Shown in pieces: positions 1-42,344 of a DNA stretch of 42,344 nt (positions within the stretch are counted from its first letter, which is position 1; each line of letters begins with the position of its first letter). Under the pieces are notes generated by a model. It ran no database searches. It saw only the letters and a program-made list of their open reading frames with translations, and had not been told where the DNA came from. The position numbers and the translations under genes are program-made. Source of the stretch: a virus (taxonomy: Duplodnaviria > Caudoviricetes); IMG/VR virus record IMGVR_UViG_3300050150_000027, positions 1-42,344 of that record. One strand, written 5' to 3'.

Positions 1-152
1 AAATCGAGTTCGGCGAAAACGGCACCTTCGGCTGGTACTCGGGGTACGATACCCTGAATATCTCGCCGCAGGAAGTCTTCTCGGCGGCTGAGTACGACTG
101 GAAGCAGTGCGCTGTCGCGGTGTCCATTTCGGGCCTCGAACAGCTCATGAAC
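1..152 (+). repeat. Terminal overlap, copy 1 (assembly circularisation)
   Basis: Identical to 42193-42344 except C26 versus T42218. Confidence 0.95.
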
Positions 153-818
153 AGCGGTGAAGAACAGTTCATCGACCTGCTCGAAAGCCGTATCTCGAAC
201 GCCGAACGCACCATGAAGAACCAGATGGGCGCAGCCGTGTACGGCGATGGTACTGCCGCAGCCGGCAAGGCCGTTGGCGGTATGGCGCTGCTCATTGCCG
301 ATACTGCCAGCACCGGCACCGTCGGCAATATCAACCGTGCAAACTGGTCGTTCTGGCGCAACCAGTCGTTCTCGGGCCTGACGGACTTCGGCGCTGCCGT
401 TTCCACGGCGAACATCAACTCGTACATGATGCGTACCTGGCTGACGATCGTTCGCGGCAACGAGAAGCCCGACATTATCATGGCCGACAACAACTACTAC
501 CGGCTGTACATGGAAAGTCTGCAACCGCAGCAGCGTTTCATGTCCGAGAAGATGGCGCAGGCGGGCTTTGAAAGCCTCAAGTTCCAGTCGGCGGACGTGG
601 TATTCGACGGCGGTATCGGCGGCGGCTGCCCGGCCAACCACATGTACTTCCTCAATACCGACTATATCTACCTCCGGCACCATCCGAAGCGTCGATACGT
701 CGCGCTGGGCGAGAAGCAGCGGTTCAGTACGAACCAAGACGCGATGGTGCAGCTTATGGGCTGGGCCGGCAACATGACCCTTTCGGGTTCCATGATGCAG
801 GGCGTTCTCCGCGCCTAA
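1..818 (+). CDS. Major capsid protein, 3' part (gene starts at 42036; about 324 aa in total)
   Basis: In-frame continuation of MAVPNLSEIVTTTIENRS...; follows the scaffold gene; strong codon bias; resembles podovirus-type major capsid proteins. Confidence 0.85.
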   Translation, partial: IEFGENGTFGWYSGYDTLNISPQEVFSAAEYDWKQCAVAVSISGLEQLMNSGEEQFIDLLESRISNAERTMKNQMGAAVYGDGTAAAGKAVGGMALLIADTASTGTVGNINRANWSFWRNQSFSGLTDFGAAVSTANINSYMMRTWLTIVRGNEKPDIIMADNNYYRLYMESLQPQQRFMSEKMAQAGFESLKFQSADVVFDGGIGGGCPANHMYFLNTDYIYLRHHPKRRYVALGEKQRFSTNQDAMVQLMGWAGNMTLSGSMMQGVLRA

Positions 819-825
819 TCGCAAA

Positions 826-850
826 TACGGGGGCCTTTAAAGCCCCCGTA
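826..850 (+). terminator. Stem-loop after the capsid gene with CTTTAAA in the loop
   Basis: TACGGGGGC-ctttaaa-GCCCCCGTA, a perfect 9-bp stem. No U-tract, so it may be a stabilising or processing hairpin. Confidence 0.5.
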
Positions 851-879
851 CCCTCCCACTCCAAGTTGGAGTAAATACT

Positions 880-1389
880 ATGGTTTGGAAGACTGGGGCT
901 AACTCGCCCATGGGGATTTCCGCCCCGACCGGTACCGCTGACACGGTGCAGGTCAATGCGGTTGGCACTATCGCCAAGTTCTACGATGACGCGTTCGGCG
1001 AAGGTGAATTTATCTACCTCCCCGGCGTGGCTTCGTGCGCTGCTGGCGATGCCGTTCTGTACGACTTGTTGCCGTCCGGCCCGACTACGCTCCGCCACAG
1101 CAACGCCACCGGCTCGAATACTGGCCGTCCTGTCGCTTTCGCGCTCGGTGCCACCGTTGCGGGGCAGTGGGGCTGGTTCCAGGTTAGCGGTGTCGCCATT
1201 GTTAGCGCCGTTGCCGGTACTGTCGCCGGTGTTATGATGGCATCGGCTACCGCCGGTTCGGTCGGCAATACCGCCGATGCGGGCGACCAAATCCTGAACG
1301 CACGTATCTCGTCGGCTGTCGGTACTCCGGCTGCGAACAAGTCGTACGCGACGATCAATCGTCCGTTCGTGCAGGGACAGATTACCTAA
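880..1389 (+). CDS. Putative capsid decoration / minor head protein
   Basis: 169 aa, Ala/Gly-rich and beta-type, directly after the capsid gene, with a GGAG RBS. Confidence 0.55.
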   Translation: MVWKTGANSPMGISAPTGTADTVQVNAVGTIAKFYDDAFGEGEFIYLPGVASCAAGDAVLYDLLPSGPTTLRHSNATGSNTGRPVAFALGATVAGQWGWFQVSGVAIVSAVAGTVAGVMMASATAGSVGNTADAGDQILNARISSAVGTPAANKSYATINRPFVQGQIT

Positions 1390-1408
1390 TCCCTCCCGTG
1401 GGTAAACT

Positions 1409-1440
1409 TGGCGGGGTGCTTCGGTGCCCCGCCATTCTTT
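1409..1440 (+). terminator. Intrinsic terminator
   Basis: TGGCGGGGTGC-TTCG-GTGCCCCGCCA followed by TTCTTT. Confidence 0.75.
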
Positions 1441-1460
1441 AAAGAAAGCGAGAACCGTCG

Positions 1461-2144
1461 ATGGACAACGACCCTCAGTACCGGACCAACGACGGTTCGG
1501 CCCTCCGTATCTGGCGCGATACGGTCAAGAACAACTTCCTTTCGGAACGCGAAGGACGCCCGATCTTTGACGACGCGATTTTCGTCGAAGTGATTTCGCC
1601 GGGTTCGCGCGGCAGTACTCCGGTATTCGAGGTGAAGCGCAAGTTCGCCCCGGAAATGGCCCGTATGGAGCCGCTGCTTGGTATGCAGTACGAGCAGTTC
1701 AAGGAGTTCATCAAGGACTTCGAGAAGAACGAGGAAGCCGACGCTACCCTCACGGGTACGCCGCTCAAGGAATGGCCGGAAATCAGCCGTACCATGGCTG
1801 CGGCGCTGCGGGCCTCCAACGTGTTCTCGGTCGATGCGCTCGCCGAACTTCCCGACGAAAAGCTGTCGCTGGTCGGCCCGGATGGCCGTACGTGGCGCGA
1901 GAAGGCCAAGGCGTTCATCGCTGCCGCCAAGGATGGTTCGTTCGCTACGAAGCTGGCGGCGGACCTCGAAACCGCCAATACTGCGATCCAAGACCTCAAG
2001 GATCAGGTCGCGCAGATGGCAGCGCAGAACGCCGTACTCCAGCAGCAGATTGCGGGTAACGTACCCGCTCCCGAGACTGTCGCGGCCCCCGCTCCGGCGG
2101 CCAAGACGGGCAAGGCCGCAGCGCCGATTGCGGATATTGTCTGA
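1461..2144 (+). CDS. Conserved phage head-cluster hypothetical protein
   Basis: 227 aa with EGRPIF and GTPLKEWP...SVDALAEL motifs and a C-terminal coiled coil. Confidence 0.7.
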   Translation: MDNDPQYRTNDGSALRIWRDTVKNNFLSEREGRPIFDDAIFVEVISPGSRGSTPVFEVKRKFAPEMARMEPLLGMQYEQFKEFIKDFEKNEEADATLTGTPLKEWPEISRTMAAALRASNVFSVDALAELPDEKLSLVGPDGRTWREKAKAFIAAAKDGSFATKLAADLETANTAIQDLKDQVAQMAAQNAVLQQQIAGNVPAPETVAAPAPAAKTGKAAAPIADIV

Positions 2145-2168
2145 TACTTGACAACGAGGAAGCCCGAT

Positions 2169-2882
2169 ATGTCTCTAATGTCTGTTTGCAAAGATGTTGC
2201 GGACACTGTTGGGCTTCCCCGTCCTAGCGCAGTCGCGGCGAGTACGGACTCTCTTTCGCGCTCCATGTTCGCGTTCTGCAACGAAATACTTGAGGACTTG
2301 ACGCGCCTAGAATGGCCGTCGCTTACTCGGGACTATAGCTTCAATACGGTGGTCGATCAAGAGCAGTACGCTCTTCCCGCCGATTGGAAGTACCAAGTCA
2401 CCGATAGCCTATATTCAGCTTCGCAGTACTACTCCCTTCGCGGCTCAATGTCCGCAGGGGACTGGATGCGAAGCCGTAACGCCTTGCCATCGCAGATCGG
2501 CAGGTACCGTTTCCGTATGTACGGGTATCCTTTAAAGATTAGCATTACGCCCGCGCCGAAAGACGTTCAGACTCTCGTTTGCGAGTATGTCACAAGCAGC
2601 AGGGTGGCGTCCGCAGACGGGCTTACTTTAAAGCCGTTGTACGTCTCTGACGATGATGTGGCGCTTATCCCCGAAGAACTCGTACGTAAGGGCCTACGCT
2701 GGAAGCTTAAAGCGCAGCGTGGTTTCGAGTACAACGAGGACTACAACGATTACGAAATGAACAAGCGGATACTTCTCGCGCAGCAACTAGGGTACGGCTC
2801 GATCCCTGTTGCGTTGCGCTCGGGCGTAGATATACCCGAAGTAGCTGACGGCTTCGTACCCGAACAAGGGTTTGGTGCGTAA
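2169..2882 (+). CDS. Putative head-tail adaptor (tail tubular protein A-like)
   Basis: ATG at 2169 with a GAGGA RBS; YALPADWK motif; position and size typical of adaptors. Confidence 0.6.
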   Translation: MSLMSVCKDVADTVGLPRPSAVAASTDSLSRSMFAFCNEILEDLTRLEWPSLTRDYSFNTVVDQEQYALPADWKYQVTDSLYSASQYYSLRGSMSAGDWMRSRNALPSQIGRYRFRMYGYPLKISITPAPKDVQTLVCEYVTSSRVASADGLTLKPLYVSDDDVALIPEELVRKGLRWKLKAQRGFEYNEDYNDYEMNKRILLAQQLGYGSIPVALRSGVDIPEVADGFVPEQGFGA

Positions 2883-4453
2883 TGGCGCTCCGTAGACCCA
2901 ATCGCGGCAGGCGCTCCAAGCCCGTAACGCTACCGGCCCCGATAGGTGGCCTCAACGGTCGGGACGGCTTAGCGGATATGCCCGCTACCGACGCGTTTGT
3001 GATGGACAACTGGTACCCGTACAATACTACGGTGGATACCCGGAACGGGTGCCAGAACCACGTAACTGGCGCAGCGGCGGCTGTCGAGAGCCTTGCGGTG
3101 TACGCTGGCGGCGCAAGCAGCAAGATGCTGGGCTTTTCCAACGGTTCCGTATATAACGTGTCGTCGGCGGGCGCTATTGGCGCAGCAATAGTATCCGGGA
3201 AAACGTCGAACAAGATTACTTCGACAATGTTCTCAAACGCCGGATCGCAGTTCCTTATTGGGCTTACGGCAGCGGATGCACCGTTCTCCTATGATGGAGT
3301 TTCGTATACCGCTCTAGCGATAACGGGGCTTACGGGGTCGCAGAACACACTGCATTGCGTGCATAGCTTTAAAGGCCGTCTCTACTTTGCGCAGAAAGAC
3401 CAGCTTGGGTTTTACTACCTTGCGGTAGGCGCTATTCAAGGTGCGGCTTCATACTTCGATCTTGCGCAGCAGGCCAAGGCTGGCGGCTACCTTACTGGTA
3501 TTGCGTCGTTCTCGTCGCAGGGTACGGAAGGTACCGGCCCGAACGACTATATCGTATTTATGACAAGTGAGGGTGAATACCTCCTGTACGCCGGTACGGA
3601 CCCCGCAAGCGCGGCTACATTTCAGCTTGTCGGCAGGTACTACGGTCCACCGCCAATTGGCCGTAAGGGGTGGTTCAACTACCGCTCCGACCTGTATATT
3701 ATCAGCGCAGAGGGTATTATCTCCTTCACGCAGATACGGGAGGCTGGGCAGGAAGGCGTAGATACTAAGTATCTGTCGCAAAAGCTGGGCAAGGCATGGA
3801 CCGCCCTAACGCCAAACAGCACAACGCATGGCTGGGCGGCGGTACTGTACCCGCGTTCTGGTATGCTCGTGGTGAATGCCCCTGCGACCAGTTCGCCAGC
3901 AGGCGCATACTACCAGTTTGTAATGAATACTAGCACAAACTCGTGGGCGCGCTTCGTGGGCTGGGATGGCCTGTGCTGGTGCGTCTTTAACGGTCGCCTC
4001 TACTATGGAACGTATGATGGTCGTGTAGTTCTCGCTGACGAGGGTACTATCGACATTACGACGGAAATCAAGTGCGATTGCCGCCAAGCATACAACTACT
4101 TCGATGACGGCAACGGTATGGGGGACGCGGACAAGCATTTCCACTTCGCTACTTTTGTCGTGCAGGCAGATGGCACGCCGCCCATAGCAGCAGAACTTTG
4201 CGTTAACTTCGAGGACGACCAGCCCGACTATGCGGGGTCGCTTACCGCCGTAGTCGGCGCATTGTGGGACGTTGCTACGTGGGACGTAGACTTTTGGGCG
4301 GGTGACGCTATCACGCAAAACTTTACGGTTACGTTTGGCAAGATCGGTTATACTGCGTCTATATGGCTGCGCACTACGGTACGCTCCGCTCCGATCAAAT
4401 GGTTCGCCACACGTATTCTTCTTGAAAGAGGGCAAGGAGTAGTACTATTATGA
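2882..4453 (+). CDS. Putative tail nozzle / DNA stabilisation protein (P22 gp10 / T7 gp12-like)
   Basis: 523 aa beta-rich protein with N-terminal APIGGLN...MDNWYP; follows the adaptor with a TAATG overlap. Confidence 0.65.
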   Translation: MALRRPNRGRRSKPVTLPAPIGGLNGRDGLADMPATDAFVMDNWYPYNTTVDTRNGCQNHVTGAAAAVESLAVYAGGASSKMLGFSNGSVYNVSSAGAIGAAIVSGKTSNKITSTMFSNAGSQFLIGLTAADAPFSYDGVSYTALAITGLTGSQNTLHCVHSFKGRLYFAQKDQLGFYYLAVGAIQGAASYFDLAQQAKAGGYLTGIASFSSQGTEGTGPNDYIVFMTSEGEYLLYAGTDPASAATFQLVGRYYGPPPIGRKGWFNYRSDLYIISAEGIISFTQIREAGQEGVDTKYLSQKLGKAWTALTPNSTTHGWAAVLYPRSGMLVVNAPATSSPAGAYYQFVMNTSTNSWARFVGWDGLCWCVFNGRLYYGTYDGRVVLADEGTIDITTEIKCDCRQAYNYFDDGNGMGDADKHFHFATFVVQADGTPPIAAELCVNFEDDQPDYAGSLTAVVGALWDVATWDVDFWAGDAITQNFTVTFGKIGYTASIWLRTTVRSAPIKWFATRILLERGQGVVLL

Positions 4454-4875
4454 GAGCAATACCTGCGGGAAAGCATATCGGCCTTGCGTGCAAATATATT
4501 TCGGAGAAAACCGGGATCGAGGTTGATCCAACGTTTACGCAAGGTCTTATCGTTGTGGACAGCGGCGGGAACTTTGCTGGCGCGTTTCTAATCAACATGT
4601 ATCGTGGCTTCGACTGCTACGTATCGTGCGCATCGGAAACGCCTATGGCTTGGCGTCCGCACGTTCGCCGTGCAATTGCGGACTACGTATTCGGGCAGCT
4701 AGGTTGCGTGCGTGCTACTGCGGTAGTACGAAAGAACAACAGAACAGTTCGGAAAGTTCTTGAGCATTTGGGCTTCGTTCAAGAGGGCCGCTTGCGAAGA
4801 GGATATGATGGCGTTAAAGATGCCTTGATATACGGCATTTTGGCCGGGGACTGTGACGACTTTACAGCCACTTAG
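4450..4875 (+). CDS. GNAT-fold acetyltransferase-like tail-cluster protein
   Basis: NNRTVRKVLEHLGFVQEGRLR motif; usual position between nozzle and ejection proteins. Confidence 0.7.
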   Translation: MRAIPAGKHIGLACKYISEKTGIEVDPTFTQGLIVVDSGGNFAGAFLINMYRGFDCYVSCASETPMAWRPHVRRAIADYVFGQLGCVRATAVVRKNNRTVRKVLEHLGFVQEGRLRRGYDGVKDALIYGILAGDCDDFTAT

Positions 4876-4883
4876 GGGGTCCA

Positions 4884-6548
4884 ATGGGTTCTAGTCCCAA
4901 GCAGCCTGCGGCACCTGATCCAGCAGCTACCGCAGCCGCTCAAACTACGATGAATAAGGACTCTGCGATTGCGCAGGCGAACCTTAATCGTATCAACCAA
5001 TACTCGCCTACAGGCTCTATCGAATATACTCAGGAGGGCGTCAATAGCGACGGTACTCCCAAGTATTCGGTTAAGTCTTCGCTAAGCCCGACTGAGCAGG
5101 CCAAGTACGACGCTTCGAGCCAGTCGGAACTTGGACTGTACAATCTTGCGAATAGCATGACCGGGCAGGTGCAGGACGCCACCGGTAAGGCAATGTCGTT
5201 CGACGGCATGACGCCCTTTAAAGGCAGCGTCGATGCTAAGCCGATTTCGTACGGGTCGGGTGCAAACCCGGTGCAGTCCGGTATCGGCGATGTGGGGCAG
5301 GTCGGGAACTTTAGCAGCAATGCTGGTCCGGTGCAGTCGCAAGTCGCTGGTGCGGGTGGCCAGAAGTACATGCCGTTTGGTATTACCAACGGAGTACAGT
5401 CGAGCCTTGACTACTCGAAGCTGAATAGCCTGCCTACCGACTACAACAAGGCATCGGCTGACGCCTCGAATGCCGTGTACTCGCAGGCTACGTCGCGCCT
5501 CGATCCGCAGTTTCAGCAGGGCGAAGGCGATATTCGCGCCCGTCTGGCAGCGCAGGGTATCTCCGAGAACTCGGACGCGTACCGGCGCGAAATGGACAAT
5601 TTTGGCCGTAGCAAAACGGATGCGTACAACCAAGCGAACTACTCGGCTATTCAGGCCGGGCAAGCAGCGGAAGCGCAGGCGTACGGGCAAGCACTATCGT
5701 CGCGTCAGCAGGGGCAGAACGAGGTAGATACCCAAGGGCAGTTTGCGAATACGGCACAGGGGCAACTGTACAGTCAGATCGCAAATCTGTTCAGCCAGAA
5801 CAACAATGCGCAGAACCAGAACTTCTCGCAACAGCTTAGTGCCGCGAACTTCGGGAACACGGCGCAACAGCAAAAGTTCGGGCAGGACGCGCAATCGTAC
5901 CAGCTTGACGCGGCGGGCCAGCAGCAACGGTTCGGGCAGGCTACGTCTCTGGCGGACTTGTTCAACAACGCGCAGAACCAGCAGTACACGCAGAACATGT
6001 CCACGGACGCGTTCAACAATACTGCGCAACAGCAGGACTTTGCGCAACAGTCGCAGAACGCGGCGCTCACGAATGCGCAACGTCAGCAGCAGATTAGCGA
6101 GGCTTCGTACTTGCGGGAACTGCCAATCAACGAAGTTGCGGCCCTTCTCGGTACGGGTGGCGTACAGGGTCCAACGGCCATCGACACTCCACAGGTCGGC
6201 GTGGCGGCACCGGACTACATGGGTGCGGTCAACAACACGTACAACGCTCAGATGGGCGCGTACAACCAAGCGCAGCAAGCCAAGGGCGGTATGTTCGGTA
6301 GTATCTTTGGCGCTCTCGGTTCGCTAGGTGGCGCGGCGGTACTCGCATCGGATATTCGCCTCAAGCGCGATATTCGCCGGGTTGGCACGCTTGCCAACGG
6401 TATTGCGATGTATGCCTTTAAATACATCGGGAATACCGCTCAGCGGTTCGGTGCTATGGCACAGGAAGTCTTTAAAGTTCGTCCCGACGCGGTTCGCCTC
6501 ATGGATAATGGGTACCTCGGCGTCGATTACTCGAAGGTGTACGCATGA
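4884..6548 (+). CDS. Internal virion / ejection protein with C-terminal S74-type intramolecular chaperone
   Basis: MGSSPKQPAAPDP N-terminus, Q/N-rich repeats, C-terminal SDIRLKRDI...GAMAQEV...VDYSKV. Confidence 0.7.
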   Translation: MGSSPKQPAAPDPAATAAAQTTMNKDSAIAQANLNRINQYSPTGSIEYTQEGVNSDGTPKYSVKSSLSPTEQAKYDASSQSELGLYNLANSMTGQVQDATGKAMSFDGMTPFKGSVDAKPISYGSGANPVQSGIGDVGQVGNFSSNAGPVQSQVAGAGGQKYMPFGITNGVQSSLDYSKLNSLPTDYNKASADASNAVYSQATSRLDPQFQQGEGDIRARLAAQGISENSDAYRREMDNFGRSKTDAYNQANYSAIQAGQAAEAQAYGQALSSRQQGQNEVDTQGQFANTAQGQLYSQIANLFSQNNNAQNQNFSQQLSAANFGNTAQQQKFGQDAQSYQLDAAGQQQRFGQATSLADLFNNAQNQQYTQNMSTDAFNNTAQQQDFAQQSQNAALTNAQRQQQISEASYLRELPINEVAALLGTGGVQGPTAIDTPQVGVAAPDYMGAVNNTYNAQMGAYNQAQQAKGGMFGSIFGALGSLGGAAVLASDIRLKRDIRRVGTLANGIAMYAFKYIGNTAQRFGAMAQEVFKVRPDAVRLMDNGYLGVDYSKVYA

Positions 6549-8581
6549 TTATCGTACCGGACCAGCAGAAGAAAAAGCCCCGTGCTATGATGCCCGCAAT
6601 CCCCGAGATTGCCAAGGCGTACCAGAACGATCCGGGCACTCAGCTTGCTATGCAGGCTATGCAGACCGGTTCCAGTACGGCGCCAGTGAGCGGCGAACAC
6701 GCGTGGGTCGAGGGTATCGCTCGCGCGCTGCAAGGCGTAGCCGGTGGGTATATGGCCAAAAAGCAGATGCAGAAGTACGGCGCAGACGAGGCCGATCTTG
6801 TTGCACTTCGCAAGGCGCGTGGGCAGGATATGCTCGGTCAAGGCCAGCAAGTACCGGGGGATATTTCGGTAAATCCGGCGGCTACGGGTAACGCGCCGGT
6901 ACCGGCGGCAAGCAACATTGCGTCCCTGTTCCAAGGGTCACAGGGAGCGCCTGCGGCGGGGCAGATGCCGCCCCCCGGTCAAACGCCCCCTATCGCGCCC
7001 GCGCCCCCCGGAATGCCCGCTGAGGCGGCTCCCATGGGGGCGGGAGGGCTGGCGCGGCGTTTGCCCCCTTTCTCTTTGGGGGGCGGTAACTCTGCCCCCA
7101 GCGCCCCCGCTGCCGCCCCGCTTACCTTTGTCGATCCGCTCGCGGGGAAGGGCATACCAAAGGACGGGTACGGACCGCGTAAAGCGCCTATCAAGGGTGC
7201 AAGTACTAACCACACGGGGCAGGATTATGCCGCTCCCGGTGGTACTCCCGTGGCTGCGTCCGCTGACGGCGTAGTCATTCGTGCGTGGAACGACCCTAAG
7301 GGCGGTAATTCCGTTCTTGTACGCCATCCAGATGGCAGCACTACTGGATACGCGCACCTTAACGGATACACTGTAAAGCGTGGCGATCAGGTTAAAGCAG
7401 GCCAGCCAATCGGCGCAGTAGGCGATACGGGCACCTCGACCGGGAACCACCTGCACTTTACGTACCGTGACGCGCAAGGCCGCAAGCTGGACCCGACTAA
7501 AGTACTTCGCTTTGGGCAGGTAAATTCTCCCGCTATGGACGGTACTGGCGCTCCCGTTGCTAACCGTACTGGCGCACCGGATACCATTGGTTTGCCTGAT
7601 CCCGTCGCTCGCCCCGAAGCGCCGGAAGCCGAAGCTGCTACGCAATCGCGTCTTTTAAAGGCAGCGGCACGTATGATGGCAGACGGCAATCGGTACGAAA
7701 GTGCTGGCGCTCAGGAAATGTACGGCAAGGGTCTTGAAGAACAGAGCAGTATGGATGAAAGTGCCGCTGCACGCCGGGAGCGTTTAAAGGACGCCGGATA
7801 TCAAGCCGACCTTGGGCAGTGGGGCGACAGTCAGAACGCTGCACGCGGGAACGCGTACCAAACCGTACAGGGGCGCATCAACAATGCGTACGCGACGGCT
7901 TTGCAGAATGATAGCCAAGCGGCCACCGCTGGGGAGAACGCTAAGAACCGCGCGTTTGAAGCGGAGCAGAACAAGCTTAACCGGCAGGCGCAGGAACGGC
8001 TAGTAGCCGCACAGATCGCGGGTAAGAAGGATACGGCGGCGGAAAAGGAAGCCGCCAAGTCGCAGCGTTTCATGCAAACACCTACCGGCTGGAAGGCCCA
8101 AAGTGAGTACGCTGCGGCTGCAAAGGTGTCGGACACGATGACGGGGCTTCTTGACCGCTTCCAAGAACTGAACGCGACGCAGAGTACAGGCGGGGTATGG
8201 AAGAACTACGCTCCCGAGGCATTGGCCACGCTGCGCAATGAAGCTTTGCAGGAAATGAACTCGATTAGTTCGCAGCTTGCGTTGCTCGCGGGTTCGGATA
8301 TGAAGGGTTCGTTCTCGGACGGCGATATTAAATTCTTGCAGAAGCAGGTACCTGGATACACGCGTCTTAAAGGCGCTAACGATGCTGTGGTGTCCACTTT
8401 CCGTAATGCTTCGCGTCGGCACGAAGATTTTGCCCGCTGGCAGTACCAGTATATGCAGGACGCCAAGCCGAACTTTCAGCAGGACTGGTCAAACTACAAG
8501 CGCGCGGTATCTATCCAGTCAAAGGACTACGTAACTTTTGAAGAGTATATGGGCCGCAAGATTATCGGGGGTAAGAAGTAA
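6545..8581 (+). CDS. Internal virion / ejection protein with M23 peptidoglycan endopeptidase domain
   Basis: HTGQD, YAHL and HLH M23 motifs between Pro/Ala-rich linkers. Confidence 0.8.
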   Translation: MIIVPDQQKKKPRAMMPAIPEIAKAYQNDPGTQLAMQAMQTGSSTAPVSGEHAWVEGIARALQGVAGGYMAKKQMQKYGADEADLVALRKARGQDMLGQGQQVPGDISVNPAATGNAPVPAASNIASLFQGSQGAPAAGQMPPPGQTPPIAPAPPGMPAEAAPMGAGGLARRLPPFSLGGGNSAPSAPAAAPLTFVDPLAGKGIPKDGYGPRKAPIKGASTNHTGQDYAAPGGTPVAASADGVVIRAWNDPKGGNSVLVRHPDGSTTGYAHLNGYTVKRGDQVKAGQPIGAVGDTGTSTGNHLHFTYRDAQGRKLDPTKVLRFGQVNSPAMDGTGAPVANRTGAPDTIGLPDPVARPEAPEAEAATQSRLLKAAARMMADGNRYESAGAQEMYGKGLEEQSSMDESAAARRERLKDAGYQADLGQWGDSQNAARGNAYQTVQGRINNAYATALQNDSQAATAGENAKNRAFEAEQNKLNRQAQERLVAAQIAGKKDTAAEKEAAKSQRFMQTPTGWKAQSEYAAAAKVSDTMTGLLDRFQELNATQSTGGVWKNYAPEALATLRNEALQEMNSISSQLALLAGSDMKGSFSDGDIKFLQKQVPGYTRLKGANDAVVSTFRNASRRHEDFARWQYQYMQDAKPNFQQDWSNYKRAVSIQSKDYVTFEEYMGRKIIGGKK

Positions 8582-10719
8582 TGCCACTGGTGCGTTTAAA
8601 GGATGGCACACTAGCCGAAACCCCCGAAGGTACTAGCGATGCGGTACACCGGAGTTTGGGGGCTACTGTCCTTAACACGCGTAGCGGGGATATTGGGCGC
8701 GTTGATGGGCAAGACGACTCTATCGCGGTGGAAGCCAAGGCCAAGCGTACGAAAATGAAGTCCAAGGGCATGGACGACTACGGGTGGCGCGATAAGTTCA
8801 CGCACTCGTATACTATGGGCATACCCGAAACTATCGCTAACGGCGTTAGCGGGCTTATCGACGGCGTACGTAATACTAATATACACGATTTGGGTAACTT
8901 TGGCCACAACGTAAGCCGCAGTTTCCAAGTCAACAGGGAAATAGATCGCCAAGCTGCGCAAGAGTATGATGACCAAAATCCGATTGCGAGTACGCTTGCT
9001 AGCGTTGGGGGCGCGGTAGCCAACCCACTTGGCGCAGAGTTGGGTATCGGGAAGATTTTCGGCAAGCTTGCGCCTACGGCTGCGGGAAAGCTTGCTACGT
9101 CGGCAGGCGGTAAGTTTGCATCCCGCGTACTAAACAGTAACGCGGGGCTTGCGGCTCGCGCGACCGGGAACCAGATGGCGGTCGAGCAGGCCGTAAACTC
9201 GGATAGCTTAGGCGACGTAGCTGGTAACGCGGCGGAGGGGTACGGGCTTGGCGCTCTTATGGGCGGCGGCATGGGTACGTTGATGACCGGTGCCGGAAAA
9301 GCCGTACATGCGTGGACGGATCGTGCCCCCGCCGCCGCTGGGCGTGTTGCGTACACAAAGATTGCGGACCTACTTTCCCGTTCCCCCGTACCCGGCGAAA
9401 GAGGCGTTAAGTACACGCCGGAGAGCGCCGTAAACGAAATGAAAAGCGCAGTTAAGGGAGGCAGTGACCCAATACTTGCGGACCTGTCGAACGAAATGCA
9501 GCTAACCAACGCACACTTGGCCCGCAAGCCCGGTTTCGACCTTGCTAACCAGATTACGGAAAGCGCCGAAGGCCGTATGTCCCGCGCGGGGCAGCGTTGG
9601 GAAGATCGCGTTCAAAATACGCTTAACCCCCGTCCAGACGCGCACGTACGCGTAAAGAATATCAAGGACGCCAAGCGGGCCACTGGCGCAGAGGACTACG
9701 CCGAAGGGAGTACGGTCGATAACCCGATACCGCTCAGCCCTGAAATGGAGAAGGCGTTCGCGGATAGCCCCGATAGCGACAAGTGGCTCGCGGAAGGCTT
9801 TAAAAATGCTCAGCGTTGGGGGTTCAAGAACCTCGGACACGTAGATACGGAAACAGGGAAAGTAGTACCATCCGGTCGTGTGTACGACGAAATGCTGAAA
9901 GCGGCGCGCGACGACATTAACGACGCTATCGTCGGTAAGCAGATGTCCAAGGCTGGCGCTTTGTCCGCGCAACTTGAACGCTTTAAAAAGCTTATCACCG
10001 ACGCTAACCCGGATATGGCTAGGGTATGGTCGCACCAGCGCGATGCTTTCCAGCAGTTGCAAAGCGCATCGTACGGGGAAGAGTTCCTGCGCAAACTAAG
10101 TGGCAAGTCGCTCGGTAAAGATGCACGGCAGCTACTTGACGACATATCCAAAGAGGGTATGAAGCAAGATGATTTAAAGCTTGCCGTTGCGGACGCGCTT
10201 ATCGGTATGCGCGCTAAGGGCGCTAACCCGTCAGCGTACATGCAGAAGATGATGCGTACACCTTCGCAGCGTTTGGCGTTGAAGCGTATCTTCGGCGACA
10301 ATAAGACGCTTGCGGATTTCGAGAAGTTTATCGCACGCGAAGAACGTTCGTTCGACACGGATCGTATCGCGTCTACAAAGAGGCAGTCCGCCACGAACGC
10401 GCTCAATATGCACGCAGATGCTAACGCCAGCGAAGGCGCAGCAGATACCGCAAAAAGCGTACTGCAAGGCGCGGCCTTCGGTGGCAAAATGGGCGCTCTA
10501 TCTCGCGGTATGCGCAGTATTGATATGCTCTCTCGCGGCATGGGGCCAGACGCTCAGCGCGAACTTGCTTTAATACTTCAAGGTCGCGGCGAGGGGCTTG
10601 TAAGCGGCGTTGGTAGTGCTAAGAAGTTCCTCTTGAAGCGCGCCGCTAATGAGAGGCGCAACGCCATAGCGGCAGGTAAAGCGTTTGCGGGCTACGTTCG
10701 CAACGAAAACGCGGAGTAA
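8581..10719 (+). CDS. Large internal virion / ejection protein
   Basis: 712 aa, helical and Ala/Gly/Lys-rich; third gene of the ejection cluster. Confidence 0.6.
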   Translation: MPLVRLKDGTLAETPEGTSDAVHRSLGATVLNTRSGDIGRVDGQDDSIAVEAKAKRTKMKSKGMDDYGWRDKFTHSYTMGIPETIANGVSGLIDGVRNTNIHDLGNFGHNVSRSFQVNREIDRQAAQEYDDQNPIASTLASVGGAVANPLGAELGIGKIFGKLAPTAAGKLATSAGGKFASRVLNSNAGLAARATGNQMAVEQAVNSDSLGDVAGNAAEGYGLGALMGGGMGTLMTGAGKAVHAWTDRAPAAAGRVAYTKIADLLSRSPVPGERGVKYTPESAVNEMKSAVKGGSDPILADLSNEMQLTNAHLARKPGFDLANQITESAEGRMSRAGQRWEDRVQNTLNPRPDAHVRVKNIKDAKRATGAEDYAEGSTVDNPIPLSPEMEKAFADSPDSDKWLAEGFKNAQRWGFKNLGHVDTETGKVVPSGRVYDEMLKAARDDINDAIVGKQMSKAGALSAQLERFKKLITDANPDMARVWSHQRDAFQQLQSASYGEEFLRKLSGKSLGKDARQLLDDISKEGMKQDDLKLAVADALIGMRAKGANPSAYMQKMMRTPSQRLALKRIFGDNKTLADFEKFIAREERSFDTDRIASTKRQSATNALNMHADANASEGAADTAKSVLQGAAFGGKMGALSRGMRSIDMLSRGMGPDAQRELALILQGRGEGLVSGVGSAKKFLLKRAANERRNAIAAGKAFAGYVRNENAE

Positions 10720-10724
10720 TTTAA

Positions 10725-13061
10725 ATGCCTTTTGACGGCTCCGGTAACTTCACTCGCTCGTATAACTTCGTCAACGACAAGAACGCGGCGATCAAGATTA
10801 CTGCTTCCCGCGTGGACGGCGAGTTCGACAACTTCTCGGCGGCTATGAACCAGACGTTTATGCGTTCTGGCATCGTACCGATGACAGGGAACGTCAATCT
10901 CGGTACGAACACTATCACGAACGCCGGGAATGGCCTTGCGGGTAGCCCCGCCTTCCGGTTCAATACGGATACTACGAGCGGCCTATTCATGCCTGCGGCG
11001 GGGCAGGTGGCGCTGTCTGCGGGCAGCGTGGAGCGCATCACTGCAAACAGTACTGGCGCAGCTATCAATGGCGCTATAACAATCAGCAGCAATGGTACCG
11101 TATCCGGCAATCTGGCTGTTACCGGTACTACTACGCTTTCCAGCACGCTAGGCGTTACGGGTGCTAGTACCTTTACAGCGCTTACTACGCACAACGGCGG
11201 TATTCAGCTAAACGGCGCGCTGGCAGCTACCGGCGCGGGTGCTTTCACCGGGCAGCTTTCGACGCTTGGTGGCCTTGGCGTAGGTACCGCATCGCCGTCC
11301 GAGAAGTTCCACGTACTTACCGCCGTTGCGGCGGCTTATGGCCGTTTTCAGGGTACTACCGGCAATCTGTACGTCGGCGTCAACGGGTCGAATGACGGCG
11401 AAGTTAACGTAAGCACCAACAATAATCTGGTCTTTAAAACATTCGGTTCCGAACGCGCGCGGATCGACGCCAGTGGCAACGTATCCGTGGGAACGTCGGG
11501 TACAGACGGTCGGGTTACTGTGAAGGACGCGGGTGCCGGGCAATTCGCCATGCGTAATTCGGCGGACGTAATCAAAGCGTATATCGGTACTAACAGTATA
11601 TTCGGGTCGTCTGCGGCTGATGCCCTCCGCATACGTGGCGACGCAGGTATTGACCTAGGCGTAGCCGGTAGTATAGGTATGAGCGTAGATACCGCTAACC
11701 GTGTGGGTGTCGGTATTTCGTCTGGTATGTCTAATCGCTTCACTATACGGAGCGATAGCACGGTTACCAACATACTTATGTTGTCGGATAGCAACGTATC
11801 GGGGAAGAATTGGGGTGTCGGACCCTCCGCCGGTACCGGCAATGTCAATACATTCGCTCTACCGTATAATTATACGGATTCTAAGGCGGGGTCTTTGTAT
11901 ACCGCCGGTGCATCCGGCTCTTGGCAGTGGTATATCGACGGCGCTGAGAAAATGCGTATAGACGGCAATGGTAACGTCGGTGTTGGTACTACTGCGCCTA
12001 ACAACTACGGCGCAGGTTATTCGAGTATTCACGCAAGCAATACTAGCGGTGGTGTATTCCGCTCCACGGGTGGGGCTGTTTCCGGGGATTTCTACGCGGA
12101 TACGGCGGGTACTGTCAATCTTCGTTCTATCGGTACGTCGCCGCTACGGTTCCTCGTGAACTCTGCGGAAGCCCTACGTATTGACAGTTCGGGTAACGTA
12201 GGCGTTGGAACTACCAACCCCGCTGGATACCGTATGCGTATCGCCGGAGCGAGTGGTACGCCGCAATGGAGGGCCGGTACGGATGCGACGGCGTATTGGG
12301 AAGTAAACGGCTTCGACGCTGGTGGCGCTTTTCTTATGGCGGCGGGCAGTACCGCTACGTACGCGGGGTTCGGATCGCAGACAAATATCCCGCTTCTACT
12401 CCATACCAACAATACCGAAAAAGCCCGGATCGCCCCGAACGGCGACTTCATGGTGGGGGGTACCGCGCCTCTTGAAAGCTACGGTAGGCGTACGCTGTCT
12501 GTATACGACGGCACTACGGGCGGCTTGATCGAACTCGGTGGGCCTTCTAGCGGCCATGGTGCTCTGTATTGGGATAACGCTACTACGACGCTACTCGTTG
12601 AGGGCCGTAGTACGAATGCCAATGTCAAGGTTATCGCAGCGGGCACGGGTGCTATTACTTTCAACACAAATGGCAATACGCGGCTTTCTATTGATAGTTT
12701 CGGCCAGATCAGTTCGAGCGATCTCGCAAACGCTATTGGCTATAAAGGCATTCCGCAGAACGGGCAGGCGGGCGCGTATACGCTCATAATGCTCGATCAG
12801 GGACGCCATGTATACTGCACTGGTGGCGCAGCCTCGGTTACTATCCCGCCGAACTCGTCCGTGGCGTTCCCTATCGGTACTACGATCCCTGTCGTCAACG
12901 ATGGCTCTGGCGTTCGTACGATCACGCAGGGCGCTGGCGTCACGCTGAAATGGGCGGGTACCGGTACTACCGGAAACCGTTCTCTGGCGGTCGGTGGATT
13001 GTGCAACCTTTTAAAGGTCGCCACTGATACTTGGTTCGTCTCTGGCGCGGGGCTTTCGTAA
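10725..13061 (+). CDS. Tail fibre protein
   Basis: MPFDGSGNF N-terminal anchor, repeated E(R/K)xRIDxxGNV(G/S)VGT units, C-terminal VTIPPNSSVAFPIGT domain. Confidence 0.85.
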   Translation: MPFDGSGNFTRSYNFVNDKNAAIKITASRVDGEFDNFSAAMNQTFMRSGIVPMTGNVNLGTNTITNAGNGLAGSPAFRFNTDTTSGLFMPAAGQVALSAGSVERITANSTGAAINGAITISSNGTVSGNLAVTGTTTLSSTLGVTGASTFTALTTHNGGIQLNGALAATGAGAFTGQLSTLGGLGVGTASPSEKFHVLTAVAAAYGRFQGTTGNLYVGVNGSNDGEVNVSTNNNLVFKTFGSERARIDASGNVSVGTSGTDGRVTVKDAGAGQFAMRNSADVIKAYIGTNSIFGSSAADALRIRGDAGIDLGVAGSIGMSVDTANRVGVGISSGMSNRFTIRSDSTVTNILMLSDSNVSGKNWGVGPSAGTGNVNTFALPYNYTDSKAGSLYTAGASGSWQWYIDGAEKMRIDGNGNVGVGTTAPNNYGAGYSSIHASNTSGGVFRSTGGAVSGDFYADTAGTVNLRSIGTSPLRFLVNSAEALRIDSSGNVGVGTTNPAGYRMRIAGASGTPQWRAGTDATAYWEVNGFDAGGAFLMAAGSTATYAGFGSQTNIPLLLHTNNTEKARIAPNGDFMVGGTAPLESYGRRTLSVYDGTTGGLIELGGPSSGHGALYWDNATTTLLVEGRSTNANVKVIAAGTGAITFNTNGNTRLSIDSFGQISSSDLANAIGYKGIPQNGQAGAYTLIMLDQGRHVYCTGGAASVTIPPNSSVAFPIGTTIPVVNDGSGVRTITQGAGVTLKWAGTGTTGNRSLAVGGLCNLLKVATDTWFVSGAGLS

Positions 13062-13510
13062 TGGGTGGCGTAGCTTGCGCTTTGGCAGGATCGGGAGTGA
13101 CTACTACCAATAGCTTTGTAGTAACCACGGGTAATACTACCGACAGCGGAACTGTAGCGTATAACGGTTTCGTAAACACCGCAGTCGAAACTGCTGCTTT
13201 GGCCAGCGTAGGGTCGTGTTCACCGCCGCTTCTGGGTATCACGGCTATCGGTGGCGCGATGCTAAGTGACGCTGACTATAATATTGATAGTTTCCTAAGT
13301 ATTGATAACGTAGTTGTCTCGGTTTTCGGCAACGCCGTGGGGGTAGCTTGGACCAGCGTTACCATTAACGGTACGGTATTCACAAGGGCTTCCGCTACGG
13401 TACCCAACGGTACTTTGTCGGGTAGCCACACTGTATGGTCCTGGATTTTCCCCGTAGGCAACCCATTCGGTACGCTTTCAGGCGCTACCAAAACCGTGGT
13501 ATTCGCGTAA
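13061..13510 (+). CDS. Putative tail-fibre tip / accessory protein
   Basis: ATG at 13061 overlaps the fibre stop (TAATG); 149 aa, Thr/Gly/Val-rich. Confidence 0.55.
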   Translation: MGGVACALAGSGVTTTNSFVVTTGNTTDSGTVAYNGFVNTAVETAALASVGSCSPPLLGITAIGGAMLSDADYNIDSFLSIDNVVVSVFGNAVGVAWTSVTINGTVFTRASATVPNGTLSGSHTVWSWIFPVGNPFGTLSGATKTVVFA

Positions 13511-13522
13511 GGAGTGCTTTAA

Positions 13523-13807
13523 ATGATCGGTTGGAAACACCCGCTATTCTCGCTTTTGGTGCAGCTTGCTCTTATCGGGCTGACACATAATCCGTGGTAC
13601 GGTGTGGCCGCAGCGTCCTTCTATCTAGGCCGCGAACACGCGCAAGCAGAGTACCGCTGGATCGAAAGATACGGCTTCCACAAGCGATCCAATATGCCGC
13701 TATTCGGGGCGTTCGACCTGCGAGTATGGGATTTGCACTCGGTCACTGACATGGTTCTGCCAGTCCTCTTGACTATCGCTACGTCCTTTGTTTATAGGCT
13801 TTTCTAG
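13523..13807 (+). CDS. Conserved phage membrane protein
   Basis: GREHAQAEYRWIE motif with flanking hydrophobic segments; GGAG RBS. Confidence 0.65.
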   Translation: MIGWKHPLFSLLVQLALIGLTHNPWYGVAAASFYLGREHAQAEYRWIERYGFHKRSNMPLFGAFDLRVWDLHSVTDMVLPVLLTIATSFVYRLF

Positions 13808-13836
13808 CGGTTTAAAGGTCATGGCCGGGGGTTTCA

Positions 13837-14064
13837 GTGGACTTGCAGCAGCTATTCAATATAGTTCTTGGCGTACTGTTGGCGGTACTTGGCTTTCTGT
13901 TTAAGGAACTGTGGCAATCCCACAAAGACCTTGCGAAGTCGCACAACGACCACGTTGTTAGGGTACCGGAGCACTACGTTACCAAGGACGACTTTAAAGA
14001 GCAGCTTAACCATATACGGGAAACCTGCGACAATATCTGGAAAGCCATACGTAAAGGGGAATGA
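13837..14064 (+). CDS. Putative holin-like single-pass membrane protein
   Basis: N-terminal TM helix plus coiled coil (YVTKDDF); immediately upstream of the endolysin. Confidence 0.5.
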   Translation: MDLQQLFNIVLGVLLAVLGFLFKELWQSHKDLAKSHNDHVVRVPEHYVTKDDFKEQLNHIRETCDNIWKAIRKGE

Positions 14065-14477
14065 GTATGGGACGGCTTCTAAGCGAACTGGTACCCGTTG
14101 TCGCCAAAATGGCTGAGGACGCGCTTGCGGACTGCCGACGCCACGGGCTTGACTTGCTGATTACCTGCACGTACAGGAGCGGCGCGGAACAGGATGCGTT
14201 GTACGCGCAGGGCCGTACCAAGCCGGGGGCTAAGGTCACAAATGCCAAGGCCGGGCAGTCTCTTCACCAGTACAGGGTGGCGCTCGACCTGTACCCACTC
14301 GTGAACGGAAAGCCGGATTTCTCCGGTAAGGCTCACGAGTGGCGCGAAATCGCTGCGATCTTTAAAGCGCACGGTTTCGAGTGGGCGTACGAATGGAAGA
14401 CCTTCAAGGAAATGCCACATTTCCAGCATACGGGGGGTCATCCGCTTTCGTACTTTCAGAACGGTGGCACACTCTAA
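14061..14477 (+). CDS. Endolysin, peptidase M15 family (L-Ala-D-Glu endopeptidase-like)
   Basis: YRSGAEQDALYAQGRT, SLHQYRVALD and EMPHFQ zinc motifs. Confidence 0.9.
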   Translation: MSMGRLLSELVPVVAKMAEDALADCRRHGLDLLITCTYRSGAEQDALYAQGRTKPGAKVTNAKAGQSLHQYRVALDLYPLVNGKPDFSGKAHEWREIAAIFKAHGFEWAYEWKTFKEMPHFQHTGGHPLSYFQNGGTL

Positions 14478-14488
14478 GGGAGTATACC

Positions 14489-14647
14489 ATGGATTTTCTT
14501 TCACCTACCGCCGCTGCTGGCCTGCTGGCCGTGTACGCTGTGGCTCAGTTCGTCGGCAAGGCTATCCCGGATAGCGCAACCGGCTTTCCCGGCTTCGTAC
14601 GGAAGGTGGCCAAGGTCGTCAGCCTGTACGCGCCGAACAAGCTCTGA
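14489..14647 (+). CDS. Small lysis-cassette membrane protein (52 aa)
   Basis: GGAG RBS and ATG at 14489; hydrophobic N-terminal half, cationic amphipathic C-terminal half. Confidence 0.6.
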   Translation: MDFLSPTAAAGLLAVYAVAQFVGKAIPDSATGFPGFVRKVAKVVSLYAPNKL

Positions 14648-14683
14648 TCGTCGCTCCGGGTTCCCTCCCGTCCTCCCGTGAGC

Positions 14684-14732
14684 GCGAAAAGAGAGGGCGC
14701 TAGGGTCATCGGTCCCCTAGCGCCCTTTTCGC
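14684..14732. terminator. Bidirectional terminator between the convergent arms
   Basis: AGGGCGCTAGGG / CCCTAGCGCCCT stem flanked by AAAA and TTTT. Confidence 0.8.
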
Positions 14733-14756
14733 GTCCTGCGGCCAGCCCTGCCCGGA

Positions 14757-15203
14757 TTAGCCGGATGCTGGGCTGGCCTCGTGGCGGCAAATCGGGCAGT
14801 CGTGGCGGGGCGATAGGAGGACATGGGGATGGCGCGTACAGTGCAGCGATACTGCCCCCGTAGTCACTTCCTGCATTACCGGGGAACCCCATAAGGGGAC
14901 AGCCCGTGGTACGGGTTCGGTCGCCTTCTCGAAAGATGACGGGTCAGTACTGATCGGAAACACGCCTTGGCGGGGGTCGTTGTTGATGCAGCTTTCTTCG
15001 CCACGTTTCGCGTACGCCGCAATATCCGCCCATGTTTCCGAGTTATCGGTATCGCCGGTCACTAGACCAGCCACTTTAAAGAGTATCTGACTTAGGGCTG
15101 TGGAATGCTGAGGGCGCAGGCTTGAATACCCGTAGTTTGCCAAAAGGTCCATAAGCCCGCAGTGCAGATTGGCGTGGGCGTTGAAGTCTCCGTACTTGCT
15201 CAT
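14757..15203 (-). CDS. Hypothetical protein, DUF6378-like
   Basis: Likely start MSKYGDF at 15203; KVAGLVTGD...WADIAAYA motif. Confidence 0.55.
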   Translation of the reverse strand: MSKYGDFNAHANLHCGLMDLLANYGYSSLRPQHSTALSQILFKVAGLVTGDTDNSETWADIAAYAKRGEESCINNDPRQGVFPISTDPSSFEKATEPVPRAVPLWGSPVMQEVTTGAVSLHCTRHPHVLLSPRHDCPICRHEASPASG

Positions 15204-15487
15204 TTTCCGTCCTTTCGTAGTATACCGCGCTTGACTTCGCCTAGGGCAAGTTGCGCCCAAGTCCACCAAAGCGCCAGCATAAGCTGCGACTGCGAAGCGT
15301 GGTTCAAGCCGTAGTCGCATCTGGCCTGATCCAATCCGAAAGTGTTTGCGGGGTACCCAAGGGTCTTTAAAGCCTGCATTGCCTTTGTGCGTACTGCCAT
15401 ACGCTCAATGTCGTAGGACCGCCACGTAGCATCCTCGGCAATAGACCCGTCTAGGTACTTCGGTACGAACTCCCTAAATGGTATCAT
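15200..15487 (-). CDS. Hypothetical protein
   Basis: Start MIPFREF at 15487; 4-nt overlaps with both neighbours. Confidence 0.6.
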   Translation of the reverse strand: MIPFREFVPKYLDGSIAEDATWRSYDIERMAVRTKAMQALKTLGYPANTFGLDQARCDYGLNHASQSQLMLALWWTWAQLALGEVKRGILRKDGK

Positions 15488-15642
15488 TTGTCGAGGCAGT
15501 ACTTGTACTCGCCGCACAAATCCGTCTGCATGACAAACGGTCGCAAGCCTTCTAGGTTAGGAGGGTACCTGCGGCAGATACCCGCTCCTGAATCTGTGGT
15601 AGCTTTAAACCACTTGCATGTATCGCAGTTCATCTTGCTCAT
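15484..15642 (-). CDS. Small Cys-rich phage protein
   Basis: CDTCKWF...GICRRYPP...CGEY; ATGA-coupled to the helicase gene. Confidence 0.65.
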   Translation of the reverse strand: MSKMNCDTCKWFKATTDSGAGICRRYPPNLEGLRPFVMQTDLCGEYKYCLDK

Positions 15643-17324
15643 AGTACGATTCCCCCAAAAGAGCAACGAGACGGGAGTTCGGGTACCGAGTTAATATCAA
15701 GCCCCATTTGTCGCTGGTACGTGAGCGTAGCGTTGCGGAAACGCGTCATTTCGTCGCCACGCTCGAACCACGAATTATACCGCACTTCGTCGGTAGTATG
15801 GCGAGCCATGATAACATGAATACTTACAACCTCTTTTTGCCCTGAGCGCGCAAGTCGCGCGTTAGTTTGCAGGTACCGTTCAAGGCTCCATATAGTACTA
15901 AACCATATGAGGTTATGGCCGCCGAACTGTAGATTAAGACCGTGGCCAGCACTTTGAGGATGGATAAGTAGGTTAGGGATACCCCCAGCATTCCATCTAT
16001 CAATAGTTCTCTCAGCATTCTTGCCTTTGAGTACCGCATACGGAATGCCTTCCTTTTTAAAGCGCGCCACGATCCTTTCTAGGTCGTGGTTGAAATGGTA
16101 CGGTATCAAGCAGTGTTGGTCTAGCGCGTCGATTACTTCGACTAGCTTATCTATCTTGGCCGTGTGTACTTCTTTCCAGTCTTTCTGGCCGCGTTCGTCG
16201 GTCGTGTATATCGCCCCGTTGCATAGCTGCCAGCACATATTAGACTTGGCCCCGCCGTTCACCGCTATGACGGGGTTTTCGAGCATTTCAAATACGGCTT
16301 CTTTTTCGAGTTGCCGATAATGCGGTTTGATTTCCTCGGGCAAGTCTATGTAGTGTTTAAAGGGTGGCAGTTGCTTCGGAAGTACCCCGTAGTCCTCTGC
16401 GTTCAGTTCGACTGTAATGTCGGCGATAAGTTCGTGGATACGCTCTTGACCGCCCTGCCGTACTTGCCATTCGGGACGGGCCTCGTCCTCTTCCTTATTA
16501 AGATCGTACTTGTGTACGTGCGCTGCTACCTGCTGCGTCTTGTGGAAAAAGCGGCCTTGGAACGTATCAAAGGACTGGTGCAGCCTAGCGCCGTGATCCA
16601 GTAGGTAGAACGGGGACCACAAGTTTTGCAGGCCAGAAGGCGAGGGAGTTCCCGTAAGTACGGCGGTACGCTTGAAGCGCGGCGGCGGCGTTATGACGTT
16701 TAGCCCCGTCAACGGATCTTTTAAAGGCTTCCCATCCGGCCCCTTGAGGACCACACGAGTACCGTAGTTCGACAGTACCCGGAACCGCTTCGTACGGTTG
16801 TCCTTGAACATGGAACTTTCGTCTATTATCAATGCATCGTAGTGTGCGAGCCAGTCGGCCCGTATATGCTTTTGCAGCCATGGCAGCAACTCCGGGTTTA
16901 TCAGGTGGATATGCGCGGGGCGAGCGACGGCGAACGCGCGTTCCTTCTCGTTACCGCGTATTAGCTGGAACGTGAGGTGGCGCGTATGCGACCAGTCGCG
17001 GGCCTCTTGACGCCATACGGTTTCACATACCTTGATTGGCGCAACGACGAGTACCGGCTTCGTGCATATACCCCACTTGAACCACTCCGCTGCGGCGGTA
17101 AGCCCCACGATGGTTTTCCCCAAGCCGGGGTCAATATGCACCGCCGTACCGTCTACTTCTGGACCCTCTTTAAAGCCCGTGGCGGGGTTGCGGCGCAGTT
17201 CGCCGGTAAACAGCTTATGGGCGGCACGTAGCTGATACCCCCGCATACGCGCACCGTCCTTTATACGGTACTTGTCCTCTGTATCGGGCTGTACCTGCAT
17301 TGGCGCGAATAGATCAGGCAGCAT
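15639..17324 (-). CDS. SNF2-family helicase
   Basis: GLGKT Walker A, IIDES, LTGTP, HGLNLQ and QTNARLARSGQ motifs. Confidence 0.92.
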   Translation of the reverse strand: MLPDLFAPMQVQPDTEDKYRIKDGARMRGYQLRAAHKLFTGELRRNPATGFKEGPEVDGTAVHIDPGLGKTIVGLTAAAEWFKWGICTKPVLVVAPIKVCETVWRQEARDWSHTRHLTFQLIRGNEKERAFAVARPAHIHLINPELLPWLQKHIRADWLAHYDALIIDESSMFKDNRTKRFRVLSNYGTRVVLKGPDGKPLKDPLTGLNVITPPPRFKRTAVLTGTPSPSGLQNLWSPFYLLDHGARLHQSFDTFQGRFFHKTQQVAAHVHKYDLNKEEDEARPEWQVRQGGQERIHELIADITVELNAEDYGVLPKQLPPFKHYIDLPEEIKPHYRQLEKEAVFEMLENPVIAVNGGAKSNMCWQLCNGAIYTTDERGQKDWKEVHTAKIDKLVEVIDALDQHCLIPYHFNHDLERIVARFKKEGIPYAVLKGKNAERTIDRWNAGGIPNLLIHPQSAGHGLNLQFGGHNLIWFSTIWSLERYLQTNARLARSGQKEVVSIHVIMARHTTDEVRYNSWFERGDEMTRFRNATLTYQRQMGLDINSVPELPSRCSFGGIVL

Positions 17325-17484
17325 TCATTTTATCCCAATCGAACAGGCCCGCCGCTTGAGCAGCGTGTACGGCGGCTTCGTAGCTGCTGTATGGCGTTTG
17401 GGGGAGTATCTCGTTACCGCTCTTGTCGTAGACCCGTACAAACCATTGCAGACAGCTCATGCGCACTCTATACTTGAAGGGCAT
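17314..17484 (-). CDS. Small hypothetical protein
   Basis: Fills the gap between VRR-NUC and the helicase; start at 17484 or 17460. Confidence 0.45.
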   Translation of the reverse strand: MPFKYRVRMSCLQWFVRVYDKSGNEILPQTPYSSYEAAVHAAQAAGLFDWDKMNAA

Positions 17485-17785
17485 TGTCTTTGGCCTCCGT
17501 ATTAAGCTGGTATACGATGGCCTCGACGCGCTCGTAGCTGTCACACACGTCCAGTACCGTGCAGCCGCGCGCCCGCCATTCGTCGCGTACGAGTTCCTGT
17601 AACCGCCGTTCGGTCTTACCGGGGCGCTTGCACTCGACAAAGTACGGCGTACCGGGTGCCCACTTCGGGCGTAGTATCATACGATCGGGTACGCCTGCGT
17701 AGCCGGGGCAAGTCAACTTGATGACTTTAAAGCCGTACTTTTCAAGCCGGTCTTTGAGGCGTTCCTCTACGGGTTTTTCCCTCAT
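17468..17785 (-). CDS. VRR-NUC domain nuclease
   Basis: MREKPVE...GVPDR...FVECKRPG...LQ motif. Confidence 0.88.
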   Translation of the reverse strand: MREKPVEERLKDRLEKYGFKVIKLTCPGYAGVPDRMILRPKWAPGTPYFVECKRPGKTERRLQELVRDEWRARGCTVLDVCDSYERVEAIVYQLNTEAKDNALQV

Positions 17786-18201
17786 ACCCGCCCCTTCTCG
17801 ACTTCGCGGTTGCCGACGATGATCGAGTACCGCCCAGCTACGCCCTTGGCGTACTTGTTGATTTCGTCACGGGCGCGCTTCACAAGCCGCATTTGGCCTT
17901 CGTGCGCGAGGTCTGCGTACCTGTTCGCGTCGATTTCGATGGTGAATACAGCAGCGACTTTAAAGGCGCTCTCGGAGTTTGCCTTGCTGCTTACCGCCCA
18001 TACGCGGTGGCGGCTATCTTTGCCACACATAGGGAACACGGGATCGGGTGTGACGAATACCGAAATACCGCTGCAACCGGCTGCTTTCGCCGCCATGGAG
18101 TAGCTGGTTTTCAAGTACTCTTGATCCGTACCCCGCCCGTACCATTCGTCCTCTGAGAGTTCGACTACGTACGCTTCGCCCTGTTTAAATGCCTTGCCCA
18201 T
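17782..18201 (-). CDS. Hypothetical protein
   Basis: 139 aa, GGAGG RBS, coupled to VRR-NUC. Confidence 0.7.
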   Translation of the reverse strand: MGKAFKQGEAYVVELSEDEWYGRGTDQEYLKTSYSMAAKAAGCSGISVFVTPDPVFPMCGKDSRHRVWAVSSKANSESAFKVAAVFTIEIDANRYADLAHEGQMRLVKRARDEINKYAKGVAGRYSIIVGNREVEKGRV

Positions 18202-18218
18202 TGTCTTGCCTCCAACGG

Positions 18219-18473
18219 TTAGTTTACTTCGATCAGCCCACTACCGGGCTTCTCCCCGATTTGCAGCACCACTTGGCACTTGGCGATGTTCTGGGTATCA
18301 ATGACCTGCACTTGCAAGCCCTCGAAGTCCACGAACGCCGGAGACGCCATGAACGATAGCATCTGCTGCATCAAGAACAAAAGCTGCCCGCCTGCGGGTG
18401 CGTTGTCCCAATCGCTTGCGGGTATGCGCAGTACCGCGACTTTCGGTTCCGGCGCTTTAAACGTATTCTTCAT
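18219..18473 (-). CDS. Hypothetical protein
   Basis: 84 aa, GGAGG RBS. Confidence 0.65.
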   Translation of the reverse strand: MKNTFKAPEPKVAVLRIPASDWDNAPAGGQLLFLMQQMLSFMASPAFVDFEGLQVQVIDTQNIAKCQVVLQIGEKPGSGLIEVN

Positions 18474-18756
18474 CTTGTACCTCCCGTTGAAGTGCTGATA
18501 GGTAGTTCACTACTTTAGCGTCTACCTTAAAGTTTTCGCCGTACCCGTAGTTTACGGTCTTAAACGGCATACCTGCCATTTGGTAGGCATCCGCCATGGT
18601 ACGAACTATGCGCAGGTAGTATCGGTATTTCGGGGTTTCGAGAATTGATTTTGACCGAAAATACTGAGAGCCATCCACCGAAAAGTACATACGCTCTGCA
18701 AATTCCTGCAAGTCGTGTGGTTCGTTGAATACGAACAGTATGCGCGGTTTACTCAT
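18457..18756 (-). CDS. Hypothetical protein
   Basis: 99 aa, ATGA-coupled to the polymerase gene; AT-richer than its neighbours. Confidence 0.6.
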   Translation of the reverse strand: MSKPRILFVFNEPHDLQEFAERMYFSVDGSQYFRSKSILETPKYRYYLRIVRTMADAYQMAGMPFKTVNYGYGENFKVDAKVVNYLSALQREVQDEEYV

Positions 18757-20936
18757 TTCCCGTATCTTTCCATTTCGGTGCCTTCGGCCTCGATTGGGCA
18801 GTCAGTTACCCAGTCCTCTTGATCGCAAAGAAGCTGGCATAGTTCCTGCTTAGAACCAAAACCGATCGGTACTTCCGTTACGACTTCATCGTGTACGAGC
18901 ATGATAGCGTGGTATCCTGCGGCCTCGGCCTTTAAACCCCCTACCACCATCATATCCCGTGCGCATTTCTGTACGGCGTTTTCTGTTATCTTGCCGCCGT
19001 ATGTACTCTCTCGGTAGCTTTTCCCGTTCCATTCCTTGCGGAACGTAAGTTGCTCTTTCAGCTTGCCCCACTTAGTAACAAGCTGTACTTTGGGGCGGTA
19101 GTAGTGCAGGCAGCTTCCGCTAGGCAGTTCGCATACCAACCAGTAACGCTCGGTATCCACACCCCAAATATAGAACTTGATACCCGTACCCGCAAGCCCA
19201 AAAACTTGCCCCGGATAAGTAGTGGCCTTTATAGCCGCTTCCTCCATACGCGCCCATAGGCGTACTATTTCCGGGTTGTCTTCGCGCCACGTTTCCACGG
19301 TACGCTTGGCAGTATCGAGGTCGATGATAATATCGGAGTTATCGCAGTACTCCTGAAACTTAGGCCCACCTAGCCCGAACCCGCAACCAAGTTCTGCGCT
19401 CTTGGCGACTTGGCGTTCAAACTTTAAAGGGCCTTTTACTTCCCGTTTGCCATCGACAATCTCGAAGTAGTCGTCGTAGCTTCGGTTATACATAACAGAC
19501 GCGAACTGCACGTACAAGTCTTTTTTATCGCGGAATGCAGATAGTTTTCGGTCCGCTCGGGCGAACCATGCCAATACCCGCGCCTCGATTTGGGCGAAGT
19601 CGGCGGCGACTAGCCTATGGCCCTCGCGGGCGCGAATGAACCCCCGCATGGATTGGCTGAGGGCGCTCAGGGGGCGCATAAACGTCCATCCCGCCAGATC
19701 GGCCCACGGGGCAAGCTGAGCGTCCCCAGCGTCGTCTAGGATCGACAAGGGAGGCCCGCCGTTGTGGCCCATCGGGACGGCGGCTTGCCCCCATACGGGA
19801 TGGTCCAGAAACTCGAACATTCCCTTTTGTACTTTGGCGTTCCCGCGCTTCATATTGCCGGTCTGGATACGCTTGTGCGACCAGCGAGTAGTATGCGCTC
19901 CGCAGTATAAGTGGCCGCCGCGCGCACGGCTATCACTGTCCGTACAGCGAACCATGGTTTCAAGTTTCTTGATTGACGCAAGCGAGCATTCCAGACGTAT
20001 CTGGATTACGTCCTGTAGGTCCGCAGGGAAGTCGGCTGCGACAAGACGCTTTAAAGTCTTGGAACGCAAGTCCCCTAGGTTTTCGATTTCCTCGCGTTGC
20101 TGCAAGTATTCTAGTACACGCTCACGCTGCGTGGGCCGTAGCGCCGTAATCTCTTCAAAGCGATTGATCGCCCGAGCGGTGAAATGGTCGGAAAACTGAA
20201 TGGCCCGTTCGACAGACTGTATATCAATCGGTATTCCGCGTACGTTGAGTGAAAAGTCCCAATCCCACGCCGCTTGTTCAAATGGTGGTAGATCAGGAAG
20301 GACTGCATCAACGTCAGCTTCCGCCTCGCCGTCCGTGAGGCAGTACTCCTTGCCGATGCGCCAGCCTTCCGGGTTCTCGTGCGGCTCGTACCAAAGGTCT
20401 TTAACGATACCATCAGCTTTCCTTCCTTTATACTTACGCGGCTTGCAGAAGTCGTTTATGAACTGCTTTCCGCGTTCATCCTTTCGCGCAACCACCTCAA
20501 GGTCGCTAGCTGTTCCTTCAAGGCCCGCTCTAATGCCGAAATATCGCGCTCTCGCAGCGGTACAGGACCATCGCCGTGGCATTGGCCATCCCCACTGTAG
20601 ATGGCACTTATAGTAGTATACGGCTTGCTCGAAGCGGGCGTTATGCGCAACGAATACGTCGTCCCTTTCGATTGCGTCAAGGATCGCAACTGGACAAGGG
20701 ACTTTAAAGATAGTCCACGCAGGGGAGGGACTTTGCGGGTATACTGACGCGGCATACTTCGGTTCCTCGAAAAAGTCGATCAGTTCAAAAGTAGGCCGTA
20801 CGCCCTTCGGGGCAGTACCATAAGTGAGCATAAGTGGCGCAGTAGACCAGTGGCGCGCGTATGCGTGTTCGCCTACCTTCGGGAGGTCCGCGAGGCTGCG
20901 CGTCTCAAAGTCCAAATGCGTACGTAGTTCGCTCAC
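18753..20936 (-). CDS. polA: DNA polymerase family A (APSE-like) with 3'-5' exonuclease
   Basis: LDFET and AHNARFE exonuclease motifs; ADFAQIEAR (motif A), RQVAKSAELGCGFG (motif B), VHDE (motif C). Confidence 0.93.
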   Translation of the reverse strand: MSELRTHLDFETRSLADLPKVGEHAYARHWSTAPLMLTYGTAPKGVRPTFELIDFFEEPKYAASVYPQSPSPAWTIFKVPCPVAILDAIERDDVFVAHNARFEQAVYYYKCHLQWGWPMPRRWSCTAARARYFGIRAGLEGTASDLEVVARKDERGKQFINDFCKPRKYKGRKADGIVKDLWYEPHENPEGWRIGKEYCLTDGEAEADVDAVLPDLPPFEQAAWDWDFSLNVRGIPIDIQSVERAIQFSDHFTARAINRFEEITALRPTQRERVLEYLQQREEIENLGDLRSKTLKRLVAADFPADLQDVIQIRLECSLASIKKLETMVRCTDSDSRARGGHLYCGAHTTRWSHKRIQTGNMKRGNAKVQKGMFEFLDHPVWGQAAVPMGHNGGPPLSILDDAGDAQLAPWADLAGWTFMRPLSALSQSMRGFIRAREGHRLVAADFAQIEARVLAWFARADRKLSAFRDKKDLYVQFASVMYNRSYDDYFEIVDGKREVKGPLKFERQVAKSAELGCGFGLGGPKFQEYCDNSDIIIDLDTAKRTVETWREDNPEIVRLWARMEEAAIKATTYPGQVFGLAGTGIKFYIWGVDTERYWLVCELPSGSCLHYYRPKVQLVTKWGKLKEQLTFRKEWNGKSYRESTYGGKITENAVQKCARDMMVVGGLKAEAAGYHAIMLVHDEVVTEVPIGFGSKQELCQLLCDQEDWVTDCPIEAEGTEMERYGK

Positions 20937-20952
20937 AGTACTGCCCCTAGGA

Positions 20953-21174
20953 TCAGAACGCGCCGGTAGTCAGGAACGACGCGACAGCCGAGGCAGCGCC
21001 CGCAGCGTCCGCCGCGATGCCTTCGACCGACTGCGCCAGCTTGACAGCCGAGGTGCCCGGATCGAGGAAACGACGGTTGCCGGCCAGTACGAAACCGTTC
21101 GACACCTGCCGCGCCTGCACATCGCGCTGCTCGACAGTACCGGCAATCTGCGCCTGAAAAGTTGCTTCATCCAT
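20953..21174 (-). CDS. Hypothetical protein (73 aa)
   Basis: Start MDEATFQ at 21174 with an AAGGAG RBS; strong codon bias. Confidence 0.65.
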   Translation of the reverse strand: MDEATFQAQIAGTVEQRDVQARQVSNGFVLAGNRRFLDPGTSAVKLAQSVEGIAADAAGAASAVASFLTTGAF

Positions 21175-21268
21175 GGTATTCACTCCTTGCAAGGTTGGTG
21201 GCATACAATACCCATACGGTATGCCAGCGTACCCGGAACAATTACCGGCCTCGGAGACGCGGGATACT

Positions 21269-22039
21269 TTAAAGGAGGTTGACCAGCCCGTTACCACCGC
21301 CGATGGAGCCAAGCCCGCCGGGGCGTACGGCCAGCGCGTCGAACTGCGACTTGGCGTCAGGACGGCCACCACCGCCCATACGCTCGCCGTCCGCGACCTT
21401 CTGGATATTGTTCAGGCGCGACGACACGAACTTGCGGCCCATGTACTCGGTACCAAACAGGATACCGGAAATACGGGCGTAGCAGCCAGCGTACAGTTCC
21501 GTCGAAGGCAGATCAGCCCCGTACACGTCGAGCAAGCCGGGAGCGCCGGAGTACCGGCCCGTGAACTTGTCGTTCTCAAACACGGGCGTAGCCTTCGCCT
21601 TGAAGTTCATGTATACGTGGTTGAACAGGTACTCGCGGCGCTTGGTATTGTGCTCGGGGTTGTCGCCGTCGCGCAAGAACGCTTCGAGGCGGAACCATTG
21701 GTCCTGCGAACACGCCGGTCCCCACGCTTCGTCCCGCGTGGCCGCAGCAAGCTGGCGAAACGGTACGAGGTGCGTATCTTGGTACTGCTTGGGCCATGCC
21801 ATCGTGACTTTAAAGTCGGCTTTGGCTACGCCGGTCTTCTCGTCAATGATCGGCTGCTTGGTCTTGTCGTCGGTCTGTACCTGCGCTTGGTCGTGGTAGC
21901 AGTGTACGATTTTGCCGCCCAGCCATCCGCTCGGGGACATACCTTCGCCGCTGCCGACAGGGCACTGCCATACTGGCGTCTGGAACTCTTTGAAAATCGG
22001 CTTACCGCCGTTGTTCGCGTACAGGCTGGTGATCGTCAT
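21269..22039 (-). CDS. Putative ssDNA-binding protein (DUF2815-like)
   Basis: LRDGD, ELYAGCYAR and LNNIQKVADGERMGG motifs; lies between DUF2800 and PolA; likely start 22039. Confidence 0.8.
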   Translation of the reverse strand: MTITSLYANNGGKPIFKEFQTPVWQCPVGSGEGMSPSGWLGGKIVHCYHDQAQVQTDDKTKQPIIDEKTGVAKADFKVTMAWPKQYQDTHLVPFRQLAAATRDEAWGPACSQDQWFRLEAFLRDGDNPEHNTKRREYLFNHVYMNFKAKATPVFENDKFTGRYSGAPGLLDVYGADLPSTELYAGCYARISGILFGTEYMGRKFVSSRLNNIQKVADGERMGGGGRPDAKSQFDALAVRPGGLGSIGGGNGLVNLL

Positions 22040-22052
22040 AATCGTAATCCCT

Positions 22053-23288
22053 TTAAATGATCGTAACATCTTGTGACGGGGCGGGCATTAAAGAACCAAA
22101 CTCACTGCCCCTTTTGTGAGCCGGGCGTCCGTCGATGGCCTTTTCTAGTGTTAGGCCAGAACTGTGCTCCTTGATATAGTCGCCGACTACGTTGTCGTAT
22201 ATCTGCTTCCACCCACCACGCGGTAAGCTGTTGTGGCGGGCGTACTGCTTGATTACGTTCTCAACGTGCTTGGCGGTACCGAGGAAGCCTAGCAGCTTGT
22301 CTTCGGCTTTGATAGGGAAACCGTGGCTGCTGATCCAGTGCGATACGTCGGGAAACAGCATTACTACCCAGTCGCGCCCCATATGCTCGAATACTGAGTT
22401 AATCAGTTGAAGCGGGCTAGATATGGCGCGGTTGCGGCGACCCTTGACTACCTTGTACCCGTCAATCTTGCGATCCATATTGACGATACGGCGCATGGCT
22501 TCGCTGCGTAGTTCGTTGCGCCAGCCTGAAAGTTCGTCGGAGGCGTCAAGAGCCGTAGACAGCATTTCGTCGCTGATACCCTTAACCTCGCTTGGGTGCC
22601 ATCCAAGCTTTAAATCACGCTGTACGTAATCCATAAATGGCTGGCAGGTACCACGGTGCGGGCAGTACGTTTCCTTACAGTGCTTGCCTGCCTTACACTC
22701 GTCTTCGTTGTCGATTGAGTACTTGATCTCCCTACGTACCCACTCAATGTCCTCGTCAGTGGCATCGTACGAGCGTATAGCCGTCTCAATGTGATCGTAG
22801 TTAGGTTGGTGTACCGTCAGCTTGTACTTCTTGCGGGTACCGAACTTTGCGATTGCGCCAAGCAAGTACAGTAGAAGCTGCGGGTTCATACGGATATGAA
22901 CGGGTACGTAACCGCTCTTTTCATCAATTACTTCGATTTCGCGTTCTGATACGAGAATAATATCTCCGGTACCAAACTCGCCCGTTTCGGGTATGTCAAG
23001 CTGCTGCTCGACGTAAATCTTGACCTTACCCGGCCCGCCCATTTCGGCGACACGCTTTACAACGTACGCGTACAGGTCGCTCATGGCTTCGGCTACGTCG
23101 GGTTCGATGGCTACTGGCAGCGTACCGTACGTAACCATATCCTCCATCTGCTCGTGCCAGTAGTCGCCCTTTAAAGATGCGTCGGTTTCGTCGTTCGGGT
23201 ACATAGGTACGATGAAAGCGGAATAGGGGCATGACAGCCACCGCTTAGCCGCGCTAGGCGCTCTGTTCTTTGCGTGTGCAGTCGCCAT
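22053..23288 (-). CDS. DUF2800-like PD-(D/E)XK (Cas4-like) exonuclease
   Basis: PSAAKRWLSCP, FGTGD...IDEKSG, NPQLLLY and GKHC..YCP...C motifs. Confidence 0.85.
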   Translation of the reverse strand: MATAHAKNRAPSAAKRWLSCPYSAFIVPMYPNDETDASLKGDYWHEQMEDMVTYGTLPVAIEPDVAEAMSDLYAYVVKRVAEMGGPGKVKIYVEQQLDIPETGEFGTGDIILVSEREIEVIDEKSGYVPVHIRMNPQLLLYLLGAIAKFGTRKKYKLTVHQPNYDHIETAIRSYDATDEDIEWVRREIKYSIDNEDECKAGKHCKETYCPHRGTCQPFMDYVQRDLKLGWHPSEVKGISDEMLSTALDASDELSGWRNELRSEAMRRIVNMDRKIDGYKVVKGRRNRAISSPLQLINSVFEHMGRDWVVMLFPDVSHWISSHGFPIKAEDKLLGFLGTAKHVENVIKQYARHNSLPRGGWKQIYDNVVGDYIKEHSSGLTLEKAIDGRPAHKRGSEFGSLMPAPSQDVTII

Positions 23289-23300
23289 GCCCCGTACTCC

Positions 23301-23720
23301 TTACTCTTCTTCGGTCTTCGGCGAAGCGACAAACGCGGCAAACGCGGCGGCACGCTTCAGTACCAATTCGTCGAACGAGTCTGAGTAGCAACCACGCGTT
23401 GCCATATCTAGCGCAAAGCACCGGTCTTCGCGTTCGCGCCAGTCGTTGTCCCTGCGAGCGTTAGCACCGACAGCGTTGTCCTGCTGGAAGTACGTACGCT
23501 CGAACACATCGGCAGGCGACCACGAGATATACCCGCTATGGCGATCGTCGTTCGCCTTGCCGCCGTCGAGGTACTCTACCAAGTACCCCGGTTCCCCGGC
23601 GTCCTCATTCGCGGGAAGCACCCACGTACGATAGTTGTTGTACTCGCCGCGTGTCATAGGCCACGCTTTGAGTTCCTTCATGCCTCGGTATACACCGGAT
23701 GCGCTGTTGTCGAGTTCCAT
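23301..23720 (-). CDS. Conserved phage protein (PMTRGEYN/SWSP domain); candidate anti-defence protein
   Basis: KAWPMTRGEYNNYR...GYLVEY...YISWSPADVFERTY; I recall this domain fused to DUF2829 and Gp49-family domains. Confidence 0.6.
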   Translation of the reverse strand: MELDNSASGVYRGMKELKAWPMTRGEYNNYRTWVLPANEDAGEPGYLVEYLDGGKANDDRHSGYISWSPADVFERTYFQQDNAVGANARRDNDWREREDRCFALDMATRGCYSDSFDELVLKRAAAFAAFVASPKTEEE

Positions 23721-23744
23721 TTAAAGTACTCCCGTACTTGAGGT

Positions 23745-24158
23745 TCAGCCAGCGTCGGCTTCGCGGAAGTCCTGTTCAACTTCGCCGTACGGTCCCGTCT
23801 CAAACACGTACTGCTTGAGCGCGAAGCCCATCAGCGGCCAGATTTGCTGCACGGCGTCGTCGTACGCCAGCTTGCGGCCAAGGATCGGGTCGTAGTTGTC
23901 GGCGCTAGCGGGCGCGGACTTGCCGACGATGGTGAAGCCGTTCTTCATCATTACGAGGCAGATCGTGAGAAGGCCCGCCTTGTCGTGCTGGTCGTCGGTA
24001 TACGGCGTATCCACGCTGACTTCGAGGATTTCCGAGCCTGCGCAATAGAACACCGCTTCGATAGCGTTCGTAATATCGTCCAGCGAGACACGCGGGGCCG
24101 TGCGGCCAGCGGCGCATTCTTCTTCAACGATCAGCAAGCTGTTTGTTCCGTGGGTCAT
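23745..24158 (-). CDS. N4 Gp49 / Sf6 gp66 family protein; candidate nucleotide-signal sponge
   Basis: TAPRVSLDDI...LTICLVMMKNGFTIVGKSA...NYDPILGRKLA...IWPLMGFALK. Confidence 0.8.
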   Translation of the reverse strand: MTHGTNSLLIVEEECAAGRTAPRVSLDDITNAIEAVFYCAGSEILEVSVDTPYTDDQHDKAGLLTICLVMMKNGFTIVGKSAPASADNYDPILGRKLAYDDAVQQIWPLMGFALKQYVFETGPYGEVEQDFREADAG

Positions 24159-24238
24159 TTAAAGTACTCCCGTTTTGTTAGACCCTATGGTATTGGCGGT
24201 ACTGGTAGGGTCAGGGAACCAGTACCGCCAATCTGGTG

Positions 24239-24697
24239 TCAGATAATCGACGAGTTCTGCGGAACACCGCCGCCGGCGAACTGCGCCAGTACGCGCTGGA
24301 AGCGCTGGTAGAGTTCGGTGAACTGGTGCGGCTGCGTCTCGGGAAGGGCATTGATACCCATTGCGCGCATTTCGGTACCGAGTGCGCTCTTGACAGCTTC
24401 GTTCGCAACGTGCGGCTGGATCAGGGCGGTAATCATATCGCCCGTGACGTTCTGCGCCTGCGATGCTTGGTTCGCCGCCTGCTGTGCTGCGGCCTGTGCT
24501 GCGGCCTGAGCGGCAGCGTTCGGATCGACGCCGAGCGACAGCCCGCCGCCGAGCGACAGCCCGCCGCCGAGGCCGGTAGCGGTTGCGCCGGTCTGTGTGC
24601 TTGCCGCGCGGAGGGCCGCGATTTCGTTCTTGAGGGCCGCGATTTCGGCGGTGTGCTGCTGTACGGCAGCGTTCATCTGTTCGAGGATACCGGTCAT
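24239..24697 (-). CDS. Hypothetical protein (coiled coil plus A/Q-rich linker)
   Basis: 152 aa, starts immediately after the primase stop; contains a short tandem duplication encoding GGGLSL. Confidence 0.7.
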   Translation of the reverse strand: MTGILEQMNAAVQQHTAEIAALKNEIAALRAASTQTGATATGLGGGLSLGGGLSLGVDPNAAAQAAAQAAAQQAANQASQAQNVTGDMITALIQPHVANEAVKSALGTEMRAMGINALPETQPHQFTELYQRFQRVLAQFAGGGVPQNSSII

Positions 24698-26914
24698 TTA
24701 AAGCTCCTGTGACATTTTCGGAAGGCTGTACCCGAACTTGTTCTGGATCACTTGTCCTTCGTACTTCATATGTGTAAGGACTTGTGAGATACGCGTACGG
24801 GTAACACTAGGAAGCAGGGACGAAAATTCCTGCTGGTTTATGAACGGGTGGCGCACTAGCAGTTCCAAAATCGCTGTTTGTACGTCTTGACGCACGGCAG
24901 GCAACCAGCCGCCCCGTTCTGCATCAAATGCCATATCAATGTCGAAGTCTCTAGGTACGTCGCGGCCTGATATAAGTAGCTTGCGTACTTCGTTCTCTGC
25001 CTGCACACCTCGCTTGCCTTTGATAGATATTACGCCATCGACAGCGCCGGTAATACCGGTAGTACCTGAAACGTCCTCCATGAAATCGCCGCTTTCGGCG
25101 TTCGCTAGTCCTTTCTTCTCGTGGTGTACCACAATTGTACACACTTCGCGTTCCGACGCGAACCGAGTAATCGGCATCATTTGGTCGTAGTCGCGCTGGT
25201 ATACGTCCCGGTTGTTCGACTGTTCGCGGAAGTGCGCGTACGTGTCAATAATAAAAAGCTTGGTTTTGGGGTACTGGTCGTGGAAGCGTTTTAAAGCGTC
25301 TACCCCCTGTTCGCCTCTCGGGAAAGCGGAGTACGCTCTAGCGGCCTCTTCGGGGTTTGACACGAACGCCTTACCAGTAGTCGGCGAAATATCTACGCCA
25401 CCTGTCCAGTACCTGAAACCAGATAGATCGGGCGGGTTGAGGTCGAAGGTTTGGAGCAGCTTGATACGGCTACGCAAACGGCGTTCGTTGTCCTCTAGGC
25501 CCAAAAACAATACGTCCCCTTCCTCGCACTGCCAGTCTAGGAATTTGCGCCCCCCGACCACCGACAACGCCAATTGAAGCGCTAGGAATGTTTTACGCAT
25601 TTTTGGGCGGGCTGCAAGCAAAAAGTTCCCTGTCGGCAGGACATTTGGGATTACCCATTTCAACTCTTTAAATACGCGCCGTTGCAGATCAGCCATCGAC
25701 GGTACGCGAGTGAAATCGTATTGCTTGGTCGGTCCCGTACTTCCCGGTAGGTCCATAAGCCCTAGGTTAGACGGCGAACCTGCGCCGACCAGTGGGCTGA
25801 ACTCGGTAAGCGGCGCCTTTAAAAGGTCCGATAGTCTGAGGGCTGCGGCGTCCTTGTCGCCATCTGTGCAGAACTCCGCTACTAGTCCGATGGGCATACG
25901 GCGACCTTCGGTCTTGTCGCCTTGGTCCGCAAAGCCAAAATACTTAATACCCAAGGGCCACGGGTGTATTGCCAAGTCTTCTTCGTAGGTTAGACCTAGA
26001 TCGGCACTGGCAACACGGTACCCCTGTTTGTACTCGCGAGCAGTAGGGAATAGTATTGGAACCCATTCTTTAAGCCGGTTCATGGCTTGTTCGTTTAGGC
26101 CCCGGTACTTCTTCTCGTCGTCGGGGTACTCTTGTTTGTGCTTGGCTACGCCTGCTTGCGTATTAGTTTGGCCGGGTCCGAGTAAGTGGGAATATCGTTG
26201 GTTGAACTGGCATATCGAAGCCAACTCCACTCGACTGCAAATATCGGTAGGCGCTTGGTATACTGTGGCCTTGCGGTGAGGCCGGGTAGGGATATTGTCC
26301 CCCTTGCGTGCCCACGTACCGGGCAAGCGCCAGATGCGCGCGGCATTGAAGTTAACAACGTCGATGCTGCACCCGTCGGCTTTAAAGCGAGCGTGTAGAC
26401 ACTTGAGGAACTTAGCAATCTCGTCGCGTACGAACTCATTGTTAGGCTCCTTGATCGCGTACATGAGGTGCCAGCCATTGCCGCTGGAATTTATGACCGG
26501 GCGCGGCCAGCCTTCCAGTTCGAGCATATTGGCTACGGAGTTGGCTACTTTAAAGGCGTTCTCCCGCTCAGCGTCGGTCGAACTGATACCCGCCGGTCGA
26601 TCTGGGTCAACGTCCACGAGTAGCCATCGCCGCTCTAGTACGTCGCCGTCTAGCGTGGTTAGCTGCGCCCATGAACTAATGCGGTTGTACGAACGCGCTG
26701 CTAGATCAGGAACTACGGGATTCGGGGTAAAGTATATCCCCTGATACGAGTCCTGTAAAGCGCATATAGCCGTAGCGGCGTGCGCCGGGTGGTCAAAGTA
26801 CCCCGCGTCAATCCGTCGCTTGCTGGAATGGATAAGCCTAACCTCGAATACTTCACCCGGCTGCACGAATGCAGATAGGGAGCGTTCTAGTTCGCTGTAA
26901 TCATGTTGATGCAC
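24698..26914 (-). CDS. AEP-type primase fused to a RecA-like (AAA_25) helicase
   Basis: LVDVD, SSGNGWH and RIWRLPGT primase motifs; AARPKMRKT, FIIDT and VVHHEKK helicase motifs; likely GTG start at 26914. Confidence 0.85.
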   Translation of the reverse strand: MHQHDYSELERSLSAFVQPGEVFEVRLIHSSKRRIDAGYFDHPAHAATAICALQDSYQGIYFTPNPVVPDLAARSYNRISSWAQLTTLDGDVLERRWLLVDVDPDRPAGISSTDAERENAFKVANSVANMLELEGWPRPVINSSGNGWHLMYAIKEPNNEFVRDEIAKFLKCLHARFKADGCSIDVVNFNAARIWRLPGTWARKGDNIPTRPHRKATVYQAPTDICSRVELASICQFNQRYSHLLGPGQTNTQAGVAKHKQEYPDDEKKYRGLNEQAMNRLKEWVPILFPTAREYKQGYRVASADLGLTYEEDLAIHPWPLGIKYFGFADQGDKTEGRRMPIGLVAEFCTDGDKDAAALRLSDLLKAPLTEFSPLVGAGSPSNLGLMDLPGSTGPTKQYDFTRVPSMADLQRRVFKELKWVIPNVLPTGNFLLAARPKMRKTFLALQLALSVVGGRKFLDWQCEEGDVLFLGLEDNERRLRSRIKLLQTFDLNPPDLSGFRYWTGGVDISPTTGKAFVSNPEEAARAYSAFPRGEQGVDALKRFHDQYPKTKLFIIDTYAHFREQSNNRDVYQRDYDQMMPITRFASEREVCTIVVHHEKKGLANAESGDFMEDVSGTTGITGAVDGVISIKGKRGVQAENEVRKLLISGRDVPRDFDIDMAFDAERGGWLPAVRQDVQTAILELLVRHPFINQQEFSSLLPSVTRTRISQVLTHMKYEGQVIQNKFGYSLPKMSQEL

Positions 26915-26975
26915 CCGACCCCCGCCACACCTTAAAAACCCTAGAGCGTGCCAACGCCCTCTCTTGCCGCGAACT

Positions 26976-27004
26976 CGGTAGACCCCGAAAGGCTCCCGTG
27001 TCAA
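26976..27004 (-). promoter_or_regulatory. Candidate sigma70 promoter for the replication operon
   Basis: TTGACA at 27004-26999 just downstream of a terminator; weak -10. Confidence 0.45.
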
Positions 27005-27039
27005 GCCCTCCGTCTGGCCCGCCTGCGGGGCGCTCAGGC

Positions 27040-27081
27040 GCGAAAAAGGCCGCTAGGGCGGGTGTCCCTAGCGGCCTCTCG
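27040..27081 (-). terminator. Intrinsic terminator ending the early arm
   Basis: 12-bp stem AGGCCGCTAGGG / CCCTAGCGGCCT with a T-run on the minus strand. Confidence 0.75.
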
Positions 27082-27158
27082 TTTGGCCCTTGGCGGGGCC
27101 GGTGTGTCGCTGGCAAGAGCAACAGGCAAGCGCCCATTGCCAGCAAACACCCCCGCCG

Positions 27159-27464
27159 TCAAGATAGCCGCGCGACTTCAAACGAACCATCGGGCTGTAC
27201 AATGCAAGTCCAGCCGTACTCGTACAAGTATATCCGTTCGTCGCGTAGTGTAGTCACCGCAACGGGGAGCATCGGCGGATCGCCAGCGTACCCGAGCGCA
27301 AGGCTTTCGGCATCGCGGGTGAAGCCCTTTAAAGCGTCCCAGCCGCCGCAGTACTTTTCTGCAATCTGTTCGGCAGCGGGGCGGGGATCAATACTTGATA
27401 GGAACGACGGAAGAATGCCAAGTACTTCGGGCGATATGCCGCTATGCGCAAGGAACCAAATCAT
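27159..27464 (-). CDS. Hypothetical protein
   Basis: 101 aa, GGAGTAC RBS. Confidence 0.7.
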   Translation of the reverse strand: MIWFLAHSGISPEVLGILPSFLSSIDPRPAAEQIAEKYCGGWDALKGFTRDAESLALGYAGDPPMLPVAVTTLRDERIYLYEYGWTCIVQPDGSFEVARLS

Positions 27465-27476
27465 GCGACGTACTCC

Positions 27477-27743
27477 TTACTTGAGGCCGAGTTTGCACAT
27501 GACTTTAAAGGCTTCGCGCGCTTGCGAAGCCAAATGCTTCTGCGCATCAGCGATCAATTCTTCAAGGCGTACCTCACTATCGCCGCAGCCCGACGCCAGC
27601 ATATCTGCGCCGACGCTGACGCATAGCTTCCCTGCTTCGTGTACGTCCAGCAGCTTACGGAAGTCCGAGGCGGCGTTTCCAATGACCAGCTTGAAAATAG
27701 TCGCAGTGCCGGGGCTAATGTCTTTGGGAGGGTAGATTGCCAT
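27477..27743 (-). CDS. Hypothetical protein
   Basis: 88 aa, GGAGTAC RBS. Confidence 0.7.
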   Translation of the reverse strand: MAIYPPKDISPGTATIFKLVIGNAASDFRKLLDVHEAGKLCVSVGADMLASGCGDSEVRLEELIADAQKHLASQAREAFKVMCKLGLK

Positions 27744-27795
27744 ATTGCGTACTCCTTGCCAGATACTTTAAAGTTTCCGTACGCGCCAGATATGA

Positions 27796-27830
27796 GAAAG
27801 GCCGGGGTAGTACGGGTACCCCGGCCTTTC
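27796..27830 (-). terminator. Terminator-like hairpin
   Basis: GAAAGGCCGGGGTA / TACCCCGGCCTTTC, a perfect 14-bp stem after the 230-aa gene. Confidence 0.7.
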
Positions 27831-27854
27831 CGCCCTCAGTGCGACCCGAGGGGC

Positions 27855-28547
27855 TTACAGGATCGACGGCAGCGCCGACTGCGCCTTGGTAGTCGAGATA
27901 CCGAGCATCTGCTTGGCGGGTGCCAAGTACCGGGTTTCGAGCATCTTGCCGAGCGCGGTGCGCAGTTCAGCACCCGAACCCGGCACGGCAGCTTCGGCGG
28001 CTTCGACCTTGGCGGCAATGGTGGCGTTCAGGTATGCGATGCCATCCGCGCCAACATCGGCCTTGGCCTTGAGGAACGTGTACTTCGGATCAGTGGCCGA
28101 CTTCGACTTGTGGACTTCGCGGACCACAGTATCAGTGACCAGCTTGGTCAGCGGATCGACCGTAACGCGCGCCTTGGTACCGTCGCCCTGCTTGCGTACG
28201 TTGCCCGAGGTGAGATCGGCGATGGCACGGCTGAGTACGTCCTCAAGGTCGGGAGCAGCCGGCAGCGGCTTTTCCGGCTTGGCGACGACGGATTGCAGCG
28301 GGTCGGCAGCAGTGGCCTTGTTGTACGCGTCCCACGCAAGGACGGTTTCATCCTTGGCGTAGCGCTGCGTGGCCGAGTTCAGCCGGTTGGCGGCGTAGCC
28401 GCGCACGGCGTTCTTGAGGAAGTCGAGACGGACGTTTGCCGGGATGGCTGCGCAGTCGATGGAACGCGCGCCGGGGAGGTTCGGAAATTCAGTAACCAGC
28501 ACGGTGTCCGCGACTGGGGCGGCGACGGCTTCGGGGGTATCGGTCAT
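27855..28547 (-). CDS. Hypothetical Ala/Lys-rich protein, probably highly expressed
   Basis: 230 aa, capsid-like codon bias, with its own promoter and terminator. Confidence 0.8.
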   Translation of the reverse strand: MTDTPEAVAAPVADTVLVTEFPNLPGARSIDCAAIPANVRLDFLKNAVRGYAANRLNSATQRYAKDETVLAWDAYNKATAADPLQSVVAKPEKPLPAAPDLEDVLSRAIADLTSGNVRKQGDGTKARVTVDPLTKLVTDTVVREVHKSKSATDPKYTFLKAKADVGADGIAYLNATIAAKVEAAEAAVPGSGAELRTALGKMLETRYLAPAKQMLGISTTKAQSALPSIL

Positions 28548-28598
28548 TGGGTAGGCTCCGCAGTTGGGGGTTGTTTCGTTGTCGCTTTCGACTGGTCC

Positions 28599-28626
28599 AG
28601 AATACAGCCTGTCGGGTACGTGTCAA
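28599..28626 (-). promoter_or_regulatory. sigma70-type promoter
   Basis: TTGACA-N16-TATTCT, about 50 nt upstream of the ATG at 28547. Confidence 0.65.
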
Positions 28627-28649
28627 CAGGAAAAAGATACGATGCGAAA

Positions 28650-29063
28650 TTATTCTTCCGGTACTTTAAAGCTAAGCGGCAGTACGTCTGTCCAGTCAGA
28701 TGCAGACTTGGCCATATGGATGGTTGTCTGTTTGGTAGCGCCATCGTAGGCCATGCGCATAGTGCAGTTATCGTCAAGCGGCGCGTCAATGTCCATACCC
28801 GCCGCCTTGAGCGCCTGTAGCACCTGCGAGAGGGATCGAAAGGCGCTGGCCACGAAGTCGCCGAACGAGCAGTTAGCGCGGTTGAACGTAAGGGTGAACG
28901 CGCCCGAAAGCGGGTAGTACGTGATTTGGACCATTGACGAACGCGAATTGAAATTGACCGTTGGCGCGGTACGCGTCCCCGCGATAGCCGCGCGCCAGTA
29001 GTTGCGTTCAGCGGTTGCGTTGAACTCTTGGGCTATCTGGTCGGCTTGCATCATTGGCGTCAT
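28650..29063 (-). CDS. Hypothetical protein
   Basis: 137 aa, AAGGTG RBS. Confidence 0.6.
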   Translation of the reverse strand: MTPMMQADQIAQEFNATAERNYWRAAIAGTRTAPTVNFNSRSSMVQITYYPLSGAFTLTFNRANCSFGDFVASAFRSLSQVLQALKAAGMDIDAPLDDNCTMRMAYDGATKQTTIHMAKSASDWTDVLPLSFKVPEE

Positions 29064-29072
29064 ACATCACCT

Positions 29073-29300
29073 TTAAAGTATGTCGGGGAGTTTGGGCGCT
29101 AGGCCAGAGCGTTGTATTTGGCGATCATAGAAAAGCTTCTCGGCCCATGACCACGAACGCCAGCAGCCGGGAGGCGCGTTAGCAAACCCCCCGGCACTGT
29201 TACCTATCGCGCGTAGCTGCGTATACGGCGCTAGGCAGTCCTCGTTACGCGCACCTAGTACGCACTTTAAAGGACTGCACCGTACGCATGGGCTAAGCAT
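29073..29300 (-). CDS. Hypothetical protein
   Basis: 75 aa in the tightly packed early operon. Confidence 0.45.
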   Translation of the reverse strand: MLSPCVRCSPLKCVLGARNEDCLAPYTQLRAIGNSAGGFANAPPGCWRSWSWAEKLFYDRQIQRSGLAPKLPDIL

Positions 29301-29523
29301 CTCGCCCCTGCGGCACGGTGAGGGACGCGATATGCGCGGTTAACCCCTTGGCGTGGTCTTGCCAGACTGTGCGAGGCTCTAACGTCACACTACGGGCGAG
29401 CAGCCATACCCGTACGTTTGCGTACCCGAGTAGCGCGAATTTCTCCGCTTCCTCGTACGCTTGCGCGGCGTCGGTATGCTCTAATACCCGTGTGTCCATG
29501 TCGTCGTAAGTTATCAAAAACAT
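29293..29523 (-). CDS. Hypothetical protein
   Basis: Start MFLITYDD at 29523 with a GGAG RBS. Confidence 0.55.
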   Translation of the reverse strand: MFLITYDDMDTRVLEHTDAAQAYEEAEKFALLGYANVRVWLLARSVTLEPRTVWQDHAKGLTAHIASLTVPQGRDA

Positions 29524-29524
29524 G

Positions 29525-29839
29525 TCAGTTGCTCCCTTGGCAGACTTCTGGCGGTTCCTCGTTGCGATCCCATATACGGGCGCAGGTCGAGCATTTGTAC
29601 TGATCGGCCCCCCATTGGACCGGGTGGTGCAAGCTATCTTTAAAGCTTGCAGCTTGCCTGTCCGCATGTTCCTGTAGCATCGGGGCAAGTCTTGCGTTGC
29701 GTAGGCGTTCGTTCTCCCTGTCCAATAGGCGCGAAAGGCGCTCGTGCGCACGGAACATAGTATCGACTTTGTGCGGCTCGATACCTTGCGCTATCAGGCT
29801 GGCGCGTACGTTGGCGCGTGCTGTATCTTGCCTATTCAT
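29525..29839 (-). CDS. Hypothetical protein with C-terminal CxxC
   Basis: Start MNRQDTAR at 29839; YKCSTC...C. Confidence 0.55.
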   Translation of the reverse strand: MNRQDTARANVRASLIAQGIEPHKVDTMFRAHERLSRLLDRENERLRNARLAPMLQEHADRQAASFKDSLHHPVQWGADQYKCSTCARIWDRNEEPPEVCQGSN

Positions 29840-29996
29840 GGTCGATCCTGTCCCTATACGGATTAAGGCGCTTGCGCTCCCCTTCCAGTTCGGCCCACTG
29901 CGCACGGTACCGCGCCCACGTACCGAAAATGACAGCGCCAGCGCCTACGCCTAGCAGCGTGACAGCGACTAGGGCGAATATCTTTAAAGCAATCAT
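29832..29996 (-). CDS. Small single-pass membrane protein
   Basis: MIALKIFALVAVTLLGVGAGAVIFGTW hydrophobic segment. Confidence 0.55.
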   Translation of the reverse strand: MIALKIFALVAVTLLGVGAGAVIFGTWARYRAQWAELEGERKRLNPYRDRIDHE

Positions 29997-30199
29997 CACT
30001 TTTGCCCCCTTTGTGCAAAGCGGTACCCCGCCAATACCCAATCGCATTTGGCCATAAACCGCAGCGTGGCCAAATGCGTATCCGGCGCGCGTTGGTAATA
30101 GGCGTCACCCATGACACTGAAAAGCATTAGCCTTTCACTGCCATTGATCCCGCGCGCCCTGCAACATTCCTCGTTTAGTACTTCGCTAAGTGTTTTCAT
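29996..30199 (-). CDS. Hypothetical protein
   Basis: 67 aa, GGAGTAC RBS, ATGA coupling. Confidence 0.55.
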   Translation of the reverse strand: MKTLSEVLNEECCRARGINGSERLMLFSVMGDAYYQRAPDTHLATLRFMAKCDWVLAGYRFAQRGQK

Positions 30200-31032
30200 T
30201 GCGCGTACTCCATAGCCTCTAGGGCGGTTTCAATATGCCGCGCGATATGGTCTAACGCGGCTTGCGGCGTAGCGGCGTTAGTGTTGGCGTCATTGATCCC
30301 GTTTAGCGCCACGGTACCGATAGGCGCGTTAATCACGTCGCTTGCCTTGACCGTCTCAGGGTATCCGTAAACGCTGCATTCGCGCGCCTTGCAGCGCTCT
30401 ATAAGAGCAAAGCAGATGCGACGGAACATTGCAGGGTGTCCGATGGCGAACGACAGGTTAGCAAGGTCTAGGGGCTGCTCAGCGCCTTTGACGCGCCACG
30501 AAAAGCACACCCGCTTGCCGCTTATGGATTGTACGCAAGCGGCTATCACTTCGCATTGTATCCCGTCGCTTTCCAGTTGGTTAACGTATTGGGCGATACC
30601 TAGGCCATAGTTGGCGACGTTTGCCGCGCGTTGTGAGCAATCCACGCTGATATTGACGACAAGCGTTAGTACCTTGCCTGAGCCATTGTCGGCGCACGGT
30701 TCGTGGCGGATCATACTATCTGGCGCACCTGCGCAGAACCGTGCAACGTGCGGGCGGTGTCCGTAGAAGTCGGTGCGTTCATCGGGCGAAGGCGTAAGGG
30801 GGGCGAAAGCCTTTAAAGCGGCTTGCGCGCGTTGCGCCCCCTCGTTCCACCCGTTGCGTGCCATGGTCCACGCTTTGCCGTACCCTACGCCCAAATCCCA
30901 CGAATTGCCGTAGTTGGCACTAGCGCTAGACTTCGCGCGCCACGTTGCCGGTGTGTTCTCGATCCACCGCGCCAGTTCGGCGAGAGTGTTAAAAAAGTAC
31001 TGCTCAGTTTTGCCTTTAAAGCGTTCCTGCAT
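30196..31032 (-). CDS. vWA-like partner of the AAA+ ATPase
   Basis: 278 aa directly downstream of the ATPase; LTLVVNISVDCS strand, VKGAEQPLD and HPAMFRR motifs. Confidence 0.55.
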   Translation of the reverse strand: MQERFKGKTEQYFFNTLAELARWIENTPATWRAKSSASANYGNSWDLGVGYGKAWTMARNGWNEGAQRAQAALKAFAPLTPSPDERTDFYGHRPHVARFCAGAPDSMIRHEPCADNGSGKVLTLVVNISVDCSQRAANVANYGLGIAQYVNQLESDGIQCEVIAACVQSISGKRVCFSWRVKGAEQPLDLANLSFAIGHPAMFRRICFALIERCKARECSVYGYPETVKASDVINAPIGTVALNGINDANTNAATPQAALDHIARHIETALEAMEYAQ

Positions 31033-31046
31033 TGTCTGTACTCCTG

Positions 31047-32351
31047 TTAAGCAAATAGGCTAGCGGCGTCGCGTAGTTGGTTACAAGTGTCGGTATCAAG
31101 CCCCTTGAACATAGTGGCTTCTTCTACCTGCTCCCAAGTATCGCCCATTGCCAGCCCCTTTGCGCCGTCTAACGTGGCGCGTGGTGTGATAAGCAAGTCT
31201 GAAAGCCCCCGTTCGGTAGCGGCCTTGCGAATTGACTGTACGTGCGCACACCAGCCCTTGTCGGGGGCAATCGCCATTTCAAGCGCTTCGTCGTACCCAA
31301 ATTCGATGAAATAGAACCGATTAACGCTGGCGGCGTCTAGTTTGTTGCGCCCTTGGTACTGCCGAGTAGCGCCCGATAGCTTAGTATTACCCGCGCCAAT
31401 GCATTTAAAGTTTTCGTGCATTGGTACCGCCTTATCGGGGAAAGGGCATACTTTGTTTGCCAGCGCCATATTCATTGCGACGATAGCGCCAGCGCTCGAA
31501 CCATCCATTTCGTCGAATAGAAAAACGCCACCGTTCTCGTACGCTTCCCTAAAGGGTGTGCGGATCGTCTCCCCGCGTGCGTCCCGGAACCCGAGCAACA
31601 GGTACTCGGATTCTACCTTGGCCACGCAATAGAACGGAAGCCCGAGCGCTTCGGCGCACTGCATTCCCGCAGTGCTTTTGCCGCTCCCCGCAGGTCCGTG
31701 CAGGTATACATGCAAGCCGTGTTGCAGCGCCTTAACGATACGCGGCAACGCGTAATGCACTATCCCGAACGGTTGAGGCGCTGGCATATCCGGCTTTTGA
31801 ATATGCAGTACCGTCGGCATCATATCGGCGAGTGCAGCGCTTATCGCTTCCATGTTGGATTTGCGCAGCACTTCGCAGGTTTGTTGCAGTACTTCGCGCG
31901 AGTATTCGGCTTCCCTATCGAAACGCTCATTCAGTAGCGCGCGAAGCGTTTTTGTCTCAGTGTCCACCGATTGCTGCATGGTATCGGCCCACTGGTCAAA
32001 CACTTGGCGCGATACGGTATTGGCGGACTGTTCAGCAATCATACCCTTTAAAGCGGCTTTTATTGCTTCCATTGACGGGCCTACGTTGTTTTCGGCAACG
32101 CGCCCTTGCCCGTAGCGCGCGTTAATCTTATCCGCGATAGCACGCGACGAAGGCTCAGACTTGCGCGCCACTGAGTACAGATTGACCAGTTCGCGCGACG
32201 TTGCCGCACTGGCCACGCCAGCCGCCACGCCAGCGCTAACGGCTAGCAATTCGAGCGCGCTGCGCACGGGACCAGATACCGTATCGGCTGGATCAATAAA
32301 CCGGCGACCGTGCGCGTTCTCTACTTGTGCAAGGTAATCTGACATAAGCAT
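31047..32351 (-). CDS. MoxR/CobS-like AAA+ ATPase (AAA_5)
   Basis: GPAGSGKS, FLFDEMD, GAGN and LDAASVNRF motifs; likely start 32351 with an AAGGGG RBS. Confidence 0.85.
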   Translation of the reverse strand: MLMSDYLAQVENAHGRRFIDPADTVSGPVRSALELLAVSAGVAAGVASAATSRELVNLYSVARKSEPSSRAIADKINARYGQGRVAENNVGPSMEAIKAALKGMIAEQSANTVSRQVFDQWADTMQQSVDTETKTLRALLNERFDREAEYSREVLQQTCEVLRKSNMEAISAALADMMPTVLHIQKPDMPAPQPFGIVHYALPRIVKALQHGLHVYLHGPAGSGKSTAGMQCAEALGLPFYCVAKVESEYLLLGFRDARGETIRTPFREAYENGGVFLFDEMDGSSAGAIVAMNMALANKVCPFPDKAVPMHENFKCIGAGNTKLSGATRQYQGRNKLDAASVNRFYFIEFGYDEALEMAIAPDKGWCAHVQSIRKAATERGLSDLLITPRATLDGAKGLAMGDTWEQVEEATMFKGLDTDTCNQLRDAASLFA

Positions 32352-32373
32352 GGTTTGTCCCCTTGGTGTCATA

Positions 32374-32429
32374 CAGTGTTTAAGTTAGGGCAGGCTTTAA
32401 AGCGTTTGCCTGCCCTATCCAAAAAACTG
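32374..32429 (-). repeat. Intergenic long-hairpin element, copy A
   Basis: Near-duplicate of 33258-33311; TAGGGCAGG / CCTGCCCTA stem with CTTTAAAG in the loop. Confidence 0.85.
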
Positions 32430-32618
32430 CTAAATCGGTTCGATCCTAAACTTATCGTTCGGCCAGCCCTTACGCGCGGCTTCCAGATACGCTTGCGCCT
32501 TATCGCGGGGGGCGGAAAACTGCCCTATGTCCCCGTACGTGCCGAAATTGAAGGCTTCCCACTGTCGACGAAAGCCCGAGTACCTAAGCACTCGGTATTG
32601 CCTGTTGTCCTGCCCCAT
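32430..32618 (-). CDS. Hypothetical protein
   Basis: 62 aa, TAATG-coupled to the SprT-like gene. Confidence 0.6.
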   Translation of the reverse strand: MGQDNRQYRVLRYSGFRRQWEAFNFGTYGDIGQFSAPRDKAQAYLEAARKGWPNDKFRIEPI

Positions 32619-33232
32619 TACTCGCCCTCCCCGTCGCCATCGTCGGTCACAAGTACCCCGTCACAATCCGGCACGGGGCAGTTCAGGTGCGTATGCGGCG
32701 CAATATGCTTAGCGGTCACACGCGCCAGAAAGCCGCACACGGGGCATTCCACCTTAAGCAGCGCTGTCTTTTGCTTTTTGCGCGAAGTACTCAAGCCGCC
32801 CTTTAAAGCCCCGTATGGCATCGGCCCTAGGCTTTGGATGATTGGCAACGCCCAATCGTACCAAGTCTGTCCGGCCACGGTGGCGGTCATTTTGCCCTCT
32901 AGGCCAAGTGCCGTCGCAATACGCTTGAATGCAGGGCCGTGGCCAGATTGCAGCCCCGCCGCAGCGTGTGCCAATTCATGCGTGAGAACGTCGCAAATGC
33001 GCGCTTCGCCCTCTAGCGTAGGCTTAATGAAAATTTCAAAATGGCCATCGTCGCTGGCAGTATCCGACCAGCATTCGCCGATGCGCGAACCCTTGAGGCC
33101 GCGCGAAGTGAAGCCCACGGCAACGCGCACGTTCATGGGAAGGGGCGCGTTAATTTCGTCGAAACGATCCCGCGTGGCGTCAATGAACGCGTTAAGCCAA
33201 TCCTCGCGCGTATTGTGCAGATATTCAGACAT
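32618..33232 (-). CDS. SprT-like zinc metalloprotease with C-terminal Zn ribbon
   Basis: THELAH...GHGPAF and CPVC...CPVPDC motifs. Confidence 0.8.
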   Translation of the reverse strand: MSEYLHNTREDWLNAFIDATRDRFDEINAPLPMNVRVAVGFTSRGLKGSRIGECWSDTASDDGHFEIFIKPTLEGEARICDVLTHELAHAAAGLQSGHGPAFKRIATALGLEGKMTATVAGQTWYDWALPIIQSLGPMPYGALKGGLSTSRKKQKTALLKVECPVCGFLARVTAKHIAPHTHLNCPVPDCDGVLVTDDGDGEGE

Positions 33233-33257
33233 AGTGCATTCCTTTCGGTTAGTGTCG

Positions 33258-33311
33258 CAGTGTTTAAATTAGGGCAGGCTTTAAAGCGTTCCTGCCCTAT
33301 CTTAAAAACTG
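33258..33311 (-). repeat. Intergenic long-hairpin element, copy B
   Basis: About 21-bp imperfect stem with CTTTAAAG in the loop; near-duplicate of 32374-32429. Confidence 0.85.
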
Positions 33312-33509
33312 TTAGCAATACGTGGCGAAGTCGTTCAACCGCGCAACAGATCGCCCGGCGCGCGCATTAAGCGCGATTTGTATCTGTATGTCCCATCCGG
33401 TTACGTCCCGGTTTGCGTTGTACGCTTCCGCGCGTTCGCTATCCCGCTTTGCAATGCGCAACAGGATACGAAACAGGATACGTGCGACAAAGTATTCAAT
33501 AATAGGCAT
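33312..33509 (-). CDS. Hypothetical basic protein (first gene of the early operon)
   Basis: Start MPIIEYF at 33509. Confidence 0.5.
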   Translation of the reverse strand: MPIIEYFVARILFRILLRIAKRDSERAEAYNANRDVTGWDIQIQIALNARAGRSVARLNDFATYC

Positions 33510-33520
33510 ATGCTTTCCCC

Positions 33521-33572
33521 GCTTAGTTTCCATTGCGCGCGGGGCTTCCCCCGTATGCAATGGGAACTAAGC
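33521..33572 (-). other. Long leader hairpin (RNase III site-like)
   Basis: GCTTAGTTTCCATTGC / GCAATGGGAACTAAGC arms plus an inner GGGG / CCCC stem. Confidence 0.6.
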
Positions 33573-33589
33573 AGTTCCCCGGTTCACTA

Positions 33590-33601
33590 TGTCAAAGAAC
33601 G
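33590..33601 (-). promoter_or_regulatory. boxA-like antitermination element
   Basis: CGTTCTTTGACA on the minus strand, against the rrn boxA TGCTCTTTAACA; lies between promoter and first gene. Confidence 0.55.
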
Positions 33602-33655
33602 TGGCCGTTGCGGTGGCCGTGCCGGTTAGAGTGTGTTTCTGGTTGCGTCCCCCTC

Positions 33656-33683
33656 TCTTTATAGCACGCGTGCGACCGGTCAA
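33656..33683 (-). promoter_or_regulatory. Candidate major early promoter
   Basis: TTGACCG-N11-GCTATAAA, resembling alphaproteobacterial housekeeping promoters. Confidence 0.55.
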
Positions 33684-33950
33684 GTACGTTAACCGATTTA
33701 AAGCGGCAAAAACGGAATTAAATGCACCCGTTCCTGTTCCCCGTACCCCGCCGAAACGCGCCAGTATGAGAACAAAAGCGGTTATGCCCTAAAATCGCCT
33801 CAGGGGCACCTTAGAGCGCGTTCGTACTCTCAGGCTAGGGCAGTATGGCAAGGGGCAATCTCCGCGTTTTCACGGTTTGTTCTCCACCGATTAGTACATA
33901 GCGTTTCAATCGGTTTTTCCGATTAGTATCATATCCCGCACGCGAACGCT

Positions 33951-34475
33951 TTAAAGCCAATCGGGGAGCACTGGCAGGGGAGCGGGGAGCGTGCGGGGCT
34001 TGCGTGGTGCGCGCGTCTGGCCAGCCTTCCCCGGTTCTCGGTAATGGTTCACAAACCCGCGTGGCCATGGCGTTGCGTCGGTCACACGTACGTAATGGCA
34101 ATGCACTGAGAGGGGCGCGCTAGTACCAAGCGAATGCAATAGCGTACTAGCATTGTGCTGCGCACGGTTGACTAGCGCGCGATGGGCGGGGGCAAAGATA
34201 CCGTTAGTATCACGCGCCCAATACAGTACAGGTGGCAATGCATCCGGTGCATTGCATTCCGCTAAGTACTCCCCGTTGTGGCGTACCCAATCGCAGGCCA
34301 CAACATTCTGCCCCCCGAACGCGTACCGAATTGCAAATAGAGTATCCGCGCCAGCGTATGCGAATAGATCAACATGCAATACAGTATCGCGCGCAAGTAT
34401 ATCCCACGAAGTATTACGAAGCCATGGTCTAAGGGGTAATGCGGGGCGGCGTTTAGTTGCAAGGGGAGGGGGCAT
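33951..34475 (-). CDS. Hypothetical protein
   Basis: About 174 aa with Pro-rich termini and atypical codon usage. Confidence 0.4.
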   Translation of the reverse strand: MPPPLATKRRPALPLRPWLRNTSWDILARDTVLHVDLFAYAGADTLFAIRYAFGGQNVVACDWVRHNGEYLAECNAPDALPPVLYWARDTNGIFAPAHRALVNRAQHNASTLLHSLGTSAPLSVHCHYVRVTDATPWPRGFVNHYREPGKAGQTRAPRKPRTLPAPLPVLPDWL

Positions 34476-34734
34476 TTGAGGTGGCCTTTCCAAACAAAGC
34501 GCCTGCTTTCAGCCGTTCGGGGAGGAGCAAGGGCACTAGTGGCAAATTATGCTGTCTTTTCAGTGGCTTCAATCATAGCCCGAGGTGTCAGCATCCTGTA
34601 AATAAATGGATACGTCTATATAAGCAAGCACCTCTCTATACCCCCTGAGAATAGCCTAGACCTCTGCAACTATATAAGGGGAAGTAAGCCTATATATACA
34701 TAGGGGTATGGATGAATAAACGGAAGGACGACGT

Positions 34735-34770
34735 AAGTACTAAATGAGTAGTACTAAACGAATAGTACTG
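34735..34770. repeat. Three AGTACT-cored repeats at a 14-bp period
   Basis: AGTACT at 34736, 34750 and 34764. Confidence 0.75.
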
Positions 34771-34893
34771 AGGCGGCAGGGGGCATAGGCTGAATGCATG
34801 GTCTATAACTGTAACAAACCGATTTAAAGTACTTCGCCCCGATAAATACTTTAAAGCTACTTGCTCAGTGCTTGTGCCGCGTTGATAAGTGCC

Positions 34894-34921
34894 ATTATGT
34901 TAAATGCCCGTACCCATGCAA
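34894..34921 (-). promoter_or_regulatory. Candidate sigma70 promoter (leftward)
   Basis: TTGCAT-N16-CATAAT. Confidence 0.45.
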
Positions 34922-34940
34922 GAACCGTGCCAAACCGTTT

Positions 34941-34977
34941 GTTCCCCGTCTGTTCCCGTTTCGTTCTGGGTTTGTTC
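34941..34977. promoter_or_regulatory. Tandem alphaproteobacterial LexA (SOS) box array
   Basis: GTTC-N7-GTTC-N7-GTTC-N7-GTTC, with GTTC at 34941, 34952, 34963 and 34974. Confidence 0.6.
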
Positions 34978-35050
34978 GCCCCGCCACCGGGTCGAGCGGC
35001 AGGCCGGGGTGTACTTGTACATGATACTAGTGCAACAATATTTTTTAAAA

Positions 35051-35134
35051 TCATTTCGTACATCATGTTTCGTACTTTTCATTTCGTACATCATGTTTTG
35101 TACTTTTCATTTCGTACATCATGTTTCGTACTTT
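35051..35134 (+). repeat. 3 x 28-bp tandem repeat (iteron-like)
   Basis: TCATTTCGTACATCATGTTTCGTACTTT three times, with one substitution in copy 2. Confidence 0.92.
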
Positions 35135-35280
35135 ACGGTTAGTATTTTTGTAAATTATTTCGGGAAAGTTAAGTACGGGCCTTAAAGTATATTACTTGCT
35201 GAGGCGACCACGGGCCTTGACAAACTCAGGCACAAACCCCACACACTCAGTCCCCAGCTAGCAAATAGGGAACCATTACA

Positions 35281-35925
35281 ATGAAGTACTTGAAATACAT
35301 TCTTGCGCTTGCCGCGCTCGCATTCGCCAACCTGACTACCTCCGCGTATGCGCAGACCGTGACTACGTACACCGAGGCGGCAACCGGCAGCACGAAGCAG
35401 GGTACTGGCGTATCCATCATCAGTTCGGGCACCATAGCAGCCGTTTCGCAGGTGGCTGCGGACAACCAGACCGCGCCCGTGGCGCTCAACGTATACTCTG
35501 GCGGGCGCGTATTTAACGGCACCAACTGGGATCGCCAGCGCGGGGACGCGAACGGTACGGTCACGCTGCCGGGGCTGTCCGCGTCATTCTGGCGGTATAC
35601 TCCGCCGACCGGCGGGCTGCTGAATACTACGGTTGGTCAAACGGTCACAGCCGCAGCGGGCGCGGGCGTACGCAACTACATCTGGTCGGGCGAGTGCTGG
35701 TCGGAAGCCCTCGGCACTGCGACGGAGATCGAGTTGCGCGACGGTGCAGCGGGTACGGCCATGTGGCGCAGCAAGATCAGTACCGGCGGCCTGACGGGCG
35801 GCTTCACGCTGAACTTCAACCCGCCGCTCAAGAGTACTGCGAACACTCTGGTGGAGTTCGCGGCAGTCACCGCGAGCGTGACGGGGGCAATCTACTGCTC
35901 CTTTCAAGGTACCACTGGCAGCTAG
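35281..35925 (+). CDS. Beta-rich protein with a Sec-type signal peptide
   Basis: MKYLKYILALAALAFANLTTSAYA-Q (n/h/c regions, AYA cleavage site); Thr/Gly-rich body. Confidence 0.75.
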   Translation: MKYLKYILALAALAFANLTTSAYAQTVTTYTEAATGSTKQGTGVSIISSGTIAAVSQVAADNQTAPVALNVYSGGRVFNGTNWDRQRGDANGTVTLPGLSASFWRYTPPTGGLLNTTVGQTVTAAAGAGVRNYIWSGECWSEALGTATEIELRDGAAGTAMWRSKISTGGLTGGFTLNFNPPLKSTANTLVEFAAVTASVTGAIYCSFQGTTGS

Positions 35926-35944
35926 TCTAGTGGCTTGACAAAAG

Positions 35945-35981
35945 AACCCTCGATGGCTTTAACGGGCTGTCGAGGGTTTTT
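35945..35981 (+). terminator. Intrinsic terminator overlapping the terS RBS
   Basis: AACCCTCGA...TCGAGGGTT plus a T-run; GAGGG sits 7 nt before the ATG at 35984. Confidence 0.65.
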
Positions 35982-35983
35982 CT

Positions 35984-36496
35984 ATGCGCACCGAACAGAC
36001 ACTAGAGCGGCTAGAGGCCGAACTACAGCAGAATTGCGGCGATATGCTGGCGGCTTGTAAAGCTGTCGGTGTGTCGCTGATTTTTGTACGTACTTGGCTC
36101 AAGGACGACGCGAAGGTACGCGACCGGCTAAAAGAAGCCGAGCAAGTTGGTACTCAGGGCCTCGTGAGCGCAGCGATCAAGCGGGCGGTCAACGGCGTCG
36201 AGGAAGACGTATACTACCAAGGCGATGTGGTGGGTACGAAGACCAACTATTCGGACGGCCTACTACAGACGCTTTTAAAGGCAAAGATAGACGAGTTCAA
36301 GCCGGGGGCTGAGGCCGTAGGTGGTGGCATCACGGTGAATATCGCCAATGTCATGCCGCGCGCGTCGAACTACGAAGAGTGGATGGCCATGAAAGAGCGT
36401 ACTCTGGCCCCGCCGCCTGCGCAGCTACCAGCGCCGGAAGAGGCTGAGTACGTGGACGTTACGCCTGTACATGACTTTGGAGGTATTGCGCTATGA
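35984..36496 (+). CDS. terS: Terminase small subunit
   Basis: N-terminal HTH (AACKAVGVS), AIKRAVNGVEE...YSDGLLQTLLKA; upstream of TerL. Confidence 0.8.
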   Translation: MRTEQTLERLEAELQQNCGDMLAACKAVGVSLIFVRTWLKDDAKVRDRLKEAEQVGTQGLVSAAIKRAVNGVEEDVYYQGDVVGTKTNYSDGLLQTLLKAKIDEFKPGAEAVGGGITVNIANVMPRASNYEEWMAMKERTLAPPPAQLPAPEEAEYVDVTPVHDFGGIAL

Positions 36497-36648
36497 CTGA
36501 GAGGTTTCGGGACAAGTTTATCACGCGTGCGGAAGCCGCGATACGCGAACAAGTCGCTTGGAATGATGGCTTTAAAAGCGGTATCTGTATGAGCGTGTTC
36601 GTCGGCATGGTACTGTTGGCCATACTGGTGTGGGCCTACCGTCCGTGA
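36493..36648 (+). CDS. Small membrane protein (51 aa; not in the ORF track)
   Basis: MTERFRDKF...MSVFVGMVLLAILVWAYRP; GGAGG RBS; 4-nt overlaps with terS and terL. Confidence 0.6.
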   Translation: MTERFRDKFITRAEAAIREQVAWNDGFKSGICMSVFVGMVLLAILVWAYRP

Positions 36649-38144
36649 GCATCGTTTCTGCTAGTAATGCGGTACTTGGGGATAAGCCTAACGTAGGCCC
36701 CGGTATTTGGGAGCCGCAGCCCGGCCCGCAGTCACTAGCAGCCGCAGCGCAGTTCGTTGGCGAACTAATGTTCGGCGGCGCGCGTGGCGGCGGTAAGTCC
36801 GATTTCCTGCTAGGCGACTTCATGCAGGATATTGACCTAGGCCCTATATGGCGCGGTATTATTTTCCGGCGTTCGTACCCGGAACTCGAAGAACTTATCA
36901 CCCGCGCCAAGGAAATATATGGGCCGCTTGGCGCGGTGTGGAAGGTAGCTGACAAGACCTTCGTTTTCCCGTCCGGCGCTACTTTAAAGATGCGCCATGT
37001 TGACAGCGAGAGCGACTGCGACAAGTATCAGGGCCACCAGTACACATGGATCGGCTGGGATGAACTTACTAACTGGCCCAATCTAAATTCGTACAAGAAG
37101 ATGAAGGCGTGCTTGCGTTCTGCGCATGGCGTTCCCTTTAAACGTATCCGTTGCTCAGCTAACCCCGGCGGCGTAGGCCACCACGCTGTCAAGGCGTACT
37201 TTGTTGATCCGGCTCCGACCGGAATGGAACTTATCCAGAACATCGACGAAGACGGTACTATCACTACGAAAATGTTTATACCGTCCAAGGTATACGACAA
37301 TAAGAAGCTGCTCGAAAACGATCCGGGCTACATCGCCCGTCTACGTGAACTCGGTAGCCCTGAACTGGTACGTGCGTGGCTTGAGGGTGACTGGTCCGTA
37401 ATCACCGGCGCGTATTTCCCCGAGTTCTCTGTCCAGCGGCACGTACTGGCGCCCTTTAAAATCCCCGCCCACTGGTTGCGCTTTAGGAGTATGGACTGGG
37501 GTTCGGCCACTCCGTTCTGCGTACTGTGGTTTGCAGTGTGTAGCGACGGTTATCAGGTCGAGAACGGGCCATACATACCACAAGGCGCGCTTGTAGTGTA
37601 CCGCGAACTGTACGGGTGGAACGGTACCCCGAACGTGGGCTTGCGGTGGAGCGCCAATAGGGTAGCGCAGGAGATAAAACGGGCGGAGAAGGGCGACAAG
37701 GTAACGTACGGCGTACTCGACCCTAGCGCGTTTAGCAACCATTCTGGTCCGTCGTACGCTGAGCGTATGGCTGTCGAACAGGTAATGTTCCGCAAGGCGG
37801 ATAACAACCGTACTGGTGGTTGGGATATTACGCGGGACCGTTTGTGCGGTATAGATGGCGACCCGGAGGTTAACAACGGCGTGGGTACGCCGATGCTTTA
37901 CTTCTTCTCGGTGTGTGTCCACACGATCCGCACCCTGCCAGCTTTACAGCATGACTTGAACGACCCCGAGGACTGCGATACCGATGGGGAGGACCATGCG
38001 CCCGACACCCTGCGCTATGGGCTTATGTCCCGCCCGTGGCGGCGTCCTAGGCCCGCTGGCCCTGCTGACATAAGCATCAAGCTTTTGCAGCACGCGACCA
38101 TGAATGACCTTTGGGAGGCCCATGAAGCCTCTTTAGAAGAGTAG
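36645..38144 (+). CDS. terL: Terminase large subunit
   Basis: GGARGGGKS Walker A, WIGWDELT Walker B, SANPGG, SMDWG and EDHAPDTLRY nuclease motifs; likely GTG start at 36645. Confidence 0.93.
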   Translation: MSIVSASNAVLGDKPNVGPGIWEPQPGPQSLAAAAQFVGELMFGGARGGGKSDFLLGDFMQDIDLGPIWRGIIFRRSYPELEELITRAKEIYGPLGAVWKVADKTFVFPSGATLKMRHVDSESDCDKYQGHQYTWIGWDELTNWPNLNSYKKMKACLRSAHGVPFKRIRCSANPGGVGHHAVKAYFVDPAPTGMELIQNIDEDGTITTKMFIPSKVYDNKKLLENDPGYIARLRELGSPELVRAWLEGDWSVITGAYFPEFSVQRHVLAPFKIPAHWLRFRSMDWGSATPFCVLWFAVCSDGYQVENGPYIPQGALVVYRELYGWNGTPNVGLRWSANRVAQEIKRAEKGDKVTYGVLDPSAFSNHSGPSYAERMAVEQVMFRKADNNRTGGWDITRDRLCGIDGDPEVNNGVGTPMLYFFSVCVHTIRTLPALQHDLNDPEDCDTDGEDHAPDTLRYGLMSRPWRRPRPAGPADISIKLLQHATMNDLWEAHEASLEE

Positions 38145-38152
38145 GCGTACCG

Positions 38153-40405
38153 ATGGCTAAGACAACCGACGCAGCGACCACTAACCGGCGTTCGTACTGG
38201 CAGCAGGAACTGGAAAAAGCAAAAAAGCGCTTTAAACCGTTTTGGGATGCCGGCGAGCAGGTAACGGATGCGTACCGGTTGCAAAAGTCCGATGGCGCGG
38301 ACGCGGCTTACAAGGATAAGTACAATATTCTGTACTCGTCCACCGAAACTATCAAGCCTAACCTATATGCCCAACGACCGGTACCGCGCGTGCAGCTTCG
38401 CCACAAGGACAGCGCCCCGGCACCCGTGCGTATGTCCGCAGACTTGCTGGAAGGCTGTCTTGCGTACTTGATCGAAGAAGAAGACTTCGACGAACTAATG
38501 GAGAACGCGGTAGAAGACTACCTGCTTCCCGGTATTGGTACCGCATGGGTACGGTACGAGCCTACGTTCGGCGATATGAAGAACGCGGACGGAGAACCCA
38601 CGCTGGACGGACAGGGGCAGCCGGTACAAGAACTCCTTGACGAGCGCATCAAGCTGGACTATGTGTACTGGTCCGACTGGATGGTTGGCGTATCCCGTGG
38701 CTGGAAGACGGTACCGTGGGTATCCCGCAGACTGTGGCTTACGAAAGAAGAGGCTACAAAGCGTTTCGGCAAGAAAAAGGCCGATATGCTGGTGTACGCC
38801 ACCCGTGAGGCTACTGGCCGTAACGAGGATAACCCGTCCGAAACCTGCGAAATTTGGGAGATTTGGGACATTCGTACGCGCAAAGCGTACTGGTTCTCCG
38901 AAAGCTACGCCGAAGACCTGCTAGACGAGGTTGAAGACCCTTTAAAGCTAAAGAACTTCTTCCCGTGCCCGCGTCCGATCCGGGCTATATCAAATACGCG
39001 TACTTTCGTCCCCCGTGCGTTCTATTCTCAGTATAAGTCGCAGGCCGAAACGCTTAATATACTAACCAAGCGTATTCGTCTGCTCGGCGAAGCGTTGCGT
39101 GTCGTCGGTATCTACGATGGTTCCATGACCAAGCTTGCGGACGTACTCAACCCCGCGTCCGGCAACCGTATGATCGGCGTCGATCAGTGGGCTATGTACG
39201 CCCAAAACGGCGGCTTGAAAGGGAGCGTAGACTGGCTCCCGATTGACACGGTAGTAGCGTGCCTTGTGCAGTTGCAGCAGGCACGGGAAATCTGCAAGCA
39301 GGAGATATACGAGGTTACGGGCTTCTCGGACATTGTACGAGGCGTATCCAAGGCATCCGAAACGCTCGGCGCGCAGAACTTGAAGGCCAATTGGGCTGGC
39401 GCACGCGTCAAGAAGATGCAGAAGGAAGTACAGCGATTTGCGCGTGATATTATCGCCATCGCTGGCGAGGTGATCGCAGAGCATTGTAGTATTGAGACTA
39501 TTGCCATGTTCTCCGGTGTCGATATTCCGACACCAGAAGAAATGCAGGCCGATCCCGCCGCGCAGCAACGCTTTAGCATCTTTAAAGCGGCTGTCAGTGC
39601 GCTGAAGAACGAGGCCCGTCGCGTATCCACCGTATCCATCGAAACGGACAGCACTATCCTCGCCGACGAGGAAAGCGAGCGCAAAGATCGTATGGACTTC
39701 CTTGGCGCAGCCGGGGCGTTCTTGCAGCAAGCCGTACCAGCCATGCAGGCTACACCGGAACTAGGCCCGCTACTCGGGGCCATGCTCATGTTTACTGTCC
39801 GTACTTTCCCGTCTTCACGTCCAATCGAAGAAGAGTTCGAGAAGGTGCAAAAAGTACTCGAAAGCAAGGGTCAACAGGGCAACCAGAATACGGACCCGAA
39901 TGGGCACCAAGCAAAAGCGCAGGCCGCTCAGCAGGTGGCGCAGGTACGCGCTCAGACCGAAGGCGCTCGTATACAGGCCGATACGCAAACTGCGCAAGCG
40001 CAGATGCAGGCTGATATGGCCAAAGAGCAGGGACGTATTCAGTACGACAATGCGAAGCTGCAACTTGAATTGCAGAAGGAGCAGAACCGCCACGCCGAGA
40101 AACTTGCCGAACTGCAACTCCGCGAACGGGAAGTATCCGTCAAGGAAGCCGAACTCGGTATCAAGCAGCAGCAGGCCGATACCGCCGCCGAAGTAGCCGA
40201 GCATAGCGCTGCGATGGACGAGCACGGTGCAGCTATGGCCGAAAGCGGAAACGAACGGGAGAACTTTAAAGCGCAGCACGGTGCAAGTATGCAGGAAGCC
40301 GGGCACGAGCAAGAGCAGGAGCGTATGGAGAACGAGAACCAACGGGAGGAAGCACGCGAAGCACGCGAGGCCGAAACCGGGGGCTTGACTGGTGACGGCG
40401 ACTAA
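38153..40405 (+). CDS. Portal protein
   Basis: 750 aa after TerL; FFPCPRP and IYEVTGFSDIVRG motifs; long Q/E-rich C-terminal coiled coil (P22-like barrel). Confidence 0.85.
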   Translation: MAKTTDAATTNRRSYWQQELEKAKKRFKPFWDAGEQVTDAYRLQKSDGADAAYKDKYNILYSSTETIKPNLYAQRPVPRVQLRHKDSAPAPVRMSADLLEGCLAYLIEEEDFDELMENAVEDYLLPGIGTAWVRYEPTFGDMKNADGEPTLDGQGQPVQELLDERIKLDYVYWSDWMVGVSRGWKTVPWVSRRLWLTKEEATKRFGKKKADMLVYATREATGRNEDNPSETCEIWEIWDIRTRKAYWFSESYAEDLLDEVEDPLKLKNFFPCPRPIRAISNTRTFVPRAFYSQYKSQAETLNILTKRIRLLGEALRVVGIYDGSMTKLADVLNPASGNRMIGVDQWAMYAQNGGLKGSVDWLPIDTVVACLVQLQQAREICKQEIYEVTGFSDIVRGVSKASETLGAQNLKANWAGARVKKMQKEVQRFARDIIAIAGEVIAEHCSIETIAMFSGVDIPTPEEMQADPAAQQRFSIFKAAVSALKNEARRVSTVSIETDSTILADEESERKDRMDFLGAAGAFLQQAVPAMQATPELGPLLGAMLMFTVRTFPSSRPIEEEFEKVQKVLESKGQQGNQNTDPNGHQAKAQAAQQVAQVRAQTEGARIQADTQTAQAQMQADMAKEQGRIQYDNAKLQLELQKEQNRHAEKLAELQLREREVSVKEAELGIKQQQADTAAEVAEHSAAMDEHGAAMAESGNERENFKAQHGASMQEAGHEQEQERMENENQREEAREAREAETGGLTGDGD

Positions 40406-40433
40406 TGTTTAAAGCGGATTGAAGGGGTAGACT

Positions 40434-40895
40434 GTGGCATTCGATCTTTACGAATTTCCCGAAAGTTTCAGCGGTCGTAAGACCTATGTAACCGTTCGCG
40501 GGCATTCTAAGTCGATCCCGTGCGTCTACACGTATAAGGGTATGGACGGACGCAACTACGTTCTCCCGGAGTTCGGCGGCGATTGGAGCGGGTACGACAA
40601 CTTTTCGCACGCCGTACAGACGCCGATGATTATGCGCGATATTAGCGGGTACGCATCCCCGATTGATGGCGCGCAGATCACCAGTCGTTCGGAACACCGG
40701 GACCACTTGCGCCGCCACGAAGTAATCGAGGTTGGGAACGAGCGTATAGGGGCACCTCGTCCCGATACTGGCGTCACTAGCAGCGGCTATACGCGCGATC
40801 ATCTTCGGAAGCATATTGAAGAAGTAAAACGGATGCCTCAGGCCGCGTACGAGGAACGTGTCCAGAAGCAGAAATATGAGAGTACTGCGCCATGA
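40434..40895 (+). CDS. Conserved hypothetical protein
   Basis: YASPIDGAQITSRSEHRDHLRRHEVIEVGNE motif; lies between portal and scaffold. Confidence 0.7.
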   Translation: MAFDLYEFPESFSGRKTYVTVRGHSKSIPCVYTYKGMDGRNYVLPEFGGDWSGYDNFSHAVQTPMIMRDISGYASPIDGAQITSRSEHRDHLRRHEVIEVGNERIGAPRPDTGVTSSGYTRDHLRKHIEEVKRMPQAAYEERVQKQKYESTAP

Positions 40896-42007
40896 GTGAT
40901 GATTTCGATTTCGTTTCGGACCTGAACGACAACGGTACTGACCATAGCGATACCGTACGCGTAGCCGACGTTGATACGTCCCATGTTTCCGATACGTCGA
41001 AGATCAAAGTAGATCAGCAGCAGAAGCCGAACGCGGGCGATAAGCCCGTATCGCTGCGCGATCAGATTTCGAGTGCCCTCAAGGGTGACGCCGAGCCTAC
41101 GCCTGAGGCGCAGTCGGGCGATATGCGTGCGCGCAACCCTGATGGTACTTTTGCGGCTGCGGTCCCTGATCCGCAGCCGCAAGTACCCGCCGGTGGCCAA
41201 CCGTCCTCTTCGGTTACGCCCCCGGCGGGTATGGACCCCCAAGTATTCGCCACGCTTCCGGCGGAAACGCAAGTTCAGCTTGCGCGTACTATGGAGCATG
41301 TGAATAACCAAGCGGCTCGTTTCGCCGCATACGAACAGATCGAACACACAATAGCCCCACGCCGTCAGGCTTGGGCGCTTAATGGTATGTCGGAGGCGCA
41401 GGCCGTCAACCAGTTGTTCGCCCTTTCGGATTTCGCTACAACCGATCCGGTAGGGTTCGTCAAGTACTTTGCGCAGAATAACGGCGTTGACCTCGAAGAA
41501 GTAGTATTCGGCGAAGACCCCGGCGACCCAGAACTGAATGCTTTAAAGCAAGAGTTGGCCAACGTCAAAGGCCAACTCAACGGCTTTAACCAGCAGCAGC
41601 AACACGCGCAGCACACTCAGACAGTAGACGAAGTATCAGACTTCTTTCTGCAAAAAGACGCCGGGGGAAACCGCCTGCGTCCGTATGCAGAGGAAATCGG
41701 AAACTCTCTAACCTCGTACGTCGAACTTGCGTTGCGCGAGAACCCCAACCGCCCACGCGCAGAAATCCTACAGGATGGCTACGAACGGGCGTGCTGGGCG
41801 ATCCCTTCTGTGCGTACGAAACTTCAGCAAGTGAATAACGAAGCTGCGGAAGCAGAACGTATTCGCCTTGCGCAGGAACGTACGTCGAAGGCACGCGCTG
41901 CCGGAAGTAGCGTTTCCTCTGGCGTGCCGACCGCAGCACCCACTAATGTTGCGGACGGGAGCCTTACGTTGCGTGATACTATCCGCGCGAGCATGAACGC
42001 CGGTTGA
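40892..42007 (+). CDS. Capsid scaffolding protein
   Basis: Acidic and helical; SLRDQI...RNPDGTFA and terminal TLRDTIRASM; immediately before the capsid gene. Confidence 0.75.
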   Translation: MSDDFDFVSDLNDNGTDHSDTVRVADVDTSHVSDTSKIKVDQQQKPNAGDKPVSLRDQISSALKGDAEPTPEAQSGDMRARNPDGTFAAAVPDPQPQVPAGGQPSSSVTPPAGMDPQVFATLPAETQVQLARTMEHVNNQAARFAAYEQIEHTIAPRRQAWALNGMSEAQAVNQLFALSDFATTDPVGFVKYFAQNNGVDLEEVVFGEDPGDPELNALKQELANVKGQLNGFNQQQQHAQHTQTVDEVSDFFLQKDAGGNRLRPYAEEIGNSLTSYVELALRENPNRPRAEILQDGYERACWAIPSVRTKLQQVNNEAAEAERIRLAQERTSKARAAGSSVSSGVPTAAPTNVADGSLTLRDTIRASMNAG

Positions 42008-42035
42008 CGCAACCACTTTAAAGGAGTACGCAGCT

Positions 42036-42344
42036 ATGGCTGTCCCCAATCTCTCGGAAATCGTCACTACCACCATCGAGAACCGCTCGAAGTCGGTGGC
42101 TGACAACGTATCCAAGTCGCACGCGCTGCTTGATCGTCTCGAACGCAAGGGCAAGGCGAAGCCTGCCGATGGCGGTCGCCGTATCGTGCAGGAAATCGAG
42201 TTCGGCGAAAACGGCACTTTCGGCTGGTACTCGGGGTACGATACCCTGAATATCTCGCCGCAGGAAGTCTTCTCGGCGGCTGAGTACGACTGGAAGCAGT
42301 GCGCTGTCGCGGTGTCCATTTCGGGCCTCGAACAGCTCATGAAC
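42036..42344 (+). CDS. Major capsid protein, 5' part (continues across the junction to 818)
   Basis: AAGGAG RBS and ATG at 42036; open to the window end and in frame with ORF 120-818. Confidence 0.85.
   Translation, partial: MAVPNLSEIVTTTIENRSKSVADNVSKSHALLDRLERKGKAKPADGGRRIVQEIEFGENGTFGWYSGYDTLNISPQEVFSAAEYDWKQCAVAVSISGLEQLMN
42193..42344 (+). repeat. Terminal overlap, copy 2
   Basis: Matches 1-152 with one mismatch. Confidence 0.95.

Follow-up and report, generated by a model that had tools for sequence, protein, structure and literature searches.

The phage record and its palindromic word

The stretch of DNA analysed here (the window, 42,344 nt) is a whole phage record (G000), which closes into a circle via a 152-nt overlap. 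Its gene set is podovirus-like, with early and replication genes in a minus-strand arm and structural genes in a plus-strand arm. The capsid gene is divided by the record ends (42034-42344 and 1-818), and ORF 120-818 is its 3' part only. We found no close cultured relative, the best portal match being about 31%, and no methyltransferase among the 50 window ORFs scanned. GANTC is avoided in the window (11 copies), as it is in two Rhizobium phages, and the host is therefore likely alphaproteobacterial. CCWGG is also depleted (4 copies), and 24 of the 64 palindromic hexamers are missing altogether. GTAC stands about 1.8-fold above the codon-aware null in the window and in most relatives, and is lacking from the genes of relative G008. 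A divergent region at 35051-35144 holds tandem 14/28-bp AT-rich repeats, possibly an origin or a packaging signal.

Table 1. Features of the window discussed in the text
Feature	Position	Strand	Remarks
SprT/Spartan-like protein, 204 aa	32618..33232	-	PF10263, structure model, association; likely reader of the word
Long hairpin immediately ahead of the SprT gene, holding two sites (33263, 33280)	33258..33308	-	
Ala157 codon	32762..32764	-	Position following the word's outer base across the family
CobS/MoxR-type AAA+ ATPase	31047..32372	-	Downstream neighbour of SprT; possible partner, insufficient for the word
DUF7192 (VWA-like reading)	30196..31032	-	Partner of the ATPase; insufficient for the word
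Orphan clade protein g33	27855..28547	-	Rejected as reader; absent from other word-bearing lineages
AEP primase-helicase (AAA_25)	24698..27004	-	Rejected as reader
TTTAAA sites	835..42023	none	82 sites, 44 as CTTTAAAG

The early arm opens with the gene for a SprT/Spartan-like protein (Table 1), and in three lineages the early genes begin with it. The protein matches the PF10263 profile at 28.8 bits (cut-off, 25.6) and consists of an HExxH zinc-protease domain (HELAH in the window), a basic RKKQKT segment (KKQxT), a strand at residues 158-162 and a putative four-cysteine zinc ribbon. With the structure model (pLDDT 92.5), the top and one significant Foldseek match was human SPRTN (6mdw, E 5.3e-4), suggesting a related fold, at a low whole-chain TM of 0.31. 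Two CxxC-type pairs are conserved at the C-terminus; the Zn_ribbon_SprT cluster was reached at 0.78 only, which we regard as a lead. The hairpin upstream of the gene has a near copy at 32374-32420, with site 32396, upstream of the CobS gene. The word lies in the loop of both hairpins, which resemble RNase III sites. Autoregulation through an upstream site was considered and rejected: a site lies within 120 bp upstream of SprT in 15/32 cases, as against 17/35 for other window genes. Further along the arm, g33 belongs to a conserved orphan family (117 homologues) and has by eye its own sigma-70-like promoter; its structure model is confident and gave no clear fold match in three libraries or the Atlas.

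The palindromic word itself runs through the whole genome. The preliminary description had counted by eye about 82 TTTAAA sites, 44 of them full octamers, at about 57% GC, with all but four keeping a C or G flank. Exact counting returned the same 82 and 44 (CTTTAAAG), a GC content of 56.3%, and a C or G flank at 78/82 sites. A codon-shuffled null had also been proposed. Over 500 synonymous-codon shuffles of the 48 annotated window ORFs, TTTAAA was expected 6.1 +/- 2.3 times (maximum, 13) and was observed 60 times, a tenfold excess; for CTTTAAAG the figures were 1.3 and 34. Within genes, both usable reading frames are occupied (33 TTT-AAA and 27 xxT-TTA-AAx), in keeping with the use of more than one frame noted before. 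The capsid gene and the genes at 880-1389, 1461-2144 and 27855-28547 do lack an internal site, as had been said, and the capsid stretch has none in 7/7 genomes. A role as a promoter -10 element was rejected, as -35-like words stood upstream in 6/164 orientations, which equals background.

The sites had further been described as under-dispersed. This held for the whole genome, where the coefficient of variation (CV) of the TTTAAA gaps was 0.68 against 0.98 for random placement (reached in 0/20,000 placements), with 4 gaps below 100 bp where 14.2 were expected. It also held for the early arm (14.5-34.6 kb; CV 0.45, reached in 0/10,000 placements). It did not hold for the late stretches taken singly (p 0.15 and 0.13), nor for the strict octamer CTTTAAAG alone (CV 1.24, p 0.97). 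From 15075 to 33950 no gap exceeded 898 bp (about 900 had been stated), and the largest gap, in the late arm, measured 1849 bp (about 1850). The spacing is not periodic, and no helical phase was seen among the TTTAAA gaps. The word is real and selected.

Selection on the word and its symmetry

Selection extends to the protein level, since Phe-Lys occurs 42 times and Lys-Phe 20 times in the window, and a similar excess of about twofold was found in 6/6 genomes. Five relatives (46-60% GC) carry TTTAAA at 1.3-2.4 per kb. Sites are replaced between relatives, as the proposed check on turnover brought out: 96 of the 139 aligned site positions were private to one of six genomes. We then binned the possible synonymous sites of nine genomes by their distance to another site. 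Opportunities were used in 8/88 cases within 50 bp of another site, in 25/113 at 50-100 bp, in 105/256 at 100-200 bp and in 133/231 at 300-500 bp. The effect of distance was significant in 8/9 genomes, the exception being G002. Together with the private positions, this distance dependence indicates that selection targets the coverage of sites rather than their position. These genomes purge many palindromes, and codon use, mutation bias or the avoidance of restriction could in principle have produced the word as a neutral side effect; that reading is refuted by the codon-aware null and the distance-dependent use of sites, and the excess at the amino acid level also speaks against it.

TTTAA without the final A was no more frequent in the window than other TTAA words, and half-sites were not enriched. 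Distant relatives alter both halves together, to ATTTAAAT (G009), YATTAATR (G011) or YMTTAAKR (G008). The same holds for CATTAAAG in G006, a genome without any TTTAAA, and for TTTTAAAA in L042. Finally, asymmetric variants of the word showed no orientation relative to the coding strand (11/10 and 10/7). Because half-sites are unenriched, both halves shift jointly and asymmetric variants are unoriented, these sequence patterns indicate that the word is recognised as a whole dyad on double-stranded DNA. The earlier proposal of a signal at the level of the DNA, required at intervals of a few hundred bases and on either strand, is supported.

The consensus reaches beyond the octamer. In the window clade it reads R-N4-CTTTAAAG-N4-Y, a pyrimidine being preferred 9 bases from the dyad, and the flanks show a weak GC periodicity of 10.2-10.4 bp that extends about 55 bp to each side. 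At third codon positions this rhythm had an amplitude of 3.1% around used sites, against 0.4% around unused Phe-Lys/Leu-Lys controls, where it is absent; around other AT-rich words the rhythm was weaker (0.4-0.7%). The periodicity was not significant in the G018 group or the GTTTAAAC group described below, so that among the groups compared it is, as far as tested, a trait of the window clade only.

Association of the word with the SprT-like gene

A paired-octamer scan returned 67 loci, mostly chance matches in AT-rich DNA, and yielded G018 and L162. G018 has a P22-like head and a DUF3854/DUF5906 primase, and 38 of its 41 TTTAAA sites are CTTTAAAG. It differs from the window clade in head and primase, and its PolA and PD-(D/E)XK nuclease are of other subtypes; the two share an SNF2 helicase, a distant VRR-NUC protein and the early SprT-CobS-DUF7192 block. 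The same octamer in G018 removes the AEP primase and g33 as readers. The preliminary description had suggested priming sites for the AEP primase, a notion for which the spacing, of Okazaki-fragment scale, might be cited. Phage NrS-1 offers a precedent for such sites. Priming is nevertheless a very improbable role, as the whole dyad is needed, the word shifts symmetrically between lineages, and half-sites are unenriched. Moreover, the word does not follow the primase family: G018 pairs it with an unrelated primase, and G010 encodes a primase 57% identical to that of the window and has no word.

G010 also lacks the SprT-CobS-DUF7192 block. G007 has the word, and no SprT was found in it, but the contig breaks where the block should lie. 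This assembly gap hid the block and explains why ORF clustering saw no gene missing solely from G010. Since G010 has VRR-NUC, SNF2, terminase and g33 and yet no word, it argues against these proteins as readers. Both SNF2 and the distant VRR-NUC are common to the window clade and G018, and phage VRR-NUC proteins are described as dimeric resolvases in the available passages of one report (PMC4103454), so that a junction resolvase of this kind, the helicase, the terminase, g33 or the CobS/DUF7192 pair, which flanks SprT in three lineages, might read the word instead. We consider another phage reader improbable. A third backbone carries GTTTAAAC or GGTTAAAC, does not avoid GANTC and gave no SNF2 or VRR-NUC match in the loci examined, and g33 is unmatched in G018.

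A CobS-alignment scan of about one-sixth of the collection gave 65 loci, of which one weak non-CobS match was dropped. Among the remaining 64, an octamer with a TTAA core was enriched in 11 of the 14 loci with SprT and in 2 of the 50 without it (Fisher p 3e-8, an inflated value that overstates independence, because the loci are fragments from few clades). The three SprT-bearing misses are fragments of 7-12 kb with 2-3 copies of a related word, and three loci with G018-like genes and CobS but no SprT held 0 TTTAAA in 48 kb. CobS/DUF7192 alone was rejected as reader of the word, as 48/50 CobS-bearing, SprT-free loci lack it. The two that have it are G002 and L272. G002 is complete, with terminal repeats, and possesses CobS and DUF7192; it has no SprT, yet carries 24 octamers where 0.9 are expected. 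Its spacing signals were the weakest among the genomes compared, which fits decay; either a recent loss of SprT or another reader is possible.

Other repeated words were seen in passing. G002 (L044, L084) carries a second one, ACACTTAT/TAAGTGTA, in 18 copies. SprT-free loci with CobS have iterated palindromes of their own (GCTAGC, 39 vs 3.8 in L279; GTTAAC, 30 vs 3.2 in L272). CCTGGA(C) is strongly over-represented in L247, L248 and L226-L231 (82 vs 12 in Rhizobium phage P106B), which may be codon-driven. Two further loci, L196 and L158, are modestly enriched in CTTTAAAG (8 vs 0.7 and 9 vs 0.9; the figures also stand under L221/L222, that is, G020/G021), and no SprT match was found within these fragments of 17 kb and 40% GC.

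A SprT homologue is present in 164 of 50,697 public phage records. As a forward test, six cultured phages were picked from the 164 for host spread. Enrichment in GTTTAAAC or GTTTACAC was strong in four of them and weak in the other two. Dinoroseobacter phage R5C had 10 copies of GTTTAAAC against 0.1 expected (50 of 78 kb), Methylophilales phage Venkman 34 against 1.7, and Arthrobacter phage DrManhattan 26 copies of GTTTACAC, in either orientation, against 0.2. Phage 4A had 13 copies of one or the other word against 0.2. Enrichment was weak in Escherichia phage ep3 (4 vs 0.9) and Pseudomonas phage F_TK1718sp (2 vs 0.1). Even spacing was significant in DrManhattan (CV 0.51, p 0.0006) and in R5C (p 0.005) but did not reach significance in 4A, and in Venkman the sites were clustered in one region (CV 2.3). 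The SprT-free Arthrobacter phage BaileyBlu, which covers 57% of DrManhattan by tblastx, had 0 copies against 26, and five further cultured phages had neither SprT nor the word. As judged from the genomes compared, word and SprT gene occur together in phages that are otherwise unrelated.

These phages also bear on the idea that a host protein, either a nucleoid protein or gyrase, reads the word and that SprT merely accompanies it. G002 retains the word without SprT, and both the window clade and G018 avoid GANTC, like the Rhizobium phages. But the two GANTC-avoiding Rhizobium phages lack the word, as does BaileyBlu, whose host belongs to the same genus as that of DrManhattan. Phages of Actinobacteria, Alphaproteobacteria and Betaproteobacteria, moreover, carry words that are almost identical. 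As for gyrase, its sites, including the strong gyrase site of Mu, are described in the available passages as symmetric, with GC periodicity of 10-11 bp in flanks spanning about 120 bp (PMC6379681, PMC12324340). A flank rhythm of that period is found in the window clade, but it runs 2-3 bp off the gyrase phase, as do the AT peaks, and it was not significant in the two other groups. The gyrase motif moreover has a degenerate centre and another consensus. Its central bases (-4G/+8C, -2A/+6T) are not those of the word, which showed no preference at +8 and, in the C-type word, G and not T at +6. A host reader is thus quite unlikely.

A single residue of the SprT-like protein follows the outer base of the word. 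Residue 157 adjoins the conserved Thr156 in the basic C-terminal strand. Arg at this position goes with outer G (345/520 flanks), Asn with A (57/102), and Ala, Ser or Tyr with C (963/1218). Arg-G and Asn-A are common protein-DNA contacts. Among 204 columns, residue 157 followed the outer base best, with one misfit in 26 labelled proteins. L075, which has Ala157 and a T-flanked word, departs from the rule, and Phe or Trp occupies the position in lineages whose inner base is altered. The tree bears only about three or four independent changes at this position; the Tyr-with-C combination of G018 is placed apart from that of the window clade. Taken with the co-occurrence of gene and word, this suggests that the SprT-like protein is probably the reader of the word, its binding being predicted. 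The proposal of a lattice for a DNA-binding protein, one of several in the preliminary description, is thereby supported, and its best candidate is a gene that was not named there.

Possible functions and known systems

In the best explanation, the SprT/Spartan-like protein, made early and probably dimeric, would bind the evenly spread word and so label the DNA of the phage as its own. Half-sites would be read by the zinc ribbon and by the basic strand that follows Thr156, with residue 157 touching the outer base pair, and two copies on one dyad might bend about 100 bp of flank. One site would serve the 100-300 bp around it, new sites being favoured only far from old ones. In 251 alphaproteobacterial genomes, a tally within which the unpublished genomes G229 and G054 are counted, the octamer never rose above about 0.11 per kb (window phage, 1.0) and often numbered 0-20 copies per genome of 4-6 Mb. 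Enrichment in two host genomes relative to a control word was discarded, the control being depleted instead (140 and 126 kb sampled). Because the octamer is scarce in likely hosts, the protein would gather on phage DNA. Once docked, the protease might remove host silencers, defence proteins or trapped adducts, assisted in some phages by the neighbouring AAA+/DUF7192 pair. We put forward tentatively that such a word-docked, DNA-activated protease clears host proteins off phage DNA. A clearing role agrees with the SPRTN-like fold, with the early timing and with the short range over which a site acts; it is also the weakest step of the explanation.

HExxH is intact in 86 of 90 aligned proteins and altered in four, including those of G009, G012 and L116, which keep the word; these three genomes speak against an essential protease role and favour a reader that only binds. 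Proteolysis would be unneeded if the same reader acted as a genome-wide repressor or organiser, whether by stoperator-like silencing, in control of lysogeny or pseudolysogeny, or in DNA compaction. The flank periodicity suggests wrapping, and one of the four sites of ep3 lies 23 bp, and one of the two of F_TK1718sp 18 bp, ahead of the SprT gene. In its available passages, a preprint on Arthrobacter phages (bioRxiv 2025.05.26.655371) names the protein as a candidate for the immunity repressor and contrasts clear with turbid plaques in Liebe and Maureen. The Liebe phenotype, however, points to the protease part of the protein, and three further positions distinguish Liebe from Maureen. Repression is also at odds with the intact HExxH of most proteins, with the lack of an integrase or repressor among the 50 window ORFs scanned, and with the location of sites inside and just before genes that presumably need strong expression, such as site 42017 ahead of the capsid gene. 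We regard the repressor or organiser as rather unlikely.

The clearing reading has a wider form, possible if on balance doubtful: a widespread family of Spartan-type phage proteases would have turned sequence-specific, each phage tiling its genome with an 8-bp palindrome of its own to which one residue of the enzyme is matched. The DNA-activated protease would then scan phage DNA alone and degrade host proteins that bind to it, silence it, restrict it or become crosslinked to it. If true, such a DNA-addressed protease would be programmable and would represent a new principle of anti-defence; we found no precedent for a sequence-addressed Spartan-like protease. If the protein is a plain repressor, the finding shrinks to a new form of multi-operator system in phages. 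Genome-wide palindrome lattices of phages have been without named readers, and the present one is linked to a family of proteins. The one-residue specificity rule and the cultured phages with harmless hosts make the question of the reader directly testable. A literature search, beyond the reach of which lay most subscription papers, found no paper linking SprT to a cognate palindrome.

Among known systems, the 17-bp dyad repeats of cluster O mycobacteriophages are similar in that at least 30 unoriented sites lie genome-wide, in genes and between them, with a reader thought to be dimeric and not identified (Cresawn 2015, PMC4351075); they are a longer, different word, and the available passages make no link to SprT. 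HIP1 of cyanobacteria, as presented in the passages available, is a GC-rich 8-bp palindrome of host chromosomes with a periodicity of 10-90 kb (PMC5861425). The window word shares with HIP1 the strong over-representation of an 8-bp palindrome kept inside genes by selection, but HIP1 is a GCGATCGC-type word of a cellular chromosome, whereas CTTTAAAG is phage-private and tied to one phage gene. No comparable density of CTTTAAAG was found in the 251 alphaproteobacterial genomes searched. The stoperators of cluster A mycobacteriophages are asymmetric, oriented with transcription and bound by an HTH repressor. They too are many sites for one phage protein, lying inside genes, but the window word is a dyad whose variants divide 11/10 and 10/7 by coding strand. 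Membership in the HIP1, stoperator, gyrase or primase classes fails on the tested features. The ZapT site, considered as a further comparison, was unsupported in the one paper examined.

SPRTN and Wss1 read DNA structure rather than sequence. SPRTN is a DNA-dependent protease according to the available passages of one report (PMC5127644). In SPRTN and Wss1 an HExxH zinc protease precedes a small DNA domain that binds zinc, and the window protein has this layout with a putative zinc ribbon; SPRTN and Wss1 clear DNA-protein crosslinks, whereas here a specific palindrome co-varies with the protein. A further likeness is in cluster AZ Arthrobacter phages, for which the available passages of the preprint (bioRxiv 2025.05.26.655371) describe a SprT-like protease with a predicted DNA-binding domain and a predicted role in lysogeny; its main text names no cognate word (0 matches for TAAAC or GTTTA). 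Those phages differ in being temperate; their protease belongs to the same family as the window protein (42% identity), and DrManhattan carries a GTTTACAC lattice.
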